This document shows, piece after piece, positions 1 through 64,000 of a stretch of 64,000 nt of DNA (positions within the stretch are counted from its first letter, which is position 1; each line of letters begins with the position of its first letter). The position numbers and the translations under genes are program-made. This DNA is from Eubacteriales bacterium (GTDB lineage Bacteria; Bacillota; Clostridia; Oscillospirales; CAG-272): positions 5,904-69,903 of the forward strand of contig JAZSGQ010000037.1 in assembly GCA_045532805.1 (NCBI GenBank), written 5' to 3'. A model generated the notes under the pieces. The model saw only the letters and a list, made by a program, of their open reading frames with translations, searched no databases and was not told the origin of the DNA.

Positions 1-3
1 TCC

Positions 4-936
4 ATGCACGAACAGTATCATATCACACTCGCACGTATCATGAACGAACTTCATCTGGGGACTGCCTATCTGCCAAGCGACGCCGAAAGCATTCTGATCT
101 CCAACGCCGAGGTCAACCGCCCCGGGCTTGCACTGGCGGGCTTTTTTGAGAACTTTGAGCGCACCCGTATCCAGATCATCGGTCGCGCGGAGTATAATTA
201 TCTGCGAGAGCAAAGCGAGAACAAGCGCAATACCAAGATCGCGGATTTCCTGCGCCACTCGCCTGCCGCACTCGTGCTTTCCACCGACCTTGAGCCCTTC
301 CCCTATCTTGTAGAGGCGGCCAAGGAATACGGTGTGCCGTTGCTCCTCACCAAGGAAAAGACCAGCGCCTTTATGGCGGCGCTGATCGCCTTCCTCAACG
401 TGCAACTCGCGCCCCGCATCACGCGCCACGGCGTACTGGTGGAGGTCTACGGCGAGGGTATGCTGTTGCTCGGCGATTCGGGCGTAGGTAAGAGTGAGAC
501 CGCCATTGAACTGGTCAAGCGCGGTCACCGTCTGATCGCAGACGATGCGGTGGAGATCAAGCGCGTGTCTGCTACCACCCTGGTGGGTGAGGCACCCGAG
601 ATCATCCGTCACTACGTGGAATTGCGCGGCATCGGCATCGTGGACGTGCGCCGTCTGTTCGGTATGGGTGCGGTCAAGAACTCGGAGCGCATTGACCTTG
701 TGATCAATCTGGAGCCCTGGGTGCAGGGTAAGATGTACGACCGTCTGGGTCTTGACAGCGAGACCGTGGATATTCTGGGGATCAAGGTGCCCAGCATCAC
801 GATTCCCGTCAAGCCCGGCCGTAACCTTGCCATCATTCTGGAGATCGCGGCGATGAACAACCGCCAGAAAAAGATGGGCTACAACACCGCGGAGGAATTC
901 AACCGCAAGCTGATGGGACAAATGGGCTTGGAATAA
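4..936 (+). CDS. hprK: HPr kinase/phosphorylase
   Basis: 310-aa ORF with P-loop GDSGVGKSE, IADDAVEI and ELRGIGIVDVRRLFG motifs characteristic of HPrK/P. Confidence 0.9.
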   Translation: MHEQYHITLARIMNELHLGTAYLPSDAESILISNAEVNRPGLALAGFFENFERTRIQIIGRAEYNYLREQSENKRNTKIADFLRHSPAALVLSTDLEPFPYLVEAAKEYGVPLLLTKEKTSAFMAALIAFLNVQLAPRITRHGVLVEVYGEGMLLLGDSGVGKSETAIELVKRGHRLIADDAVEIKRVSATTLVGEAPEIIRHYVELRGIGIVDVRRLFGMGAVKNSERIDLVINLEPWVQGKMYDRLGLDSETVDILGIKVPSITIPVKPGRNLAIILEIAAMNNRQKKMGYNTAEEFNRKLMGQMGLE

Positions 937-945
937 GGAGAACAG

Positions 946-2229
946 ATGCAAGAAAAGCAGTTGATACAACACGTTCGCGAAGGCGCGCTGGACGCGCGCC
1001 TTGCGCGACTTTACGGCAAGGACGCGGTAGCGGCACAGCGCGCGCGCTATCTTGACGCCATCGAACAGTTTGCAAATCACTATGGTACAGATCGTGATCT
1101 GCACCTGTTTTCCGTGCCCGGGCGCAGTGAACTTGGCGGCAACCACACCGACCACAATCGCGGTGCCGTGATCGCCGCGTCGGTGTGTCTGGACATCATT
1201 GCGGTGGTCGCTGCGCGGGAGGATCGCGTGATCCGCGTCACTTCCAAGGGGTTCCCCGAGGACGTGGTGGATATCGACGCCTTCGCTGCCCCCCGCACCG
1301 AGCGCTTTGCGCACTCGGACGCTCTTGTGGCGGGTATGTGCGTGGGATTTTTGAACAAGGAATTCGCCGTGGGCGGCTTTGACGCATACACGACCTCCAA
1401 CGTGCCGGGTGGCTCGGGGCTTTCCTCCTCTGCCGCCTTTGAGGTGATGATCGGCAACATCGAAAATCACCTATACAACGGGGGACGGGTGGAAAATGCG
1501 GAGATCGCGAAACTGGCACAGTATGCGGAAAACGTATTTTTCGGCAAGCCCTGCGGCCTCATGGATCAGGTCGCGTGTGCCGTGGGCGGCGTCGTGGCGA
1601 TCGATTTCGAAAAGCAGAACGCGCCCGTGATTGAGCAACAGGATTTTGACCTAACCGCACACGGCTATTCGCTTTGCATTGTGAACACGGGTGGCAATCA
1701 CGCGGACCTCACATCCGATTACGCCGCCGTGCCCGCCGAGATGAAGGCAGTGGCAAAGGCCCTTGGCGGTGAGGTGTTGCGCGAGGTGAGCCGCGACACA
1801 CTGCTGGCGGCCCTCCCCGCACTGCGGGAATCGGTGGGCGACCGCGCCATTTTGCGTGCCATGCACTTCTTTGCGGAAAATGACCGCGTAACGGCGCAGA
1901 AAAGCGCTCTGCAACGGGGCGATCTTGACACGTTCCTTGAGGTGGTCAAGGCCTCGGGACGCTCCTCGTTCTGTTATCTGCAAAACGTCTATACAAATGC
2001 CAACGTACACGAACAGGGACTCTCTCTTGCGCTCTGCCTTGCCGAAGGGTATCTTCAAGACAAGGGCGGCGCGTGGCGCGTACACGGCGGTGGCTTTGCG
2101 GGCACCGTTCAGGCGTTTGTGCCGCACGCGGCCGTGGCGGGACTTTGCGATCTCCTTGACGGTGTGTTCGGCAAGGGGGCTTGTATGCCGCTTCTCATTC
2201 GCCCCGAGGGTGCCGTTTGCCTGATATAA
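946..2229 (+). CDS. galK: galactokinase-family GHMP kinase
   Basis: GRSELGGNHTDHN galactokinase signature, PGGSGLSSSAA GHMP ATP loop, CGLMDQ motif. Confidence 0.75.
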   Translation: MQEKQLIQHVREGALDARLARLYGKDAVAAQRARYLDAIEQFANHYGTDRDLHLFSVPGRSELGGNHTDHNRGAVIAASVCLDIIAVVAAREDRVIRVTSKGFPEDVVDIDAFAAPRTERFAHSDALVAGMCVGFLNKEFAVGGFDAYTTSNVPGGSGLSSSAAFEVMIGNIENHLYNGGRVENAEIAKLAQYAENVFFGKPCGLMDQVACAVGGVVAIDFEKQNAPVIEQQDFDLTAHGYSLCIVNTGGNHADLTSDYAAVPAEMKAVAKALGGEVLREVSRDTLLAALPALRESVGDRAILRAMHFFAENDRVTAQKSALQRGDLDTFLEVVKASGRSSFCYLQNVYTNANVHEQGLSLALCLAEGYLQDKGGAWRVHGGGFAGTVQAFVPHAAVAGLCDLLDGVFGKGACMPLLIRPEGAVCLI

Positions 2230-2272
2230 CATCACCCGTCAGGGCACATATTGAAAAAAAGAGAGGAATACC

Positions 2273-2683
2273 ATGAGACAACGTTCCCCTAAAAACGATC
2301 CGCAAACAAGCAAGAAGGGTATGCGCTATCTTGTGCTGCTTGTTGTAAACTCGGTGCTCTGCTTTGCACTCTACCAGTCGCTTTTGCTGTTTGCCGAACG
2401 AACGGGAGAGACCTTTTACTCCTTTTTGGTGATGCTCCTTTACACCGTGCTGCTCTTTGGGTTTGTACTGGCGTATCTCATTTATAACCGCTTTCTGTAC
2501 CGCAAGGGGCTCACGCCCGAGCAACTGGATCCCGCGTGGAGCGAGGAGCAAAAGCGTGCCTTCCTTGAGGACGGTGAGCAGCGCCTGGAAAGATCACGCT
2601 GGATGATGACGGTCATCTTCCCGCTTGTGCTGACGTTTTTGCTGGACGCGCTGGATCTGTTCGTCCTGCAATATTTGCGCTGA
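2273..2683 (+). CDS. small integral membrane protein, unknown function
   Basis: 136-aa ORF with 3-4 hydrophobic helices; GAGAGGA RBS-like sequence upstream. Confidence 0.5.
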   Translation: MRQRSPKNDPQTSKKGMRYLVLLVVNSVLCFALYQSLLLFAERTGETFYSFLVMLLYTVLLFGFVLAYLIYNRFLYRKGLTPEQLDPAWSEEQKRAFLEDGEQRLERSRWMMTVIFPLVLTFLLDALDLFVLQYLR

Positions 2684-2703
2684 GAGAACCGAGAGGTGAG
2701 AGT

Positions 2704-3183
2704 ATGCTACACATCAAGTTGATCACCGTCGGTACGCTGAAGGAATCCTACCTGCGTGAAGCCGTAGCGGAGTATGCAAAACGCCTTGGCGCGTATGCCA
2801 AGGTGGAGATCACGGAATTAAAGGAAAGCCGCGTGGCAGACAACCCAGGGGCCGCCGAGATCGCCGCCGCCCTTGAAAAGGAGGCCGATGCGATCCTTGC
2901 CGCCATACCGCCGCGCGCCTTTGTGGTGGCGCTTTGCGTGGAGGGACGGCAACGCTCCTCGGAGCAACTGGCAACGCTCCTTGAGAACGCCATGTCGCAA
3001 AGTTCGGATCTGTGCCTCGTCATCGGCAGTTCGCACGGCCTTGCCCCGCGCGTGAAGCAAGCGGCAAACGAACGCTTATCGGTGTCGGCACTGACCTTTC
3101 CGCACCAACTCATGCGCGTGCTGCTGTTGGAGACCGTGTACCGCAGTCTGTCGATCCTGCACGGCTCGAAGTATCATAAATAA
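2704..3183 (+). CDS. rlmH: 23S rRNA (pseudouridine1915-N3)-methyltransferase RlmH
   Basis: 159-aa SPOUT-type protein; N-terminus (I)KLITVG..YL..A..EY and C-terminal GSSHGL...LSxSxLTFPHQLMRV typical of RlmH. Confidence 0.85.
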   Translation: MLHIKLITVGTLKESYLREAVAEYAKRLGAYAKVEITELKESRVADNPGAAEIAAALEKEADAILAAIPPRAFVVALCVEGRQRSSEQLATLLENAMSQSSDLCLVIGSSHGLAPRVKQAANERLSVSALTFPHQLMRVLLLETVYRSLSILHGSKYHK

Positions 3184-3185
3184 GT

Positions 3186-3218
3186 AAAAAGGACTTTCCC
3201 GCGGGAAAGTCCTTTTTT
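3186..3218. terminator. bidirectional rho-independent terminator between rlmH and recX
   Basis: AAAAAGGACTTTCCCGCGGGAAAGTCCTTTTTT perfect hairpin flanked by A- and T-runs. Confidence 0.7.
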
Positions 3219-3873
3219 ATTCATCTTCCAATTCGGCTCGCAGTGCCGCGCGGATCTCGGATACCGTATAGCCGTAGCGCATAAGAGAGGCGATCAGCTT
3301 GTCCGCATTCTCCTCGTTTTCTCGCACCGTTCGGCGCTTTTTTTGCAAAAGACGCCGACAGCGCGCCACGCTGTCCTCGCCCGACAGCCGCTCACGGGCG
3401 GCATTCATGGCGTCCTCACCGTAGCCTTTGGTGCGAAGTTCGGCAAGAATCCGCCGATTGCCGCGAAGTTTTGACAGTGCCCGCTCGACCTCGCGCACGG
3501 CGGCGGCCTCCTCGTCTAGGTACCCACGCTGTGCGAGTTCCCTTGTGGCCTCCTTTGCGGTCTGCGGCGCTACGCCTCGTGCGCGGAGTTTGCGCGCGAG
3601 GTGCTCCTCGGAGCCGCCGCCCGCGCCCAACGAGCGAAGTCCCATGGCAAGCGCCTCACACAGTGCCGCTTCACGCCGCAACTGCGAAAGTTCCTCCTTT
3701 TCTATCTCGCCGATCTGCGGCGCGCGCGATAAACGCGAGGCAAACACGGTAAGCGTTTCGTGCCACGCACCCTCGGCGTCCGAAAGTTCCAGCGTGATAC
3801 AAAGGCGCGCGCCGCCGTCGGCGGCGCGCACACGAAGCACCCTTGCGCGGTCTGCTTCTCTATCAACCTTCAT
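3217..3873 (-). CDS. recX: recombination regulator RecX
   Basis: Repeated helical RecX-type units (RKLRARGV.., LAQRGYLDE.., LRTKGYGED..), immediately downstream of recA; start placed at ATG 3873 (the longer ORF begins with TTG at 3900). Confidence 0.75.
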
Positions 3874-4984
3874 CGTCCATGCCGAGGGCACGCAGATCAA
3901 ATTCTTCGTCCTCGTCCTCTACGTCAAAGGTCTCCTCGGGCGCACCCAGTTCACCGAAGCGCGCACGGATCTTCTCGTCGATCTCGGCAAACAGTGCCGC
4001 ATTGCTCTCCAAGATCTTGCGAATGTTATCCTTACCCTGTCCCAAGCGCTCGCCGTTGTAGGAGAACCAGGAGCCGCTCTTCTGGATCACGTCCAGTGCA
4101 AGGCCGATGTCCACGAGTTCACCCGCACGGGAGATGCCCTTGCCGTACAGAATATCAAACTCGGCCACCTTGAAGGGGGGCGCAACCTTGTTCTTGACGA
4201 TCTTGCACTTGACGTGGTTGCCGTAAATATCGTTGCCGTTTTTGAGTTGCCCGGTCTTGCGCACGACGATACGCACCGAAGCGTAGAACTTAAGTGCGCG
4301 ACCGCCCGTGGTGGTCTCGGGGTTGCCGTACATCACGCCGACCTTTTCGCGCAACTGGTTGATGAAGATCACCACCGCGTTGCTCTTGGAGATCACTGCC
4401 GAGAGTTTACGCATGGCCTGCGACATAAGACGCGCCTGCACGCCGACCTGGCTCTGACCCATATCACCCTCGATCTCCTGACGGGGCACGAGCGCCGCCA
4501 CCGAGTCGATCACGACCACGTCGACCGCACCCGAGCGCACCAGCGCCTCGGTGATATCCAGTGCGTCCTCACCGCAGTCGGGCTGGGACACGAGCAGGTT
4601 GTTGATATCCACGCCAAGTGCCTTGGCGTAGACGGGATCGAGCGCGTGCTCCGCGTCGATAAACGCGGCCTGGCCGCCCGTTTTCTGCACCTCGGCCACG
4701 ATATGCAGTGCCACCGTGGTCTTACCCGAGGACTCGGGGCCAAAAATTTCAATGATACGGCCGCGCGGTACACCGCCGATGCCGAGTGCCATATCCAACG
4801 CGAGCGAGCCCGTATGAACCGCCTGCACTTCCATGTGTGCGTTCTCGCCCAGTTTCATCACCGTGCCCGCACCGAAATCGCGCTCGAGTTGCTTGAGTGC
4901 GGTCTCCAATGCCTTTTTGCGGTCGGCGGCGTCGGCACCCACCATAGAGACGGCGGGCTTTTTGCTTGTCGTTGTCTTTGCCAT
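3863..4984 (-). CDS. recA: recombinase RecA
   Basis: GPESSGKTT Walker [18 protein letters not shown] and full RecA colinearity; start moved to ATG 4984 preceded by GGAGGA RBS. Confidence 0.95.
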
Positions 4985-5018
4985 ATCAGAAATCCTCCGT
5001 TGACTGTGTTGTGACATC

Positions 5019-5047
5019 ATTATACACCCACGCAACCGCTTTGTCAA
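5019..5047 (-). promoter_or_regulatory. sigma-A type promoter of recA
   Basis: On the minus strand TTGACA - 17 nt - TATAAT, about 35 nt upstream of the recA start. Confidence 0.55.
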
Positions 5048-5172
5048 GTCCTTTTTTTCAAAAACGGAAAAATATTTTTACTTGGCGCCATTCTCTTTTC
5101 CATTTTATACTTTTTAAATTCCGCTTATCGAATAAAATAACACCCGCGCCGATTAGCGCGGGTGTTATTTTG

Positions 5173-5691
5173 TTATTTATCCCAGAGCACGATCTCGCCG
5201 CACTCTCGCGTGGCGTTCAAATCGATCAGGCGCTGGTTTTCCGAGCTGCGAAAGCGCAGTCGGATATTCTTTTTTGCGAGCACGAAGCGTCCGTCCACCA
5301 GTACGTCCAGCATCGAGAGCATCTCGTCGGTCACCTCGCAACGCGCGCGGCTCGTGCCCGTGAGTTCCTCCAGCGTAAACCCACTGTAACACCAGACCGT
5401 CTTTTGGGGGAAGACCTCGCGCACGCGGCGCAAAAACGGAACGAGTGCGCGCTGATTCGAGGGCTCAAACGGCTCGCCGCCAAGAAGAGAGAGACCCTTG
5501 ATATAGTCGGGCGCCATCGCTGCCAGCAGTTCCTCCTCCACCTCGGGCGTGAAGGGTTCGCCATAAGCGAAATCCCACGTGTCAGCGTTGAAGCAGCCGG
5601 GGCAGTGATGGGTGCAACCCGAAACGAACAACGAGACGCGCACCCCGGGGCCATTGGCAATATCGCGTTTTTTGATGGTTGCGTAATTCAT
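5173..5691 (-). CDS. nrdG: anaerobic ribonucleoside-triphosphate reductase activating protein
   Basis: Radical-SAM N-terminus GPGVRVSLFVSGCTHHCPGCFN; adjacent to nrdD. Confidence 0.9.
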   Translation of the reverse strand: MNYATIKKRDIANGPGVRVSLFVSGCTHHCPGCFNADTWDFAYGEPFTPEVEEELLAAMAPDYIKGLSLLGGEPFEPSNQRALVPFLRRVREVFPQKTVWCYSGFTLEELTGTSRARCEVTDEMLSMLDVLVDGRFVLAKKNIRLRFRSSENQRLIDLNATRECGEIVLWDK

Positions 5692-5692
5692 A

Positions 5693-7876
5693 TTACAGAT
5701 GCAGTACGCGCTCCTGGATCTCCTGCGTGCGTCCCTGGTTCCAGTACTGCGAGCCGATGTAGCCGCAGGTACGGCGCGCCACGTTCATCTTGTTCTGATC
5801 GCGGTTGTGGCAGTTGGGGCACTCCCAAACGAGTTTGCCGTCGTCCTTGACGATCTGGATCTCGCCGTCAAAGCCGCAGATCTGGCAGTAGTCACTCTTG
5901 GTATTGAGTTCGGCGTACATGATGTTGTCGTAGATGAACTTCATCACTTCCAGCACGGCATCCAGGTTGTCCTGCATATTGGGCACCTCGACGTAGCTGA
6001 TCGCGCCACCGGGAGAGAGCTCCTGGAACTTGGCCTCGAACGCGAGTTTGTCAAAGGCGTCGATCTCCTCGGTCACGTGCACGTGATAAGAATTGGTAAT
6101 GTAACTCTTGTCGGTCACGCCCGGGATCTTGCCAAAGCGCTTTTGCAGGCACTTGGCGAACTTGTAGGTGGTGGATTCCAGAGGAGTGCCGTAAAGCGAA
6201 TAGTGGATATTCTCGGCGTCGCGCCAGCGCTTGCACGCGGCGTTGAGACGCTTCATGATCTCAAGACCGAAGGCCTCGCCCTCGGGATCGGTCAGTTTCT
6301 TGCCAAGCACGGCGTATACACACTCCCAAAGGCCTGCGTAGCCAAGCGAAATGGTGGAGTAACCGCCGTGAAGCAGTTTGGTGATGGGCTCGCCCTTTTC
6401 CAGTCTTGCAAGCGCGCCGTACTGCCACAGAATGGGGGCGGCGTCCGAGAGCGTACCCTCAAGGCGCTCGTGACGGCACTGCAGTGCGCGGTGGCAGAGT
6501 TCCAAACGCTCGTCCAGAATCTTCCAGAAGCGCGTCTGCACGTCCACTGCGGTGAGCGAACTGCACGCAACGTCCACGAGGTTGATCGTGACCACGCCCT
6601 GATTGAAGCGGCCGTAGTACTTCGGCTTGCCGTTCTCGTCCACCCAAGGAGTCAGGAAACTGCGGCAACCCATGCAGGTATAGCACTGTCCGTCGCCGTT
6701 GTCGTCCACCTTGAGTTTCTTCATCACCTTTTCGGAGATGTAGTCGGGCACCATGCGGCGTGCGGTGCACTTTGCCGCCAGTTGGGTGAGCGACCAGTAG
6801 GGAGAATCCTCGTGAATGTTCTCCTCCTCCAGCACGTAAATGAGTTTGGGGAATGCGGGCGTAACGTAAACGCCTGCCTCGTTCTTCACGCCCTCATAGC
6901 GCTGTTCCAGCACCTCACGGATAATGAGTGCAAGGTCGCGCTTGAGATTCTCGTCCTTGGCCTCGCCAAGATACATATATACGGTAACAAAGGGAGCCTG
7001 ACCGTTGGTGGTCAGCAGGGTCACGACCTGGTACTGAATGGTCTGTACGCCGCGGCGGATCTCGTCAAGCAAGCGGTTCTCCACGATCTCGGAGATCTTC
7101 TCCTCACCGGGGTCCACACCGATCATTTCCATCTCGGCGCGCACCTGACGGGTGATCTTCTCACGGGACACCTGCACGAAGGGTGCCAGGTGCGTGAGCG
7201 AAATGCTCTGGCCGCCGTACTGGTTGGAGGCGACCTGTGCGATGATCTGCGTGGCGATGTTGCAAGCGGTGGAGAAACTGTGGGGCTTTTCGATCAGCGT
7301 GCCGCTGATCACGGTGCCGTTTTGCAGCATATCCTCCAGGTTCACAAGGTCACAGTTGTGCATGTGCTGTGCGTAATAGTCGGCATCGTGAAAGTGAATG
7401 ATGCCCTCCTCGTGCGCCTTCACGATCTCCTCGGGGAGCAGAATGCGGCGCGTGAGGTCCTTGGAGACCTCGCCTGCCATGTAGTCACGCTGTACGCTGT
7501 TGACCGTAGGATTCTTGTTGGCGTTCTCCTGCTTGGCCTCCTCGTTGTTGCACTCGATGAGGGACAAAATGTTCTCGTCGGTGGTGTTGGCGCGGCGGGC
7601 CAGATTGCGCGTGAAGCGATAGCGAATGTAGCGCTTGGCGGTCTCGGGTGCGTTCTGCTGAATGATCAGCGTCTCCACCAGTTCCTGGATCTCCTCCACG
7701 GACAGTGCGCGGTCAATATCGCTGCAGTAGTCCTCGATCACAAAGGAAATATAGTCGATCTGGCGCTGTGTCAGTTCGGGCGTTCCCTCTCCGCTGTCAT
7801 TGGCCTTCTGAATGGCTCGTACGATCTTACTGCGGTCAAAGACGTCCTCGGATCCGTTTCTCTTGATAATCTTCAT
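5693..7876 (-). CDS. nrdD: anaerobic ribonucleoside-triphosphate reductase (class III)
   Basis: N-terminal ATP-cone (MKIIKRNGSEDVFDRSKI), C-terminal Zn/Cys cluster and glycyl-radical motif RRTCGYIG; start trimmed from 8185 to ATG 7876 where homology begins (GGGGGAAAC RBS). Confidence 0.9.
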   Translation of the reverse strand: MKIIKRNGSEDVFDRSKIVRAIQKANDSGEGTPELTQRQIDYISFVIEDYCSDIDRALSVEEIQELVETLIIQQNAPETAKRYIRYRFTRNLARRANTTDENILSLIECNNEEAKQENANKNPTVNSVQRDYMAGEVSKDLTRRILLPEEIVKAHEEGIIHFHDADYYAQHMHNCDLVNLEDMLQNGTVISGTLIEKPHSFSTACNIATQIIAQVASNQYGGQSISLTHLAPFVQVSREKITRQVRAEMEMIGVDPGEEKISEIVENRLLDEIRRGVQTIQYQVVTLLTTNGQAPFVTVYMYLGEAKDENLKRDLALIIREVLEQRYEGVKNEAGVYVTPAFPKLIYVLEEENIHEDSPYWSLTQLAAKCTARRMVPDYISEKVMKKLKVDDNGDGQCYTCMGCRSFLTPWVDENGKPKYYGRFNQGVVTINLVDVACSSLTAVDVQTRFWKILDERLELCHRALQCRHERLEGTLSDAAPILWQYGALARLEKGEPITKLLHGGYSTISLGYAGLWECVYAVLGKKLTDPEGEAFGLEIMKRLNAACKRWRDAENIHYSLYGTPLESTTYKFAKCLQKRFGKIPGVTDKSYITNSYHVHVTEEIDAFDKLAFEAKFQELSPGGAISYVEVPNMQDNLDAVLEVMKFIYDNIMYAELNTKSDYCQICGFDGEIQIVKDDGKLVWECPNCHNRDQNKMNVARRTCGYIGSQYWNQGRTQEIQERVLHL

Positions 7877-8018
7877 ACTGTTTCCCCCGTTAAATTTGCA
7901 TGCGAGCGAGTGCCAAAGGTGCCGAAACGCAAGGATCTGAGCGCTCCCTGCGGCGTTCTCTCGCTGAAAGAAGGGTGCCCGAGAGCACCCTTGCGAAATA
8001 TGTTCCATGTCGCCGTCA

Positions 8019-8067
8019 CACACCATATCTTGTGCCGGCAAGAAATAGTATATCATAGATATTGTGG
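8019..8067 (-). promoter_or_regulatory. tandem NrdR-box-like operators upstream of nrdD
   Basis: Minus-strand CCACAATATCTATGAT (8052-8067) and CACAAGATATGGTGTG (8019-8034), both resembling the 16-bp NrdR palindrome acaCwAtATaTwGtgt, centres about 33 bp apart. Confidence 0.6.
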
Positions 8068-8278
8068 TTTGTAAAGTCGTTTGCGAATAAAATAATGCAC
8101 AAAAAACCTGTTCACAATTTGTCGCTTTTTGCGTTTTTGCTCGTTTGTGTCTCACAGGCGTTTTTCTGTGACTGCTCGCGGTCACCTTCGCTCACTTTTT
8201 TGCCCTTGGCACTTTACAAAAAGCGCTTTTTGGGATATACTTAAAAGCAGAACGCAAGTCTTTTCAAGGAGAACACAT

Positions 8279-8833
8279 ATGAACCTGGAAGAAAAAATGC
8301 TGGATTCGGAGTTGATCTTCGACGGACGCGTGGTGCATCTGTACCGCGACACGGTAGAATTGCCCGACGGCGGCACCTCGGTGCGCGAGTACGTGAAGCA
8401 CGTGGGCGCGGTCTGCATTCTGCCCCTCACCGACAAGGGCGAGGTGGTGCTGGAGCGCCAGTACCGTTACCCCTTTTCCCGCGTGCTTGTGGAGATCCCC
8501 GCAGGCAAACTCGACAGCGCAGATGAGGACCCGAGTGCGGCTGCTTTGCGCGAGTTGCGGGAGGAGACGGGCATTGTGCCCAACGAACTCGTGGATCTTG
8601 GCGAATACTACGGTTCCCCCGCCATCATGGGCGAGCGCGTGCGTATGTACCTGGCGCGCGGTCTGCAATTCGGGGAAACAGAACTCGACGAGGACGAATT
8701 TTTAGAGGTCTATACCATGCCCTTGGCCGAGGCCGTGAGTGAAGTGCTTGCGGGCCATATTCCCGACGGCAAAACACAACTGGCGATCCTGAAGGTCTAT
8801 TACTTGTTGCAAAAGGAAGGAAAACTCGTATGA
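8279..8833 (+). CDS. NUDIX hydrolase (ADP-ribose pyrophosphatase type)
   Basis: Nudix box GKLDSADEDPSAAALRELREETG; N-terminus typical of NudF-like enzymes; start at ATG 8279. Confidence 0.8.
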   Translation: MNLEEKMLDSELIFDGRVVHLYRDTVELPDGGTSVREYVKHVGAVCILPLTDKGEVVLERQYRYPFSRVLVEIPAGKLDSADEDPSAAALRELREETGIVPNELVDLGEYYGSPAIMGERVRMYLARGLQFGETELDEDEFLEVYTMPLAEAVSEVLAGHIPDGKTQLAILKVYYLLQKEGKLV

Positions 8834-10455
8834 AACTGAATTACAAACGCGTCATATTCGTGGGCTTTGCCTTTTTCCTCATCTCTGCCTTCTGGCAGGC
8901 CTATGACAACATTATCCCCAAGATCCTCACGGACAAGTTCGGTCTGCCCCAGACCTGGTCGGGCGCGATCATGGCGCTGGATAACATCTTTGCGCTGTTC
9001 CTCCTGCCCATCTTCGGCGCACTCTCCGACAAGGTGAACAGCAAGTACGGCAAACGCACCCCCTTCATTGTGATCGGCGCGATCACGGCCGCCGTACTGC
9101 TCGTCACGCTTTCGATCCCCGACACCGCACAGCGCACGCAACTGGCCGACGTGACCGCCACCGAGGGGGAAGGTTACGTGCAGGCACTGGAGACCATTTG
9201 GGACGAGAATCCCGAGGTAAGCGACTGGCGCGCGGGCGAAGAGGAAGAGACCAATATGTTCAAAAAGCTGTTCAGTTCTATGGCCTCCGATAAAAAGCCC
9301 TTGCAGGAGCTGATCACGCGTGAGGACTTCTCCGCAATCGCCATCACCGTAGAGGACGAGAATGGCAAAACCGTCACCAATAAGGACTATCTGGACATCG
9401 TGGTGCCCGCGCGCCAGGCCTATGCCGCACGCGCCACGGCACAAAACGTAGCACCGTTGATCCTCTTCATGGTGCTGCTACTCTTCACGCTCGTTGCAAT
9501 GGGCACCTTCCGTTCCCCTGCCGTCGCGCTGATGCCCGACGTGACGGTCAAGCCCTTGCGCTCCAAGGCCAACGCCGTGATCAATCTGATGGGCACGGCG
9601 GGCGGTATTCTGGTGCTGTTGCTGGGCACCGTGTTCGGCACGGGCAAGGCGCAAAATGCACTGATGAGTTACACCACGTTCTTTGCTATCGTAGCGGGAA
9701 TCATGTTGGTGGGACTTGCCGTGTTCCTGTGGAAAGTTCGCGAGCCCGCCTGGGCCGCCGAGATGCAGGCCGAAAGTGAGCGTTTGGGGCTTGACAAGGT
9801 GGAAAGCACGGAAACGGTGCAGGAAATGCGCACGCTCTCGCGCGGCGAAAAACTCTCGCTTGCGCTGATCCTTGCCTCGGTTGTGTTCTGGTTTATGGGC
9901 TACAACGCCGTGACCAGTAAGTATTCCGTCTACGCCAGCACCGTGCTAAACGTAGACTACAACACCACGTTGCTGATCGCACAGGCCGCGGCCATCGCCG
10001 CATACCTGCCCGTGGGTCTGCTTTCCTCCAAACTTGGCAGAAAGAAGATGATCCTTTCGGGCGTGGTGATCCTCGGCGTTTCCTTCTTCTTCGCCTCCTT
10101 CCTCGGCTCGGATAGCCCTGAGGTCGTGAAAAAGGTGCTGATGCCCGTGCTCTTTGCTCTGGCGGGTATCGGTTGGGCAACGATCAACGTCAACTCCTAC
10201 CCCATGGTCGTGGAACTCTCCCGCGGCGGTAACACGGGCAAATATACGGGCTACTACTATACGGCCAGTATGGCGGCGCAGGTCGTCACGCCCATTCTCT
10301 CGGGCGTGTTCCTGGATCTCAGCTTCCGCACCCTCTTCCCCTACGCCACTGTGTTTGTGGCACTCGCCTTCGTCACGATGCTCTTTGTCCGCCACGGCGA
10401 CTCCAAGCCCGACGCGGTACAGGTGGCACTGGACGCCGCAGGAGGTGACGACTGA
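8830..10455 (+). CDS. MFS transporter (glycoside/cation-symporter-like)
   Basis: 541 aa, about 12 hydrophobic helices with a long hydrophilic loop; GALSDKxxSKYGKRTPF motif typical of sugar-type MFS. Confidence 0.7.
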   Translation: MKLNYKRVIFVGFAFFLISAFWQAYDNIIPKILTDKFGLPQTWSGAIMALDNIFALFLLPIFGALSDKVNSKYGKRTPFIVIGAITAAVLLVTLSIPDTAQRTQLADVTATEGEGYVQALETIWDENPEVSDWRAGEEEETNMFKKLFSSMASDKKPLQELITREDFSAIAITVEDENGKTVTNKDYLDIVVPARQAYAARATAQNVAPLILFMVLLLFTLVAMGTFRSPAVALMPDVTVKPLRSKANAVINLMGTAGGILVLLLGTVFGTGKAQNALMSYTTFFAIVAGIMLVGLAVFLWKVREPAWAAEMQAESERLGLDKVESTETVQEMRTLSRGEKLSLALILASVVFWFMGYNAVTSKYSVYASTVLNVDYNTTLLIAQAAAIAAYLPVGLLSSKLGRKKMILSGVVILGVSFFFASFLGSDSPEVVKKVLMPVLFALAGIGWATINVNSYPMVVELSRGGNTGKYTGYYYTASMAAQVVTPILSGVFLDLSFRTLFPYATVFVALAFVTMLFVRHGDSKPDAVQVALDAAGGDD

Positions 10456-11300
10456 TGCACCCCGCCGTGACAGCAGCAATCATTGTTTTCGCCACCGTCC
10501 TGGCACTTTTGGCAATTTGGCTCTTCCTGATCGCACCTCGCGCGCGTAAGCGCGCGATGCGTCCCTTTCTGCGTCCGTATGCGCACCGCGGGCTCTTTGG
10601 CGGGGAGATCCCCGAAAATTCTTTGGCGGCGTTCCGACGCGCCGCCGAAGAGAACTTCGCCATCGAACTGGATATCCAACTTTCAAAAGACGGTGAGGTG
10701 ATGGTCTTCCACGACTATACCTTGAAGCGTATGTGTGGAAAGGAAGGAAAACTCGCCGCCTTCACGTCAGAGGAACTGACTAAGATCCCCTTGAACGACA
10801 CGAGCGAAACGATCCCCACCTTCCGTGCAGTACTTGACGCAGTAGCGGGGCGCGTGCCGCTCCTCATTGAACTCAAGGGCGAGAACAGCGACACCTCGCT
10901 CGTCCCCCGCGCACTTGCCGTGCTTGCGGGCTATGAGGGCGAATGGTGTATGGAATCCTTCAATCCCTTCCTGTTGCACGCCGTAAAAAAGGCAGACGCG
11001 CGCGTGGTGCGCGGCCTGCTCTCCACCGATATGAAGAAAAGTAAAAGCAAGGGCAACAAGGCGCGCAATTTCGTGCTTTCCGCCGTACTGCTCACCTTCC
11101 TTTGCCGCCCCGCCTTCCACGCCTACGATCACCGTTATCCGAGGCGCCTTGGCGTGCAGACGGGTATCCGTCTCTTCGGTGCGGGCAACATGGTGTATAC
11201 CGTACGCGACGAGGCACTGTACAACCGCTTCCTTGACGAGGGCATCACGCCCATTTTCGAGGGCTTTGTGCCCGAACGCCGTGAGGTGCGTCTCAAATGA
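10455..11300 (+). CDS. glycerophosphodiester phosphodiesterase family protein
   Basis: HRG...ENS..AF..A......ELD......DGE.VVFHD GDPD signature after an N-terminal TM helix. Confidence 0.8.
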   Translation: MHPAVTAAIIVFATVLALLAIWLFLIAPRARKRAMRPFLRPYAHRGLFGGEIPENSLAAFRRAAEENFAIELDIQLSKDGEVMVFHDYTLKRMCGKEGKLAAFTSEELTKIPLNDTSETIPTFRAVLDAVAGRVPLLIELKGENSDTSLVPRALAVLAGYEGEWCMESFNPFLLHAVKKADARVVRGLLSTDMKKSKSKGNKARNFVLSAVLLTFLCRPAFHAYDHRYPRRLGVQTGIRLFGAGNMVYTVRDEALYNRFLDEGITPIFEGFVPERREVRLK

Positions 11301-12178
11301 AGCGCGCCGCTCTTACCCGCCTTTCCTTTGTGTTTTCCATGGCGGTGTTCGGCACGATATCGCTCTTTGTGCGCGGCATCAACCTTTCCTCCGCCGAACT
11401 TGCACTCTTTCGTGCCGTGCTGGCCTTCGGATTGCTCGGCATCTACCTGCTTCTCACGAAAACCAACCCCGTTCGCGGGCTAAATCGCAAAAATTTGTTG
11501 CTTTTGCTCTTTTCGGGCGCGGCGATGGGATTCAACTGGATCATGTTGTTTGAGGCCTACCGCCACACCACCGTGTCCTTGGCAACCATCAGTTACTATT
11601 TTGCGCCCGTGCTTGTCACGATCCTCTCCCCGCTTTTGTTCCGCGAGAAAATGACGCCAAGGCAGATCGTTTGCTTTCTCGGCTCCACGCTTGGTGTGGT
11701 ACTGATCCTCGGCGAGGGCGGCGCGGACACGGGCAACCACCTTTTCGGCGTGGCACTGGGGCTTGGTGCCGCGGTGCTTTACGCCACCGTGATGCTGTGT
11801 AATAAGTACATCAAGGACGTCAGTGGCGTGCCGCGTACCTTCTGGCAGTTTTTGGCGGCGGCGACGGTCCTGCTCCCCTATGTATTACTCCGAGGTGGCT
11901 TTGACGTAGCGTCCCTCAATGGACAGGGCCTTGCGTGCCTGCTCACCGTGGGACTGTTGCACACGGGCATCACCTATTGTCTGTATTTCTCCGCCCTGTG
12001 GCGCTTGCCGGGGCAAGAAGCGGCGATCCTTTCCTACATTGATCCGCTCGTGGCCGTGATCCTGTCGGTGTGCGTACTGCACGAGCCCATTTCGCTCTTG
12101 CAGATCGCAGGCGGCGTCCTGGTGCTCGGTTGCTCGCTTTTCAACGAGTTGCCCACGGAAAAGCAGCCCAAAACATAA
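11297..12178 (+). CDS. EamA/DMT family transporter
   Basis: 293 aa, 10 predicted helices in two EamA-like halves. Confidence 0.7.
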   Translation: MKRAALTRLSFVFSMAVFGTISLFVRGINLSSAELALFRAVLAFGLLGIYLLLTKTNPVRGLNRKNLLLLLFSGAAMGFNWIMLFEAYRHTTVSLATISYYFAPVLVTILSPLLFREKMTPRQIVCFLGSTLGVVLILGEGGADTGNHLFGVALGLGAAVLYATVMLCNKYIKDVSGVPRTFWQFLAAATVLLPYVLLRGGFDVASLNGQGLACLLTVGLLHTGITYCLYFSALWRLPGQEAAILSYIDPLVAVILSVCVLHEPISLLQIAGGVLVLGCSLFNELPTEKQPKT

Positions 12179-12185
12179 AAAACCG

Positions 12186-12209
12186 CACCCGTTAGTGGCC
12201 TAACGGGTG
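12186..12209. terminator. bidirectional terminator between the EamA gene and dapB
   Basis: CACCCGTTA-GTGGCC-TAACGGGTG hairpin with an A-run upstream and T-run downstream. Confidence 0.6.
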
Positions 12210-12223
12210 AGGTTTTGCACATA

Positions 12224-12973
12224 TTAAAGATTGCCGACTACGTCGTCCATGTTGTAAAAGCCCGCGGGCTTGCCGACAAGGAAGCGGGCGGCGCGGAGCG
12301 CGCCCGTGGCAAAGACCTCACGGGAGGCGGCGGAGTGCGAGAGCGTGACGATCTCGTCCTTGCCGCAGAACATCACCTCGTGCTCGCCAACGATGGTGCC
12401 GCCGCGCACGGCGTGCAGACCGCTCTCGCCGCGCGCTCTCTTGCGGCGCTCGGTGTGGCGATCTTATTCGTAAGGGTGTTCCTCTTCCTCGCAAAGAGCG
12501 TCCGCGATCAACAGTGCGGTGCCCGAGGGGGCGTCCAATTTCTGATTGTGGTGCTTTTCGATAATCTCAATATCAAAGTCCTCGCCAAGTGCGGCCGCGG
12601 CGCGTCGGCAAAGCGAAATGAGCAGATTGACGCCAAGCGACATATTGCGCGAGAAGAAGATCGGCACGCACCGGGCGGCCTTATGCATCAGTTCCATCTC
12701 TTCCTCGGTGTGACCCGTAGTAGCCACCACCAACGGTGTGCCCGTGCGCGTGGCGTATCCGAGCAGTGCGGGGAGAGCACTGTGATGCGAGAAGTCGATC
12801 ATCACGTCGGCGCGTCCCTCAAACTCCTCGGGAGAATGAAACACGGGATAGGGTGCGGCGGCGGTGGGATTCACGTCCACGCCTGCCACGATACGATCCC
12901 CCGCCGCCACGGCGGCGGCCGCTACGGCGGCGCCCATGCGGCCTCCACAGCCGCAAAGCAAAATATTCAACAT
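12224..12973 (-). pseudogene. dapB: 4-hydroxy-tetrahydrodipicolinate reductase interrupted by an in-frame TAA
   Basis: N-terminal (LLCGCGGRMG NAD(P) fold, EKHHNQKLDAPSGTA) and C-terminal (HAVRGGTIVGEHEVMF..LSHSA.SREVFA.GA) halves are in the same frame, separated by one TAA at 12464-12466. Confidence 0.75.
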
Positions 12974-12994
12974 TTTTACGTCCTCACTCCCCAC

Positions 12995-13888
12995 TTACAG
13001 CAGTCCGTAGGTACGGAGCACACCTGCAAGTTTTTCGTGGTTGCTCTCCTCCATCTCGCAAAGAGGCAGACGGATCTCGGGGCCGCACAGTCCCATCAGG
13101 GCACTTGCCGCCTTTACGGGAACGGGATTGACCTCGCAGAACAGGGTGTTCATCAGTTTCAGATACTTCAGTTGCATCTCGGCACCCGTCTTGAAATCGC
13201 CCGCAAGGCAAGCGGCGCACAGATCGTGTGCTTCACGGGGCTGAATGCCCGACCAGACAGAGATCACGCCCTTGCCGCCAAGCGACATAATGGGCACGAT
13301 CTGATCGTCGTTGCCGGAGTATACGTCCAGTGCGTCACCGCACTCGGCGATCAGTTCTGCGATGGCGGACAGATTGCCCGACGCCTCCTTGACAGCCACG
13401 ATGCGCTCGTGCTTGGCAAGTTCGCGATACACGGGCAAAGAAATATTCACGCCCGTGCGAGAGGGCACGTTATACAGGATAATGGGCTTGTCGGTGGCCT
13501 CTGCCGTAGCAAGGAAATTCTTGACAAGACCCTTGGGGGTTGCCTTGTTGTAATAGGGAGTGACCAGCAACAGTGCATCACAACCGACCTCGCAGGCGTA
13601 CTGCGACAGTTCGATACCGTAGGCCGTATCGTTGGAGCCCGTGCCCGCGATCACAGGAACGCGACCTGCCACGCGCTCTACGGAGAAGCGCAACAGTTCG
13701 CAGTGCTCCTCGTGTGTAAGAGTCGCGGCCTCGCCCGTAGTGCCTGCCACCACGATCGCGTCGATGCCGCCTGCAATCTGCCAGTCGATCATACGGCCAA
13801 AGGCCGCGTAGTCAACACCGCCGTCCTTGAAGGGGGTCACGATAGCGGTTGCGGCTCCCGTAAAAATGCTCTTCTTCAGCGTGCTCAT
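12995..13888 (-). CDS. dapA: 4-hydroxy-tetrahydrodipicolinate synthase
   Basis: 297 aa; GTTGE, YNVPSRTG and active-site region KEASG typical of DapA. Confidence 0.9.
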   Translation of the reverse strand: MSTLKKSIFTGAATAIVTPFKDGGVDYAAFGRMIDWQIAGGIDAIVVAGTTGEAATLTHEEHCELLRFSVERVAGRVPVIAGTGSNDTAYGIELSQYACEVGCDALLLVTPYYNKATPKGLVKNFLATAEATDKPIILYNVPSRTGVNISLPVYRELAKHERIVAVKEASGNLSAIAELIAECGDALDVYSGNDDQIVPIMSLGGKGVISVWSGIQPREAHDLCAACLAGDFKTGAEMQLKYLKLMNTLFCEVNPVPVKAASALMGLCGPEIRLPLCEMEESNHEKLAGVLRTYGLL

Positions 13889-13943
13889 ACTATGTTGCTC
13901 CTTTAGCGAAATTTGCCCGTTTTTCGGAAAACACAGGAGAAAA

Positions 13944-14185
13944 TAAAAAAACCGGTTGAAAACCAGCTGTTGTTGTACTATAATATAAGAAGGGCAATCC
14001 CCTCATAGCAACATACAGATAGCTCTCCATCAAATGCTTGACGACAGTTCCACAGCTCTGAACCGTGTGAACCAGCAAAGCGCCCGCCGTGAACGCCCCA
14101 CTTCGGCATAGCCGCGCTCCCACGGGGGCTCTGACGGTAACGGCTACCTTGCCCCGATGAGGTCACAACATGCACCTCTATCAAT
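13944..14185 (-). promoter_or_regulatory. lysine (L-box) riboswitch plus terminator in the dapA leader
   Basis: Minus-strand AGAGGTGC..., GGGAGCGCGGCTATGCCGAAG, AACTGTCGTCAAG and GGAGAGCT L-box core blocks, followed by a CUGGUU-UUC-AACCGG hairpin with a U7 run (13944-13969). Confidence 0.7.
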
Positions 14186-14281
14186 ATATTATGTTTTTCC
14201 GACGAACATCGTCACCCTTATCTTATCATATCATACGGCACTTGTCAACACCTTTTTGCGAAAAGTGCCGAAAGGAGTTAT

Positions 14282-15361
14282 ATGGCAGAAGTCATCAGAA
14301 ACACCCTGGCCCCCACCGATCTCAAGACCTCGGATTTTTATTATGATCTCCCCCCCGAACGCATCGCACAGCACCCGATGGAACGGCGTGACGGCTCGCG
14401 TTTGATGGTGCTCCATCGCACCACGGGCGAGGTGGAACACAAGCATTTTTACGATATTCTTTCCTACCTGCGCGAAGGTGACGTGCTGGTGATCAACGAT
14501 TCCAAGGTGATCCCCGCGCGCCTTTACGGCCACGCAGCGGGCAGACCCGACGCCAAGGTGGAGCTGCTCCTTCTCCGTCAGCGCGAGCTCGACACCTGGG
14601 AGTGCCTGGTGAAGCCAGGCAAACGCGCCCGGCTCGGCGCCGAAATGGTGTTTGGCGAAGGACTGCTGACGGGCAGCGTTCAGGATATCGTAGAAGAGGG
14701 CAACCGCCTCATTCACTTCACCTACGACCGCTCGAACGGCACGTCGATCTACGACATTCTGCACAAGATCGGCCTGATGCCCCTGCCCCCCTACATCAAA
14801 GAGCGTCTTTCGGACAACAGCCGTTATCAGACCGTCTACGCCCGCGAAGAGGGCTCGGCGGCCGCGCCCACGGCGGGACTGCACTTCACACCCGAATTGC
14901 TTGAGCGCGTGCGCGAGAAGGGCGTGGCCATCGCACCCGTGATGCTTCACGTGGGACTTGGCACCTTCCGCCCCGTTAAGGCAGAGCGCGTGGACGAGCA
15001 CGTTATGCACACCGAGTTCATTTCCGTCCCCCCCGAGAGTGCCGCACTCATCAACGAGCGTCGCGCCGCGGGCGGACGCATCGTGGCAGTGGGTACCACC
15101 TCCTGCCGCACGTTGGAAAGCGCCGCCGATGAGCAGGGCGTGATCCACCCCGTTTCGGGGGATACGGGTATTTTTATCTACCCCGGCTACCGCTTCCGCG
15201 CGGTGGACGCGCTCATCACCAACTTCCATCTGCCCGAGAGCACGCTACTCATGCTGGTATCCGCTTTCTACAACCGCGATGCCGTGCTTGCCGCCTACCG
15301 CGAGGCCGTAGAAAAAGAGTACCGTTTCTTCTCGTTCGGCGATGCGATGTTCATAGAATAA
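14282..15361 (+). CDS. queA: S-adenosylmethionine:tRNA ribosyltransferase-isomerase
   Basis: [41 protein letters not shown] QueA blocks. Confidence 0.9.
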
Positions 15362-15370
15362 AAGAAAATG

Positions 15371-15422
15371 TTGTAGGGGTCATTCACAAATGACCCGCGG
15401 GCGATTCTTGAATCACCCCTGC
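15371..15422. repeat. TTGTAGGGG-hairpin (REP-like) element, copy 1
   Basis: TTGTAGGGGTCATTcacaAATGACCCGCGGGCG followed by a second degenerate unit (GGCGATTCTTGAATCACCCC). Confidence 0.45.
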
Positions 15423-15547
15423 GAAAAATCCCACAAGGTTGTGCCGCATTGCCAATCGGAAGATCCGCATCCCGTACACATCGGCGATGCCATGTTCCTG
15501 CAATAACCCGACCCGTTTGTGGGTATAGTAAACGTAAAGGAGAACGT

Positions 15548-15856
15548 ATGATGAGTGGCATTTTAACAAGCGGAACAGGAAACGCGGGCGGACTCGGTAT
15601 CTTCACAGATATCGCAGTGGCGGCCGTGGCGATCCTTGTCACCGTTCTTGCCATTTACCTCGCACTCAAACTGCTGGGCAAGATCGCAAAATTTATGGTC
15701 GGTGTTGTGATCGTGGCAGCCATTTTGTGGTTCCTGTTCTCGGATCACAGTATTCTGCAATCCATCGGTGCGATCGGTGACAAGATCCCTTCATTTAGTG
15801 AGATATTCGCCCAGATCCGCGATGCATTCGCGCGCATTGGCGTAAAAGGGGCATAA
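15548..15856 (+). CDS. small membrane protein, unknown function
   Basis: 102-aa ORF from ATG 15548 with AAGGAGA RBS; two hydrophobic helices. Confidence 0.45.
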   Translation: MMSGILTSGTGNAGGLGIFTDIAVAAVAILVTVLAIYLALKLLGKIAKFMVGVVIVAAILWFLFSDHSILQSIGAIGDKIPSFSEIFAQIRDAFARIGVKGA

Positions 15857-15858
15857 CG

Positions 15859-16824
15859 GTGTTGAAAAAAACAAGAATTTTAGCAATAGTCGGACCGACG
15901 GCAAGCGGCAAAACGGCGCTTGCCGTCTCGCTTGCCGAGCGTCTTGGCGGCGAAGTGATCTCCTGCGACTCGATGCAGATCTATCGCGGTATGGACATCG
16001 GCACCGCCAAGCCGACCAAGGCCGAACAGCGCGGCGTGCCGCATCACCTCATTGACGTGGCCGAGCCCCACGAGCCCTTTTCCGCCATGGAATACGTGGA
16101 GGCGGCGAACGCCGCCGTGCGCGATATCACGGCACGCGGAAAACTCCCCGTATTCTGCGGTGGAACGGGACTGTACCTCGATGCATTCCTGCGCGGGGGT
16201 ATGCCCGAGACCCCGGGCGCGGACGCACGCTTGCGCGAGGAACTCCACGCCTTTGCCCTTTCGCAGGGCGAGGAAGCGCTCCACCAAGAACTTGCCGCCG
16301 TTGACCCCGAAAGCGCCGCCGCCACGCATCCGCACAATCTGCGCCGCGTGATCCGCGCGCTGGAGATCTACCGCCTCACGGGCGTGCCGAAATCCGAATG
16401 GGACCGTCGCTCCCGCATACTCCCCTCCAAATACAACGCCGCTGTCATCGGGCTTTCCTTTACGGATCGCGCGATGCTTTACGCGCGCATTGAGCGCCGC
16501 GTGGACGAGATGCTTGCTATGGGGCTTTTGGACGAAACGCGCGCACTTCGCGAGGCGGGCGTATTTGACCGCTCCCCCACGGCGGCGGCCGCCATCGGCT
16601 ACAAGGAACTGCTCCCGTATCTTGAGGGATCGTGTACCCTGGAAGAGGCCGTGGAAGAACTCAAGACCGCTACGCGCCGCTATGCCAAGCGACAACTGAC
16701 CTGGTTCGGAGCCAAGGAATACGTCCGTTGGATCCCCGTGGATGACGGCAAAACGGCGCAAAAAAGTGAAGAAATTGTAAACAATGCCCTAACAGTTGCC
16801 TATTCCATATGGGATATGATATAA
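15859..16824 (+). CDS. miaA: tRNA dimethylallyltransferase
   Basis: GPTASGKTA P-loop, SCDSMQIYRGMDIGTAKPT, HHLID motifs; GTG start. Confidence 0.9.
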   Translation: MLKKTRILAIVGPTASGKTALAVSLAERLGGEVISCDSMQIYRGMDIGTAKPTKAEQRGVPHHLIDVAEPHEPFSAMEYVEAANAAVRDITARGKLPVFCGGTGLYLDAFLRGGMPETPGADARLREELHAFALSQGEEALHQELAAVDPESAAATHPHNLRRVIRALEIYRLTGVPKSEWDRRSRILPSKYNAAVIGLSFTDRAMLYARIERRVDEMLAMGLLDETRALREAGVFDRSPTAAAAIGYKELLPYLEGSCTLEEAVEELKTATRRYAKRQLTWFGAKEYVRWIPVDDGKTAQKSEEIVNNALTVAYSIWDMI

Positions 16825-16878
16825 TTATATATCACAGTATTACGCGCGAGAATGCGCGCGAGGGAGGAGGAACCCGCC

Positions 16879-18084
16879 GTGGACAGACAGAGAAAACTCC
16901 ATCGGGGAGAATGGCTGGGGCAGTTGCTGTGTATCCTCCTGTTGCTCGCGCTGATGGCTTCTATGCTCCTCACGGTTTCTTCGCGTGCGCGCGACGCGGT
17001 CGCGCGTGTGGAGATCCGTACCGCGTCCTACACCTTCACGGACACGCTCACGGGCTATCTCTTCCGCGATGAGAGCGTGGTGACCTCCCGCAACGACGGC
17101 GTGACCGCCTACGTGACGGCAGATGGCGAGGCCGTGTCGCGCGACAGCGCACTGGCCGCCGTATATAACAACGACACGGGCACGGACGAACGCGGCGTTG
17201 CCGCCCTTTTGTTTGCCGAGATCGAGCGCTGTGAGGCCGCCCTTGACGAGGTGGAGCGCACCTGGCAGTCCGACTACGTATTTTGCTACGATACGCTGAT
17301 GCGTGATATTGCAGACGGCGCGTTCGCACAGGCCGCCCAAGGCGGCGAAGCGCTTGGTGCCGTACTGGAACGCCGCGATGCGACAAGCGACACCGTGGTC
17401 GAGGAACTCCGCGCACGCATTGCACAGTGCCGCGAGCAGATCGCGGCGCTCACGCGCAACGAGGGCGAGCCCGAAACTGTGCGCGCCACGCGCGACGGCG
17501 TGTTCTGCCACTCGACCGACGGCTATGAGCGCGTGTTCGACGTCGGCCTTGTGCACGAGTTGACCCCCGAAGGGCTTTCCGATCTGCTCCGTACAGCGCC
17601 CGATACCGAGCCGACCGTAGGTCGCGTGGTGGATACCGCCGTGTGGTATCTGGCACTGCTCGTCCCCGCCGAAACGGCCCTTTCCTACCGAGAGGGCGAG
17701 ACCTATCCCGTCAGTTTCCCCGACCGATCTCTTGACCTCTCGCTTCGCGTGATGCGAACGGTGACGGCTGAGAACGGCGAGGACGCCCTGCTGATCCTTT
17801 GCGGTGAGTCACTCCCAGCGGCCCTTGCCGACACGCGACAGGAGACCGTGTGCATCGCGCGCGAGACGGTGAGCGGACTGCGCGTGCCAAAGCACGCTAT
17901 CTACGACGGCAACGTCGTATACGTCGAGGAGAACGGAGTGGCACGGGCACGGACCGTGACGCCCATTTGCCATGAGTACGGTTGTGTGTTGATCCAAACC
18001 GAGGGAGACGGTGCGACCCTGGTCGCAGGTGACCGCGTGCTTCTTTGCGTGCGGCGTCTCTATGACGGAAGGGTGGTATCCTGA
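16879..18084 (+). CDS. membrane-anchored protein, unknown function (HlyD-like topology)
   Basis: N-terminal TM helix then a long extracytoplasmic region; start placed at GTG 16879 behind GGAGGAGGA. Confidence 0.4.
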   Translation: MDRQRKLHRGEWLGQLLCILLLLALMASMLLTVSSRARDAVARVEIRTASYTFTDTLTGYLFRDESVVTSRNDGVTAYVTADGEAVSRDSALAAVYNNDTGTDERGVAALLFAEIERCEAALDEVERTWQSDYVFCYDTLMRDIADGAFAQAAQGGEALGAVLERRDATSDTVVEELRARIAQCREQIAALTRNEGEPETVRATRDGVFCHSTDGYERVFDVGLVHELTPEGLSDLLRTAPDTEPTVGRVVDTAVWYLALLVPAETALSYREGETYPVSFPDRSLDLSLRVMRTVTAENGEDALLILCGESLPAALADTRQETVCIARETVSGLRVPKHAIYDGNVVYVEENGVARARTVTPICHEYGCVLIQTEGDGATLVAGDRVLLCVRRLYDGRVVS

Positions 18085-18779
18085 TGCTTACTTACATTGA
18101 GAAAAATCTGGCGGCAGTACACGAAGAGATCGCCGAAGCGGAGCGCGCCGCGCACCGCGAGGGCAAGACGGTGATGCTGGTCGCCGTGAAATATGCGGCG
18201 GACGGTGAGATCGCGGCCATGCTCGATGCGGGCGTGACCGACGTGGGCGAGAACCGCGTACAGCAGTTCCTTGCCAATCTGCCGCTTTATGAGAGCCGTG
18301 ATGTGCGCGTGCACTTCATCGGATCGTTGCAAACCAACAAAGTCAAATATATCATTGACCGCGTGGATATGATCCACTCGCTGGACTCCGAGCGCCTGGC
18401 GCTTGAGATCGAAAAGCGCGCCGCCGCCAAGGATCGCGTGATCGACGTGCTGGTGGAGATCAACAGTGGCCGCGAGGACTCCAAAAGCGGCGTCCTGCCC
18501 GAGGGTGCTCTGGCGCTTTGCCGCACGGTCACCTCACTGCCCCACCTGCGCCTTGCGGGCTTCATGACCATGGGACCTGTCTGCGAGAGCGAGGCGGCAT
18601 ACCGCACGTACTTCGCCGAAACCGTGGCGCTTGGCAAGCAACTGTGGGCGTCTTTGGGACTCGAGGGCGAGCCCGCCTTCTCCATGGGAATGTCCCAGAG
18701 CTTCGGCGCCGCCATCAAGGAGGGCGCGCAATACGTACGCGTTGGCAGACGCTTGTTTGCGGGACGCGATGAAACCTGA
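18084..18779 (+). CDS. yggS: YggS-family pyridoxal-phosphate homeostasis protein
   Basis: LVAVKY (PLP lysine), GENRVQ, HFIGSLQTNKVK, MGMS motifs. Confidence 0.85.
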   Translation: MLTYIEKNLAAVHEEIAEAERAAHREGKTVMLVAVKYAADGEIAAMLDAGVTDVGENRVQQFLANLPLYESRDVRVHFIGSLQTNKVKYIIDRVDMIHSLDSERLALEIEKRAAAKDRVIDVLVEINSGREDSKSGVLPEGALALCRTVTSLPHLRLAGFMTMGPVCESEAAYRTYFAETVALGKQLWASLGLEGEPAFSMGMSQSFGAAIKEGAQYVRVGRRLFAGRDET

Positions 18780-18828
18780 ACGAAAATAAAAAATAAATAT
18801 AGTCAAAACGAAAAGGGAGGTTCACACG

Positions 18829-19245
18829 ATGAACATTTTCAACAAGAAGACCAAGGATTACAACTACGATGACAACTACGACAACAACTTCTACCGCGCC
18901 GATGAAGAAGAGGACGTGGTGAGCGACGAGGAAGAGGTGATCACGCCCGTTGCCGCTCCCCAGAAAAAGCAGGCCGCTCCCGCAGCACAGGGCGCACTGA
19001 AGGTCGTAAAGCCCCACAGCGCACAGGACGGCCTCACCATTGCCGACTACCTGATGCACGGCTACACCGTTGTGATGAACATTGAGGAGTTGGATCGCGC
19101 CGTGACCATTCGCCTCATCGACTTCCTGCAGGGCGCACTGCACGTACTGGACGGCGAACTGCGCCGCGTCACCAAGAGCACCTTCGTTCTCTCTCCCCGC
19201 AAGGGCGAAGTGAGCGAGGAAGACACCGCAAACGGCGAGTACTGA
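18829..19245 (+). CDS. sepF: cell division protein SepF
   Basis: Acidic low-complexity N-terminal half then the conserved SepF core (IADYL..G..VVMN...LD...RLIDFL.GA...L.G.L). Confidence 0.85.
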   Translation: MNIFNKKTKDYNYDDNYDNNFYRADEEEDVVSDEEEVITPVAAPQKKQAAPAAQGALKVVKPHSAQDGLTIADYLMHGYTVVMNIEELDRAVTIRLIDFLQGALHVLDGELRRVTKSTFVLSPRKGEVSEEDTANGEY

Positions 19246-19275
19246 TCTCTCAAAACATAATCGCAGGAGGATGGC

Positions 19276-19551
19276 ATGGGTCTGATCGCAAAACTCATCA
19301 TGAATACGGCGACAACACTGATCTTTGTGCTCGAAGTCTGCATGCTGATCCGTGCCGTCCTCTCCTGGTTTCCCATTCGCGACGATCACCCGATCGCGGT
19401 GCTTTTGTTCACTGTGACCGAGCCCGTCATTTTCCCCTTCAGGCGGTTGTTTGACCGCATGGGGTGGTTCCGCAATCTGCCGTTGGATATGCCCTTTCTG
19501 TTCGCCTGTCTCGTGCTGGCGGCACTGGGTTCACTGTTGCAAACGTTATGA
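19276..19551 (+). CDS. yggT: YggT family membrane protein
   Basis: 91 aa, two TM helices, IRAVLSWFP motif; position after sepF. Confidence 0.8.
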   Translation: MGLIAKLIMNTATTLIFVLEVCMLIRAVLSWFPIRDDHPIAVLLFTVTEPVIFPFRRLFDRMGWFRNLPLDMPFLFACLVLAALGSLLQTL

Positions 19552-20336
19552 GTGCGCAGGACCCGATGGAACTCCTGCTCTCACACGTGGACGATCTTTT
19601 GCGCCGCGCCGACGCGGGCGAGGTGACGTACACGGCGTTCCTGACGCCCGGGGAGCAGATGCGGATCGAAAAAGCACTGGGCAAGGGACGGGAGGATCTC
19701 CGCTTTGACGGTGGCTATCCCGATGCCGAACGGCGGCGCCTTTACTGTCTGCCGCCCTATATGCAAGGAGTGGACGATTCCCTGCTTGACGATTACCTTG
19801 CCGACGTGCGCAAGGAGTCTCTTGTCGCACTGGAGATCACGGGAAGTTCCTTTCGGGAACTTGCCCACAGAGATTACCTGGGTGCCGTACTGAATCTCGG
19901 CACCGAACGCTCGGCCTTTGGCGATCTTTGCGTCACCTCGGCTCACAGCGCCGTTTTGTTTTGCGACCGCGTGATGGCCGCATTCCTCACCGAATCCCTC
20001 ACCCGCGTGGCCAACGATGCCGTGCGGGTAGGAGGCATTTCCCTGCCCGAGCATTTCGACGGCGGACGGCGTTTTCTCGCCGTCAGTGACACCGTGGCCT
20101 CTCCCCGCGCCGACGGCGTGGTGGCGGCGCTCGCGGGCGTTTCGCGCGAGCGAGCGCAGGAACTGTTCCGCCGCGGTCTTGTCGAGATCGACTACGAGAC
20201 GGCGGACAAGCCCGATAAGCCCCTTACCGAAGGGTGCGTCATCGTCATTCGCGGAAAGGGCAAATTTGTGCTCCGTTCCCTCTCGGACAAGACCAAAAAA
20301 GGCCGCTACCGATTGCTGGCCGACCAATATTTGTAA
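19548..20336 (+). CDS. ylmH: S4-domain RNA-binding protein YlmH
   Basis: FLTPGEQ N-terminal motif, C-terminal S4-like region; ATGA overlap with yggT; conserved division-cluster position. Confidence 0.7.
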   Translation: MSAQDPMELLLSHVDDLLRRADAGEVTYTAFLTPGEQMRIEKALGKGREDLRFDGGYPDAERRRLYCLPPYMQGVDDSLLDDYLADVRKESLVALEITGSSFRELAHRDYLGAVLNLGTERSAFGDLCVTSAHSAVLFCDRVMAAFLTESLTRVANDAVRVGGISLPEHFDGGRRFLAVSDTVASPRADGVVAALAGVSRERAQELFRRGLVEIDYETADKPDKPLTEGCVIVIRGKGKFVLRSLSDKTKKGRYRLLADQYL

Positions 20337-20370
20337 GCAATTTCATTGTCTATACAGGAGTAAATGAACC

Positions 20371-23166
20371 ATGGCTAAAGATTATAGCGCATCACTCAAT
20401 CTACCGAACACCACCTTCGCTATGCGTGCGGAGCTTCCCAAGCGCGAGCCGCTGATGCTTGAATACTGGGAAAATCTGGGGCTCTATGAGCGTATGCTCA
20501 AGGGTGCCGAGGGGAAACCCACCTTCCTTCTGCACGATGGCCCTCCCTTCTCCAACGGCAACATTCACATGGGTACGGCGCTCAACAAGATCCTCAAGGA
20601 TTTCATCAACAAGTCCCGTTCCATGATGGGCTTTTGCGTGCCCTACGTGCCCGGCTGGGATAACCACGGTATGCCGATCGAGAGCGCGATCATCAAAAAG
20701 AACAAGATCGACCGCAAGAAGATGTCGATTCCCGAATTCCGCAACGCTTGCCACGCCTTTGCACAGAACTTTGTGGACGTGCAGATGGGGCAGTTCAAGC
20801 GCCTTGGCGTTTCGGGCGACTGGAAGAATCCTTACCTCACCATGTCCCCCGACTTTGAGGCACGCGAGGTGCGTGTGTTCGGCGAGATGTACCGCAAGGG
20901 CTACATCTACAAGGGCCTCAAGCCCGTTTATTGGTGCCCCAAGGACGAGACGGCTCTGGCCGAGGCAGAGATCGAGTACCGCACCGATCCCTGCACCTCG
21001 ATCTTCGTCAAGTTCCGTCTGGTGGACGACGGCGGCAAACTGAAAGGCGTTTGCGACCTGCAAAACACCTTTGTGGTGATCTGGACGACCACCACCTGGA
21101 CGCTGCCCGGCAACCTTGCCATTGCCCTGAACCCCGTGGAGACCTACGTGGTGGTGCGTGCGGGCAACGAATGCTATATCGTGGCCGAGGCACTGTGTGA
21201 AAAGACCATGCAAGCAGGCGGTATTTCCGACTACGAGATCCTTGCGCGTATGGCGGGCAAGGAGTTTGAGTTTATGAAGGCGGCACACCCCTTCCTTGAC
21301 CGTGAATCCGTACTGGTGAACGCCGATTACGTTACCATGGAAAGCGGCACGGGCTGTGTGCACACCGCTCCCGGTTTCGGTGCGGACGATTACCAGACCT
21401 GCCGTCGCTACAACATTGATATCATCGTACCCGTGGACGACCGCGGCTACCAGACCGCAGACGCGGGCAAGTTTGCAGGCATGCGCTATGACGAATCCAA
21501 CGTGGCGATCCTGGACGATCTGCGCACGAGCGGCGCGCTGTTTGCTTCGGAGGAGATCGAGCACGAGTATCCTCACTGCTGGCGTTGCAAGGCCCCCATC
21601 ATCTTCCGCGCGACGCCCCAGTGGTTCTGCTCGGTCGACGCCTTCAAGAACGAGGCGGTCGAGGCGTGCGAGAACGTGGAGTGGCTCCCCGAGTGGGGTG
21701 GTGAGCGCATCAAGTCCATGGTGCGCGAGCGCGCCGACTGGTGCATCTCCCGTCAGCGTCACTGGGGTCTGCCCATTCCCGTATTCTACTGCGGGGATTG
21801 CGGTAAGCCCGTTTGCAACGAGGACTCCATCAACGCCGTATCCGCACTCTTTGCCGAGCGTGGCTCCAACGCCTGGTACGAGCTGGAGGCCGCAGACATT
21901 CTGCCCGGCGGCTTCACTTGCCCCCACTGCGGCGGCAAGCACTTCACCAAGGAGACCGACACACTGGACGGTTGGTTTGACTCGGGCTCCAGCCACTTCT
22001 ACGTACTGGAGGGCCGCGAGGGTCATTACTTCCCCTCCGATGTCTATCTGGAGGGTGCCGACCAGTACCGCGGTTGGTTCCAGTCCTCCCTGCTCACCGC
22101 CGTTGGCGCGAAGGGTGAGGGTGCTCCCTACAGGACCGTACTGACGCACGGTTGGGTCGTGGACGGCGAGGGCAAGGCGATGCACAAGTCGCTTGGCAAC
22201 TCGATTGCCCCCGAGGAAATGATCGTGAAGTACGGCGCGGATCTGGTGCGTCTGTGGGTCGCTTCCAGTGACTATCACGTGGACGTGCGCGCTTCGGACG
22301 CCATCTTCAAGCAGCTCTCCGACGCATACCGCAAGATTCGTAATACGGCACGCTTCCTTCTGGCCGACCTGTATGACTTCAACCCCGATACCGATGCACT
22401 TCCCTTCGAGGAACTGTACGACATCGACAAGTGGATCATCGCGGATATGAACGATCTCGTGAAGACCGCACGCGAGGCCTACAACAGTTACGAGTTCCAC
22501 ACCATCTATCACGAGCTTTGCAACTTCTGCACCGTGGAGCTCTCCAAGCTTTACATTGACATCACAAAGGATCGCGTCTATGCAGAGGGTGCCGACTCGA
22601 AGGCACGCCGTGCGGCACAGACCGCGATGTACCACGTCGTCAGTTCGATGACGCGTATGATGGCACCTCTGCTTGCCTTCACCTCCGAGGAGATCTGGCA
22701 GGCAATGCCTCACCGTGCCACCGACGTAAAGGAGAGCGTATTCCTCAACGATATGCCCGACTTCGACGAGACCCTCTGCTTCCCCGAGGTCACCGCGCGC
22801 TACAACGCCCTGTTTGAGTTGCGCGAGAGCGTGATGAAGGCCCTGGAGGGTGCACGCGCCGAGAAGCGCATCGGCAAGTCGCTGGACGCCGCCGTTACGG
22901 TCTTTACCGAGAACGAAGAGGCGTACGCACTGCTGGATTCCTTCCGTGACGAACTGCCCACGCTCTTTATCGTGTCGCAGGTCGATCTTGTGAAGGGTGC
23001 CGCTCCCGCTGATGCTGTAGTCGAGGAGGACGCCGTGGTCGGCGTCACGGTCAGCGCCGCACGCGGCGAGAAGTGCGACCGTTGCTGGAACTACAACGAA
23101 AACGCCTTCCACGACGAGGAGGGCGGTTGCCTGTGTCCCCGTTGCCGCAAGGTGCTCGGACTTTGA
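20371..23166 (+). CDS. ileS: isoleucine--tRNA ligase
   Basis: 931 aa; HMGTALNK (HIGH), KMHKSLGN (KMSKS), C-terminal Zn-finger CDRCW...CPRC. Confidence 0.95.
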   Translation: MAKDYSASLNLPNTTFAMRAELPKREPLMLEYWENLGLYERMLKGAEGKPTFLLHDGPPFSNGNIHMGTALNKILKDFINKSRSMMGFCVPYVPGWDNHGMPIESAIIKKNKIDRKKMSIPEFRNACHAFAQNFVDVQMGQFKRLGVSGDWKNPYLTMSPDFEAREVRVFGEMYRKGYIYKGLKPVYWCPKDETALAEAEIEYRTDPCTSIFVKFRLVDDGGKLKGVCDLQNTFVVIWTTTTWTLPGNLAIALNPVETYVVVRAGNECYIVAEALCEKTMQAGGISDYEILARMAGKEFEFMKAAHPFLDRESVLVNADYVTMESGTGCVHTAPGFGADDYQTCRRYNIDIIVPVDDRGYQTADAGKFAGMRYDESNVAILDDLRTSGALFASEEIEHEYPHCWRCKAPIIFRATPQWFCSVDAFKNEAVEACENVEWLPEWGGERIKSMVRERADWCISRQRHWGLPIPVFYCGDCGKPVCNEDSINAVSALFAERGSNAWYELEAADILPGGFTCPHCGGKHFTKETDTLDGWFDSGSSHFYVLEGREGHYFPSDVYLEGADQYRGWFQSSLLTAVGAKGEGAPYRTVLTHGWVVDGEGKAMHKSLGNSIAPEEMIVKYGADLVRLWVASSDYHVDVRASDAIFKQLSDAYRKIRNTARFLLADLYDFNPDTDALPFEELYDIDKWIIADMNDLVKTAREAYNSYEFHTIYHELCNFCTVELSKLYIDITKDRVYAEGADSKARRAAQTAMYHVVSSMTRMMAPLLAFTSEEIWQAMPHRATDVKESVFLNDMPDFDETLCFPEVTARYNALFELRESVMKALEGARAEKRIGKSLDAAVTVFTENEEAYALLDSFRDELPTLFIVSQVDLVKGAAPADAVVEEDAVVGVTVSAARGEKCDRCWNYNENAFHDEEGGCLCPRCRKVLGL

Positions 23167-23227
23167 TAAAAAAGAAATTGCCGCAGGTGCCTTTCGGCAT
23201 TTGCGGCATTTTTTAAGGAGTAAACTT

Positions 23228-23740
23228 ATGTGGGTTCTTCCCTATCTTTTCATCGCCCTCGGCATTGTCCTCCTGGATCAAGTCAGCAAGTTGCTCGTGC
23301 TCCGTTTTCTGTACGAGGGGCAGTTTGCACTGATCCCGAACGTGCTTCACTTCACCTACGTGGAGAACGATGGCATGGCATTTGGCCTGTTGTCGGATCA
23401 CCGTTGGATCTTTATGGTGCTGTCGGTCATCGGCATCGGGGCGATGTGCTTCTACCTGTACGCATTCGCCAAGACGCGGTGCTCGCGCATCGCGCTTTCC
23501 CTCATCATCGCGGGCGGTATTGGCAATATGATCGACCGCGTGCGCCTCGGGTTTGTGGTAGATTTCATTGATTTCTGCGCCTTTCCGCAGTTGTGGAGTT
23601 GGGTGTTCAATATCGCCGACGCAGCGGTCTGCATCGGGGCGGCACTGTTCGCATTCGACCTGATCCGCGAGGCGGTGGGTGAACTGCGCGCGGCGCGGCA
23701 GAAGACAAACGAGGACGGTTCCGATGGCACAAACGCTTGA
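23228..23740 (+). CDS. lspA: lipoprotein signal peptidase
   Basis: Four TM helices, NxGxAFG and GGIGNMIDR..GFVVDF motifs. Confidence 0.85.
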   Translation: MWVLPYLFIALGIVLLDQVSKLLVLRFLYEGQFALIPNVLHFTYVENDGMAFGLLSDHRWIFMVLSVIGIGAMCFYLYAFAKTRCSRIALSLIIAGGIGNMIDRVRLGFVVDFIDFCAFPQLWSWVFNIADAAVCIGAALFAFDLIREAVGELRAARQKTNEDGSDGTNA

Positions 23741-24671
23741 ATCGCGCGTGACGGACGCCGACGTCGGCATCCGTCTTGACGCCTATCTTGCCGCCGCATT
23801 TTCGCTTTCGCGCTCAGGCGCCGAGCGATTGCTCCTGGAGGGACGCGTGACGATTACGGGCGGCAACGCCGCCAAAAATTACCGCCTGCGCGGCGGTGAG
23901 TATATCATGCTCACCCTGCCCGATCCTGTCCCCGCAGAAGCACTCCCCGAGGACATTCCGTTGGATATTGTCTTTGAGGACGCGGACATCGTGGTGGTCA
24001 ACAAGCCCTGCGGTATGGTCGTGCACCCCGCCGCGGGAAATGAGAGCGGCACGCTTGTGAACGCCCTTTTGCACCATTGCAAAGGGAGTTTGTCGGGCGT
24101 AGGCGGCGTAGAGCGCCCGGGCATCGTCCACCGCATCGACAAGGACACCTCGGGACTTTTGGTGGTTGCCAAGAACGACACCGCACACGTGGCGCTTTCG
24201 GAGCAACTCAAAACGCACACCGTGAGCAGAGTCTACCACGCCATTACCGTGGGCAACTTGCGCGAGGATCGCGGCACGGTGCACGCGCCCATCGGGCGTC
24301 ACCCCGTGGATCGCAAGCGTATGGCCATTACCCGCCGAGAGGGCGAGGGGCGCGATGCCATCACCCATTATGAGGTGCTGGAGCGCTTCGGCGCTTTCAC
24401 GCACGTGCGCTGTCAGTTGGAAACGGGGCGCACGCACCAGATCCGCGTGCACATGGCGTCGCTCGGTCACCCGCTTCTCGGCGATCCCGTTTACGGCGGG
24501 GACGGCACAAGATTTGAGGTGCATCACCGCAAACTGTTTCACGGACAGTGCCTGCACGCAGGCGAACTTTCCCTCATACACCCGCGCACGGGCGAGCCGA
24601 TGCACTTTGAAGCCCCCCTGCCCGAAGACTTTTCCGCCATTCTAGACATTTTGCGCCGAGAATTGACGTAA
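23724..24671 (+). CDS. rluD: RluA-family 23S rRNA pseudouridine synthase (RluD type)
   Basis: N-terminal S4 domain, HRIDKDTSGLLVVAK catalytic motif, HQIRVH. Confidence 0.85.
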   Translation: MAQTLESRVTDADVGIRLDAYLAAAFSLSRSGAERLLLEGRVTITGGNAAKNYRLRGGEYIMLTLPDPVPAEALPEDIPLDIVFEDADIVVVNKPCGMVVHPAAGNESGTLVNALLHHCKGSLSGVGGVERPGIVHRIDKDTSGLLVVAKNDTAHVALSEQLKTHTVSRVYHAITVGNLREDRGTVHAPIGRHPVDRKRMAITRREGEGRDAITHYEVLERFGAFTHVRCQLETGRTHQIRVHMASLGHPLLGDPVYGGDGTRFEVHHRKLFHGQCLHAGELSLIHPRTGEPMHFEAPLPEDFSAILDILRRELT

Positions 24672-24701
24672 GTCCAAATCCTCGGTTAAGGAGTTATACT
24701 A

Positions 24702-25559
24702 ATGTTTGATTTTTCCCGTTATCTGATTGCAAGCGATATCGACGGCACCTTTTTGGCCCCGGGTAGCTTGCCCGTAGAACGCAATTACCGAGCACTGGAG
24801 CGCTTCCGCGCGGGCGGTGGTCTTTTCACACTCGCCACGGGACGGATCCCCCACACCATGGATCCTCACGTACCCTTCATTCGTGAAACCCTGAATGCCC
24901 CCGCCGTCGTCTGCAACGGCATTTTCCTTTATGATTTTGAAACCGACGTGGCCTCCTTCGAGTCTATGCTCACGCGCGAAGAGGCCGAGGAGCTTCTGGC
25001 GTTTTTCCGCGCGAATAAGGGTGATGCCGCCATTCAGATCTCCACCCGTAAGGGTATGTTTTTTGACAAAGGCACCGAGGCCATTTTGCGTTATATCGCT
25101 CCCTGCAGACCCGGCACGGCGGGCGTGTGCGACCCCGCTACGTGGCCGCTTGGCGACGCGTATAAATTCGCCATTCACGGTACGCCCGAGAACATCGCGG
25201 CATTGCGCGTGCTCACCGAGCAACGCTTTGGCAACCGCTTTGAGATCACCACGTCGAGCAATCATCTACTGGAGGTCCAGCATCTGGGCTGTACCAAGGC
25301 CACAGGCCTTGCGCATCTGCGCCGCATCACAGCGGACAAGGGTGAGCGGATCCTGATCGCATGCGGCGACTATGAAAACGATCTTGCTATGCTCGCGGCG
25401 GCGGACATCGCCGTTTGCCCCTCCAATGCACACCCCGCCGTCAAGGCGATCGCAGACTACGAGTTTTGCTCGTGCGGTGAGGGCCTGATCGCGGACATCA
25501 TCGAGAAGATCGAGGCGGGCGAACTAAAGATCAAGCGAAATAAGGAGAAAACGGTATGA
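24702..25559 (+). CDS. Cof-type HAD-IIB phosphatase
   Basis: IASDIDGTF motif I, TGR, GDYENDLAML motif. Confidence 0.75.
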   Translation: MFDFSRYLIASDIDGTFLAPGSLPVERNYRALERFRAGGGLFTLATGRIPHTMDPHVPFIRETLNAPAVVCNGIFLYDFETDVASFESMLTREEAEELLAFFRANKGDAAIQISTRKGMFFDKGTEAILRYIAPCRPGTAGVCDPATWPLGDAYKFAIHGTPENIAALRVLTEQRFGNRFEITTSSNHLLEVQHLGCTKATGLAHLRRITADKGERILIACGDYENDLAMLAAADIAVCPSNAHPAVKAIADYEFCSCGEGLIADIIEKIEAGELKIKRNKEKTV

Positions 25560-26206
25560 GTTATCGCGTTGCATTGTTCGATCTGGACGGCACGGTCTTG
25601 GATACGTTGGACGACCTCACTGCGGCTGTGAACCACGCGCTCGCGCGCGAGGGCTTTCCCACGCACACAAGAGAAAACGTGTGCGCCTTTGTCGGCAACG
25701 GCATCGGCAAACTGATCGAACGCGCCATACCGAGTGGCACCGACGAGGCAACCGCCGCGCGCGTGCTTGATGAGTTCAAGCGCTACTACGCCGCACACTG
25801 TGCCGTACATACACGCCCTTATGAGGGGATCCTGCCGATGCTTTGCGCACTGCGCGAGGCGGGCGTGAAGACCGCCCTTGTTTCCAATAAGGCGGATTTT
25901 GCCGTGCAGGCACTGGCAAAGGACTATTTTGAGGATCTGTTTGACGTGGCCCTCGGCGAACGGGCGGATATACCCCGCAAACCCGCACCCGATATGGTGC
26001 ATCACGTGCTAGCACAACTCGGCGCTGATAAAGAGGACGCCGTGTTCATCGGCGACTCCGATGTGGACGTGTTCACCGCAAACAACGCAGGCCTTCCCTG
26101 CATCGGTGTCACCTGGGGCTTCCGTAACGAACCCTGCCTTCGCGCCGCAGGCGCTTCGTGCTTTGCGCACACCCCCGACGAGCTGCTCTCACTGATCCTG
26201 CAGTAA
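25556..26206 (+). CDS. HAD-IA hydrolase (phosphoglycolate-phosphatase-like)
   Basis: LFDLDGTVLDT, VSNK, GDSDVDV motifs. Confidence 0.75.
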   Translation: MSYRVALFDLDGTVLDTLDDLTAAVNHALAREGFPTHTRENVCAFVGNGIGKLIERAIPSGTDEATAARVLDEFKRYYAAHCAVHTRPYEGILPMLCALREAGVKTALVSNKADFAVQALAKDYFEDLFDVALGERADIPRKPAPDMVHHVLAQLGADKEDAVFIGDSDVDVFTANNAGLPCIGVTWGFRNEPCLRAAGASCFAHTPDELLSLILQ

Positions 26207-26210
26207 AAAT

Positions 26211-26246
26211 AAAAAAGAGGCGAGCCGCGCTCGCCTCTTTTTTATT
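26211..26246. terminator. bidirectional terminator between the HAD gene and secG
   Basis: AAAAAAGAGGCGAG-CCGCG-CTCGCCTCTTTTTT hairpin. Confidence 0.7.
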
Positions 26247-26247
26247 C

Positions 26248-26499
26248 TCAATAGAACTTTGCGATCAGTACGTAGGAAACGACCACCAGCACGGTGAAGA
26301 TGATTGCCACCACCGTCGTGAGGATCGCGATGATTCTGTCGCGGGACTTACCCTTGTTCTGACCGTAGTAGGTGTCAGTGCCGCCGCCGATCGTGCCGGA
26401 CAGACGCTTGTCCTTGCCGGACTGCATCAGCACAACCACCAGCAGGAAAATGGCCATAACGACCAGAGCAATACCCATAATCCATTCCAGAGCTCCCAT
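26248..26499 (-). CDS. secG: preprotein translocase subunit SecG
   Basis: 83-aa two-helix protein with the LLQSGK(G/D) motif; start at ATG 26499 behind GGAGG. Confidence 0.8.
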   Translation of the reverse strand: MGALEWIMGIALVVMAIFLLVVVLMQSGKDKRLSGTIGGGTDTYYGQNKGKSRDRIIAILTTVVAIIFTVLVVVSYVLIAKFY

Positions 26500-26649
26500 G
26501 ATAAACCTCCTAAAACAAGAATACCAGGGCAAAGCCCCGTAAATATACATCATGTAGAGATATTTTACCACAAATCAAAGCAAATTGCAATAGCCCAAGC
26601 AAAAAATTTTATTTTTTCTTTTTCGCACCAAATTCCGCGCCACCGCATC

Positions 26650-26678
26650 TTGACTTTACCTCCCTTCTGTGGTAAGAT
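26650..26678 (+). promoter_or_regulatory. sigma-A type promoter upstream of the tRNA-Ser remnant
   Basis: TTGACT - 17 nt - TAAGAT, about 25 nt upstream of the first tRNA-Ser-identical block. Confidence 0.5.
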
Positions 26679-26702
26679 ATTAGATGCTCGCAAGCACCGT
26701 TC

Positions 26703-26851
26703 GGAGGGTTATCGAAGCGGGGACGTTGCCGAGCGCTGCCGGTGGCAGATCAAGCGAGGCATAAGGAGTGGCAGCGGTCGAAATTTTGTGAACGAGAGTG
26801 AGCAAAAAATTTCGGGCACCGCAACAGGACATAACGAGGCGGTCTTGAAAA
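26703..26851 (+). pseudogene. split copy of the 5' half of tRNA-Ser(UGA)
   Basis: 26703-26717 is identical to tRNA nt 1-15 and 26830-26851 is identical to the D-loop 3' side through the anticodon loop (22 nt). The blocks are separated by 112 nt instead of 4, and no T-arm or acceptor 3' strand follows. Confidence 0.6.
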
Positions 26852-27169
26852 TTTGCAGTCGCGAGTTTCTGCAAATGCTCAAAATCCCTTGCTACGCTTG
26901 ATGTTTTCGCCCTTCGGACGATGCAGAAAAATATTCCTTCTAAAACTTTTTCTAAAAAATTCGCAAATCTAAAAACTTAATAAAAATGTTCACAGTATGC
27001 ATCACGGAGAGTTATTTCGCCTTTGGCGAAGATACCCACACCCTGCGCCTGACAAGCGAGCTTGTCGATCTTCGGGTGGGGTATGCGAAGTGGATTCGAC
27101 GAACAGAGTTCGCCGAGCCGCATCTCAGAAGCTCCGTAAATATGATGCACGCTGTTGCATCATATTTAC

Positions 27170-27258
27170 GGAGGGTTATCGAAGTGGTCATAACGAGGCG
27201 GTCTTGAAAACCGTTTGCCTTCACGGGCGCGTGAGTTCGAATCTCACACCCTCCGCCA
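27170..27258 (+). tRNA. tRNA-Ser (anticodon UGA)
   Basis: Hand-folded class II cloverleaf: acceptor GGAGGGT/ACCCTCC, anticodon loop CTTGAAA, long variable arm, T-arm GTGAG-TTCGAAT-CTCAC, encoded CCA. Confidence 0.9.
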
Positions 27259-27384
27259 AAAAGCCACAAGGATAATTTCTTGTGGCTTTTTCTTAAAAAT
27301 TGAGACAAGGTGAGACTAACTGATACTGTTTGAGACTGATATCTATAGTATAATATACCTACCAAAGACAAAGGAGGAATATAA

Positions 27385-27936
27385 ATGTCTTTTATAGAAA
27401 AGCTTTTGGAATTTTTTATGCCATGGAAAAGCTCCAAATGGGTGATGTGGAAAGCTTGCCTTGATTTAAAAACATGCGTAGAATGTAAAGAATTACATGG
27501 CAAAATCTTTCCTACAGAGGATGTTGGAAAAATGGTTCGGTGGCCTATGCATCAGTATTGTCGTTGCACTCTTGACGGAATGGACGTTCTTCCTGCCGGA
27601 TATGCAACTCAAGACGGACTAAACGGCGCTGACTATTGGCTCACACACAAAGGAAAATTGCCTGAAAACTATCTGACAAAAAAGGAAGCAAGAAAAATTG
27701 GTTGGAAAGATAAAAAGGGTAATTTGGCAGATGTTGCAAATGGTAAAATAATCGGCGGTGATGTTTATCAAAACAAAGATGGAAGATTACCACAGGCAAA
27801 TGGGCGTATATGGTACGAAGCAGATATTAATTACACGTCCGGATATCGTGGAACCGAACGTATTTTGTATTCTAACGATGGATTGGTTTTTGTAACATAC
27901 GACCATTACCAAACATTTTATGAAATTTCAGATTAA
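27385..27936 (+). CDS. MuF-motif / barnase-family ribonuclease toxin
   Basis: N-terminal W..C.D..TC.EC..LHGKIF....P.H..CRC (Phage_Mu_F core). C-terminal half colinear with barnase (YLTKKEARKIGW..KGNLADV..GKIIGGDVYQNKDGRLP....WYEADINY.SGYRG.ERILYSNDGL...TYDHYQTF). Confidence 0.75.
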   Translation: MSFIEKLLEFFMPWKSSKWVMWKACLDLKTCVECKELHGKIFPTEDVGKMVRWPMHQYCRCTLDGMDVLPAGYATQDGLNGADYWLTHKGKLPENYLTKKEARKIGWKDKKGNLADVANGKIIGGDVYQNKDGRLPQANGRIWYEADINYTSGYRGTERILYSNDGLVFVTYDHYQTFYEISD

Positions 27937-27947
27937 GGAGTAAGAAT

Positions 27948-28274
27948 ATGTATCAATTTAAGGAACTGTATACATTAGACTTTTCAAAGGTTAATTATAT
28001 AAATGAAGTCCATCAAATAATCAAAGATGAACTTGATTTTCCTGATTATTATGGTATGAATTGGTCTGCTTTTTGGGATTGCTTGACAGATATGGTAGGT
28101 GATCCTATTCATATTGAAATTGTCGGTATGGAAACGGTACAGCGTAAATTTCCTCGCCATGCACAAATCATGTTAGAAACATTAAAGGATTTGAAGCATT
28201 TGGATGATGACGATTACAAAGATCAAATAAGAATAGAGATTGTCATAGGCGAAGCACGATATGAAATTAGCTAA
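27948..28274 (+). CDS. barstar-family ribonuclease inhibitor
   Basis: 108 aa, LDFPDYYGMNWSAFWDCLTD motif typical of barstar; 11 nt after the toxin gene. Confidence 0.8.
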   Translation: MYQFKELYTLDFSKVNYINEVHQIIKDELDFPDYYGMNWSAFWDCLTDMVGDPIHIEIVGMETVQRKFPRHAQIMLETLKDLKHLDDDDYKDQIRIEIVIGEARYEIS

Positions 28275-28278
28275 ACAA

Positions 28279-28862
28279 CTATTTTGTTGCTTGAAATTTC
28301 AATATTACATTTTCATGCCACCCCGATTTCTGCGTATTCTTAAACGCCTTATCGGTGGCGAGGTAGTTAATGATGCTCTGCTTTGAGATGTAGTACTTGC
28401 CCATTATGGCGACTGCGTATATGTATTTTCTCTGCACGTACCGAAGGATTGTTCTTCGGTGGTAACCTGTCAGCTCGGCGACCTCGTCCACGGTGAGTGT
28501 ATCGGGTACGGCAGAAAGAAGATCTTCGAGCATTTCCTTGAACCGCGCTCGCTCCTTGCCTCGGAGCTTATAATTCGTATCATCAAAATAACCCCCACAG
28601 TCCGAGTCAGGCGACTCGGTTCTGCGAGGGTTATTTGTCTTTTTGGCGTTGAAAATACCGACGGGGATTTCTTTCCGCTTCTCGCGGTCACTCTTTGCCA
28701 TGTAGGCGAGAACGTCCTCCTTTCTGATAGAATATTTGTGCGTTGGCGTGTTGCGAATCTCGCACGGAATAATGCCATTCTGCAGCATCCACGCCGCCTT
28801 GCGTTTGCTGATGTGGAGCATCTTAACAAGCAGAAAAGAATAATGGTTGTAAGTTTTTTCAT
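28279..28862 (-). pseudogene. double-HTH (excisionase/MerR-like) DNA-binding gene with a frameshift just after its start codon
   Basis: Two HTH units (LLVKMLHISKRKAAWMLQNGIIP; LTVDEVAELTGYHRRTILRYV). The only RBS-backed ATG (28862, AAGGAG) is out of frame by one nt across an A6 run (28854-28859). Confidence 0.55.
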
Positions 28863-28889
28863 GTTGTTTCTCCTTTACCAATAGGGGAT

Positions 28890-29277
28890 TTATATTTTAC
28901 TTTCAAGATATGTAAGCATATTCTTTATAACACCGTCTGCTATGGTTTTCCAATCGAACCCTTCGACGAATTTGATTGCTTCGTCGATCTTCTTTCTCGG
29001 AATCTCATAGAGAAGAAAGGTGTTTTCAAGGAATGCTCTGACTTTTCTGTCCATCGTGAAGTAAATTCCGCAAGATCTTGTCATATAGTTACGCATGATG
29101 CCTGCCGAAGCAAGCTCCTTGTCGTAAAACTCTCCCTGCGTGTAGTCGGTATATTTCTCTTTGAATATATCTGCGAGGATGAGCGTTATCTTCTCGTAGA
29201 TGATATTCGATGAAACTGTTGCGAATAGGAAAGCGAGTACAGTTCTCTCATGTGATAGGCGGGGTAAACACCGTCAG
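28890..29277 (-). pseudogene. startless ORF fragment, unknown function
   Basis: Open frame of about 129 codons whose only start codon is the internal ATG at 29096; its upstream part overlaps the 3' end of the MmcQ-like gene in another frame. Confidence 0.3.
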
Positions 29278-29506
29278 CCACACCAAAAGATCCATACATC
29301 TCTGTCGGTAATTTCAGATTAACAACGCCGATCACCTCGTCGCTGTCAAACCCAAACTTACGCCGTGAAACCCTCATCTCAAGCGCATACCACTTGCGAT
29401 TATCCGCGTGCCTCAGCACCGCCGTCTCAACATCCTCGTCAAACGGATAGTCCGGCGATGTGCCGTATGTATCAAGGCAACATTCAAGAAATTCTTGTTT
29501 TGTCAT
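29186..29506 (-). CDS. MmcQ/YjbR-family protein, C-terminally replaced
   Basis: TYGTSPDYPFDED..AVLRH..NRKWYAL......LG......V.NLK...........G..PAYHM matches the YjbR family, but the expected NK.HW..I.LDG continuation is absent. Confidence 0.55.
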   Translation of the reverse strand: MTKQEFLECCLDTYGTSPDYPFDEDVETAVLRHADNRKWYALEMRVSRRKFGFDSDEVIGVVNLKLPTEMYGSFGVADGVYPAYHMRELYSLSYSQQFHRISSTRR

Positions 29507-29724
29507 CGCCGAATCTCCTTTGCCACTTTTATAGATTGACTTTACCACATTTTCGGCACAAAGTCAACGGTTTGAAAACAATACGGCGCAAAAAGGTGTC
29601 AACCGCATCAAAGCGGCGACGTATCGAGCGCTATGGATCCGCCTTTTCTCCTCAAATAACGCGCACTCGTTGACTGTTTCGTGCTTTTGTGCTATACTAC
29701 TAATAACGAAAGGAGCGTGATCGA

Positions 29725-30138
29725 ATGACGGCAAGAAGAAAAGGCGTGCTGGCGGGAGCGGCGGTAACGGGCGCGGCGCTGGCAATTTGCCTTGCGATCG
29801 TGTTATGGCCGAAACCCGAGGCAAATGCCGCGGAATTGCCTTTGTACGACCCCGCAGACGTGGCTTGGGGCGACACCACGCTCTATTTTGAGGCCACGGT
29901 GCTGGAAGTGGGCGAGGAGCAATTGTTGGTGGCCCCCCTGGAAGGCACAAGTGCACAAATGGCGTTTGGCGAAGTGTTGGTGAACACCACGATGGTAAAC
30001 GGCGAGCGCGTGGGGGGCTTTGAGGAAGGACAGGTCATCGGCGTTCTCTTTGACGGAAAAGTCGCCATGTCCAACCCCGCACAGGTGCTGTCGGTATACG
30101 GATTTTTCCGTACGGAAACCGAACACAACGATCAATAA
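29725..30138 (+). CDS. membrane-anchored/secreted small protein, unknown function
   Basis: 137 aa with N-terminal TM/signal helix; TTGACT-17-TATACT promoter at 29670-29698. Confidence 0.45.
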   Translation: MTARRKGVLAGAAVTGAALAICLAIVLWPKPEANAAELPLYDPADVAWGDTTLYFEATVLEVGEEQLLVAPLEGTSAQMAFGEVLVNTTMVNGERVGGFEEGQVIGVLFDGKVAMSNPAQVLSVYGFFRTETEHNDQ

Positions 30139-30157
30139 AAATTTGCGGAGCAAAAAT

Positions 30158-30604
30158 ATGGAAAGCCAAATCAGACGTATGGAGGAAAAGGACAGACAGC
30201 AGATTCTCGAAATGATGAGAACGTTTTATGCGTCCGAAGCTGTCTTCACCAATGGATCAGAAGAAATCTTTCATACGGACATCGATCATTGCACGAACGG
30301 AAGCCCTTATCTTGAGGGATACGTTTTTGAAAACGGCACTACCGTACAGGGATATGCCATGTTGGCAAAAAGCTTCTCAACGGAATTCGGAAGACCTTGT
30401 ATCTGGATCGAAGACATATACGTAAAAGACGAATACCGCGGCCGAGGATTAGGGGGCGCCTTCCTTGATTTTGTCGAGGAAAAATATCCTCACGCATTAC
30501 TGCGCCTGGAGGTTGAGGCCGACAACGAAAGAGCCGTGAACGTATACAGAAAGCATGGATATGATGTTCTGCCGTATATGGAGATGAAAAAAACAGTTCG
30601 GTAA
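30158..30604 (+). CDS. GNAT family N-acetyltransferase
   Basis: IEDIYVKDEYRGRGLGGAFLDFVE acetyl-CoA binding motif; start at ATG 30158. Confidence 0.8.
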   Translation: MESQIRRMEEKDRQQILEMMRTFYASEAVFTNGSEEIFHTDIDHCTNGSPYLEGYVFENGTTVQGYAMLAKSFSTEFGRPCIWIEDIYVKDEYRGRGLGGAFLDFVEEKYPHALLRLEVEADNERAVNVYRKHGYDVLPYMEMKKTVR

Positions 30605-30720
30605 TTCCCCTTTGTCAAACAGAAAAACAGCCCCGACAAGCCCAAAAATCTGTCGGGGCTTTATGCGTTCCAAGGGCACACCCTTCTCTGCGTTTTTTAT
30701 TCCGTTTTTCCCCATCTTTA

Positions 30721-30749
30721 TTGACACTCCCCGCCATTTGTTATATAAT
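30721..30749 (+). promoter_or_regulatory. consensus sigma-A promoter of the GH20 gene
   Basis: TTGACA - 17 nt - TATAAT exactly. Confidence 0.6.
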
Positions 30750-30777
30750 GAGGGTGCAAAAACCTTGGAGGTGCCTT

Positions 30778-32394
30778 ATGAAAGCATACAAATTCGAAAC
30801 GCTTGGCGTCATGCTGGATATGTCCCGCAATGCCGTGATGAACGTGCCCACCGTCAAAAAGTATATGAGCTATCTGAAGAAGATGGGCTACAACTGCCTG
30901 CTTCTTTACATTGAGGACACCTACGAGGTACCCGATGAGCCCTATCTCGGTTATATGCGCGGCCGCTACTCGCAGGCAGAACTGCGCGAGATCGACGATT
31001 ATGCCGCATCGCTCGGTATGGAGCTGATCCCCTGCATTCAGACGCTGGCGCATCTGCAGGGCTTTGTGCCGTGGAAGCAGGTTCCCATTGACAGCAACGA
31101 TACGATGCTCGTGGGCGACGAGCGCGTATACAAGTTCATCTCGCACATTCTGGATGCCATGAAGGCCTGCTTCAGAAGCAAGCTCGTGCACATCGGTATG
31201 GACGAGGCGTGGGATCTCGGCCGCGGCAAGTACATGAATCTGCACGGCTACGAGGATCCCACCTCCATTATGAAAAAACACCTGGCGCGCGTGTGCGAGA
31301 TCGTGCGCGAGAAGGGTCTGGAGCCCATGATCTGGTCGGATATGTTCTTCCGCTGCATCAGCGGAAACAACAAATACTATCTGCCCCGTATGGAGATGCC
31401 CCGTGAATCCCGCGAGGCGCTCCCCGCCGACGTGATCCCCGTTTACTGGGACTACTATCACAGCACCGAGCAGGAATACGACGATATGCTCTACAACCAC
31501 GAGCAACTCTCGGACAAGAACTGGTTTGCGGGCGGTGTGTGGACCTGGCGCGGCTTCCTGCCCTCCAACGAATACTCCATCGAGACGATGCGCCCCGCGT
31601 TGGACGCCTGCCGCAAGCACGGCATCAAGCACGTATTCTTCACGATGTGGGGTGACGACGGTGCGGAATGCTCGCGTTGGTCGGTTATGCCCGCACTGTA
31701 CTACCTCGCACAGTACGCCAAGGGCGTCACCGACGAGGAGAAGATCTGCCGCGGCTTTGCACGCTTGTTCGGTATGGAATTTGAGGAGTTCTCGTCCATT
31801 GATCAGTTGAACAAGATCACCAAGGACGCGCATTTCAATACCGACGCCCCCGCCAAACTCGCGCTTTACAACGACTACTTCCTCGGCGTCAACGACATTC
31901 GTATGATCGAGGGCGGCAAGGAGACCGCCAAGGCGGCCGCCGAGCACTGGCGCGCCATCGCAAAGAAGCACCGCAAGTGGGCGCGCACCTTTGAAAGCGC
32001 CGCCGCGCTTGCCGACGTGTTGGCCGTGAAGTACGATCTCGGCCTTCGCACCCGCGCCGCCTATCTGGCGGGCGACAAGGCCACACTCGAGGCGCTTGCG
32101 CGCAACGAGTATACCGCGCTGATCCGCCTCATCGACCGCTTTGCGCGCCTGTTTGAGCGCCAGTGGTTTGACGAGAACAAACCGCACGGCTTTGATGTGC
32201 AAGACGTTCGTCTGGGCGGTCTGATTCGCCGCACCGAGGCCTGCCGCCGCCGTCTGCTCGACTACGCCGCAGGTAAGATCGGCGAGATCCCCGAGCTTGG
32301 CTTCGAACTTCTCACGGACGTCACGCCGCAGGGCGCACGGGTCAACTATGGCAAGATGGTCACGCCCAACCGCCTGACGCACAGAATTCTTTGA
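30778..32394 (+). CDS. glycoside hydrolase family 20-like (beta-N-acetylhexosaminidase-type)
   Basis: LGVMLDMSRN N-terminal TIM-barrel motif and HIGMDEA (H-x-G-x-D-E catalytic pair) typical of the GH20 catalytic domain. Confidence 0.65.
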   Translation: MKAYKFETLGVMLDMSRNAVMNVPTVKKYMSYLKKMGYNCLLLYIEDTYEVPDEPYLGYMRGRYSQAELREIDDYAASLGMELIPCIQTLAHLQGFVPWKQVPIDSNDTMLVGDERVYKFISHILDAMKACFRSKLVHIGMDEAWDLGRGKYMNLHGYEDPTSIMKKHLARVCEIVREKGLEPMIWSDMFFRCISGNNKYYLPRMEMPRESREALPADVIPVYWDYYHSTEQEYDDMLYNHEQLSDKNWFAGGVWTWRGFLPSNEYSIETMRPALDACRKHGIKHVFFTMWGDDGAECSRWSVMPALYYLAQYAKGVTDEEKICRGFARLFGMEFEEFSSIDQLNKITKDAHFNTDAPAKLALYNDYFLGVNDIRMIEGGKETAKAAAEHWRAIAKKHRKWARTFESAAALADVLAVKYDLGLRTRAAYLAGDKATLEALARNEYTALIRLIDRFARLFERQWFDENKPHGFDVQDVRLGGLIRRTEACRRRLLDYAAGKIGEIPELGFELLTDVTPQGARVNYGKMVTPNRLTHRIL

Positions 32395-32425
32395 TCAAAA
32401 AGGCACACCGTGCGGTGTGCCTTTT

Positions 32426-33205
32426 TTAACTGTCTTCTCCGTCGCGCCGTCTTTGCGCAAAAGCACGCGGCGAGCAACCAAACTGCCGCTTAAACATTTT
32501 GGAAAAAAGATAGAGATCCGCATACCCCACCGAGCAAGCCGCAACCGTGGGAGATTTTCCTCTCTCCAGAAGTTCTGCCGCGCGCGAAAGTCGATACGTC
32601 TTGAGGTATTGCATCGGAGACGCGCCCACGCGCTTTTTGAACAGTGCGGAAAAATAGGTGCGCTCCAACCCCAATTTCCCTGCAATGCGCTGTACGTTGA
32701 TGTCGTTCATATACTCCGCATGTATGATAGAGAGCGCCTTGTCAATATAATCACCGCGCGAGGTGCGGCGCTCCCGTAACAGCGAGAACAACTCCCAGAG
32801 TTTGGCACACAAAAATGCCGTCCTGCCGCCCTCCCACTCACCGCATCGGCGCAGATCCTCAAAGATCCTGCCCGCTTCGGGACAATGTACCACGTCCCCC
32901 AATTCCACAGGCAATTCCCCTTCGCACTCAAATCCGATCCAGGTGTATTCCCATGGCTCCTCGACGTTGGCGACGTAATAGGTTTCTACAAACGGCGGAA
33001 TGGTGAAAAAACTCCCCTTCCCCACCTCATACTGCCTGCCGTCGATCTCAAAACGCCCCTTGCCGCTTACCACGTAATGCAACAACCAAAAGGTGCGGAT
33101 CGCGGGGCCAAAGGCGTGCAGAGAGCAACAACGCTCATACCCCACCTGTACGGGAGAAATACCGGGGTGCTTCTCTTTTTTTATCGGTACAAAATGCGAT
33201 GCCAT
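32426..33205 (-). CDS. AraC family transcriptional regulator
   Basis: N-terminal cupin sensor, C-terminal double HTH (SALFKKRVGASPMQYL, GYADLYLFSKMFKRQFGCSP). Confidence 0.85.
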   Translation of the reverse strand: MASHFVPIKKEKHPGISPVQVGYERCCSLHAFGPAIRTFWLLHYVVSGKGRFEIDGRQYEVGKGSFFTIPPFVETYYVANVEEPWEYTWIGFECEGELPVELGDVVHCPEAGRIFEDLRRCGEWEGGRTAFLCAKLWELFSLLRERRTSRGDYIDKALSIIHAEYMNDINVQRIAGKLGLERTYFSALFKKRVGASPMQYLKTYRLSRAAELLERGKSPTVAACSVGYADLYLFSKMFKRQFGCSPRAFAQRRRDGEDS

Positions 33206-33312
33206 AGCGCCTCCGAAAACAACAAAATAACAAGTTACAACAACATTGTACCATTGTAGCCCTCCCCTTGTCAAGATATAATGAAAGTATCAAAGGCAAA
33301 GGAGAACTCGCC

Positions 33313-34632
33313 ATGAAACTGACCTTTATGGGCGCGGGAAGCACCATATTTGCAAGAAACGTGATCGGAGATTGCCTCAGTACCGAGGCACTGCGCGACA
33401 GCGTGTTCGCGCTGTATGATATCGACGCCACGCGCCTGGAGGAAAGCCGCGTGATCCTGGAGGGACTGCGCCACGGGCTTGGCGACCACGGTAGGATCGA
33501 GTGCTACCTCGGCGTGGAAAACCGCAAGGCCGCTCTTCGCGGTGCGGATTTCGTCGTCAATGCCATTCAGGTAGGACTCTACGACCCTTGTACCGTCATC
33601 GACTTTGAAATTCCAAAAAAATACGGCCTGCGCCAGACGATCGCCGATACGCTCGGCATCGGCGGCATTATGCGAGGACTTCGCACGATCCCCGTCATGT
33701 GGGAGTTCGCAAGGGATATGGAGGAAGTCTGCCCCGATGCACTGTTTCTCAATTATACCAATCCCATGTCGATCCTGACGGGCTTTATGTTGCGCTACAC
33801 GGGCATCAAGACCGTGGGTCTTTGCCACAGCGTACAGACCTGCTCGAAAAAACTCCTGGAAAAACTCGGCATGGAAGACAAGATCGAAGGTCGCCGCGAA
33901 TTGATCGCGGGCATCAACCACATGGCGTGGCTGTTGGAGTTAAAGGACAAAAACGGCAACGATCTTTACCCCGAGATCAAGGCGCGCGTGCCCGCTTATA
34001 TGGCAGACCCGGACGCGAATGACAAGGTGCGTATGGATTACATCAACCATTTCGGCTACTACTGCACCGAGTCCAGCGAGCATAACGCCGAATACAATCC
34101 GTTCTATATCAAAAGCAAATACCCCGAACTGATCGAACGCTACAATATCCCGCTGGACGAGTATCCACGCCGTTGCGTGCGGCAGATCGAAAAGTGGAAG
34201 GCAGACTACGAAACACTCGTCAGAACGGGCGCGCGTGAGCATACGCGCTCGATCGAATACGCCTCTCATATCATGGAGGCCATCGTCACAAATACGCCCT
34301 ACGAAATCGGCGGTAACGTCCTCAATACAGGACATCTGATCATCAATCTGCCAAAGGACGCGTGCGTGGAGGTGCCCTGCCTTGTGAACGGCCACGGCGT
34401 ACAGCCCTGCCACGTGGGCGCACTCCCCGTACAGTGCGCGGCGATGAATATGACCAATATCAACGTGCAGCTCCTCACCATTGAGGCCGCCGTCACGGGC
34501 AAAAAGGAGCATATCTACCAAGCCGCTATGCTTGACCCCCACACGGGCTCCGAGCTCGATATCGACAGCATCAAAAACATGGTCGATGACCTCATCGAAT
34601 CCCACGGCGACTACCTACCGCAATACCGCTAA
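33313..34632 (+). CDS. glycoside hydrolase family 4 (alpha-galactosidase/alpha-glucosidase)
   Basis: MKLTFMGAGS NAD-binding N-terminus, NYTNPM, GLCHS motifs. Confidence 0.8.
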   Translation: MKLTFMGAGSTIFARNVIGDCLSTEALRDSVFALYDIDATRLEESRVILEGLRHGLGDHGRIECYLGVENRKAALRGADFVVNAIQVGLYDPCTVIDFEIPKKYGLRQTIADTLGIGGIMRGLRTIPVMWEFARDMEEVCPDALFLNYTNPMSILTGFMLRYTGIKTVGLCHSVQTCSKKLLEKLGMEDKIEGRRELIAGINHMAWLLELKDKNGNDLYPEIKARVPAYMADPDANDKVRMDYINHFGYYCTESSEHNAEYNPFYIKSKYPELIERYNIPLDEYPRRCVRQIEKWKADYETLVRTGAREHTRSIEYASHIMEAIVTNTPYEIGGNVLNTGHLIINLPKDACVEVPCLVNGHGVQPCHVGALPVQCAAMNMTNINVQLLTIEAAVTGKKEHIYQAAMLDPHTGSELDIDSIKNMVDDLIESHGDYLPQYR

Positions 34633-34663
34633 AAAATAACAGGCACACCGTTTGGCGTGCCTG

Positions 34664-34906
34664 TTATTTTATTTCCTGCTCCAGATCATCGAACAATGGC
34701 GAGGTGAAGAAATCCAGAATCGTGATTTCCAACCCGTCACAGATCTTTTGAATCGTGGACACGGTAGTGGTGGCATTCCGCCCGCTGACGATGTTGTTCA
34801 GCGTGGACTGCGTAATGCCGCAGATGGTGGAAAGCTTGTTCAGCGTGATATTCTGCTCGTGGCAGAGCTCCAATATGCGAAATCTGACCGCATCGCCAAC
34901 TCTCAT
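34664..34906 (-). CDS. XRE-family HTH transcriptional regulator
   Basis: 80 aa; NITLNKLSTICGITQSTLNNIVSGRN HTH_3 pattern. Confidence 0.75.
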   Translation of the reverse strand: MRVGDAVRFRILELCHEQNITLNKLSTICGITQSTLNNIVSGRNATTTVSTIQKICDGLEITILDFFTSPLFDDLEQEIK

Positions 34907-35056
34907 AGCGTTCTCCTAACTCAAATGGGTTAATTCCATTTTACACAATACCGCTACAAAATATTACCCCTTGAGGGTTGACAACGCGCAAAAGATGTGG
35001 TAAAATACAAACATAACTCAAAAGAGTTAATAAAATCCAGTTCAGGAGGCAAAAAA

Positions 35057-35506
35057 ATGAAATACTGCACGAAATGTGGCGCACAGCTCGCGGACGAGGC
35101 CGTCATCTGCGTGGGGTGCGGCTGTATGACCGACGCTATGCAGGCACGTACTTCCGTGGAAGCAACGCCGACACAACCGCAGCAAGCCGTTCAAAATCTC
35201 AATATGCCCTCTAGGCTCCTGGGGTTGTTCGGATTTATGTTTAATTTGTTGGCTGCTCTTACGGTTACGTTTCTCCTGTGGAGTCTGGCGTGGATGTATG
35301 TCAGCCCCTACGGCAGCGTTTGGCCGGATGGGACCTTGACTACGTTTGCTTTCATTTGTTCCTTGCCGGCTTGCGGCTTTGGTATCTGCTGCTTTATCAA
35401 AACGCTCACGGAAAAGCTGCAGTCCGTTTGGCTCTTCCCCGGCATTATAAAATTTATCATCGGAATCATCCTGCCCATTCTCTCTCTTGTGTTTTTGGAC
35501 TTCTGA
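35057..35506 (+). CDS. zinc-ribbon membrane protein
   Basis: MKYCTKCGAQL...CVGCG zinc ribbon followed by four TM helices; TTGACA-17-TAAAAT promoter at 34978-35006. Confidence 0.55.
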   Translation: MKYCTKCGAQLADEAVICVGCGCMTDAMQARTSVEATPTQPQQAVQNLNMPSRLLGLFGFMFNLLAALTVTFLLWSLAWMYVSPYGSVWPDGTLTTFAFICSLPACGFGICCFIKTLTEKLQSVWLFPGIIKFIIGIILPILSLVFLDF

Positions 35507-35591
35507 TCCTCGGGAGAAAGCAAATAAAAACAAAACGGACACGTCATTCGGAAAATCCCGCGTGACGTGTCCGTTTTTTTGCGATTGAATT

Positions 35592-35624
35592 TTGTAGGGG
35601 CGATTCGTGAATCGCCCGCGGGCG
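35592..35624. repeat. TTGTAGGGG-hairpin (REP-like) element, copy 2
   Basis: TTGTAGGGGCGATTcgtgAATCGCCCGCGGGCG. Confidence 0.45.
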
Positions 35625-35626
35625 CT

Positions 35627-36595
35627 TCAGCCGCGATACGGCGTATCGTCAAAAACGCCCGTCGGCGGGAGCCCGTCGTAGGTCCGCAAAAGATTTTTCA
35701 AGACCTTGACGCCAAAAATGGCCTCCTCCACCGCCATGCGGTCGCCGTGATGCCGAAGCCCGATCTCCAAATTGTAATAGCCCTTGTAGCCGATCTCGTC
35801 CAACGCCCGAAAGAAATCCCACCACCTAACCGTGTTCATTCTCGGCGTAGCGTCAAACCAAGGGGTGACGTGCATATCGCTCCTGCCGTCGTTGTCGTGA
35901 AGATGCAGGACCTCCACGGCAGAGCCCAGGAGACGGGTGAGGTCGGGCACGGAGGGCTGTCCCTCCACTTGAGCCGCCAGATGGCTGTGCCCCGTATCCA
36001 CGCAACAGCAGAACCAGTCCTTAAAGTCCTCCACCGCCGTGATGCGCTCGTAAGCGCGAATGAATTCGTCGGCGTGCCGAAGCACCGCAAATATGGTATA
36101 GTCGCGGCCCGCAAGCCCGCCCGTTTCCCACGCGATCTTGACCTTGTTCTCCCGCGCGCACGGCAAAAGTTCCGAAAACATCTGAAAATGGATATCTCTC
36201 GCGCGCTGTGCGGGGAGCCCCTGCATCTGCGTGCTTTTCGGGCCGTGCATCACCGTGTATCGGGCGCCGAGGAGCCGCGTGGCAAGGCAGTCGAAGCGCC
36301 CGTCGGCCAGAGCCACGGCATCCTGCTCGGGCTCCCCGCAGCAGCCGCGATTTCTTCCGTGCGTCTGCACGACGGAAAGCCCCAGGGAATCGGCATATTC
36401 CCGCAGCTCGGAAAAATATTCGACAACGGCGGCTTCGCCCTTGGCATAGATCGTGTCCTTTTTCGCACAGCTGTATTCCGCCAGACAAAAGTCCACGGCG
36501 TCCACACCCACCGCCTCCTTGGCGAGCAGCAGCGCGTTTTTGTTGCCGTACAGCGATTGAAGCTCGTTGATCGAAAGACTGACTCTCCGTTTCAT
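35627..36595 (-). CDS. sugar phosphate isomerase/epimerase (xylose-isomerase-like TIM barrel)
   Basis: AP-endonuclease-2/TIM barrel pattern (VVQTHG, IAWETGG, CVDTGHSHL, LHLHDNDG); start at ATG 36595 behind GGAGGGA. Confidence 0.7.
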   Translation of the reverse strand: MKRRVSLSINELQSLYGNKNALLLAKEAVGVDAVDFCLAEYSCAKKDTIYAKGEAAVVEYFSELREYADSLGLSVVQTHGRNRGCCGEPEQDAVALADGRFDCLATRLLGARYTVMHGPKSTQMQGLPAQRARDIHFQMFSELLPCARENKVKIAWETGGLAGRDYTIFAVLRHADEFIRAYERITAVEDFKDWFCCCVDTGHSHLAAQVEGQPSVPDLTRLLGSAVEVLHLHDNDGRSDMHVTPWFDATPRMNTVRWWDFFRALDEIGYKGYYNLEIGLRHHGDRMAVEEAIFGVKVLKNLLRTYDGLPPTGVFDDTPYRG

Positions 36596-36712
36596 CGTTC
36601 CCTCCGCACCTCGGGCAAACTTCGACGTTGCCCTGACGTTACCTTCATTATAGCGGCACGGCGCCGCGTTGTCAAGGGAGCTCCGCGACGTGTCCGACTT
36701 TTTGTTATGATC

Positions 36713-36740
36713 TTGTAGGGGCGTGCATGGCACGCCCGCA
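36713..36740. repeat. TTGTAGGGG-hairpin (REP-like) element, copy 3
   Basis: TTGTAGGGGCGTGCatgGCACGCCCGCA. Confidence 0.45.
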
Positions 36741-36914
36741 ACCGAGCACGCGGCGCAACGACGCTCTGCGCGTTTTGGCAAAGACGGATTCCTCTGTCAA
36801 AGAAAAAGCGCGCAGAGCGAGGCGCACCGGAAGCACTCGGGCGACGGCGTACTTGCGTACGCCGAGGTCGAGTGCGTGGAGCAACGACGCTATGCGCGTT
36901 TTTTCAAAGACAGA

Positions 36915-36953
36915 TTATTTGCTTGCTTCCTCAATAGCAACTGCCACGGCAAC
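36915..36953 (-). repeat. decayed copy of the last 12 codons of the GGGtGRT gene (old att remnant)
   Basis: Minus strand reads VAVAVAIEEASK-stop, matching the C-terminus of the gene at 52371-53369; homology ends at a TGA just upstream. Confidence 0.6.
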
Positions 36954-37008
36954 GTGTCATCTGGCATGACGGCAGCCGCGGTTCTCTCGATAGTAGGCGG
37001 GAAGTCGC

Positions 37009-37102
37009 TTACTTAGAAGCTTCCTCGATAGCGACCGCTACTGCTACCGTCATACCGACCATGGGGTTGTTGCCTGCGCCGATCAGACCCATCATCTCAA
37101 CG
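37009..37102 (-). repeat. left junction repeat: displaced 3' end (30 codons plus stop) of the GGGtGRT gene
   Basis: Gapless alignment to 52371-52464. The last 48 bp (37055-37102) are identical; the first 46 nt carry 11 mismatches. Encodes VEMMGLIGAGNNPMVGMTVAVAVAIEEASK-stop. Confidence 0.85.
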
Positions 37103-37327
37103 CTATCAGAGCTTTAGCCGAGCTTCGGGGTAAAAGCCTCGGCCTGCAAGCTTGCGGTATAAGCCTTTCGCGACATTTGCATTGCAAAATCCTGTTACGC
37201 TGAACACATCGTTTTCAGTTTTGCCGAATGCATTATATCGTGTTTTGACGTGTTCGCGAATGGGCAATTTATAAAGATGTGCCTATTTTGAATTTTTCTA
37301 AATGTTGCTATTAAGATAAGATGGTTA

Positions 37328-38809
37328 TTATGAAATCATTCGACCGAGTGTCGAAATAAACGAACTGAAGTTTTCATATTCGCAAATGTCTTCGCAAAGA
37401 TATTGAATAAATCGTTCCGTAGATATTCCAATGTCATTTAGATTTGAACAGATCATTTTATATAGTTTTTTTCCGTTGTTATCCTTACCTTCTGGATAAT
37501 TCTGTTTGTAGTCTAAAATAATATCATATAGCGATCTATTTGTGAAATATTTGTCTCCAATCAATTTGATAAATGTTGCATCATTTTCGGTGATTAACTT
37601 CTTGTGCAAATACTTTTCTACACTTTTGATGGGCAAATAGGTGTACAATGAAAGTTGCAGTTCTGCAGCTTTGTCATCCCCTTTAGATTTGACGTCGCCA
37701 TCTAAGATGCTTATAACACGTTTTCCCATTCCAAGCAATCCGCTTCTATGAATATCATTGTGCAACTTTAGTGTTTGAGCCCAATCACCGCTAGGAACTA
37801 CGTGCCACAATCTACTTTTACATATATTATTAGTGCGGATAATTCTTTCAACTACTGCTTTAGCTAACTCATCTTCAACAAGAATTATAAAATCATATCC
37901 GTTAGGCACATACAGATTTCTAATTGCATAGTTGGGGTAGCATGGATTTAGTGATGTAATAGTTCCGTTTACATTCTCAATCATAAATATGTTTTGAGGA
38001 GAAATACGGTTAATGATTTCTGTTGAATGTGTAGAGAAAATAACTATCATGTTGATGTTATTCAGCATCTGGGTAAAAAGAGTTACCAAACGATCTATGG
38101 CAGCAGGATGAAGCGCTAGTTCTGCTTCGTCAATGAGAAAAAGCAAAGGCGCTGTTTCTGTATATCGATTTCGCTCTGTAAGATTATTAATAAAGTCAAT
38201 TAGGGAAATTAGCATACTTTCCCCACTACTCATTGTATATTGGCTAGTATACCTATCACCACATTTCAAGAAATACGGAATTCCTCTAAAACCGTGTTGT
38301 GTAGCGATAGGCTTGCTTTTAACTTTGTAGAGATCCTTGTAATGATTTTTATCTCCGTGCAAAATGTAGCTTAATGTTTCTATAACAAAAGGATCCGCCG
38401 CTCTAATTAACGATGTAAAATCATCTTTTTGAAGGAACTCTTGAACAAGATTATAATCATAAAAACGAGAGCCAAAAAATATACTTCCCTCGTAAAAACC
38501 CCTATAATAATTCTTCGTGTGTCTATGACCATTTAATCGAGAAGCACAATCCCATACGCCATTTGAAACATACCAATGGTCTATTTGCGAATCTACATTT
38601 AAATCAATAACAGAGCCTTCGGTAAAATCACAAGATTGAAAACCTCGTGTAGAAGAAGGCTTAACCAGCAAAGACATTGCTGACATTAATGTGCTTTTGC
38701 CACATCCGTTCTCACCCACTATTGCGTAAAGCCCTTTTTCAAGTGGAATTTCAAATTCACATTGTTTTATGTTTTTTAAGTCTTTTATGGACAAAATTAA
38801 ATCACTCAT
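37328..38809 (-). CDS. ABC-type ATPase fused to a Toprim-like nuclease domain (OLD / PARIS / GajA-like architecture)
   Basis: Walker A GENGCGKST, ABC signature MSSGES, Walker B LLFLIDEAELALHP, H-loop FSTHS. The C-terminal part has DFIILVEDELAK (Toprim Glu) and ISILDGDV (DxD). Start at ATG 38809 behind GGAGGAAAT. Confidence 0.6.
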   Translation of the reverse strand: MSDLILSIKDLKNIKQCEFEIPLEKGLYAIVGENGCGKSTLMSAMSLLVKPSSTRGFQSCDFTEGSVIDLNVDSQIDHWYVSNGVWDCASRLNGHRHTKNYYRGFYEGSIFFGSRFYDYNLVQEFLQKDDFTSLIRAADPFVIETLSYILHGDKNHYKDLYKVKSKPIATQHGFRGIPYFLKCGDRYTSQYTMSSGESMLISLIDFINNLTERNRYTETAPLLFLIDEAELALHPAAIDRLVTLFTQMLNNINMIVIFSTHSTEIINRISPQNIFMIENVNGTITSLNPCYPNYAIRNLYVPNGYDFIILVEDELAKAVVERIIRTNNICKSRLWHVVPSGDWAQTLKLHNDIHRSGLLGMGKRVISILDGDVKSKGDDKAAELQLSLYTYLPIKSVEKYLHKKLITENDATFIKLIGDKYFTNRSLYDIILDYKQNYPEGKDNNGKKLYKMICSNLNDIGISTERFIQYLCEDICEYENFSSFISTLGRMIS

Positions 38810-39009
38810 ATTTCCTCCATAGAAAATTTCGTTTTTGAATTGTATCTCATTATAACATAAAACGACATAATTTTCAATGTAAACATATAAGATTATCAAC
38901 TGAAAGATTACAAACAATAACATTAATTTCTTTTAACATCTGCTAAATTATACGAACGGCAATATTTTGTGCTCTGTTGTTGTTCTGAAATTTACAGATA
39001 GAAAGAAGA

Positions 39010-39396
39010 ATGATTATGGCAAATGTTGAAAACAAAGAAATTACAAGCAAACCTATTAATAAGACTACAGAGACATTGATCAAAGAACTAGAAACCATGA
39101 GCGACGCAGGGCTTCATGATCTATTTATGTTTTTCTACAAGCTCAATTGTCAGCATGGTAATATGATCTACAATGACAAGTTCAATGAGTTCCTTGAGGC
39201 GTTTAACAGCAATCCATTCAAGCATCATGAGGACAAGGTTTTCAGAAAGGAACTGATAGAAAATCTAACCAAATATTGCTTTGATCACATGAGTTTGTTA
39301 ACGGCCACACTACTGCTCAAAAAGAAGTTCACAATTGATGAAGTAATCAATAACTATTACGCTAGTGTAGATGCTTTTGGATACGACGTATTCTGA
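39010..39396 (+). CDS. hypothetical protein
   Basis: 128-aa ORF followed by a strong terminator hairpin (39451-39484); no recognisable motif. Confidence 0.4.
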   Translation: MIMANVENKEITSKPINKTTETLIKELETMSDAGLHDLFMFFYKLNCQHGNMIYNDKFNEFLEAFNSNPFKHHEDKVFRKELIENLTKYCFDHMSLLTATLLLKKKFTIDEVINNYYASVDAFGYDVF

Positions 39397-39485
39397 TTGC
39401 CAGACAATGTATTGATAGCAAAAAATATTGATACGTTATCTTATAAATGAAAAGCTGATGATCATTTCGACCATCAGCTTTTTTA

Positions 39486-39514
39486 CAACTGTCAGCTATT
39501 GTATATATTATAAT
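39486..39514. repeat. promoter-like direct repeat, copy 1 (CAACTGTCAGCTATTGTATATATTATAAT)
   Basis: Near-identical to 40914-40940; lies 15 nt beyond the stop of the 451-aa gene. Confidence 0.6.
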
Positions 39515-39528
39515 TTATTTCTATCCTT

Positions 39529-40884
39529 TCATCTCCTATCCCAATAATCTCTCAAGAACGCCTCGAAATTCAATTTCACACCACTTGACACCATGTATTT
39601 AAACAATTCATCGTCTTCAGCACCGGTCGAATAGAAGCAATCGTAGACCTGCCAGACCCTATGCCCCGAAGTCAAAAGATCGTACAATGTCATCAGATAC
39701 ACACATGATTCAACATAAAAGATATCGCTACCATAAAGCTTTCCGCCCTCAGCCTTGATGATCGCCTCTCTAAACGCTGTCATCGTATTGCAAACGTCCT
39801 GTCTATCTATGTTTTCCTGATCCATCGACAGCCACGTATGATGCCCGACCTGCTTCTCCGTGGAGTCAAAATAAGCTCGCATATGAAGCTTTTTAATGGC
39901 CTCACGCATTTGGCTACCGAACGCTTTTCCTGGCTCCATAGCTTGAAATATCAGCCCGTAGATATCTTTCGACTCGTCTATCCAATGCCCCGAATTCAAA
40001 GATAACGTCATTCGTGGAACAGAAGCATTAATGTCTTTTTCTAACGTAAAGCCATATGCTTTCAAAAGCTCTGCACGCTTGTCTTTTTTAAGACTGATCA
40101 TTGCATTCGTCGCCCTGATACCAATGCCACTTACATATAAACCATTGTCCGCCCAAGTGAAATTAGGCTGAAAACGAATACGAAACTCCGGATAATCTCT
40201 GTAATAAGTCTCATTGATCTCATTTGCCTTCATAATATGAAATCTAAGTCCCGGATAATTTTCATACAAACATAATGTAAGTTGTTTCTCGAACTCAGCC
40301 TTACTAAGTTCGACCGGTCTGATCAATCTAAGCCTTGACGCAAAACGCACTTTGGATCGATCTATTTCTGTATGAACTCCTTGAAGCTCGTCCATATCAT
40401 AGACCTTGTTTTGTACGATATACATCTCAATGTCACGTGCTGCGCAATATGCCTTGATCTTCTCTTCGTTCTCTTTATAATATCGATACGTCTTGCTCTT
40501 ATTATCTTTTTCGTAATAAGCCCCAAACTGATACCGATCACATTCAACGCTGATCAAACCGATCTCGATCATATAAGCGATCGCCCTGGAAACGCCCTTT
40601 TCATTGTCCCAGATAGCAAGATTTTCTTTATTCGTTACGCTGATCGGCATGATCGTACAACCAGTTTTAAACCGTTTATGCTTGACAGAATCGATAAATG
40701 CCAATACCTTGCTCAGTTTTGTTCTAAGCTTCGCCTCTGCCCCTTTTGCCTTGCTCTCTGTAATGTCCAGCACCGGTGGTACATAATGGTCTGCCCTAAT
40801 TGGTTCCCAAGTGTCTTTGACAATACTAAAATCATAGTTTTTACGATCCATCAGTCTGCTTGCGATCTCTTCTAACGTAATCAC
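39529..40884 (-). CDS. hypothetical 451-aa protein (possible element replication/maintenance function)
   Basis: Largest ORF of the unknown block; start placed at GTG 40884, 6 nt after GGAGGTG; no catalytic motif recognised by eye. Confidence 0.4.
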   Translation of the reverse strand: MITLEEIASRLMDRKNYDFSIVKDTWEPIRADHYVPPVLDITESKAKGAEAKLRTKLSKVLAFIDSVKHKRFKTGCTIMPISVTNKENLAIWDNEKGVSRAIAYMIEIGLISVECDRYQFGAYYEKDNKSKTYRYYKENEEKIKAYCAARDIEMYIVQNKVYDMDELQGVHTEIDRSKVRFASRLRLIRPVELSKAEFEKQLTLCLYENYPGLRFHIMKANEINETYYRDYPEFRIRFQPNFTWADNGLYVSGIGIRATNAMISLKKDKRAELLKAYGFTLEKDINASVPRMTLSLNSGHWIDESKDIYGLIFQAMEPGKAFGSQMREAIKKLHMRAYFDSTEKQVGHHTWLSMDQENIDRQDVCNTMTAFREAIIKAEGGKLYGSDIFYVESCVYLMTLYDLLTSGHRVWQVYDCFYSTGAEDDELFKYMVSSGVKLNFEAFLRDYWDRR

Positions 40885-40913
40885 AAGAACCACCTCCAAG
40901 TCTTTAAATTTTG

Positions 40914-40940
40914 CAACTGTCAACTATTGTATATTATAAT
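40914..40940. repeat. promoter-like direct repeat, copy 2 (CAACTGTCAACTATTGTATATTATAAT)
   Basis: With the preceding TTG it forms TTGCAA - 18 nt - TATAAT on the plus strand (towards the 41102 gene); sits about 30 nt upstream of the divergent 451-aa gene. Confidence 0.55.
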
Positions 40941-41101
40941 AATATTTCTCTTGCTTTCTCTTCTTCCACTCTTTTGCTCCAAAGCTTTTGCCGCAGCAAA
41001 AATCATTGTTTTTTCAAAAAATTGCGCTAAATTAAATGAAGACATGAAAAAGACATAGCCATAGGCAGGCCAAAATATACTCAAATACGAAAGGCAAAAA
41101 C

Positions 41102-41599
41102 ATGAAAGAAAAAAGATTCGCACGCATTGCTCGTCTTACCGGACGACCTCAGGATAAAGCACTTTTCAAAACTCATTTTCAAAAGCTAACCAAGAAGCAA
41201 CGCAAGTTCTTTTGGGCCATTTTTATTCATTGTTGGGCAAGCAGCAAGGCCTTGATCGACAAGCAGAACTTCTTCAATTTGTGGTGCGAATTAAATTATC
41301 TCTGCCATGAACTTGACGAAAGCTTCCCGGATCCATACGACGACCGCGAAGCAATAAGATCTTATTGTCATGCACACCCTTATTACTTCATAGATATTCT
41401 GACGCCGAAAATGATCGCAAATCTCTTTGCCGAATACTGCTACAGCGAGAGCTTAGATTTTTTAACCACTCTCGCACAAAAACTGCATGAAGATGATTTA
41501 AAAGCAGCATATGCTTATGCAAACGAAGCTCTTGGCCTAGACGAAAACATAGACGAAAGCATTGTCGAGATAAAAGAACATGTTGAATCGTTTTTATAA
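41102..41599 (+). CDS. hypothetical protein, paralogous to the C-terminal half of the 41666-42433 product
   Basis: 165 aa; colinear blocks QKLTKKQRKFFWAIFIHC / LWCELNYLCHEL / HPYYFIDILTPKMIA shared with the neighbouring gene. Confidence 0.45.
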   Translation: MKEKRFARIARLTGRPQDKALFKTHFQKLTKKQRKFFWAIFIHCWASSKALIDKQNFFNLWCELNYLCHELDESFPDPYDDREAIRSYCHAHPYYFIDILTPKMIANLFAEYCYSESLDFLTTLAQKLHEDDLKAAYAYANEALGLDENIDESIVEIKEHVESFL

Positions 41600-41665
41600 T
41601 TTCTCAAAACAGAGCTACAATAAGTCCAATATTGTAGCTCTGTTTTTTATATTCTTCTGATAGAA

Positions 41666-42433
41666 TTAAGCCGACGTGCGCCCTCTGAGTTTAATATTAA
41701 GATAGTTAAGGGTTGCCTCATAACCACACTTATAGAACTTCTTTGCAGTTGAAACCGCCAAGGCAATATCAAGATCGATCGCATCACAAAGCTCGACAGC
41801 AATGGTTTTCTGATCAAGCCACTTGAAGAAGTAAAGGGGATCTCTGCTGAGGAAATCCTGCCCCGCCTTAGTATCAAATGCCATAGGCACATCACAACCC
41901 AACTCACGACATTTATCCGCCATTGTCTTCCAAAGAGCCGCGGAACTAGTCTCACTAATAAACAGACCATACTGTCGCCTGCAATGAGTCACAAGGCGAA
42001 TAAATACCTTAAGTTGGTTCTCATCAAATTTCTGCAAGCAGGAAACGAGTTTGCCCTTCCCAGTAGGAATCATAACTCTTGTTCTACGAGCGACCTGTTC
42101 CTTAAAATATACTTCATCGAACGATTCCTTGATTAGTTTCATCAGTTCCAAGCTACAGCGCCAACGAACAAGCCATTCAGGTTTATCTTTGAGATCTTTT
42201 TTAATTTCCCAGAAGATCTTTTCAAACCTCTTAATAAACAGAATCTTATCCTTTCCGGGTCTGATGTAATAATCATAGTTGTAAAGTGCTACTTCGACGT
42301 CCTCATGTCTGAAATTTGTGTCGATGTTTTCAAGTCTGTAAATCTTCTCAATCGTATTGATAATCTCTTCGGTGCTAAGATTAAAGCCTTCACCGTATGC
42401 CTTAGCCATGCTATTATTCATATTACACTTCAT
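41666..42433 (-). CDS. hypothetical protein (paralog family)
   Basis: 255 aa from ATG 42433 (GAAAGGA RBS); blocks QKFDENQLKVFIRLVTHC / LWKTMADKCREL / DPLYFFKWLDQKTIA. Confidence 0.45.
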   Translation of the reverse strand: MKCNMNNSMAKAYGEGFNLSTEEIINTIEKIYRLENIDTNFRHEDVEVALYNYDYYIRPGKDKILFIKRFEKIFWEIKKDLKDKPEWLVRWRCSLELMKLIKESFDEVYFKEQVARRTRVMIPTGKGKLVSCLQKFDENQLKVFIRLVTHCRRQYGLFISETSSAALWKTMADKCRELGCDVPMAFDTKAGQDFLSRDPLYFFKWLDQKTIAVELCDAIDLDIALAVSTAKKFYKCGYEATLNYLNIKLRGRTSA

Positions 42434-42554
42434 TTCTTGTTCCTTTCTGCCGTGATATTCGGCTCTCAAATTATTTTTGATTTATACGATGCTTTCGTAT
42501 TGAGACTATAACGAAAACACAATCGCCATAGCCTCAATACACTCTATGTGATAA

Positions 42555-43070
42555 TTAGTACTCAATCGATCCACAAGACGGGTGTACCGGCACCCTGAAC
42601 TTATCATTCATAGGCTCAAATCCCGCGTATCTGCTGTGATTCTCGACGTGAGTAGAAGGCGTCTCCTGTCGCTCAGGCACCTGTTCCTGCTGGTTACGGC
42701 TGATGCAGAAGGCAACCTTAGCAATCGTACGCCCCTTATATTCGCCCTGAACGACGTACACAGCCCCCTCTTTATCATACCAATAAGAATGGTCTGTTCT
42801 GTCCTTGTCCTGAATATCGAAAGAGTCAAAGAATTCTCCAAGCAGCTGATTTGTGCGAACCTTGTTGTCATGGTTATACCAGATATAGTGCCTCAGCGTG
42901 TGGTTATGACCGATGACATTAAGCCAAATTTCAAGACCTTCCGTCCCGTTATATGCCTTTGTCTGATAAGCTTCGATGATTCTCACTCTGTACTTGCCCT
43001 CAGGAAGAAGATTGGATTTTCCAGTTTTGGTTACATCATAATCGTTAGCATTGTAATCCCAATTAATCAT
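42555..43070 (-). CDS. hypothetical protein, DUF669-like phage/element protein
   Basis: 171 aa; N-terminal LPEGKYRVRIIEAY....NGTEGLEIWLNV pattern resembles phage DUF669 proteins as remembered; weak. Confidence 0.35.
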   Translation of the reverse strand: MINWDYNANDYDVTKTGKSNLLPEGKYRVRIIEAYQTKAYNGTEGLEIWLNVIGHNHTLRHYIWYNHDNKVRTNQLLGEFFDSFDIQDKDRTDHSYWYDKEGAVYVVQGEYKGRTIAKVAFCISRNQQEQVPERQETPSTHVENHSRYAGFEPMNDKFRVPVHPSCGSIEY

Positions 43071-43338
43071 AATAAATATACTCCTTTAAAGTTGAATTTT
43101 GAATTAGTAGTTTTGGTTGTTTTAGCGTCAACCGCACGCTTTGTGATCTTATACACATCAACTCCTTAAATTAATAATTTCAGCAAGCCCAAATTTATCG
43201 AAGCACTTAGAGAAATATATATAATACCCCCTCTCTCTTTTTCTCTAAACATCCTCAAAATTCACATCTCACTATTTTATAATACAGTCCGCTCAAATCA
43301 AATTTTGAGCTTTTTGATTTTTTCAGAATAATATTCAA

Positions 43339-43740
43339 TTAGGCAGCAGTGATTGATATCACTGCTGCAGGAAGAACATAGTTCTTCTCATTGGTAAAAA
43401 CATTATTTGTATTGACAACATACTTATGAAGTACATAGTGGTTGATGGATGTTTTAAACATTACGGTGATCTGATCGACATCGTTCGGTGTGATCGATTC
43501 GTGTTTATCAACAACAATACCGATAACACGAGTAAAATTCATGTACTGACCATTGTTTTTGATAAGGTCAACATTGGTTTCGATAACGTCATTCAACACT
43601 TTGACATACTCTTCAACGTCTTTTTCTTCAATCTTAATAAGACGATTCTTGTTAACGTTGTGAAGATAGAAAGTGTACACACTACGGATCTGGTAGCTCG
43701 AGAGAGTGGAACGAGAATCATAATTTTTGATAGTAGACAT
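43339..43740 (-). CDS. hypothetical protein
   Basis: 133-aa ORF bracketed by copies of a 43-bp promoter/operator-like repeat. Confidence 0.4.
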   Translation of the reverse strand: MSTIKNYDSRSTLSSYQIRSVYTFYLHNVNKNRLIKIEEKDVEEYVKVLNDVIETNVDLIKNNGQYMNFTRVIGIVVDKHESITPNDVDQITVMFKTSINHYVLHKYVVNTNNVFTNEKNYVLPAAVISITAA

Positions 43741-44028
43741 AGAAATAACTCCTTTTTAATTTATTTGGCATTATATGATACAGTACGCTCAAAACGAATT
43801 TTGGCGTTTTTCAAAAATTTTTTTTGAGATTAAATAGCAATAAAAAAGCAAGTGGTCTAAATAGCCACTTGCTTACCTATTTATTATGAATTTTGGTATC
43901 AAAACAAACCTTTGCAAACATTGTACTAATTTTGCCTCGAAATCGCTTACAAAAGGCCCGAAACGCGGCATAATGATAGTACAGAAAGAAACTTTAGTTA
44001 GTTTCAATGCTAACGGGAAGGACATCAT

Positions 44029-44727
44029 ATGATTTACGGTTATTGCAGAGTCAGTACTCAGCACCAAAGGCTTGATCGTCAGATTACTAACATTACTGCC
44101 ATTTATCCGAATGCAGTTATCATCAAAGAGTTCTATACAGGCACGACGCAAAACCGACCGCATTGGGAAAGGTTTATGACCCAAGTAAAAAAGGAAGACA
44201 CCATCGTTTTTGATAGTGTCTCCCGAATGGCACGTAACAGCGCCGAAGGATATAAAGATTATAAGATGCTCTACGAGAGGGGCATCAACCTCGTTTTCTT
44301 GAACGAGCCCCTAATCAACACATCCGTTCTAGATGCGACCAAAAGCAAATTGCTAAATATCAGCGTTGAAACGGGCAATGCCGCCGTTGACGATTTCTTT
44401 AAGGGCAACATTGAACTTATCAATAACTTTATTATGGCTCTCGCAGAGGAACAAATTAAAACGGCATTTGCACAGGCTGAAAAAGAAGTCACAGACCTGC
44501 ATTCGCGCATCAGCCAAGGCATCCGAGAGGCCAAGAAGTCTGGGGCTCAAATCGGCTTGCCTAAGGGCTCCACGCTCACGACCAAGAAATCCCTTGCGTG
44601 CAAAGCCATCATCCAAAAGCACTCTAAAGACTTCGGTGGATCACTTGAAGATTCCGACGTCATTAAACTTTGTGGCTGCTCTAGAAATAGTTATTACAAA
44701 TACAAAAGAGACATCAAATCTATTTAA
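44029..44727 (+). CDS. small serine recombinase (resolvase/invertase family)
   Basis: MIYGYCRVSTQHQ..DRQ catalytic-Ser N-terminus, VFDSVSRMARN, C-terminal HTH (CGCSRNSYYKYKR). Confidence 0.85.
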   Translation: MIYGYCRVSTQHQRLDRQITNITAIYPNAVIIKEFYTGTTQNRPHWERFMTQVKKEDTIVFDSVSRMARNSAEGYKDYKMLYERGINLVFLNEPLINTSVLDATKSKLLNISVETGNAAVDDFFKGNIELINNFIMALAEEQIKTAFAQAEKEVTDLHSRISQGIREAKKSGAQIGLPKGSTLTTKKSLACKAIIQKHSKDFGGSLEDSDVIKLCGCSRNSYYKYKRDIKSI

Positions 44728-44737
44728 GGAGACTGCT

Positions 44738-45010
44738 ATGAACAAGGTACTTATCGGTGACAAGATCAAAATCATTCACATGAAAGGCGAACCTCATTAC
44801 AAAGACCGTGAAGATGTAGTCACCCACATCGACGACGCAGGGCAAATTCATGGAACGTGGGGCGGATGTGCTATTATTCCAGAAATAGATAATTTTATCA
44901 TCTTAAACGAGTTCAGGTTAAAAAACCTTAATCTCTTCCAAACTGAAGATCAAACAAGCACCGTACTCGCGTTACGGTGCTTGTTTTTTATTACTCAGCA
45001 AATAAAATAA
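44738..45010 (+). CDS. DUF4314-like small protein
   Basis: GDKIKIIHMKGEP.Y..REDVVTHIDDAGQIHGTWGGCAIIPEIDNF pattern typical of DUF4314 proteins on Firmicutes mobile elements; AAGGAGA RBS. Confidence 0.5.
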   Translation: MNKVLIGDKIKIIHMKGEPHYKDREDVVTHIDDAGQIHGTWGGCAIIPEIDNFIILNEFRLKNLNLFQTEDQTSTVLALRCLFFITQQIK

Positions 45011-45025
45011 CCCTGACATCTTCCC

Positions 45026-46237
45026 TCAAGCATCGTACGAATATACAATGCAGTTGTCGATGTTTTGCTTATTAATAAGAAATTTGGGCTTTCTCGCAGA
45101 ACCATCAGGCTGATGTCCTTGGTTAAACGCAGAAAGAGCTTCGTTCATATTAACGCGGTTAAGTTCAAATATTCTCATCCTTTTAAACTTAACCGAATGT
45201 TTCATGCGCGCAGCATAAGAAATTTCTCCGCCTTCAACATAAGTTTTGCCAATCAAGTTCATACGAGCAATTGCCATTTCGTTTCCTCTTTCCGTATCTT
45301 TGATGGTTTCATGCTCATAGATGATATACCACAGTTTACCAAAACGAGTTATGGCTTCCAGGACGCTTTCTTGATCATTACCTGGAGCAGAGTCATGATC
45401 GATATCACTTGCCTTTAAATCTCCATAGTAATTGTCTTGTCGGAAAAACAAATCGAAATCAAGCATAGAAGAATCTTTTATATTTCCAATGTAAGCCATG
45501 ATCCCCTGGCAATGTTCATTATCAATGAACTGAGCCAATTTGAATTCCAGCAGCCATCCCGGCCACTCAGTCCCCTTCCATTGATACCAATGTCCATCAC
45601 GCATTTCCACGATTGCTTGTCTTGCAGTTATCCAACTGTCGAAAATGAATTCTCCATTGAATTTTCCAAACAATTCAAAGATTTGATTTCCTTGTGCTAT
45701 ACCAAGCAGATAATCCTTGAATTTTCTGCCAATCACCGAGGTAATGTGATTATCGTTTTTATCTCTCTTATGAAAAACGCCATTGGTTACCGCTTGATAA
45801 ATATCATTCGTATATATGTGTGCTGCACTCGAGTTAAGTTTTCTTTCGATGTAGTCTTCGATTTTGAACTCAACAAAAACAACAAGTCCCTGATAATGAT
45901 AAAGCCCAATTAAATGAATACGAGTGTTTGGCATATTCTTGTATTCATTATAAAAATCTTTGTGCCAAGGTTTCAATTGATATCTTTTCTTAAACAATGG
46001 ATGAGGTTTACTTAAATAAGTTATAGCCCCTGCAAGAAAATATTCTGTAATTCCATCATGCTTATAAGAATACAGCGTTTTGGTGCGTTGATACTTTTCA
46101 ATATAACAGTTATCGCCCAAAGCACTTTTAAAAGCACAAAGAATATCTTGAGAACTAGTCAATGGTTGATCATAATCGAGAACCATAGACATATTAGGCA
46201 TGATTTGTTCGCTTTTAGAAACCTGTTCTCGTGCCAT
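45026..46237 (-). CDS. putative type II restriction endonuclease
   Basis: 403-aa ORF 2 nt downstream of the C5-methyltransferase on the same strand; candidate PD-(D/E)xK element FDLFF...YYGDLKAS. Confidence 0.55.
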   Translation of the reverse strand: MAREQVSKSEQIMPNMSMVLDYDQPLTSSQDILCAFKSALGDNCYIEKYQRTKTLYSYKHDGITEYFLAGAITYLSKPHPLFKKRYQLKPWHKDFYNEYKNMPNTRIHLIGLYHYQGLVVFVEFKIEDYIERKLNSSAAHIYTNDIYQAVTNGVFHKRDKNDNHITSVIGRKFKDYLLGIAQGNQIFELFGKFNGEFIFDSWITARQAIVEMRDGHWYQWKGTEWPGWLLEFKLAQFIDNEHCQGIMAYIGNIKDSSMLDFDLFFRQDNYYGDLKASDIDHDSAPGNDQESVLEAITRFGKLWYIIYEHETIKDTERGNEMAIARMNLIGKTYVEGGEISYAARMKHSVKFKRMRIFELNRVNMNEALSAFNQGHQPDGSARKPKFLINKQNIDNCIVYSYDA

Positions 46238-46239
46238 AA

Positions 46240-47406
46240 TTACTTCTCCTCTTTCAAATGAGCAAACAGTTGTTTAGCCAAAAACTCAACACAGTTAACA
46301 TTTACGGCATTTCCAAACTGCTTATATGCTTGGTGATCGTTAGGATTAGGAACAAAGGTATCAGGAAAACTTTGCAATCTTGCTGCTTCTCGAGGTGTCA
46401 AACGACGCTTATATTTAGCAATGATTGGAATCTGCACGATTGCCACCAATGCAGGGAAAGCATCAGGACGCTTAACTCGAATACCAGAAGGTCTAAATTG
46501 CACGAAAGCATCCCAAATAGTATCAATCGACTCGCCTGCCTGCCACTCCATCTTCCTTTCAGTAGGAGTGAAGTCCTGCAAATAGTTCCATTTTTTCAAC
46601 CACTTATCAATAAACTTCTTGTTGTTTAAATAAAGGGCCCTATTCTTATTACAGAAATCTGCTTTCCATTTTGGCAAACCACTGAGATCAGTGGTTGCTC
46701 CAAATTCAAAAGACCAAATAGGGAAACCGATGGTTTTTTCTTTGATGCCCTTATAAAATTCATCCCAACACGTGAGCACTCTTTCTTCGTGTTCACTTAT
46801 GTTATATTTAGCAGGAGCATTTTCCTCGATAATATTTGCATCATAAATACTGACCGAAGACTTTTCCCTTTGCGGCACATCGATTTTCAACTCGCCATCA
46901 TACAAATCTTTACGAATGCCCAAAATATATACTCTCTCACGAAGTTGAGGAATACCCAACTGATGAGGACTCATCATAATAATTTTAATATTGTAGCCCA
47001 GCTCGTCCAGAGCTCCCTTAATAACATGAATCGTATTGCCTTGGTCATGAGAGAGTAAGTTTCGAACATTTTCGAGCAGTATGAATTTAGGTTTGGAGGA
47101 TTCCAGAATTCTAGTAATTTGGAAAAATAACGTTCCCTTTGTTTCATCAGCAAAGCCCATGCGCTTTCCAGCTTTGGAAAAGGCCTGGCACGGAAATCCG
47201 CCACACAACACATCATGATATGGAATTTCCTCATTGCTTATCTCAGTAATGTCGTGTGCCGAATCAATACCATAATTCACTTTATAAGTCTCGATTGCAT
47301 ATTCATCTATTTCAGAAGCAAGAACACATTCGCCACCAAGATTTGTCATTGCTTGATGAAAGCCTCCAATTCCCGCGAACAGATCTATGAATTTAAATTT
47401 TTTCAT
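46240..47406 (-). CDS. dcm: DNA (cytosine-5)-methyltransferase
   Basis: Motif I DLFAGIGGF, IV GFPCQAFS, VI ENV, VIII QLRERV, X GNAV. Confidence 0.9.
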   Translation of the reverse strand: MKKFKFIDLFAGIGGFHQAMTNLGGECVLASEIDEYAIETYKVNYGIDSAHDITEISNEEIPYHDVLCGGFPCQAFSKAGKRMGFADETKGTLFFQITRILESSKPKFILLENVRNLLSHDQGNTIHVIKGALDELGYNIKIIMMSPHQLGIPQLRERVYILGIRKDLYDGELKIDVPQREKSSVSIYDANIIEENAPAKYNISEHEERVLTCWDEFYKGIKEKTIGFPIWSFEFGATTDLSGLPKWKADFCNKNRALYLNNKKFIDKWLKKWNYLQDFTPTERKMEWQAGESIDTIWDAFVQFRPSGIRVKRPDAFPALVAIVQIPIIAKYKRRLTPREAARLQSFPDTFVPNPNDHQAYKQFGNAVNVNCVEFLAKQLFAHLKEEK

Positions 47407-47633
47407 TTTTCGCCTCCAACTTTGTTCATGATGGTATTTCTAATTTCTTCAAAATTAAGATTGTGTTTTTTGCAGAGTTCTTCGATTTGTTTAAGCGCCT
47501 TATAGTTGGGTAATGTTTTGCCTGATTCCCATCTATTCACCGTAGCAAACGTTACCCCAAGTTCTTTTCCAAAAGTTTCTTGGCTCAGCAAAAGATATTG
47601 ACGAAGTTTTTTGATTGCTTCACAAAATTGCAT
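47403..47633 (-). CDS. XRE-family HTH protein, probable R-M controller (C) protein
   Basis: 76 aa, LSQETFGKELGVTFATVNRWESGK HTH; ATGA overlap with the methyltransferase start; palindromic operator over its own -10. Confidence 0.65.
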   Translation of the reverse strand: MQFCEAIKKLRQYLLLSQETFGKELGVTFATVNRWESGKTLPNYKALKQIEELCKKHNLNFEEIRNTIMNKVGGEK

Positions 47634-47651
47634 TTCGCAGCCTCCTAACAT

Positions 47652-47692
47652 TGATATAACATTATTATATCATAGTTAAGACTTTTTTGCAA
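47652..47692 (-). promoter_or_regulatory. promoter plus palindromic operator of the C-M-R operon
   Basis: Minus strand TTGCAA (47687-47692) - 17 nt - TATAAT (47664-47669); inverted repeat TGATATAA-n5-TTATATCA (47652-47672) overlaps the -10. Confidence 0.55.
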
Positions 47693-47803
47693 TCACTATT
47701 TTTAATTTTGCGTCAATTTTAACCATTATTATCTTTATCCGGTTCAGTTGATTTTTTAAGCCTCCTGTGCTATAATTGTCTCACAATAGAGAGGAGGCTA
47801 TAT

Positions 47804-49621
47804 ATGCTCGGATATATTTCTACCATCCAAGACTTTTCAAATACATCTACCGTCGATATTGTTCGGCAGTTATCCCTTATGTATCCTGATGCATCTGCCT
47901 CACAGATACATTCCTGGGAGGTTTTAATCGATGATGTAAAGGCATCTCCCTCCTTTCACAGGATTCCAGGCGCCGCAGTTCTTGCCCTTGAACTTTCACT
48001 TTTTGTTGAAAATATGAGTGTGGATCTTGTGATCGCAGGCTCCACACCGGCAGAAGAAACAATTGCATTTTTGATAGAATCTAAGCAGTGGGGGGATGAC
48101 TACATCCGAGACCATCACTTTAGCAGTTATCGTGAACATGGCGAACTCCTTCATCCCCAGGTTCAAGTACATCATCACTTTTTATCCTTTAGAGATTATA
48201 TCAAGGTCGAGCCTGAAATCACACATATGCTCCCCTTCGTTTATATAAGAAACGCCTCCAACGAGGGGTGCGAACTGATTCGCAAAAGAAATCCCGGCAC
48301 CGCCCCAACAGATATTCCTGTCTTTAACAGTATAAATGATATTTTGGACATTATAGCAGACAATCTCGCCAACACCACCGCACTGTCAGTCCAATCCTTT
48401 AATGAAGCAACCTACTGCCCCTCATTAAGCATTATTGACGCTATGAATGCAATTGTCACTAGAGAACTCCCCTTCATTTTAACTGATGAGCAAGAGCAAG
48501 CATTACTGCAAATACTTGATTTCATCTCCTCCGGCAAGCGCATTATTCAAATCAATGGCGGAGCTGGGAGTGGTAAGACAGCAATCCTATTGAACATCTA
48601 CGTACGTATGCTTCAAAAGAACAATCACTATCTACCGTTGTTCGTTAGTGGTGCTCAAAACACATACCTTTATAAACACTTGTATCCTCAGGTAGCTAGT
48701 TCCTTTAATTTTTCTCTTTCACTAAAAAACACAGTGCAATATTTTAATAATCGTCATTCTGTTATTTTGCTTGATGAGGCCCAACATAATCAAGCAGGAA
48801 TTATATCAGAGTTGTTATCTATTCCCACAACTACAATAATCTTGTGCTATGATGAATGGCAGACGATAAATGCTAACAATGCACTTCCCGAAATTGAGAG
48901 TTTTCGCGCTCGCGATGATTTTGTATCCATCACTCTTAACAACTCTATCCGGTTTAACGGTTCTCAAATGTTTGAGAAAAATGTTAAATCATATCTGACT
49001 TCGGCCCAACTCCCGTCTATTGACACCTCTTACGATTTTAGAGTGTTCTCATCCTTTGAAGATCTAAAGATTCAAACGCTTGATATTATCAAAACTCATC
49101 CAGAATATGAGATTGCACTAATGGGCTTGCTTTCCAGTGATAGTCGTCAAACGGTTAAAAATTCTGAGGGCTTTATGCACACAAACTGGGATAATAAAAC
49201 TGAAGTTGACTGGATTCCTTATATTAAGAAAAAAAACTACTTGGCAAAGAAGCAAGGAAGTTTGTGGCTCGGAACTTGGTGGATGCCGGGATTGGATGTG
49301 GACTATGCTGTTGTTATTGTTGGCAATGACGCTGCAATGACTGATACTGGATTTAAAGGTCGTGCCAGTAATTCAAAAAACTATCAACTAATAATAAGTG
49401 TTGCCGAAGAGTTAGGGCTCCCCGACCGATTAACTAAATCCAATACTCCAAACTATAGAAAAGCGCAAGAAATCCTTGATTATGTATCGTTTATGCCCCT
49501 AGATTTAAAGCAGTCTTTTCACACTCGATTCACCTACTATTTGCGCAATATTTATTATGTTATGATGACACGTGGCAGAAAAGGATGCTTAGTATATTTT
49601 AAAAATCAACCCCAAAAATAA
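47804..49621 (+). CDS. PD-(D/E)xK-like nuclease domain fused to a DUF2075/SF1-type NTPase-helicase
   Basis: N-terminal VDLVIAG...IAFLIESKQW (D...ExK); GGAGSGKTA Walker A, VILLDEAQH Walker B, YYVMMTRGRKGCLVYF (SF1 motif VI-like); TTGATT-17-TATAAT promoter at 47748-47776. Confidence 0.6.
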   Translation: MLGYISTIQDFSNTSTVDIVRQLSLMYPDASASQIHSWEVLIDDVKASPSFHRIPGAAVLALELSLFVENMSVDLVIAGSTPAEETIAFLIESKQWGDDYIRDHHFSSYREHGELLHPQVQVHHHFLSFRDYIKVEPEITHMLPFVYIRNASNEGCELIRKRNPGTAPTDIPVFNSINDILDIIADNLANTTALSVQSFNEATYCPSLSIIDAMNAIVTRELPFILTDEQEQALLQILDFISSGKRIIQINGGAGSGKTAILLNIYVRMLQKNNHYLPLFVSGAQNTYLYKHLYPQVASSFNFSLSLKNTVQYFNNRHSVILLDEAQHNQAGIISELLSIPTTTIILCYDEWQTINANNALPEIESFRARDDFVSITLNNSIRFNGSQMFEKNVKSYLTSAQLPSIDTSYDFRVFSSFEDLKIQTLDIIKTHPEYEIALMGLLSSDSRQTVKNSEGFMHTNWDNKTEVDWIPYIKKKNYLAKKQGSLWLGTWWMPGLDVDYAVVIVGNDAAMTDTGFKGRASNSKNYQLIISVAEELGLPDRLTKSNTPNYRKAQEILDYVSFMPLDLKQSFHTRFTYYLRNIYYVMMTRGRKGCLVYFKNQPQK

Positions 49622-49648
49622 AAAGGAGCCTATTAGGCTCCTTTTTTC
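49619..49648. terminator. bidirectional terminator between the convergent helicase and PIN-like genes
   Basis: AAAAGGAGCC-TATTA-GGCTCCTTTTTT. Confidence 0.7.
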
Positions 49649-49720
49649 GTAAGATCCGTTAAAATTCCCCCGTTAATCTAATACGAAATGATTTGCGCTT
49701 CCCGCGAAAACACGGATGTT

Positions 49721-51103
49721 TTATGTATTCTCCCACTCAATTGCTGTGTTATCAACATTTAAAGTGTTATATGGGTATTCGAAAACGCTTCCCGTTATTC
49801 TGTAATTGTTTAGACAATTATAACAAATTCCTTCATGCTCTATTTGATATTCTATTTCTTCACCCATTTGCCTTTCATAGGAACTTGCAGCCTCTGCCTC
49901 TTCAATCAATTCAACTCTGATTGTTTTTCCGCACCGTGGGCATTTGTATGTTTTTTCAACTCTAAAGGTATTCTGACTGCTACCGCCTACACAAAAAAGA
50001 GTTTGAAATGTTAATTGGTCTGGTACATCTTCAAGTTGAATACTATCGATATAAAATTTTATTCTTTCTCCTTTTTTTCTCGTTGCTTTTAAATTTATTA
50101 TCGTTGTGAACTCAATTCTATGAGATTCCTTCACAAAATCTATAACTTTATGTATATATTCTTTTTCTTCTGGATCCCAGATGGATTTTTCCGCATTAAA
50201 ATAACCACACTCTAGTTCAATTATTGCTTGAGAATCTATTTGAACCTTTATAACTCCCTCCGTTTCTTCATCAGAATCGCTTCGAGAAAAAATGGGATCA
50301 ATATATTCTATATACAAAGCGCAACCTTCAAACTTATTTGTAATCTGGTTTGTAATCTCCTCACAGTACTGGTCAAAAGTCAAACTGCTCTCATCAGCAA
50401 AACGCCCTGCCACTTCAAACGAAAAAGCGTCTAATAAAGATTTAACCTCTCGGCTGATTTGGTCGCTCACACTATCATCCTTAAAATAGGTTTCAACCTC
50501 AACTCTAACTTCGTTTTGCTTGTTATAAAAATTCAAAAAATCTTTTAGTGATTCATAAACCGATACTTTTCGCTCGTTCTCAAAACTCCTTCTCCAATCG
50601 TCATCAGATGCAATTATATGTAGTTCATCCACCGAAGATAATTCTTTTTTTATGCTCGATATCATTATTGCATCTGGAAATTCAGACTTTTTCCCTGAAC
50701 TAAATGGTGGAGTTTGATCAAAATATGACTTCAATATATCGTCAATATTGACATGAGAATTATCCAAAATTCTAGCCTTTGTTCTAGCAAGATACTCCTC
50801 AAATGCTTTTATTCCATCTTGAATTACAGTGTCATCTTCCAATTGACTTAATATATCTATATATTTTTTATCGGCCCAAAATACATTTTTAAAAGTTCTA
50901 TTGTTTTTCAAATCTTTAACAAAATCTGAAAGTTTCGCTTTTATATGTTTCTTGGTCTCGCTAACAGCAATATTGTGTATCCAGAGTTCTATTTTTCCTT
51001 GCTTTATGTATTCTTCCAGATATTTCAACGAACCTCTATGAAAACTATAATTCATACTATCAAAAACATTTGTATCGAGTATTACTGTAATCTTATTTCT
51101 CAT
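49721..51103 (-). CDS. PIN-like (DUF4935-type) nuclease-domain protein with a C-terminal zinc ribbon
   Basis: N-terminal VILDTNVF, SETKKH, EFPDA, IIASDDDW acidic quartet in PIN order; C-terminal CPRCG...CYNC. Confidence 0.5.
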   Translation of the reverse strand: MRNKITVILDTNVFDSMNYSFHRGSLKYLEEYIKQGKIELWIHNIAVSETKKHIKAKLSDFVKDLKNNRTFKNVFWADKKYIDILSQLEDDTVIQDGIKAFEEYLARTKARILDNSHVNIDDILKSYFDQTPPFSSGKKSEFPDAIMISSIKKELSSVDELHIIASDDDWRRSFENERKVSVYESLKDFLNFYNKQNEVRVEVETYFKDDSVSDQISREVKSLLDAFSFEVAGRFADESSLTFDQYCEEITNQITNKFEGCALYIEYIDPIFSRSDSDEETEGVIKVQIDSQAIIELECGYFNAEKSIWDPEEKEYIHKVIDFVKESHRIEFTTIINLKATRKKGERIKFYIDSIQLEDVPDQLTFQTLFCVGGSSQNTFRVEKTYKCPRCGKTIRVELIEEAEAASSYERQMGEEIEYQIEHEGICYNCLNNYRITGSVFEYPYNTLNVDNTAIEWENT

Positions 51104-51266
51104 TTGCCTTTATCCTTAAAGTTTACGTTGTTGTTTTAATTATACTACGGATTCTCTCACTTTACAATAGCAATTTGACAAGTCGGGTGAACTCACAAAA
51201 TGCCAACATTCCCCCCTCTCATTATACTTCAAAACCTTGTCTCCTTCTAGACCAAAAACATTAAAC

Positions 51267-52205
51267 TTATTCTTTCGTCATGGAAATACGCTTTTTTCCA
51301 TAAAACTTATCCAGCACGTTGAATTCGTCAACCTGTTTGGATATATCGCTAACCAGAAGATTGATATAGTTCTGAGTGATATCAAGACTGGAGTGCCCGA
51401 GCAGTTTCGAGAGGGAAACAACGTTGCCGCCATTAATGATCCACTGCTTGGCAAAGGTATGACGGTAGCGATGGATGCCCGTGGTTTCCACACCTCTTCG
51501 TTTGTTATACTCATAGAGCATATGGTAGCAAGTCCCCTTCACAAGCTGCTGACCAAAGATATTGCAGAACAGGTAGTCGTCGTTAGACTTATACTGACGA
51601 TATTTTAGATACTCTACTAGGATATTGACCATAGTCTGATTGAGAGGAACAATCAAAGGTTTTCTGTTTTTCGTGATATTGATGTACACGACGTTGTTAT
51701 CAAAATCAAGATCTTTAATTTGAATGTGCATTAAACTTCGTTGCCTCACACCTGTGCTGAAAAAGAAGTTCGTCATCACCCAACATTGATATTCGGTAAA
51801 GGAGCATTTCTTGACATCGGGTTTCTTCAAAAGCAGTTGCAGCTCATTCTCGTTATAGGTTTCGATAGGACTTTTATCTACCTTGATCGCCTGCATCTTG
51901 AAGTGTGGGATATAGCCCTCGTTCATAAAGAAATGCAAGGTCGTAATCAAATCACGCAGATAGGAATTGATACTGACATCATTATTCAAAGTTGATTTCA
52001 AGTGCAGAACATAGTCCTTATAGGTTTGCTCATTGATGTCTTCAACAGGCATCTTCGGGTCAAAATATTTATAGAAATGCAAATAGCTCTGCCGATAATG
52101 CCTTATTGTCCCATCTCTTAAATTCCTCTGCCGGCAGTATTCAAGATACTTGTTGCAGCCCTTCTCAAAGGTCAGTTTCTGAGCCGTCATTTTCAGCTTT
52201 TTCAT
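51267..52205 (-). CDS. int: tyrosine-type site-specific integrase
   Basis: N-terminal SAM-like core-binding domain; catalytic region RQRSL, HRYRHTFA, LLGHSSLDITQNYI; start ATG 52205 behind GGAGGA; adjacent to the right junction repeat. Confidence 0.85.
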   Translation of the reverse strand: MKKLKMTAQKLTFEKGCNKYLEYCRQRNLRDGTIRHYRQSYLHFYKYFDPKMPVEDINEQTYKDYVLHLKSTLNNDVSINSYLRDLITTLHFFMNEGYIPHFKMQAIKVDKSPIETYNENELQLLLKKPDVKKCSFTEYQCWVMTNFFFSTGVRQRSLMHIQIKDLDFDNNVVYINITKNRKPLIVPLNQTMVNILVEYLKYRQYKSNDDYLFCNIFGQQLVKGTCYHMLYEYNKRRGVETTGIHRYRHTFAKQWIINGGNVVSLSKLLGHSSLDITQNYINLLVSDISKQVDEFNVLDKFYGKKRISMTKE

Positions 52206-52370
52206 TGTAAAAAATCCTCCGCTTTTAAATAAAAATAAATTGGACACATCACATAGGCAAAAGCCCAAAATGATGTGCCCAACTTTTTTATTATTGATTT
52301 TTGCGTAATTGGATTTTACAATGCTTTATCGAAGCTCTGAAAAGCCTCGGAAGCCTTGCAAATCAAGCAA

Positions 52371-52464
52371 TTACTTGCAAGCTTCTTCGATCGCAACTGC
52401 AACAGCCACGGTCATGCCGACCATGGGGTTGTTGCCTGCGCCGATCAGACCCATCATCTCAACG
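52371..52464 (-). repeat. right junction repeat (functional 3' end of the GGGtGRT gene)
   Basis: 52417-52464 is identical to 37055-37102; 52371-52416 is a diverged replacement of the gene terminus. Confidence 0.85.
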
Positions 52465-53369
52465 TGCGCGGGCACGGAGGAGGAGCCGGCGAACTGCGCG
52501 TCACCGTGCATACGGCCGAGCGTATCGGTCATGCCGTAGGAAGCAGGACCTGCAGCCATGTTGTCGGGGTGGAGCGTTCTGCCCGTACCGCCGCCGGAAG
52601 CCACAGAGAAGTACTTCTTGCCGTTCTCGATCGCCCACTTCTTGTAGGTGCCGGCAACAGGGTGCTGGAATCTCGTCGGGTTGGTGGAGTTACCGGTGAT
52701 GGAAACGCCCACGTTCTCCAGACGCATGATCGCAACGCCTTCGGGAACGCTGTCAGAGCCGTAGCACTTGACGTTCGCACGGGGGCCGTTGGAGAATGCC
52801 TTCTCGGAAAGAACGGTCACTTCCTCGGTTGCAGGATCAAACTGAGTCTGCACGTAGGTGAAGCCGTTGATTCTGGAAATGATGTAAGCGGCGTCCTTGC
52901 CAAGACCGTTCAAAATCACGCGCAGGGGCTTTACGCGCACCTTGTTTGCGTTCAGAGCGATCTTGATGGCGCCCTCAGCAGCAGCAAAGGACTCGTGACC
53001 TGCAAGGAAGCAGAAGCAATCCGTCTCCTCGGACAGAAGCATTGCGCCGAGATTACCGTGGCCAAGACCAACCTTGCGGTTCTCAGCAACCGAGCCGGGA
53101 ATGCAGAATGCCTGCAGACCGATACCGATAGCGGCGGCGGCGTCAGATGCCTTGGTGCAGCCCTTCTTGATGGCGATTGCGGCGCCTACAACGTATGCCC
53201 ACTTTGCGTTCTCAAAGCAGATGGGCTGGGTCTCCTCTACGATCTTATAGGGGTCGATACCCTTGGCGGCACAGATCTCCTGGCACTCGTCAATAGAGGA
53301 AATGCCGTATTCCTTCAGCGCGGCAAGAATTTTCGCCTCGCGTCTTTCGTAACCTTCAAATTTTGCCAT
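52371..53369 (-). CDS. GGGtGRT-family protein (function unknown)
   Basis: 332 aa containing the eponymous SGGGTGRTLHPDN motif. Confidence 0.8.
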   Translation of the reverse strand: MAKFEGYERREAKILAALKEYGISSIDECQEICAAKGIDPYKIVEETQPICFENAKWAYVVGAAIAIKKGCTKASDAAAAIGIGLQAFCIPGSVAENRKVGLGHGNLGAMLLSEETDCFCFLAGHESFAAAEGAIKIALNANKVRVKPLRVILNGLGKDAAYIISRINGFTYVQTQFDPATEEVTVLSEKAFSNGPRANVKCYGSDSVPEGVAIMRLENVGVSITGNSTNPTRFQHPVAGTYKKWAIENGKKYFSVASGGGTGRTLHPDNMAAGPASYGMTDTLGRMHGDAQFAGSSSVPAHVEMMGLIGAGNNPMVGMTVAVAVAIEEACK

Positions 53370-53387
53370 GATACTCTACCTCCTCTA

Positions 53388-54104
53388 TTACTCTTTACGG
53401 GGGTCAATGTACTTGACGGCGTCAGCAAATCTGCCGTAGGTACCCTTGGCCTTCTCGTAAGCTTCGTTGGGCTCCAGCCCCTTCTTGATCATATCGGTCA
53501 TCTTGCCAAGAGAAACGAACTCATAGCCGATCACCTCGTTGTTCTCGTCCAGAGCCATACGCGTGCAGTAGCCCTCGGTCATCTCGAGGTAACGGACGCC
53601 CTTCTCCTTGGTGCCGTACATGGTGCCGACCATGGAGCGCTCGCCCTTGCCAAGGTCCTCCATACCTGCGCCGATGACAAGGCCGCCCTCGGAGAAGGCA
53701 GACTGGCTACGGCCGTACACGATCTGCAGGAACAACTCGCGCATAGCGGTGTTGATGGCGTCACATACAAGGTCGGTGTTGAGTGCCTCAAGCAGCGTCT
53801 TGCCGGGCAGGATCTCTGCGGCCATAGCGGCGGAGTGGGTCATACCGGAACAACCGATGGTCTCCACCAGTGCCTCCTCGATGATGCCGTTCTTCACGTT
53901 CAGGGACAACTTGCACGCGCCCTGCTGAGGTGCGCACCAGCCCACACCGTGGGTGTATGCGGAAATATCGGTGATCTGCTTTGCCTGGATCCACTTGCCC
54001 TCTTCGGGAATGGGTGCGGGACCGTGATCACAGCCCTTTTTGACTACGCACTGGTGCTGAACCTCAAGGCTCTGTGCGTAAGGCATTTCGCTTACGTTGC
54101 TCAT
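53388..54104 (-). CDS. IscU/NifU-like Fe-S scaffold-domain protein
   Basis: GWCAPQQGACKLSLNV....IEEA.VETIGCSGMTHSAAMAAEILPGKTLLEA resembles the IscU three-Cys core. Confidence 0.55.
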   Translation of the reverse strand: MSNVSEMPYAQSLEVQHQCVVKKGCDHGPAPIPEEGKWIQAKQITDISAYTHGVGWCAPQQGACKLSLNVKNGIIEEALVETIGCSGMTHSAAMAAEILPGKTLLEALNTDLVCDAINTAMRELFLQIVYGRSQSAFSEGGLVIGAGMEDLGKGERSMVGTMYGTKEKGVRYLEMTEGYCTRMALDENNEVIGYEFVSLGKMTDMIKKGLEPNEAYEKAKGTYGRFADAVKYIDPRKE

Positions 54105-54147
54105 GTGTTTTATCTCCTTTGTAAAATATTAAACTTATGGGAATTGC

Positions 54148-54720
54148 TTAGCCGACGATCTCGCCGTACACCTCGCCAAATGCGGCGGCGGCGTTGCACT
54201 CGTCGGTGTCAATGTGCATAGCAAGGGCAAACTTGTCGGAAACGCGTACCACAACGTCGTCAAAGATCAGGGGACGTGCGGTGTCCAGCTTCACCTTTAC
54301 GATCTGCTTGTCGGCAACACCAAGATTTGCGGCGTCTGCCACGGTCATGTGAATGTGGCGCTTGGCAACGATCGTGCCCTCTGCCATATCAACCTCACCT
54401 GCAGGGCCCACGAGTTTGAGACCGGGCGTACCTGCCACGTCACCGCTCTCACGAACGGGCACTGCCTTAAGGCCCAGTGCTCTTGCATCGGTAAAGGAAA
54501 GTTCTACCTGATCGGCAGGACGGAAGGGACCAAGGATCGTGACGGCAAGTTCACCCTTGGGGCCAACGAGCTTCACGCGCTCCTCACAAGCGTACTGACC
54601 GGGCTGGGAAAGATCCTTCTTGTTGTGCAACTCTGCATCTGCGCCGAAAAGCGTAGCAAAGGTTTCGGCAGTCACGTGAATGTGACGGGCCGAGGTTTCC
54701 ACCAAAAACTTCTTATCCAT
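54148..54720 (-). CDS. pduL: phosphate propanoyltransferase PduL-type phosphotransacylase
   Basis: Duplicated RHIHV/RHIHM motifs, GPxRxxxQVELSxTDA, HIDTDECNAA. Confidence 0.8.
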   Translation of the reverse strand: MDKKFLVETSARHIHVTAETFATLFGADAELHNKKDLSQPGQYACEERVKLVGPKGELAVTILGPFRPADQVELSFTDARALGLKAVPVRESGDVAGTPGLKLVGPAGEVDMAEGTIVAKRHIHMTVADAANLGVADKQIVKVKLDTARPLIFDDVVVRVSDKFALAMHIDTDECNAAAAFGEVYGEIVG

Positions 54721-54863
54721 ACTTCTATGCACCTCTTGTATCGAATATTTCGTGAAAAAATTCACGTACAAAGTAATTATATCATAAAAGACCGCATTTG
54801 TAAATGCAAAAAACGAAGAATTATGGGAATAATAAGAAGAAAACGAAAGGAAGCGTTAGCATA

Positions 54864-55547
54864 ATGGAGGAACAAGAGAAAAAAACAGGCAACGAAAAAC
54901 TCGATGAGATCGTGGAAAGCGGTGGCATCACCGCAGGACGGGAGGGCAATGCGATCCATTGCCTTTCGATCATCGGACAGATCGAGGGACACTATATCCT
55001 GGGGGACAATCAGAAAGCCACCAAATACGAGCACCTGATCCCCCTGCTCGTATCCATTGAGGAAAACCCCGACGTCAAAGGGCTTTTGGTGGTGCTCAAT
55101 ACCATGGGCGGTGACGTGGAGGCGGGGCTTGCACTCGCGGAAATGATCGCCTCGATGCAAAAACCTACGGTCTCTCTGGTGCTCGGCGGCGGCCACTCCA
55201 TCGGTGTACCGCTTGCCGTCGCGGCGAAGCGCTCCTTCATCGTGCCCAGCGCCACCATGACGATCCACCCTGTCCGTACCACGGGCCTTGTCGTGGGCGT
55301 GCCCCAGACCTTCCGCTATTTTCGGGAGATGCAGTCGCGCATCGTGGATTTCATCTGCCGCAACTCGCGCGTCAGCAAGGAAAAGATCGAGGAACTGATG
55401 ATGACCCCCGATATGCTTGCCACCGACGTCGGCTCCATCATCGACGGCAACGAGGCCGTAAGGTACGGCATCATCGACGAGGTCGGCGGCCTCAGTGCCG
55501 CCCTCCGGGCCCTGCGCAACATGGCCGAAGAAACCCCCGACAAATAA
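54864..55547 (+). CDS. tepA: ClpP-fold serine protease family protein (TepA-like)
   Basis: IIGQIEGH....KYEHLIP, LNTMGGDVEAGLA, GGGHSIG, TMTIHPVR blocks. Confidence 0.65.
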   Translation: MEEQEKKTGNEKLDEIVESGGITAGREGNAIHCLSIIGQIEGHYILGDNQKATKYEHLIPLLVSIEENPDVKGLLVVLNTMGGDVEAGLALAEMIASMQKPTVSLVLGGGHSIGVPLAVAAKRSFIVPSATMTIHPVRTTGLVVGVPQTFRYFREMQSRIVDFICRNSRVSKEKIEELMMTPDMLATDVGSIIDGNEAVRYGIIDEVGGLSAALRALRNMAEETPDK

Positions 55548-55556
55548 CTCGCAAAT

Positions 55557-55587
55557 GAAAACGGGCGGCCAAAAGCCGCCCGTTTTG
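55557..55587. terminator. bidirectional terminator between the tepA-like gene and the DeoR gene
   Basis: AAAACGGGCGGC-CAAAA-GCCGCCCGTTTT. Confidence 0.7.
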
Positions 55588-55590
55588 TGT

Positions 55591-56301
55591 CTATTTGTTT
55601 TTCCCCGTGTTGGTGATGATGCCGTCCAGATCGTCCTTGGTGCAAAGCGTTTTGAAATACGTGCGCCCAATCTTGTTTTGATCCACCAGCAAGAATTTTT
55701 TTCTGGCATGCGTGATCATGATACGGCGAATGGAGTTTTCCAAAATGGAATTGTCTGTGACCAGACCGTCTTCCGACACACCGCGCGAGGAGAAAAACGC
55801 AACGTCTGCGTTGTATTGTTGTAGCGTTCGCTCCGCATCACTGCTCACGTAAGCAAAGGATTCCTCGGTCAACTCGCCGCCCGTGCAGATCGTACGGATC
55901 CCCATAGCGGCGGCATCGAGGGCGGTTTTTGCGCCGTTGGTGATGAGCAAAATGTTTTTGAACGTGGCAAGATGCGGCAAAAGATGATACGCGGTGGTGG
56001 AGGCGTCCAGCATCACCACGTCGCCCTCGTGTACGTACTGAATGGCCTTCAGCGCAATGGCCTTTTTCTCCTCGTTATATTCGTGCTGACGCACAAAAAG
56101 CGGTATGCGTTGATCGGCGTATTTCGACTTCAGGCGTACCGTGCCGCGGTGACAGGTGACCACGTCCTTTTCCTTTAAGGTTGCCACGTCGCGGCGGACA
56201 GTGGGCTCGCTGACAAACAGTTGTTCCGCCAGTTCACGCACGGTATACGCGCGCCCCGCCAACAGTTTGAGATAGGTCTCTTCTCGATTATAAATAGACA
56301 T
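55591..56301 (-). CDS. DeoR family transcriptional regulator
   Basis: N-terminal HTH (YTVRELAEQLFVSEPTVRRDVATLKE) and C-terminal DeoR sugar-sensor domain. Confidence 0.85.
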   Translation of the reverse strand: MSIYNREETYLKLLAGRAYTVRELAEQLFVSEPTVRRDVATLKEKDVVTCHRGTVRLKSKYADQRIPLFVRQHEYNEEKKAIALKAIQYVHEGDVVMLDASTTAYHLLPHLATFKNILLITNGAKTALDAAAMGIRTICTGGELTEESFAYVSSDAERTLQQYNADVAFFSSRGVSEDGLVTDNSILENSIRRIMITHARKKFLLVDQNKIGRTYFKTLCTKDDLDGIITNTGKNK

Positions 56302-56437
56302 ACGCATCACCTTTCGATCATTTTCACTCATTATTATAATCATTTTATGCGCATATTGTCAATAGTATTTGAAAATATTGATTATTTCTACCGCATTTGC
56401 TATACTAAAATCACATAACAACAAGGAGGATGGCCCT

Positions 56438-57766
56438 ATGAAACAAACATATACCATTCACGAAACGGATTGCCAATGCGGCAGACCGCACAAGGCAAAC
56501 GTCAAGGATACGATCATTCGCAAAGGCGCGATCGCCGAGTTGCCCGCACTCGTCAAGAAATACGGTGCCACGCGCGCATTCGTGATCGCGGACGTCAACA
56601 CCTATCCCATCGCAGGTGATAAGATCTGCTCCCTCTTGGAGGCAAACGGCATTCCCTGCTCCAAGCACGTGTTCCCCGACAAGCGACTGATTCCCAACGA
56701 GCGCACAGTCGGCTCCCTTATGTTGCACTTTGACAACAAGGCGGATATCGTGATCGCCATCGGCTCGGGCGTCATCAACGACACCAGCAAGATCCTGGCC
56801 GCCATTGCCAAGATCCCCTATATCATCGTTGCCTCCGCCGCATATATGGACGGCTATGCCGCAGGCACCTCCTCCATGGAGGTAGACGGCGTAAAGGCCA
56901 CCGTGCAATCCAAATCCCCCGACGCGATCGTGGGCGATATCGACATTCTGAACGGCGCGCCCGTCCACATGGCCAAGGCAGGCCTTGGCGATATGCTGGC
57001 CAAGTACGTCAGCATCTGCGAGTGGCGCTTGTCCAATCTGATCAACGGCGAATACTACTGCGAGGACGTAGCGGAATTCACGCGCACCACGTTGCGCAAC
57101 TGCGTGAACAACGCAAGCGGTCTGCTCCAAAAGGACGAGAACGCTATGAAAGCACTGTTCGGCGGCCTTGTGGATTGCGGCACGGCCATGGACTATGCGG
57201 GTTGCTCCAGACCCGGCGGCGGCATCGAGCATTACTTCTCTCACCTCTGGGATATGAGAGGCATCGAGTTTGGCACGCCCACCTCCTCTCACGGTATGCA
57301 GGTCACGATCGGCACGCTCTACACCATCAAGTTGTTCCACGCTCTCAAGAAGATCACCCCCAACAAGGAAAAAGCACTGGCCTGGGCGCGTGCATTCGAC
57401 TTTGCGGATTGGAGCAACAAACTGACGGCATTTGTCGGCAAGGGCGCGGACACCATGATCAAACTGGAGGCCAAGGAGCGCAAATACGACCTTGAAAAGC
57501 ATAGCCGCCGACTGGATGTGATCTTGGAGAAGTGGGATGAGATCCTGCAGATCATCGACGAGGAGATTCCCTCCATGGAGGCGTTCGAGGACATTTTGAA
57601 CACCATCGAGGGCCCCAAGTCGATTGAGGACATCGGCCTTGACAAGAGCGTTTTGCCCATGACCTTTATGGCCACCAAGGATATCCGCGACAAGTACATT
57701 CTGTCCCGTCTTGCATGGGACCTCGGTGTTCTGGAAGAGTTGGCAGACACACTCGTACAGGACTGA
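56438..57766 (+). CDS. iron-containing alcohol dehydrogenase fold, sn-glycerol-1-phosphate dehydrogenase-like
   Basis: IGSGVINDTSK NAD motif and GLGDMLAKY; 442 aa from ATG 56438 behind AAGGAGGA. Confidence 0.65.
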   Translation: MKQTYTIHETDCQCGRPHKANVKDTIIRKGAIAELPALVKKYGATRAFVIADVNTYPIAGDKICSLLEANGIPCSKHVFPDKRLIPNERTVGSLMLHFDNKADIVIAIGSGVINDTSKILAAIAKIPYIIVASAAYMDGYAAGTSSMEVDGVKATVQSKSPDAIVGDIDILNGAPVHMAKAGLGDMLAKYVSICEWRLSNLINGEYYCEDVAEFTRTTLRNCVNNASGLLQKDENAMKALFGGLVDCGTAMDYAGCSRPGGGIEHYFSHLWDMRGIEFGTPTSSHGMQVTIGTLYTIKLFHALKKITPNKEKALAWARAFDFADWSNKLTAFVGKGADTMIKLEAKERKYDLEKHSRRLDVILEKWDEILQIIDEEIPSMEAFEDILNTIEGPKSIEDIGLDKSVLPMTFMATKDIRDKYILSRLAWDLGVLEELADTLVQD

Positions 57767-57818
57767 TGTACATAAACAAAACCGACCAAACGGCGTGCCG
57801 TTTGGTCGGTTTTGTTTT

Positions 57819-59834
57819 TTATTCGCAGAACACCGTGCCCTGCGTCCAGGCGTCCATCGTGGGGATCTCAACGATGTAATCGTCACCCTCAAGGCGTGCG
57901 GTCAACTCCTGCGTCGGCAGGTACTGCGACACGAACACGAAGCGCTCCCCCTTCGGGTTATGGATCTTCAAGCGCGCATCCTCGCACTTGCCGATCTCGG
58001 CGTTGGTCACGCTCACGCAGACGAGTTTGCCCTCGGTGTCCACACGCTCGTGGAGCAAAAGTTGATGCGCACCAAGCGAGCGTGCAGGGATCTTCTCCTT
58101 GCCGATATAGTCCATCACGCGCAGAAAATAGTCGCGGCGCGCGCGGGAGATGATGCCCTTGAAGGGCTGATAGCCGTTGATGTGCCACTTGCCGCCTTCC
58201 TTGGTGGAAAGGATCAGTTCGGCAATACCAAAAGGCGCGTTTTTATCACCCGTATAGGGGGATATCTCCCGATCGCAGGTGTAAACACCAAGGATCTCGA
58301 CCTTGCCCGAGGTCACCTCCAAGTAACAGCACGCCTTGCGTCCCTTGGCAAAAAAGGAGTTCTTCCAATACGCTTCGCCACGGTTCAAGGGGTGGTCGGT
58401 ATAGCGCTCGTAAAGCGGAAGGGTGGCAAACGCGTCAAGCAGCGTGGCCTTCACTCCGATATCCACGCCGCGGCGCATCAGCTCCAGCACCGTCTCGCCG
58501 TCCGTGCTCACCCGTTGTGTCAGCAAGTATGCAACGTCCTCGTCGCTCATCTGCTTCGCCTGTTCGGGGTGGAGAACGTAGACGTTGGCGGCCTTGTCGT
58601 CATAGATGATGGGAATGCCCACGCGCGGAAAGGCATCTAGATGATACATATCGTCCGAGGCCAGCGCACTCATGCCCTCATTCGGCGCAAGATCGCGCAA
58701 TGCGCGTTTACGGCTCACAAAGCAGGCAAGACCAGCAGGGCGCGTCACGCGGTTGGCGGCAGAGAGTTTCTCCCAGTAAGGGCGCTGTTCGGCGAGCAGC
58801 TTCATAAACTTTTCATAATGTTCGATCGGCTCTGCCGTGGTGGACTTCAGCATCGAATAACTCATGCTCGTTGCACCCACCGCAAAGTAGTAAGAGGTTT
58901 CCAGCGCCATACCTGCCGCCGTTTTACCGAAGGCGTAGTGCGGAATGTTCTCGATCTCGGGCGAGATCTCGGTCACGTATTGGGGCAAGCGCGCGTTCTG
59001 GAATGCCACGTGGATCCCCTTCTGGATAAAGCGATGGGGGTTGTGATCGCTGTACGCGCCGCCACCCGGACGCGACCAAGGTGCCTTGCCCGTCACGCGA
59101 TACATCGGATCAAAGGCATAGTTGTGATCGTCCATCACAAAGGGCTCGGGGATCGCGTGCTGCAGACCGCCCACCGTGTTGGGGGATTTTTCCACGAAGA
59201 GCCGCATCGACTCCTCCATCATCTCGGCCATACCCTCACGCTGGAAGGAAAGATAACGCTCGCGCCAGATCTTATCGCCGTGCAGCATCTCCTCCACCAA
59301 CGACTCGCGCGTGAAGGAAGTACCGTAACGGGCGTTGAAATCGGCGATACAAACGTCGCAGAAGCACCCTTCGTCCGAGGGGCTGTGATTCGTCAGACGG
59401 AAATCGTCGTCAAACCACAGACAGTCGGGACGCACGTCGGCGTAGTAAAGCAGGGTCTCGTTGATGTAATCACGGAACACACGGTCGCGCGGACAGTAAG
59501 AATACATAGAGGATTCCCCATTCGAGCCCACAAACGGACGTACCTGTGTGCCTTCGTGTACAAGCCCCTCACAAGGGTAGGCGCACATATACGCACCGTG
59601 TCCGATGGTGTTTGCCACCTGCAGAGAAACCGATACCCCATTCTCGCGGTACATTTTCGCAGCCGCGATCAGCATTTCGGCATGCTTCTTGTGCTTCTCT
59701 TTGGAAGGATAGCCAACGGCCGTCGTGAGCCATACGTCATCACAACTTTCGGGATATTTGCGGATCAGATCCATCGTAAGATCGATCAGTTCCTGATCTT
59801 TGTAATCGTCCCACAATCTTTGAGAAAGTTTCAT
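57819..59834 (-). CDS. 671-aa hypothetical protein
   Basis: Long uninterrupted ORF with CAGGAGG RBS at ATG 59834; no motif recognised. Confidence 0.4.
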   Translation of the reverse strand: MKLSQRLWDDYKDQELIDLTMDLIRKYPESCDDVWLTTAVGYPSKEKHKKHAEMLIAAAKMYRENGVSVSLQVANTIGHGAYMCAYPCEGLVHEGTQVRPFVGSNGESSMYSYCPRDRVFRDYINETLLYYADVRPDCLWFDDDFRLTNHSPSDEGCFCDVCIADFNARYGTSFTRESLVEEMLHGDKIWRERYLSFQREGMAEMMEESMRLFVEKSPNTVGGLQHAIPEPFVMDDHNYAFDPMYRVTGKAPWSRPGGGAYSDHNPHRFIQKGIHVAFQNARLPQYVTEISPEIENIPHYAFGKTAAGMALETSYYFAVGATSMSYSMLKSTTAEPIEHYEKFMKLLAEQRPYWEKLSAANRVTRPAGLACFVSRKRALRDLAPNEGMSALASDDMYHLDAFPRVGIPIIYDDKAANVYVLHPEQAKQMSDEDVAYLLTQRVSTDGETVLELMRRGVDIGVKATLLDAFATLPLYERYTDHPLNRGEAYWKNSFFAKGRKACCYLEVTSGKVEILGVYTCDREISPYTGDKNAPFGIAELILSTKEGGKWHINGYQPFKGIISRARRDYFLRVMDYIGKEKIPARSLGAHQLLLHERVDTEGKLVCVSVTNAEIGKCEDARLKIHNPKGERFVFVSQYLPTQELTARLEGDDYIVEIPTMDAWTQGTVFCE

Positions 59835-60006
59835 CACATACCTCCTGCGGGTTCTTGGTAGCACCATTATAGCAAAGCACAAAAAGAAAAACAATGCACA
59901 AAAGGACATAAAAAGTTTGATTTTAGACATACCGCGACCCCTCGTCCCTGCCGGCTGATTTTGGCGGATCGCGCGATGAAAAATGCGGCTTTTTTGCTCG
60001 GAGGCA

Positions 60007-60035
60007 TTGACAATCCCTTCCATTTCGTTTATAAT
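60007..60035 (+). promoter_or_regulatory. consensus sigma-A promoter of tRNA-Gly
   Basis: TTGACA - 17 nt - TATAAT, 14 nt upstream of the tRNA 5' end. Confidence 0.6.
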
Positions 60036-60048
60036 AATACTGTTCTTT

Positions 60049-60122
60049 GCAGGCGTAGTCTAGTGGTAAAACCTCAGCTTCCCAAGCTGATGCTGCGGGT
60101 TCGATTCCCGTCGCCTGCTCCA
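60049..60122 (+). tRNA. tRNA-Gly (anticodon CCC)
   Basis: Hand-folded cloverleaf: acceptor GCAGGCG/CGCCTGC, anticodon stem TCAGC/GCTGA with loop TTCCCAA, T-arm GCGGG-TTCGATT-CCCGT, encoded CCA. Confidence 0.85.
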
Positions 60123-60169
60123 AAGAGAAAAGCCCACCGTTTGGTGGGCTTTTCTCTTTGGAGCAGGCG
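60112..60169 (+). terminator. 27-bp perfect palindrome / terminator overlapping the tRNA-Gly 3' end
   Basis: CGCCTGCTCCAAAGAGAAAAGCCCACC-GTTT-GGTGGGCTTTTCTCTTTGGAGCAGGCG. Confidence 0.55.
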
Positions 60170-60380
60170 GCAAAATGCGCCACGGTTTGTGCGCCTTGTC
60201 ACACAATGTCCTCCTTGCTTTTTGACCGCGGACAAACGCGGGGGCGCATTTTGCGAGTAGGGCAACGGGAGCTTGCTCACGGTCGCCGTGAGCAAAAATA
60301 TTCGCCCCGTTACGGGTTGAACCACCCGTCCTCTCTCCAACATTCACTCATTTTTCCCGCGAAACTCATCCCGTCAGGCA

Positions 60381-61196
60381 TCATTCGTCCATCAACAATC
60401 TTGCATACAACGGCAGTGCCGCGCCGTCCGAGGAGGTGAGCGTCACGCTCCCCTGCTCGCTTTTCCCATTCAAAAGATCAGCGGCGGCAAGGCGGCGGAC
60501 GAGTTGTGCCGCCGTGCCCGCCACACCGTCAAAGATCGGCACCCGTTTGCCGACGATCTGCGCGATCTGCTCTCGCACAAAACAAAAATGTGTGCAACCA
60601 AGCACCACCGCGTCGGGCGGCGTCTCGCAAAAGGGCGCGAGCAGGCCGCGCAGATATGTAGCCATACGCACGCCCTTCTCCTCGCCACGCTCCACAAGCC
60701 GCACGATGTCAGGCGCGGGAAGTGGCAAAACGGTGCAGTTTTCGGCGCATTTTTCCAGCAAGTGCGCAAACTTTTCCTCGCGCAACGTCACCTCAGTGGC
60801 CATGACCAGAATGCGCGGGTGTGGGGCGGTGGCAAGTGCGGGACGGAGCGCGGGCTCCATGCCGATCACAGGCACGTCGGGATAGCGCCACCGTAGCGCG
60901 TGCGCCGCCACGGCCGTGGCGGTATTGCACGCCAACACCAGTGCTTTGGCGTGCGTCAGAAGACGCGCCGCGTGCGAAAGCGTGAGTTCGCACACTTCCT
61001 CACTGCTCCGCTCGCCATAAGGCGCGTTGGCGCTATCCCCAAAATAGAGCAGATCCTCGTGCGGCAGTCGCACGTGCAGTTCACGCAAAACAGCAATACC
61101 CCCGGCGCCGGAATCAAAAACGGCGACGGGGGCTTTTCCTCTTCCCTTTTCCCCGATAAGTGGGCAAACGGGTGTGTTTTTCGGTTGTTTTTCCAT
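60381..61196 (-). CDS. murI: glutamate racemase
   Basis: VAVFDSGAGG, LVLACNTA and LGCTHF catalytic-Cys motifs. Confidence 0.85.
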   Translation of the reverse strand: MEKQPKNTPVCPLIGEKGRGKAPVAVFDSGAGGIAVLRELHVRLPHEDLLYFGDSANAPYGERSSEEVCELTLSHAARLLTHAKALVLACNTATAVAAHALRWRYPDVPVIGMEPALRPALATAPHPRILVMATEVTLREEKFAHLLEKCAENCTVLPLPAPDIVRLVERGEEKGVRMATYLRGLLAPFCETPPDAVVLGCTHFCFVREQIAQIVGKRVPIFDGVAGTAAQLVRRLAAADLLNGKSEQGSVTLTSSDGAALPLYARLLMDE

Positions 61197-61199
61197 ACC

Positions 61200-61760
61200 T
61201 CACTCTCCCATCCAACGGTAACCTGCGCCCCGAACAGTGCGGATGCGCGTGCACCCGTCTTCTTCCAGTTTACGGCGCAAGCGGTAAAGATATACCGCCG
61301 CCGCGTTGGATTTTTGCGCAGATTCTCCCAGAATGGTAGAGATCTCTTCGGTTGTAACCGTCCGATGACGGTTGTCGTACAGATAGGTCAGCAATGCCTG
61401 TTCGGTCTTGCTGAAATGCAGGCGTTTTCCTCCCAATCGGAGCGTATCTCCCTCGCGTTGCAAGCCGCGCTCGGTTTGCGGCGCGCATCTCGCCAACACC
61501 GCGTCGAGTTCGCGCGCGGAAAACGGCAGGGGCAAAACGGCATACAGGCCCTCACGGGTCGAGTTTTCCAGTGTTTCGGGGTGCGCGGCAAAGCCGATTT
61601 TCACCGCCGAGGCATGGCGACCCTGTGACACAGGATGGTCCAGATCCACAAGACTCACGTCCGCGTCACCCGCGTCAGTGTGCTCATATCCGCACCGCCC
61701 GGCCTCTAATTGCAACATACGGGCGAGAACCGCATCGGCAGAATATACCGCTACCTTCAT
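61200..61760 (-). CDS. OmpR-type winged-helix regulator with a degenerate receiver domain
   Basis: C-terminal LSKTEQALLTYLYDN....T.EEI........N...VY..RLRRKLE......I.TVRGAGYR; the N-terminal receiver-like fold lacks the DD pair and the conserved Lys. Confidence 0.6.
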   Translation of the reverse strand: MKVAVYSADAVLARMLQLEAGRCGYEHTDAGDADVSLVDLDHPVSQGRHASAVKIGFAAHPETLENSTREGLYAVLPLPFSARELDAVLARCAPQTERGLQREGDTLRLGGKRLHFSKTEQALLTYLYDNRHRTVTTEEISTILGESAQKSNAAAVYLYRLRRKLEEDGCTRIRTVRGAGYRWMGE

Positions 61761-62770
61761 ACATTCTCTGCAAGAAGGTCGTCGAACACGGCCTTGATGC
61801 CCTCCGTTGTGTCTGCCTGCATCAGTGCGCCGCGTGCGGCGGCGGCTCCGCGCAGACCCTTGCAATACCACACCATGTGTTTCCTTGCCTCGGGGATTCC
61901 GACGTGCGCCCCCTTACGTGCCACCATATCGGCGGCGTGGGCGAGCGCCAGTTCCAACCGTTCGGCGGGAGTAGGTGCAATATAATGTTTTTCCTCTAAT
62001 TTCGCCTTGATTTCGGCAAATAACCACGGATTTCCGAGCGTTCCGCGTGCGAGCATCAGGCCGTCACAGCCCGTTTGCTCCAGCATACGCACGGCGTCCT
62101 CGGCAGAGCAAAGATCACCGTTGCCCACTACGGGCACGCTCACCGCGCGCTTGGTCGCGGCAATGATCGCGTTATCACTGGAGGGTGCGTAGAACTGCTG
62201 ACGGGTGCGCCCGTGCACGCAGATCATATCCGCGCCCGCTTGCTCCAGCGCCTTGGCAAACTCGGGGGCGTTGCGCTCCTCATTGGTGAAGCCCGCGCGG
62301 ATCTTGACCGTGACGGGCAGATCCACCGCATCCTTGACCGCACGCACGATCGCGGCGGCAAGCGCGGGATCGCGCATCAGCGCACTTCCCTCGCCGTTGG
62401 CGACCACTTTGTGCACGGGACAACCCATATTGATATCAATCGCGGCGGGGCGCACGGCTTGCTTGGCGCCGCGATACGCGGCGTTTGCGATCAAGCGGGC
62501 GGCCTCGGCCATATAGTCGGGCTCGTGGCCAAAAAGTTGAATGGCCACGGGAGATTCTTTTTCGGTAACGTTGGCCAAGGGCGCGGTACGTAACGGCCCT
62601 TTCCCTCTTTGTTCAAAACAAAGCGCTTTGGCCGACACCATTTCACTCACGGTGTACTCTGCGCCCATCGCGCGGCAGATCTCACGAAAGGACGTGTCTG
62701 CCACACCTGCCATAGGTGCGAGCATCAAGCCGTGTGTCAGTGTCAGCGCGCCGATCCTAATGGGTGCCAT
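61757..62770 (-). CDS. dusB: tRNA-dihydrouridine synthase
   Basis: LAPMAGVAD, INMGCP, HGRT motifs; start at ATG 62770. Confidence 0.85.
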   Translation of the reverse strand: MAPIRIGALTLTHGLMLAPMAGVADTSFREICRAMGAEYTVSEMVSAKALCFEQRGKGPLRTAPLANVTEKESPVAIQLFGHEPDYMAEAARLIANAAYRGAKQAVRPAAIDINMGCPVHKVVANGEGSALMRDPALAAAIVRAVKDAVDLPVTVKIRAGFTNEERNAPEFAKALEQAGADMICVHGRTRQQFYAPSSDNAIIAATKRAVSVPVVGNGDLCSAEDAVRMLEQTGCDGLMLARGTLGNPWLFAEIKAKLEEKHYIAPTPAERLELALAHAADMVARKGAHVGIPEARKHMVWYCKGLRGAAAARGALMQADTTEGIKAVFDDLLAENV

Positions 62771-63414
62771 CAGCCGTTGAACAGACGCATCGTGCGGCAC
62801 GCCTCGGTGTGCACACGTTGGCACAGTTCCTCGGAAAAGCCCATTTGCTTGCCCGGGTCCTCAATTTCTGCCACCTTGATGATACGTTTGCGACCTGTCA
62901 GCGTGTAAAAAACCGTAACAGCCGCCACGTAGGAGCCAAAGGGCGTGGCGTGATTGCCGTCCTCGCGGTACAGATTCTCCGCAGGTTCGGTCAACAGCAT
63001 ACGACCAAACACCTCACCCGCAGGAGCGAAAAAGCACTTGTTTGCACGGCAAAAACTCTGATACACGTCAGTCATAGCGCTCTGCGACGCGCGGTTGTCA
63101 CGGGCGGTCCAGGGCATATACAAATAAAAGGCAGAGCCCACCTTTTCGGCCTGCTCGCGCAGTGCAGCGGCGGCTGTGCGGAAACTTATTTCCTCAAATC
63201 CCGCGGCCTTATCCTGCGCGATCACCGCATCGTAAGCGCCATAGCGAATGTTCAACATCGCATTGGGGGAATTCACGTGAAAGGCCAAGTTCTTGCCACC
63301 TTCGGCAAGCACTGTGATATGCACGCGCTGACCCATCGCCTCGAACAGTTGGCGCACGATCTCGGGCATGGCATTATAGTAGGTGTGGCTATTGCCGATA
63401 AACAACAGTTTCAT
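62770..63414 (-). CDS. SGNH/GDSL-like hydrolase-fold protein
   Basis: MKLLFIGNSHTYYN N-terminus (block I GNS) and late DGNH-type block; function uncertain. Confidence 0.45.
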   Translation of the reverse strand: MKLLFIGNSHTYYNAMPEIVRQLFEAMGQRVHITVLAEGGKNLAFHVNSPNAMLNIRYGAYDAVIAQDKAAGFEEISFRTAAAALREQAEKVGSAFYLYMPWTARDNRASQSAMTDVYQSFCRANKCFFAPAGEVFGRMLLTEPAENLYREDGNHATPFGSYVAAVTVFYTLTGRKRIIKVAEIEDPGKQMGFSEELCQRVHTEACRTMRLFNG

Positions 63415-63646
63415 ACGTTCTCCTTGAGGGGGAATACTACCTCTCTATCTTACCATAAAACGCACCGAAAGTCAAGTATACCATCTTTTCATCGCGCGCT
63501 CCGACGGCACACGGCATTTCCTACCAGGACACGGTATTCCCACCTTTTTTTCTGCTCGCGCACGTCGATTTTGGACGAGCAAATTTTCTTGACCGTCCTT
63601 TTTTATTATGATATGATGAAATCCCATACGGGAAGGAGGAGTAAAA

Positions 63647-64000
63647 ATGAAGGTTTGGAAAATGTTAGCGAGTCTTGCATTGCTTGCCGTGGTGATCTGC
63701 GGATGTGTGATACTGGGGCAAAACATGGAGGTATCGGCAGAGGTGCCCGAGCAGGGCGAGGGCGAGCAGATCACGGAAACACCGCCTGCATCGAACGATC
63801 AGGAGGCAGATGAGGAAAGCGATGAGGATATTCTCATACCCGACAGTAGCACGGTGGTAGAGAAAACGTACAGCACGGGGCTTGCCTTTCGCAGTAACGG
63901 GGACGGCACTTGCGCGGTGGCGGGCGTCGGCACTTGCACGGCGGCGTGTATTCTGATTCCACCCACAAGTCCTGCGGGAGATACGGTGACCGAGATCCTG
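63647..64000 (+). CDS. secreted/lipoprotein-like leucine-rich-repeat (BspA-type) protein, 5' partial (runs off the window)
   Basis: ATG 63647 behind GGAAGGAGGA; signal peptide with LAVVICGC; acidic linker; FRSNGDGTCAVAGVGTCTAACILIPPTSPAGDTVTEI typical of the first BspA-like repeat. Not in the ORF track because no stop is reached. Confidence 0.6.
   Translation, partial: MKVWKMLASLALLAVVICGCVILGQNMEVSAEVPEQGEGEQITETPPASNDQEADEESDEDILIPDSSTVVEKTYSTGLAFRSNGDGTCAVAGVGTCTAACILIPPTSPAGDTVTEIL

Follow-up and report, generated by a model that had tools for sequence, protein, structure and literature searches.

The block at 37055-52464 of the stretch of DNA analysed here (the window: 64,000 nt, positions 5,904 to 69,903 of the forward strand of JAZSGQ010000037.1) is a site-specific integrative element of 15,362 bp from a widespread, previously undescribed family. 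The island type itself is ordinary; the plasmid-like backbone of this family centres on a very small DNA-polymerase-I-like protein. The best explanation overall, to which we assign a probability of roughly 0.8, is an integrative, plasmid-like and helper-dependent defence island.

Repeat architecture and the GGGtGRT insertion site

The 48-bp perfect direct repeats reported in a preliminary description of this DNA are exact: an exact-repeat search of the window yields just two copies of the 48-mer, with 0 mismatches between them, the left (attL) core at 37055..37102 and the right (attR) core at 52417..52464, within the GGGtGRT coding sequence, where 100 dinucleotide-preserving shuffles predict 0 such repeats. 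A dispersed repeat, the concern raised in that description, does not account for it, because the window has no additional copies even with up to 3 mismatches allowed. As the unit bounding the element, however, the 48 bp are merely the identical portion of a longer duplication of 94 nt with 88% identity (37009-37102 versus 52371-52464); judging from the two copies, the crossover must fall inside this identical block. The switch from GC-rich to AT-rich DNA between the copies is equally plain, with a GC content of 0.32-0.43 across 37.1-52.3 kb and of 0.52-0.60 in the flanks (an overall drop from 0.58 to 0.38).

The target gene (52371..53369, minus strand; 332 aa), a conserved gene of gut bacteria, is intact and its product matches PF14057 over model positions 1-327 of 327 (Pfam search, E 4.4e-191), in agreement with the earlier placement of the element at the 3' end of GGGtGRT. 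The gene stays intact because the element brings its own last 15 codons and terminator. As the duplication comparison shows, the element-supplied tail (last 15 codons and stop, ending in GMTVAVAVAIEEACK; 52371..52416, minus strand) differs from the displaced original 3' end (last 15 codons and stop, ending in GMTVAVAVAIEEASK; 37009..37054, minus strand) at 11/46 nucleotides and at 1 amino acid. The intrinsic terminator supplied by the element (52224..52285, minus strand) is a hairpin, GUUGGGCACAUCAU...AUGUGAUGUGUCCAA, followed by a U-tract, and the 158-nt region has a fold z-score of -6.2. It is conserved in the element family: homologous hairpins are read in the loci L086, L089, L098 and L112, and are also apparent in L090 and L136. 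A decayed third tail copy (36915..36960, minus strand; ending in VAVAVAIEEASK and preceded by a stop), which matches the GGGtGRT tail of L001 at 87%, is an older scar, left by a previous insertion into this site; L102 and L008 have the same layout as the left end in the window, namely a tail, ~95 nt and a second tail.

A protein-coding att site had been regarded as unusual. This view has to be given up: integration at gene 3' ends with repair of the reading frame is common among Bacillota elements, protein-coding 3' ends being the targets of SCC (at rlmH), many streptococcal ICEs and IMEs, and SaPIs. The only new aspect of the att-site choice is GGGtGRT as the target gene.

The integrase (51267..52205, minus strand; 312 aa) is Xer-like: it has a Phage_integrase domain (1.3e-29) and a SAM-like N-terminal domain, and its closest solved structures are XerC-like, XerA and XerD. 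The distance of about 165 bp previously given to the right copy is in fact that from the integrase start to the GGGtGRT stop codon, while the 48-bp copy lies at 211 bp. There are 1621 homologues, and more than 120 clusters at at least 79% identity. In a survey of loci with an integrase of at least 65% identity, with the core accepted at up to 10/48 mismatches, the core sequence is found 165-300 nt upstream of the integrase ATG in 18/36, and the integrases at these loci are 65-92% identical to that of the window. Two further contigs begin within the core or tail, and only 4 loci have ample upstream DNA but no core. On this sequence evidence, the integrase clade is specific for the 3' end of GGGtGRT.

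The family comparison also bears out the original reading of a site-specific integrative element with att repeats at both ends and an integrase adjoining one of them. L143 is a complete 9,392-bp element with perfect 54-bp repeats, where the GC content changes from 0.55 to 0.33 and the distal homology boundary is identical to that of the window; L136 includes a complete 7,813-bp element between 97-nt repeats of 96% identity. There is no island signal at 47 of the 80 best GTDB loci, including L002 and L001, the closest relative (98% amino-acid identity); the site is unoccupied in most relatives, though no empty site was found within the same species. Tandem arrays and scars mark the GGGtGRT site as an insertion hot spot.

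Conserved backbone and defence cargo

The ~5 kb of genes first described as unassignable are a conserved replication and maintenance backbone. Several ORFs do lack family matches, but the region is conserved across relatives, each with different cargo (L012, L081, L084-L086, L088, L101, L136, L143), and its orientation relative to the integrase is inverted in L088, L082 and L143. No helicase is present in the backbone.

The backbone protein orf451 (39529..40884, minus strand; 451 aa) is predicted to combine a winged-helix domain with a minimal family-A-like polymerase. It models confidently (AF2, pLDDT 93), and the basis of the polymerase assignment is the fold together with motif inspection. 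Foldseek against PDB retrieves Taq, apicoplast Pol, Bst Pol I and POLRMT, with Pol I-type polymerases on top (probability 0.99), at a modest E of 4e-3 and low TM-scores of ~0.3; against BFVD it retrieves phage proteins of 400-450 aa (E 1e-6). The motifs D284-x6-R291, R327-x3-K331-x3-M-x3-F339 and Y414-D415 match, in a by-eye alignment, motifs A, B and C of E. coli Pol I and the T7 DNA and RNA polymerases. They are invariant or near-invariant in 54 sequences 23-75% identical to the window protein, with D284, R327, K331 and D415 being invariant. Sequence searches against Pfam, NCBIfam, PHROG and PDB gave no match, and the orf451-family profile had no significant match to the sequences of Pol I, T7 DNA polymerase or T7 RNA polymerase. 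The search gives 402 close homologues, and clustering at 50% identity gives 459 clusters; in L140 a DnaB-like helicase and a primase are encoded within ~9 kb of a homologue. Copies of an iteron-like 26-nt repeat (repeat family D8) are found just 3' of orf451 (copy 1, TTTTACAACTGTCAGCTATTGTATAT; 39481..39506, plus strand) and in the divergent orf451/orf165 intergenic region (copy 2; 40909..40934, plus strand). In 8 elements such repeats are found on both sides of the polymerase gene; L136 has three in tandem. We propose orf451, as modelled, as a candidate origin-binding initiator, primase or polymerase.

The other backbone genes include: orf128 (39010..39396, plus strand), conserved in the family with 52-91% tblastn identity in L086, L088, L091, L101 and L136 and with no family match in profile searches (Pfam, PADLOC, PHROGs, NCBIfam); orf165 (41102..41599, plus strand), divergent from the polymerase gene, with 46-58% tblastn identity in L012, L082, L086, L088, L101 and L136; and orf267 (41666..42469, minus strand), which matches no protein family and gives no more than weak tblastn matches (L012, L101 and L136), its position in L084, L086 and L143 being held by genes of 241-249 aa (matched by position). 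The DUF669 SSB-like protein (42555..43070, minus strand; 171 aa; Pfam DUF669 5.8e-5) also matches PHROG 378, 'single strand DNA binding protein' (3.3e-6); its gene is found in L012 and L086 too and is missing from the minimal 7.8-kb element, and it may therefore be accessory. Beyond orf133 (43339..43740, minus strand), which is preceded by a good ribosome-binding site, are a small serine recombinase (44029..44727, plus strand; 232 aa; Pfam Resolvase 1.2e-19) and a small DUF4314 protein (44741..45010, plus strand). The recombinase is a Sin/Bin3-like resolvase, most similar among solved structures to Sin/Bin3 and gamma-delta resolvase; homologues of 74-88% occur in L005, L012, L081-L083, L088, L101, L107 and L136, and gene calling places resolvase genes of 233-234 aa in L084/L085 and L143 as well.

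This recombinase had been counted as cargo but belongs to the backbone; the rest of the original cargo list, a C-M-R operon and three stand-alone NTPase/nuclease genes, stands. The type II restriction-modification operon (45026..47651, minus strand throughout; Pfam and PADLOC) encodes a C protein (47403-47651; HTH_3 5e-11), a Dcm methylase (46240-47406; DNA_methylase 1e-85) and a restriction enzyme (45026-46237; MTaX1 3e-19, PADLOC REase_II 3.9e-68). The stand-alone genes encode: an OLD-family ATPase-Toprim nuclease (37328..38923, minus strand; 531 aa; PADLOC ATPase-Toprim_I-B 3.5e-47; Pfam AAA_15 and AAA_21), with neither an RT gene nor an Rfam ncRNA nearby; a SLFN-group-3/DUF2075-type, Nhi/AbiO-like helicase (47804..49621, plus strand; 605 aa; SLFN-g3_helicase 1.3e-28; PADLOC Nhi 2.6e-17 and AbiO 2.4e-16); and a PIN_12 nuclease-domain protein (49721..51103, minus strand; 460 aa; Pfam PIN_12 5.9e-23) with a C2H2-like zinc-finger motif near residues 376-395 and weak matches to zinc-finger PDB chains. 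As first described, capsid, terminase, relaxase and T4SS genes are absent by Pfam, PHROGs, NCBIfam and PADLOC.

Proposed life cycle and alternatives

The architecture suggests that the attP of the circular form would hold a 94-nt copy of the last 31 GGGtGRT codons. The Xer-like integrase would recombine it with the chromosomal GGGtGRT inside the 48-bp identity block; integration would move the native downstream region of the gene, with its original final 15 codons, 15 kb away, and the near-synonymous replacement tail and terminator from the element would keep GGGtGRT functional. No excisionase was identified in the element. Once excised, it would probably be kept as a plasmid-like circle by the conserved backbone: orf451 may bind the 26-nt iterons flanking its own gene and prime or start DNA synthesis, the SSB-like DUF669 protein would aid it, and the proposed role of the Sin-like resolvase is the resolution of multimers of the circle. 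The variable-end cargo of anti-phage and anti-plasmid genes would be good for the host and stabilize the element. Since it is without transfer or packaging genes of its own, cell-to-cell movement would need a helper phage or a conjugative helper element.

A phage satellite of the PICI-like type, with helper-phage-induced excision, replication by its own initiator, packaging in helper capsids and cargo directed against competing phages, would likewise be 8-15 kb long, lack structural genes and encode a terminal integrase, a replication module of its own and phage-type defence cargo. The best structural relatives of the polymerase are phage proteins, DUF669 is a phage replication-module protein, and homologues are known from IMG/VR contigs and from a single faecal virome scaffold (MT837627). 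We nevertheless consider a satellite rather unlikely: no terS, capsid-size redirection, ppi-like or master-repressor genes were recognised with Pfam, PHROGs and NCBIfam; a search of IMG/VR did not find the integrase; the closest IMG/VR match of the polymerase (70%), L136, is a chromosomal tandem array and not a particle genome; and no helper phage is known.

Similarly doubtful is an integrative mobilisable element, which would conjugate via an unrecognised oriT with a relaxase and T4SS borrowed from a co-resident ICE or plasmid. Relaxase, coupling protein and known oriT were not detected (Pfam, PHROGs, NCBIfam), and 72,556 plasmids have neither DNA-level similarity nor a protein-level match to the polymerase, even though an integration module paired with a plasmid-like maintenance module (Rep-like initiator, iterons and Sin-like resolvase) is seen in many IMEs and mobilisable plasmids, small DUF4314 and DUF6809 proteins occur in the family, and the conserved-gene 3'-end target resembles that of streptococcal IMEs.

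It is improbable that the element is an immobilised relic, that is, a once-mobile island fixed in its lineage and retained for its defence genes, with purely historical repeats. Its 48-bp cores are still perfect against 11 differences in the adjoining 46 nt, the ORFs of integrase, resolvase and polymerase remain intact and their catalytic residues invariant, and close relatives reside in different host lineages with different cargo. Such a relic would be in keeping with a site that gathers scars and degenerate islets without integrase: the third tail at 36915-36960, the TIR_2 islet in L082/L083, the second tail copies in L018, L040 and L067, and L112, which has no core. It would also be in keeping with the window copy, for which neither a circular attP junction nor a same-species empty site was found; those of its checked proteins that the protein collection contains all occur on a single 78-kb NCBI contig, so that the mobility of this copy is inferred. 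A decayed prophage that lost its structural genes, as the integrase adjoining att, the phage-like SSB (DUF669) and the low-GC block might suggest, is highly improbable, because independent decay would not converge on one gene set, and the compact backbone (down to 7.8 kb) occurs in many genomes, never with capsid, portal, terminase, tail or lysis genes.

Comparison with known systems

The integrative, plasmid-like defence island shares with PICIs and SaPIs a similar size, a terminal integrase, its own initiator with iterons, a conserved-gene target and anti-phage cargo, but an Stl-like master repressor, a Pri-Rep helicase-type initiator, terS and capsid-remodelling genes were not found in it. 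Streptococcal and Firmicutes ICEs and IMEs insert at protein-coding 3' ends, such as ICESt3 at fda and IMEs at rpsI or rpmG. Like them, it has a tyrosine integrase by att, targets the 3' end of a highly expressed conserved gene, restores the coding sequence and undergoes tandem accretion at the site; unlike them, it has no recognised relaxase, oriT or T4SS, and its replication module is of a different type.

Pipolins have tRNA genes as att sites and mostly Proteobacteria and others as hosts. They are self-replicating integrative elements with a primer-independent PolB (Redrejo-Rodriguez et al., 2017, cited in PMC10201439). They share with our element a Xer-like tyrosine recombinase, their own DNA polymerase, RM and defence cargo and the lack of structural or conjugation genes; their polymerase, believed to need no separate primase for starting replication, is of family B, whereas that of our element is family-A-like.

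Among the closest known systems are the SCC and SCC-like islands (CcPol-MP-Cch2; Bebel et al., 2020, PMC7581432; Rice, 2023, PMC10061031). The SCC type uses large serine recombinases and rlmH or ssrA, in contrast to the Xer-like tyrosine integrase and GGGtGRT here. CcPol proteins have been placed among the family-A polymerases by sequence (reclassification paper, PMC10201439), whereas orf451 has no detectable DNA_pol_A sequence match and has an N-terminal winged helix in place of exonuclease remnants; the CcPol gene is followed by SSB and helicase genes, whereas orf451 is not adjacent to the SSB-like gene and its backbone has no helicase. Family-A polymerase/SSB primase modules are known from Bacillota islands with gene 3'-end insertion and RM cargo (PMC10061031, PMC7581432). 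SCC-like islands and our element are both inserted, by site-specific integration, in the last codons of a conserved gene, with gene-end repeats as flanks and often in tandem composites; both carry RM and other conflict genes; and both have, along with an SSB-like partner, their own family-A-type polymerase, which in the SCC-like islands has been proposed or shown to prime replication at iterons (PMC7581432, PMC10061031).

Direct repeats, integrase and the GGGtGRT 3' end

The AT-rich block of 15,362 bp is bounded by a 48-mer, CCGACCATGGGGTTGTTGCCTGCGCCGATCAGACCCATCATCTCAACG, which occurs exactly twice in the window, at 37055-37102 (attL core) and at 52417-52464 (attR core), with no further copy in the window at up to three mismatches and none in 100 shuffles. 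This agrees with the perfect direct repeat of the preliminary description at these very coordinates and, within the window, speaks against the alternative of a dispersed repeat. The switch in composition it had reported is likewise borne out: the GC content is 0.32-0.43 between the copies as against 0.52-0.60 in both flanks. There is no tRNA gene at the element ends, the only two tRNAs of the window being located at 27.2 kb and 60.0 kb.

The right copy lies within the host gene GGGtGRT (52371-53369, minus strand), which is complete and matches all 327 positions of the PF14057 model (E = 4e-191). The 48-bp repeat is the identical part of a 94-nt duplication of 88% identity (37009-37102 and 52371-52464), both copies of which reach a stop codon in the GGGtGRT frame: in translation the gene-attached copy ends in ...NNPMVGMTVAVAVAIEEACK and the detached copy in ...NNPMVGMTVAVAVAIEEASK. 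All 11 nucleotide differences between the two fall in the last 46 nt and produce a single amino-acid change; hence, the tail (i.e. the GGGtGRT 3' end) on the integrase side is a copy carried by the element and maintained as coding sequence. The last 15 codons of GGGtGRT are replaced by the element, with the gene escaping truncation. Homology breaks off sharply at 37102/37103 and 52464/52465, which indicates that the attP of the element carries the last 31 codons of its target gene; strand exchange must occur inside the 48 identical bp. Directly 3' of the new stop codon is a strong hairpin with a U-tract (fold z = -6.2 for the region), and homologous hairpins with differing loops are seen in related elements. 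We read this as a predicted replacement terminator brought by the element. SCC, streptococcal ICEs/IMEs and SaPIs are well-known examples of elements that insert at the 3' end of a protein-coding gene and restore its frame; therefore, this aspect of the window element is not unusual in itself, contrary to what had been proposed for a protein-coding att site. GGGtGRT in particular is not reported as an att site in the literature searched.

The adjacent Xer-like tyrosine integrase (51267-52205, minus strand; Phage_integrase, 1.3e-29) is closest to XerC-like, XerA and XerD proteins. Its start is 165 bp from the GGGtGRT stop codon: the distance in the preliminary description was right, but it had been assigned to the 48-bp copy, which is 211 bp away. 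The integrase has 1621 homologues, with more than 120 of the 90%-identity clusters at 79% identity or above. Related loci from the database scans are designated by L numbers. Among the best 80 loci of the GTDB scan with GGGtGRT, four (L003, L005, L012, L026) have a 70-92% identical integrase immediately downstream of this gene; the metagenome scan added 26 loci, and IMG/VR yielded no relatives of the integrase. In all contexts retrieved among the integrase homologues, GGGtGRT is upstream of the integrase, directly in L081 and L086-L088; in L082 (8682-9843) and identically in L083, a 1-kb TIR_2 islet between two tails separates the gene from the integrase-bearing element. Across all loci with an integrase of at least 65% identity, 18 have the 48-bp core (at most 10 mismatches of 48, mostly at third codon positions) at a distance of 165-300 nt before the integrase ATG, two more contigs start within the core or tail, the upstream sequence of three is too short to judge, and four (L109, L110, L112, L114) have other DNA upstream and no core. 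One of these, L112, has kept the terminator and the distal tail end while losing the core, which looks like decay within an array. In L094 and L104 a short tail is preceded by DNA other than GGGtGRT, and these could represent attP or a tandem junction. Taken together, these loci define an integrase clade specialised for the 3' end of GGGtGRT, where occupation is frequent but not universal. An arm-type integrase site motif, AAAAGCCTCGG..GC.TGCAA, which we had suspected in both arms, was not recovered by a pattern search and is not considered further.

Two further elements have the same architecture. The first (L143), of 9,392 bp, is bounded by a 54-bp perfect repeat ending at the same GGGtGRT position as the repeat of the window, has a GC content of 0.33 as against 0.55 outside, and shares with the window an AP_endonuc_2 gene beyond the far element end. 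The second (L136), of 7,813 bp, is bounded by a 97-nt repeat of 96% identity and is followed at once by a second related element, making this locus a tandem array. With an integrase beside one end, direct repeats derived from the target and these two counterparts, the interpretation of the block as an integrative element borne by a tyrosine integrase is well supported, and we place its probability at about 0.9.

The closest of the 80 GTDB loci (L001) is 98% identical in protein and 86% in DNA, and at such a distance the species of the window is absent from the GTDB scan. An exact-protein look-up of the neighbouring 238-aa gene returned no conspecific genome, and those of the checked element and host proteins that are in the protein collection occur on a single NCBI contig (78,252 bp) only. 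Downstream of GGGtGRT, 47 of the 80 loci are devoid of an island signal, including L001 as well as L002, in which no more than 270 bp separate the gene from a homologue of window 34664-35031. By the crude criterion of a GC drop of at least 0.08, 18 of the 80 show a change in composition downstream. The ending of 11 of the 80 contigs at or inside the GGGtGRT 3' end suggests that this hot spot breaks metagenome assemblies.

Traces of more than the present insertion are seen at the left boundary. To the left of the displaced tail there is a third one, in decayed form, at 36915-36960, which translates as ...VAVAVAIEEASK* after an in-frame stop and matches the GGGtGRT tail of L001 at 87%; beside it, outside the element, is a 48-nt direct repeat (36743-36790 and 36869-36916). 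We read the decayed tail and the repeat (36743-36960) as scars of earlier insertions. A similar layout of a tail, about 95 nt and a second tail recurs in L102 and L008, and second tail copies lie 2.4-4.3 kb downstream, without a related integrase, in L018, L040 and L067. Together with the TIR_2 islet of L082/L083 and the tandem array of L136, these traces show the kind of accretion familiar from composite SCC islands and from arrays of streptococcal ICEs and IMEs.

Other features of the window are noted here. A 238-aa protein with a weak NifU_N match precedes GGGtGRT in 78 of the 80 GTDB loci and likewise in the window (52371-54771, minus strand), and a PTAC (PduL-type phosphotransacylase) gene precedes the 238-aa protein in the window, L081 and L088; this conserved neighbourhood may hint at the function of GGGtGRT. 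A second AT-rich islet (26000-31000, GC 0.40-0.49), beside tRNA-Ser(TGA) at 27170-27258 and a 25-nt partial duplicate of this tRNA at 26827-26851, has a gene for a barnase-like ribonuclease in fusion with a fragment of Phage_Mu_F (27385-27936), followed by the barstar immunity gene (27948-28274) and a gene for an HTH_17 protein (28279-28881, minus strand), with no integrase seen in the islet. A lysine riboswitch is located at 14012-14188 (minus strand; Rfam RF00168, 58 bits).

Conserved backbone and variable cargo

The genes of the element fall into a conserved backbone and a variable cargo. By tblastn, the gene set from orf128 (39010) to the serine recombinase (44727) recurs in L012, L081, L086, L088, L101 and L136, and backbone genes also recur beside a different, 391-aa integrase in L084/L085. 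The genes at the element ends vary: they include DarT-associated NADAR, Band_7, Macro, DUF2971, TIR-LRR, AAA_15 and others. The roughly 5 kb that the preliminary description could not assign is this conserved backbone, distinct from the cargo, and its largest protein is orf451. The minimal 7.8-kb element of L136 comprises the integrase, a resolvase, orf165, the polymerase-like gene, orf128 and three small ORFs. In the window the backbone additionally has a DUF669 protein (42555-43070, minus strand), whose PHROG match is annotated as a single-strand DNA-binding protein; this SSB-like protein lies 1.6 kb from orf451 and is absent from the minimal element. The small serine recombinase (44029-44727, plus strand; 232 aa) is closest to the plasmid resolvases Sin/Bin3. 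A candidate ORF overlapping it, orf103 (43873-44184), is not counted as a gene because its apparent conservation in tblastn arises from the antisense strand of the N-terminus of the serine recombinase.

The backbone, from the polymerase-like gene to the resolvase, is inverted relative to the integrase in L088/L142, L082 and L143 when compared with the window, L081 and L086. Programmed inversion by the serine recombinase would produce such flips; no convincing inverted repeats bracket the backbone in the window, so we tentatively take the flips in L088, L082 and L143 as evolutionary rearrangement. The promoter scan was just mildly enriched over shuffles and the terminator scan not at all, and both were used for single sites only. 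Rfam matched no structured RNA in the element.

The cargo comprises predicted defence genes, and the ORF map and domain searches support the gene list of the preliminary description: integrase, serine recombinase, C/M/R operon and three nuclease/NTPase genes. The type II restriction-modification operon (45026-47651, minus strand) consists of a controller (HTH_3), a methyltransferase (DNA_methylase, 1e-85) and a restriction endonuclease (REase_II, 3.9e-68, with MTaX1), the genes of which abut or overlap on one strand, as is characteristic of C-protein type II systems. An SLFN-g3/DUF2075 helicase (47804-49621, plus strand) has Nhi/AbiO-like matches. The PIN_12 protein (49721-51103, minus strand) was identified by domain searches and matched no PADLOC defence model. 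Its C-terminal region weakly matches C2H2 zinc-finger chains (residues 376-395); the combination of PIN_12 with C2H2 zinc fingers is uncommon in bacteria. At the opposite end of the element, domain searches identify an OLD-family ATPase-Toprim protein (37328-38923, minus strand). Its best PADLOC match is to retron type I-B, which would require partners that are absent: none of the element ORFs has an RT domain and Rfam finds no ncRNA. Gabija fares no better, as the GajA models score far below ATPase-Toprim_I-B and the sole helicase is 9 kb away with a marginal GajB match. With neither RT, ncRNA nor adjacent partner, both assignments were dropped. At the far end of related elements (L084/L085 1-4084, L088/L142, L094 1-1386) we also observe BspA-type LRR_5 proteins of up to 3155 aa, one with TIR_2; these could be cargo or neighbouring host genes.

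A winged-helix, PolA-like protein and its iteron-like repeats

The greatest novelty of the region is probably the protein orf451 (39529-40884, minus strand; 451 aa, counted from the ATG at 40884). Pfam and PADLOC, which the preliminary description had suggested, left this protein without a match, as did NCBIfam, PHROGs and PDB sequences. Its close homologues number 402, and the family counts 459 clusters at 50% identity. An AlphaFold2 model from an alignment of 54 diverse relatives reached a pLDDT of 93 and a pTM of 0.88, replacing an initial model from a shallow alignment (pLDDT 57), for which the Foldseek output was confined to winged-helix noise. Against the PDB, the top Foldseek matches of the deeper model are Taq Pol I, an apicoplast family-A polymerase, Bst Pol I and the mitochondrial RNA polymerase POLRMT, with Pol alpha and reverse transcriptases lower down (best E = 4e-3, probability up to 0.99); in BFVD, twelve proteins from phages, 400-450 aa in length, were matched (E = 1e-6 to 3.5e-4), one of them under the name 'DNA polymerase'. 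Residues 49-136 form a winged helix in the model.

Comparison by inspection with the sequences of E. coli Pol I, T7 DNA polymerase and T7 RNA polymerase was scored for the family-A motifs A (Asp), B of the O-helix (R..K..[FY]..Y) and C (h-[HY]-D), in that order, and three segments of the orf451 family align with these in the canonical order. Motif A, EKD284INASVPR291, was set beside that of E. coli Pol I, ADYSQIELR, and has the same Asp-Arg spacing (+7). Motif B, R327eaiK331klhM335rayF339, corresponds to RRSAKAINFGLIY in E. coli Pol I, RDNAKTFIYGFLY in T7 DNA polymerase and RSVTKRSVMTLAY in T7 RNA polymerase, and motif C, VY414D415CF, to VHDE in the two DNA polymerases and IHDS in T7 RNA polymerase. 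Y210, R257, D284, S288, Y309, K331, E392 and D415 are invariant across the family; in the 54 sequences the motif residues are conserved in 54 (D284), 48 (R291), 52 (R327), 54 (K331), 53 (F339), 51 (Y414) and 54 (D415). In the model these catalytic-type residues are positioned as in right-hand polymerases, with D284 at the end of a β-strand and D415 in the turn of a two-stranded hairpin. The position of the steric-gate Glu of Pol I (Asp+5) is occupied by Val, which may be compatible with ribonucleotide use. The modelled structure has a right-hand polymerase fold of the Pol I/T7 type. Alignment of the family profile with the single sequences of the same three polymerases by hhalign was not significant (probability below 1%), and Pfam gave no consistent match, including DNA_pol_A, on all 54 alignment members and on longer family members; we therefore call orf451 PolA-like in fold and motifs and do not name it a member of a PolA subfamily. 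It appears to be the smallest family-A-like polymerase fold to date outside split phage genes, and is fused to a DNA-binding domain.

The protein has no match in plasmids, and its sole match in phages is an unverified 6.5-kb virome scaffold without terminal overlap. A 45% identical homologue is present on a 74-kb IMG/VR contig (L140), where it directly follows two integrase-like genes; a DnaB-like helicase and a primase are encoded no more than about 9 kb away.

A 26-nt sequence, TTTTRCAACTGTYARCTATTGTATAT, borders orf451 on either side and lies on the opposite strand, with one copy shortly past the end of the gene (39481-39506) and one shortly before its start (40909-40934). One to four copies of the same motif, always antisense, surround the homologous gene in L012, L081, L084, L086, L088, L093 and L101, and three copies lie in tandem, 64-67 nt apart, in L136 (11402-11599). 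This arrangement looks like the layout of iterons beside an initiator gene. The repeats also overlap sigma-70-like promoter hexamers.

Element class, proposed cycle and relation to known islands

The element differs in gene content from both ICEs and prophages. We found no T4SS, coupling protein or relaxase, the combination that defines an ICE, by Pfam on the element, by PHROGs and NCBIfam on the unassigned ORFs, and by NCBIfam also on four cargo/backbone genes; similarly, no capsid, portal, terminase, tail or lysis gene of the kind expected of a prophage was matched by PHROGs or Pfam in the element or seen among the Pfam-annotated genes of its relatives. For an IME, defined by a relaxase and/or oriT of its own, the searches likewise matched no relaxase family, an oriT not being recognisable from sequence. 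Within this scope of ORFs, the preliminary observation that capsid, terminase, relaxase and type IV secretion genes are missing stands. The satellite functions terS, ppi, cpm, sid, psu or similar, and a helper-responsive master repressor, were not recognised in the element, where unassigned small ORFs could hide divergent versions. Megablast of the whole element against 50,697 GenBank phage and 72,556 PLSDB plasmid records gave no relative at the DNA level. As relaxase, T4SS, capsid, portal and terminase are all lacking, transfer between cells must be helper-dependent; it could proceed via a phage, in a satellite-like manner, or via conjugative mobilisation.

We envisage the following cycle: the integrase would act on the 48-bp cores and the element would excise as a circle; this circle would replicate from the iterons, with the winged-helix/polymerase protein serving as an origin-specific primase or initiator polymerase, assisted by the SSB-like protein and host factors; the Sin-like recombinase would resolve multimers; and the circle would re-integrate into GGGtGRT. 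Our confidence in the replication part of this scheme is moderate, at even odds or slightly better.

With the GGGtGRT 3' end, uncultured Clostridia of gut and rumen have a new hot spot of integration that is apparently in heavy use, knowledge of which is useful for MAG curation and mobilome annotation. The element family combines a compact backbone (about 7.8 kb) with cargo slots whose content is exchangeable, and is thereby well suited to searches for new defence genes. If active, orf451 would be a candidate origin-specific primase-polymerase relevant to the evolution of replication initiation in mobile elements, and possibly a useful small enzyme.

As an integrative defence island the window element belongs to a familiar class; what is undescribed is the element family, its dedicated att site and, above all, the predicted mini family-A-like initiator. 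Among described systems, the nearest are SCC and the SCC-like islands of Bacillota. In SCC, the small OB-fold protein MP turns the A-family polymerase CcPol into a primase, which acts together with Cch2, an iteron-binding helicase (PMC7581432). Related Pol-SSB pairs have a wide distribution among islands at rlmH or ssrA ends; many of these islands are tandem composites, and they encode restriction-modification genes (PMC10061031). The logic is held in common, whereas every component is different. SCC-like islands use a large serine integrase (Ccr-type) at rlmH/ssrA, whereas the window element has a tyrosine integrase at GGGtGRT and, as its sole serine recombinase, a 232-aa Sin-like resolvase rather than an insertion enzyme of the Ccr type. 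Their family-A polymerase, OB-fold SSB and helicase are in an operon; of these, the window element has the PolA-like orf451 and, 1.6 kb away, the SSB-like DUF669 protein, and its backbone has no helicase. Their polymerase has exonuclease remnants, in place of which orf451 has a winged helix, its family being undetectable by sequence. A second analogue is provided by the pipolins, elements with a Xer-like integrase and a primer-independent PolB. We tentatively propose, as a possibility that falls somewhat short of even odds, a widespread, unrecognised class of self-replicating, integrative plasmid-like elements in gut Clostridia, whose initiator would be a new minimal family-A-type polymerase (catalytic core of about 250 aa) with a winged helix, binding 26-nt iterons around its own gene and starting DNA synthesis as an origin-specific primase-polymerase. 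If true, this would be the third independent case, after piPolB of pipolins and CcPol-MP of SCC, in which the initiator of a mobile element is a recruited polymerase of the replicative type.

Follow-up and report, generated by a model that had tools for sequence, protein, structure and literature searches.

The gene at positions 37328..38809 on the minus strand of the window (the whole stretch of 64,000 nucleotides that was analyzed) codes for a 493-aa protein combining an N-terminal ABC ATPase with a C-terminal Toprim-like domain. Our preferred reading, to which we give a probability of about 0.62, is that it is a self-sufficient single-protein anti-phage defense enzyme of the OLD/HEC-04 kind, carried as the terminal cargo of an integrative element. 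It most likely stands for an uncharacterized branch of the OLD/HEC-04 one-protein defenses rather than for a new kind of system. The single-protein ATPase-Toprim defenses (Class 1 OLD, HEC-04 and IbfA) are the least understood of the OLD-type systems: a characterized representative would add the missing branch between the retron I-B effectors, HEC-04 and PARIS. To our knowledge, neither the Pfam domain models nor the PADLOC system rules flag this clade as a defense gene, and its recognition would mend a recurrent mis-annotation in censuses of defense systems.

The 493-aa ORF (stop codon at 37328-37330) is a real and intact gene and not a chance ORF, because it has more than 1000 homologues and evolves under purifying selection; its delineation draws on the ORF list, the homologues, selection and AlphaFold. 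Among the 120 matches listed, all but a few are 483-534 aa long. The pS is 0.78-0.86 (synonymous sites are saturated) versus a pN of 0.11-0.20, for a pN/pS of approximately 0.13-0.25, and the ATPase half is no more constrained than the C-terminal half. The 493-aa form opens with the ATG at 38807-38809, which has GGAGGAAAT just upstream; the Shine-Dalgarno GGAGG read from this sequence (38814..38818) lies 4 nt before the ATG. A near-consensus promoter-like site with an extended -10 (TTGAAA-17 nt-TG-TATAAT; 38849..38877; 11/12 consensus matches) precedes the ATG by about 40 nt and argues for an independent transcription unit. Since this putative promoter lies inside a longer minus-strand frame (37328..38923; 531 aa counted from its first ATG in the ORF list), 38809 is the likely start. 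The alternative start at 38923 was rejected: homologues begin at the MSD... position, and both the Shine-Dalgarno and the promoter suit 38809. A search for RNA runs holding the gene sequence found none; only DNA metagenome runs carry it.

The N-terminal half (aa 1-283; 37961..38809) is an ABC/SMC-type ATPase domain, recognized by Pfam AAA_15 (3.7e-17), AAA_21 and SMC_N (1.9e-11) and by Foldseek, with a β-rich and helical insert at approximately aa 60-190. Its motifs are as follows: the Walker A GENGCGKST (aa 32-40, with K38; 38690..38716), which conforms to a GxNGxGK[ST] pattern conserved across the superfamily; the ABC signature MSSGES (aa 193-198; 38216..38233), in which M193-S-S-G-E197 is invariant in the family alignment; the Walker B and D-loop LLFLIDEAELALHP (aa 222-235, with D227, E228 and H234; 38105..38146), identified from the family and superfamily alignments, whose DExELxLHP pattern also aligns in P2 Old; and the invariant H-loop FSTHS (aa 258-262, with H261; 38024..38038). 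The signature S[ST]GE is kept in all relatives but the three most distant (24-28%), which carry SLGE or SFGE. Immediately after the ATPase lies a family-specific linker motif, NPCYPNYA (aa 288-295; 37925..37948), whose C290 is invariant in the superfamily. The first-pass annotation had credited a single 493-aa protein with a complete ABC-type motif set and two further C-terminal motifs; the ATPase set is indeed complete and invariant, and every motif it quoted was located, three of them being verified base by base. Whole-chain Foldseek searches give matches near 1e-10 to PtuA, the Thermus OLD structure 6p74, GajA, Rad50 and SMC heads; such searches are swamped by the ATPase head, and are non-discriminating for that reason.

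The C-terminal half was modeled by AlphaFold as part of the 493-aa protein (pLDDT 86.9; 85.6 in a second model). DSSP assignments from these models define a Toprim-like α/β core at aa 304-400 (37610..37900), collinear with the Toprim of P2 Old, with strands at 307-311, 335-339, 364-369 and 389-391 and helices between them. A six-helix C-terminal domain follows in the AlphaFold model (aa 401-493; 37331..37609), the tail helices being placed at 397-407, 411-421, 427-437, 447-459, 464-478 and 482-492. The Toprim register described for the OLD proteins is a four-stranded parallel sheet with a Glu after β-1, a Gly after β-2 and a DxD after β-3 (PMC6755086), and the predicted core is laid out comparably: ILVEDE (aa 309-314; 37868..37885), which aligns with LVEGKTE of P2 Old, places the putative Toprim Glu E312 and the adjacent D313 at the end of β-1; G341 is placed after β-2 in the models; and LDGDV (aa 369-373; 37691..37705), invariant and aligned with the DCD of P2 Old, places the DxD pair D370/D372 at the end of β-3. 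At the start of the first helix after β-4, PIKSVEKY (aa 393-400; 37610..37633) was picked out by its conservation: P393 is invariant, while at least 90% of relatives keep S396, E398 and K399. K447 (bases 37469-37471), in the six-helix tail, is invariant in the superfamily. E312 and D313 are themselves invariant down to 16% C-terminal identity, and the putative catalytic residues as a whole, K447 included, are invariant or at least 90% conserved in relatives down to 16-24% identity.

The catalytic set used for residue comparison was defined on the OLD nucleases (PMC6755086; PMC7049728), and in the modeled structure the conserved E312/D313, G341, D370/D372, S396/E398 and K447 follow the same order as that set and fall on the matching structural elements. 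At the second metal site Thermus OLD has D381/S478/E480 and Burkholderia OLD has E404/T506/E508, with the basic K562 (PMC6755086; PMC7049728). The candidate counterparts here, as far as the alignment can tell, are D313, S396-x-E398 and K447, in the same order. By position, S396/E398 would correspond to S478/E480 and T506/E508, which are metal-B ligands, and K447 with its helical tail may be the counterpart of what Class 2 OLD has there: a five-helix bundle, a terminal helix and the catalytic K562. Comparison of the family with P2 Old by hhalign gives a probability of 98.3% and E=2e-14, collinear to the C-terminus, with VEDE paired to VEGKTE, PSGDW to VDGKG and DGD to DCD; the C-terminal domain alone finds the right register at a marginal E=0.04-0.07.

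Fold and profile searches with this domain were mostly silent. Neither it nor the corresponding domains of 32 divergent relatives matched Pfam Toprim, OLD-like_TOPRIM or DUF4435, and the AriB and OLD Toprim models found no match to it even at E<=10. One of the 32 divergent domains reaches DUF4435 at E=0.11, a match at noise level. When PDB sequences were searched with profiles, the C-terminal alignment found no match and the full-length alignment only ATPase heads. As a calibration, the Toprim half of P2 Old was used as the query, and at E<=10 it too drew no sequence match among the PDB chains; hence, such silence is to be expected of a Toprim fold. Foldseek searches of PDB and BFVD with the isolated domain produced nothing significant: among PDB structures the best matches were generic α/β folds such as REC domains, lumazine synthase and EIIA-type folds, the Toprim domains of OLD, GajA and AriB were absent from the PDB top 50, and about eight of the top 50 weak BFVD matches were Toprim domains of DnaG, twinkle and T5 or RloB-like proteins. 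The Toprim-style Glu and DxD proposed earlier are both present and invariant, and fit the register; the Toprim assignment draws on further features besides these two motifs, but the fold searches do not independently confirm it.

From these features a mechanism may be proposed. The N-terminal ABC ATPase, via K38, SSGE, D227-E228, H234 and H261, would form ATP-sandwich dimers that act as the sensor or switch. A phage-derived cue would shift its nucleotide or oligomeric state, and this shifted state would in turn license a C-terminal Toprim-like two-metal nuclease, thereby coupling ATP to cleavage. In the nuclease, metal A would be held by E312, D370 and D372 and metal B by D313, S396 and E398, with K447 of the helical tail assisting. 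Cleavage of nucleic acid would then stop phage replication or abort the infection. By analogy with OLD, the preferred substrate would be DNA, with tRNA as the alternative.

Profile comparisons place the protein beside, rather than within, the named families. By a wide margin the best match is the PADLOC model PDLC02914, 'ATPase-Toprim_I-B' (2.7e-47, 160 bits), which is covered near end-to-end (aa 4-475 against positions 3-426 of 443). Second is the PADLOC model of HEC-04 (1.8e-21, 74 bits), which aligns to aa 142-412 only. The C-terminal domain alone matches the same two models, at 8.5e-16 and 8.6e-5, respectively. Members of the clade score 108-160 bits on PDLC02914, well below member level in a comparison that has no true member as calibrator, and this range throughout the relatives fits a sister clade; likewise, their 58-87 bits on the HEC-04 model mark the clade as distinct from HEC-04. 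The Old, GajA and PARIS models score 55-65 bits, and their matches are confined to parts of the ATPase half: the PADLOC 'Old' model, for instance, gives 62 bits over aa 198-281 only, as against the 712 bits of P2 Old on its own model. The sharing of architecture with OLD-family nucleases, GajA and fused PARIS, on which the first-pass annotation had dwelt, therefore does not extend to membership of any of the three at the profile level, and their Toprim models leave the C-terminal domain untouched. Its closing suggestion, a class-1 OLD or a compact undescribed variant, holds as to the stand-alone gene, the OLD-like architecture and the compact form, but a member-level Old match is lacking. HEC-04 and the model of the retron I-B effector (PDLC02914), which are the closest relatives, had gone unnamed there. 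On our best reading the clade is a sister to the retron I-B effectors and HEC-04/IbfA, and is Class 1 OLD by genomic context. In a set of 1.84 billion representatives it accounts for about 265 clusters at 50% identity, and its carriers include elements of gut Firmicutes, conjugative plasmids of E. coli and a Pf prophage of Pseudomonas; phrog_3940 matches the protein over its full length. In none of the 265 representative clusters is the C-terminal domain a protein of its own: all full-length matches have it at approximately residues 275-500.

The closest functional precedent is HEC-04 (Hma-embedded candidate 04), a validated single-gene ATPase-Toprim defense whose mutants K62A and E319A/D375A/D377A lose defense (Payne et al., bioRxiv 10.1101/2024.01.29.577857). 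IbfA of the IncI1 plasmids is a homologue of HEC-04 (PMC12111858). [quoted passage not shown] The spacing of the E...DxD residues is near-equal (E319/D375/D377 in HEC-04 versus E312/D370/D372), and the candidate counterparts of the Walker A Lys and the E/DxD set are present and invariant. The HEC-04 match begins at residue 306 against model position 313, so that E312 would fall on position 319. In addition, a 24%-identical relative (L043) has a helicase on one side and a methylase on the other, an embedding like that of the HEC genes. Unlike a member of that family, however, the protein reaches only 74 bits with partial cover of the model. A tblastn search of plasmids at E<=1e-10 yielded no more than 58 records, without the broad spread of IncI1 plasmids that a close IbfA would give; this pattern suggests that IbfA is more distant.

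Class 1 OLD, as exemplified by P2 Old and the proteins of Thermus scotoductus (PDB 6P74) and Vibrio cholerae, is comparable in its single-gene context with a variable neighborhood, and in joining an N-terminal ABC ATPase with DExELxLHP to a C-terminal Toprim or Toprim-like domain; the S-x-E metal-B pair (S478/E480 in Thermus OLD) likewise has a candidate counterpart here in S396/E398. It differs in that motif IV is ED here and not EGxxE, the protein has 493 aa versus 528-586, and there is no obvious inserted dimerization domain. Moreover, the ABC signature is degenerate in Class 1 OLD whereas it is well conserved here, and Thermus OLD is without the six-helix C-terminal domain (PMC7049728). 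GajA (Class 2 OLD) shares the order of ABC ATPase, Toprim or Toprim-like domain and C-terminal helical domain, with K447 to be set against K562 of Burkholderia OLD. In contrast to GajA, this protein is without the extra Class 2 Toprim insert and is ~90-100 aa shorter, in keeping with the earlier remark that it is short for GajA; the GajA models reach only the ATPase part, at no more than 57 bits, and no GajB/UvrD helicase is adjacent.

The gene is the terminal cargo of a 15.4-kb integrative element. This island (35-40% GC versus a background of ~57%) is enclosed by 94-nt direct repeats, the presumptive att sites: the left copy lies at 37009..37102 and is 88% identical to the right copy, with a perfect 3' core, and the right copy, at 52371..52464, is the 3' end of a host gene (52371-53369, minus strand). 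The gene begins 226 nt inside the left repeat, and a tyrosine integrase (51267-52268, minus strand) is found just inside the right one; the distal position ascribed to the gene is thus correct, since the integrase occupies the opposite end. The other residents of the island include a type II R-M system, an Nhi/AbiO-like helicase and a PIN_12 protein. Profile searches of the neighborhood yielded neither the UvrD-like GajB nor the DUF4435 gene already reported as missing: the island's only helicase-like gene, 9 kb distant, belongs to the SLFN-g3/Nhi type, and its match to GajB is confined to the P-loop. Searches of Pfam, PADLOC and PHROGs found no homologue of a divergent 128-aa ORF (39010-39396).

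The contexts of the relatives point in the same direction. Clustering of neighbors yielded no recurrent neighbor across 33 loci, from metagenomes and genomes, that contain a full-length relative, and no RT, ncRNA, GajB or DUF4435 partner was detected in the window, these 33 loci or six plasmid and phage records. In the loci examined, the relatives' genes are always alone and at the edges of mobile elements, so that the stand-alone status proposed for this gene extends to every one of them: one relative is terminal cargo beside the integrase of a satellite-like element, another fills a variable defense slot of a Pf prophage, and those on conjugative plasmids adjoin TA modules. Overall, the gene turns up sporadically, on mobile elements from phyla that are not related. 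In one paper a relative bears the annotation 'AbiEii toxin'.

The affinity to the retron effectors raises an evolutionary question, namely whether such effectors derive from autonomous defense proteins, on which a characterized representative of the clade would bear. Septu (PtuAB) stands to the type I-A retrons as an autonomous counterpart. It is conceivable, albeit doubtful, that this clade is likewise the autonomous, retron-free counterpart of the I-B1 effectors, that retrons captured the lineage by adding an RT/msDNA 'guard', and that its ED-type Toprim may cut RNA (tRNA) in the manner of the PARIS branch, not DNA. The likeness to the retron I-B effectors lies in the size (a model of 443 positions versus 493 aa) and in Toprim motif IV, which starts with 'ED' as in the I-B1 form and not with the 'EG' of classical OLD; the I-B1 effectors have been described with 'EDxxL' (Mestre et al., PMC7736814). 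To judge from the motif, the size and the match of P2 Old to PDLC02915, PDLC02914 is probably the I-B1 or Class 3B form and not I-B2.

Four other explanations compete with the preferred reading of an OLD/HEC-04-like one-protein defense. It is rather unlikely, though with some points in its favor, that the protein is a fused PARIS-like (OLD Class 4-like) system, whose ATPase would sense a phage anti-restriction protein and whose Toprim RNase would cleave host tRNA like AriB, causing translational arrest and not DNA damage. A published OLD phylogeny puts Class 4 inside Class 3 as the sister of subgroup 3b (PMC12796447); this subgroup corresponds to the I-B1 retrons, and the PADLOC model presumed to represent it gives the best match here. 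Fused AriA-AriB forms exist (PMC12392090), the AriA models match the ATPase at 2e-18, and a type II R-M system, a kind of defense whose inhibitors trigger PARIS, shares the island. PARIS also resembles this protein in pairing an AAA_15/AAA_21-type ABC ATPase with a Toprim effector, here a candidate one, and is often found on prophages and satellites. Yet the AriA models span part of the ATPase only, the AriB/DUF4435 models (PF14491) miss the C-terminal domain even at E<=10, and the single 493-aa polypeptide, never split among the representative clusters, differs from the arrangement of an AriA of ~55 kDa and an AriB of 35 kDa.

Less probable still is that the C-terminal domain is a Rossmann- or REC-like regulatory or interaction module, with the ATPase working via an unlinked effector or in the maintenance of the element. 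The Foldseek matches and the want of any Toprim profile match described above could be taken this way; however, Toprim is itself a four-stranded Rossmann-like fold, and generic α/β matches are therefore expected. Against such a module also stand the conserved residues, an acidic set with Ser and Lys whose order and structural positions are exactly those of the OLD active site, the match of the domain to the C-terminal part of two models called Toprim in the literature, and the lack of any conserved partner gene in the related loci.

There is only a slim chance that the gene is an orphaned retron I-B effector, its RT and ncRNA lost or elsewhere, which would be inactive or in need of msDNA in trans. 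The near end-to-end match to PDLC02914 and the 'ED' of motif IV, fitting the I-B1 description, would both be accommodated. A retron I-B system (OLD Class 3) has an RT and an msr/msd ncRNA beside its effector, though, and here no RVT domain was found among the ORFs of the island, no pair of RT motifs either in the window or in 54 related loci, and no RVT family or GajB-like helicase in a Pfam census of 124 proteins flanking the related genes; no Rfam retron family was matched, and the RT is equally missing from the annotated plasmid and phage contexts. The sister-clade pattern of the PDLC02914 scores, the gene's own promoter-like site and the strong purifying selection speak against an orphan as well. 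Finally, a housekeeping RecF/SbcC/SMC-like DNA-repair ATPase is scarcely credible: the SMC_N match and weak TIGR00611 recF and SbcC-like matches on the P-loop region are countered by scores far below the cut-offs of all NCBIfam housekeeping models, by the want of a coiled coil and of an SbcD or RecO/R partner, by residence in a low-GC integrative island with att repeats, by the sporadic occurrence on mobile elements across unrelated phyla, and by a sequencing depth in metagenomes of 1-10x for the island versus hundreds-fold for its flanks.

The ATPase-Toprim gene (37328-38809, minus strand) encodes a protein of 493 aa whose C-terminal half is likely, at roughly three in four, to be a Toprim-type two-metal nuclease domain, coupled to an ABC-type ATPase (aa 1-283). 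The longest frame in the ORF listing of the window runs 37328..38923 (-). We take the ATG at 38807-38809, the start of the first-pass annotation, as the start because a GGAGG, read from the sequence, stands 4 nt upstream of it, a promoter-like site about 40 nt upstream falls within the longer frame (near-consensus extended -10 type, TTGAAA-17 nt-TG-TATAAT, 38877->38849, minus strand, by consensus match only), and the homologues in the alignment also begin at this position (MSD...). Judged by its sequence relatives, the ORF is a genuine gene: over 1000 were recovered from 5.8 billion proteins, the 120 listed having, with few exceptions, a length of 483-534 aa, and comparison with relatives of 58-78% amino-acid identity gives a purifying pattern (pS 0.78-0.86, saturated; pN 0.11-0.28). 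Constraint is stronger on the C-terminal half than on the ATPase half in four of five comparisons, and about equal on both in the fifth, with the 58%-identical relative.

The six motifs quoted in the first-pass annotation are all found (aa 32-40, 193-198, 222-235, 258-262, 309-314 and 369-373), and its claim of a complete ABC-type ATPase set is borne out by the Pfam domains of the N-terminal half (AAA_15, 3.7e-17; AAA_21; SMC_N) and by conservation across relatives down to 24% identity. Walker A (GxNGxGK[ST]) and the H-loop ([ST][ST]HS) are kept throughout this range; the signature is S[ST]GE, with SLGE/SFGE in the three most distant relatives, and Walker B plus D-loop (hhhhDExE[LI]ALHP) is present in nearly all. 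The AlphaFold model (pLDDT 86.9, pTM 0.75) retrieves PtuA, Thermus OLD 6p74, GajA, Rad50 and SMC heads in whole-chain Foldseek, all at about 1e-10. By its motifs, the N-terminal half is an ABC ATPase of the OLD/PtuA/AriA branch with its full catalytic set.

In the AlphaFold models (domain-only pLDDT 85.6) β-1 (307-311) ends in E312-D313, β-2 (335-339) is followed by G341, β-3 (364-369) ends in D370-G-D372, and β-4 (389-391) is followed by P393 and, where the next helix starts, S396-x-E398; six helices come after the β-4 region, K447 opening the fourth. This is the Toprim register in the published secondary-structure definition and order (PMC6755086). Element by element and in the same order, the protein matches the catalytic sets of the solved OLD nucleases: E400, E404, D455, D457, T506, E508 and K562 in Burkholderia OLD, which has a five-helix bundle and a terminal helix (PMC6755086), and E377, D381, D431, D433, S478 and E480 in Thermus OLD (PMC7049728). 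In a family alignment reaching 16% C-terminal identity, E312, D313, G341, D370, D372, P393 and K447 are invariant, and 90% or more of the sequences keep S396, E398 and K399. The family aligns with P2 Old collinearly to the C-terminus (hhalign, 98.3% probability, E=2e-14), pairing LVEDE/LVEGKTE, PSGDW/VDGKG and DGD/DCD (family/P2 Old); aligning the C-terminal domain by itself reproduces this pairing at E=0.04-0.07. The isolated domain also matches exactly two meaningful PADLOC models, 'ATPase-Toprim_I-B' (8.5e-16) and HEC-04 (8.6e-5), both described in the literature as ATPase-Toprim fusions. Four independent lines, namely the model register, the catalytic-residue set, the P2 Old alignment and the two PADLOC models, thus support a Toprim domain.

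Neither the isolated domain nor 32 divergent versions of it match Pfam, and domain profiles match no solved-structure sequence in the PDB. Foldseek of the domain-only model gives no significant match in PDB or BFVD: the best PDB E-value is 0.015, to generic α/β folds, and the top 50 include no Toprim from OLD, GajA or AriB. In BFVD the best E-value is 0.003; among the 50 top-ranked weak matches about eight are DnaG, twinkle or T5 Toprim domains or a RloB-like protein. Three OLD Toprim structures are deposited in the PDB. The Toprim half of P2 Old (C-terminal 259 aa of locus L055) itself finds no PDB chain by phmmer at E<=10; sequence searches therefore cannot exclude a Toprim fold. The Toprim half proposed on first pass stands on its Glu and DxD motifs, the model register, the P2 Old alignment and the two PADLOC models, but not on any Pfam, PDB or significant Foldseek match; against the refuting criterion set on first pass, a placement outside the Toprim fold, these searches neither refute nor confirm the Toprim call.

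Over its full length the protein best matches PDLC02914, the PADLOC retron I-B effector model (2.7e-47, 160 bits, aa 4-475 against positions 3-426 of 443), and next HEC-04, a single-gene ATPase-Toprim defence (1.8e-21, 74 bits); it reaches no NCBIfam model. The AriA, AbiLi, Old, GajA and PtuA models match only the ATPase (~1e-16 to 1e-18), so that the OLD, GajA and PARIS kinship first suggested holds for the shared architecture and the P2 Old alignment but not for the Old, GajA and AriA models as wholes. A calibration panel scored on PADLOC models comprised P2 Old and nine relatives (from E. coli, Citrobacter and Acetobacter plasmids, a Pseudomonas Pf phage and gut clostridia, and a distant 24% homologue). 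The relatives score 108-149 bits on PDLC02914 and 58-87 bits on HEC-04, versus 712 bits for P2 Old on its own model, which points, at the level of sequence, to a clade that is sister to, and not a member of, the retron I-B effector and HEC-04 families. Retron I-B1 effectors combine an ABC ATPase with a Toprim of motif IV 'EDxxL' and motif V 'DxD', and I-B2 and classical OLD have an 'EGxxE' motif IV (Mestre et al., PMC7736814); the invariant E312-D313 is of the I-B1 'ED' flavour. HEC-04 is validated against T4, T5 and other coliphages, its defence being abolished by K62A and by E319A/D375A/D377A (bioRxiv 10.1101/2024.01.29.577857), a triad spaced nearly as 312/370/372; IbfA of IncI1 plasmids is its homologue (PMC12111858). 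Under the context-based scheme (PMC10568477; PMC12392090) the protein is a Class 1 (single-gene) OLD-family protein, differing from the Class 1 archetypes in its ED-type motif IV, conserved ABC signature and Class 2-like helical tail (PMC7049728); by sequence it would fall outside all the named families, its nearest branches being those of the retron I-B effector and HEC-04. Searched with a profile of the C-terminal domain, 1.84 billion representatives yield only 265 clusters, none with a split or RT-fused architecture; in every full-length match, a protein of ~485-525 aa, the domain lies at about residues 275-500. The architecture and likely mode of action are already known; the clade is uncharacterised, and its members are routinely mis-annotated.

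We propose that this single protein of 493 aa would confer defence with no partner: the ABC head, as an ATP-driven dimer, would be the sensor or switch, and a phage cue would license the Toprim two-metal nuclease. Both halves would be required, by analogy with HEC-04 (bioRxiv 10.1101/2024.01.29.577857) and P2 Old (PMC7049728), where this need has been shown. By default, from the OLD enzymes, the substrate would be DNA. An RNA target is a live, if distinctly unlikely, alternative because a published phylogeny makes PARIS sister to 3b retron effectors (PMC12796447) and the AriB component of PARIS cuts tRNA; that the clade is the autonomous counterpart to retron effectors of type I-B1, and possibly targets RNA, is a tentative and rather doubtful reading. 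An orphaned retron effector, for all the PDLC02914 match, is unlikely, as domain and PADLOC searches find no RT in the island, Rfam finds no retron RNA in the window, and a crude motif scan found RT motifs at none of the loci scanned. It is likewise unlikely that the C-terminal half, with its Toprim register, is a non-nuclease module, or that the protein, encoded on a low-GC island between att repeats, is a housekeeping repair ATPase.

A GajB partner and a DUF4435 gene, noted on first pass as missing next to the gene, are also absent among the island ORFs (domain and PADLOC searches). Clustering of neighbouring ORFs at 33 loci with full-length relatives and a Pfam census of 124 flanking proteins yield no recurrent neighbour (at most six loci and four proteins per family, respectively); integrases, HTH proteins, type I R-M subunits and guaA are commonest. 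In a small, satellite-like primase-capsid element one relative is terminal cargo, adjoining the integrase. The filamentous Pseudomonas phage PfAC13 (L056, OR863246) has a 37%-identical relative (8452-9963) as its last gene, next to the repressor, in a variable slot that in other Pf phages holds Gabija, Kiwa, ShosTA, Avs or IetAS (PMC11878078); this relative has been called an incomplete AbiE system (PMC11878078) and is annotated 'putative AbiEii toxin', probably a mis-annotation from the Pfam AAA_21 name. Relatives of 28-36% identity (L057, from ETEC H10407 p666, and L058, L059, L060 and L061) are isolated genes on plasmids, conjugative or mobilisable, of E. coli, Citrobacter and Acetobacter, beside RelE/ParE and other TA modules and transposons; in the 583-aa E. 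coli forms the DxD motif is followed by a long Cys-rich insert. At L043 (2860-10084) a type III-like restriction helicase of 1041 aa and a methylase of 883 aa flank, in translational packing, a 24%-identical relative of 508 aa (VEDEYAK...LDSD); HEC-04 was discovered in this 'Hma-embedded' setting. In PHROGs the protein matches phrog_3940, a family of unknown function, over its full length (8e-56).

As the first-pass annotation had placed it, the gene is terminal, the final one of a 15.4-kb island (37103-52464; GC 35-40% vs ~57% background) with a tyrosine integrase at the opposite end (51267-52268). The att copies (37009-37102 and 52371-52464) are a 94-nt direct repeat duplicating the 3' end of a host gene (52371-53369). 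Domain searches identify a type II R-M module (HTH controller, 47403-47651; C5 methyltransferase, 46240-47406; endonuclease, 45026-46237), a Schlafen-group-3/Nhi-AbiO-like helicase (47804-49621) and a 460-aa PIN_12 protein (49721-51103), all defence-like cargo, together with a serine recombinase (44029-44727) and a DUF669/SSB-like protein (42555-43070). Five ORFs, one of 464 aa, match nothing in Pfam, PADLOC or PHROGs (39010-39396(+), 39529-40923(-), 41102-41599(+), 41666-42469(-) and 43339-43740(-)) and presumably form the replication and regulation module. In four gut metagenomes the island has a depth of 1-10x and the flanking gene hundreds-fold; this gap fits an accessory mobile element. 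In one run (X2) a single low-depth contig joins the att copies (37080 -> 52450) with 7 letters between; it may represent an empty integration site, the repeat itself making the junction ambiguous. Two direct repeats of ~40 nt, imperfect (GCAACGACGCTnTGCGCGTTTT..CAAAGAC; ~36753-36795 and ~36878-36920), closely flank the left att on its outer side; they were seen by eye, and were not reported by a repeat search at the chosen seed. A second low-GC patch (41-46%, ~26000-30000) adjoins a tRNA (27170-27255) and may be another integrated element. The window also holds a lysine riboswitch aptamer (14012-14188, minus strand; Rfam RF00168, 58 bits).
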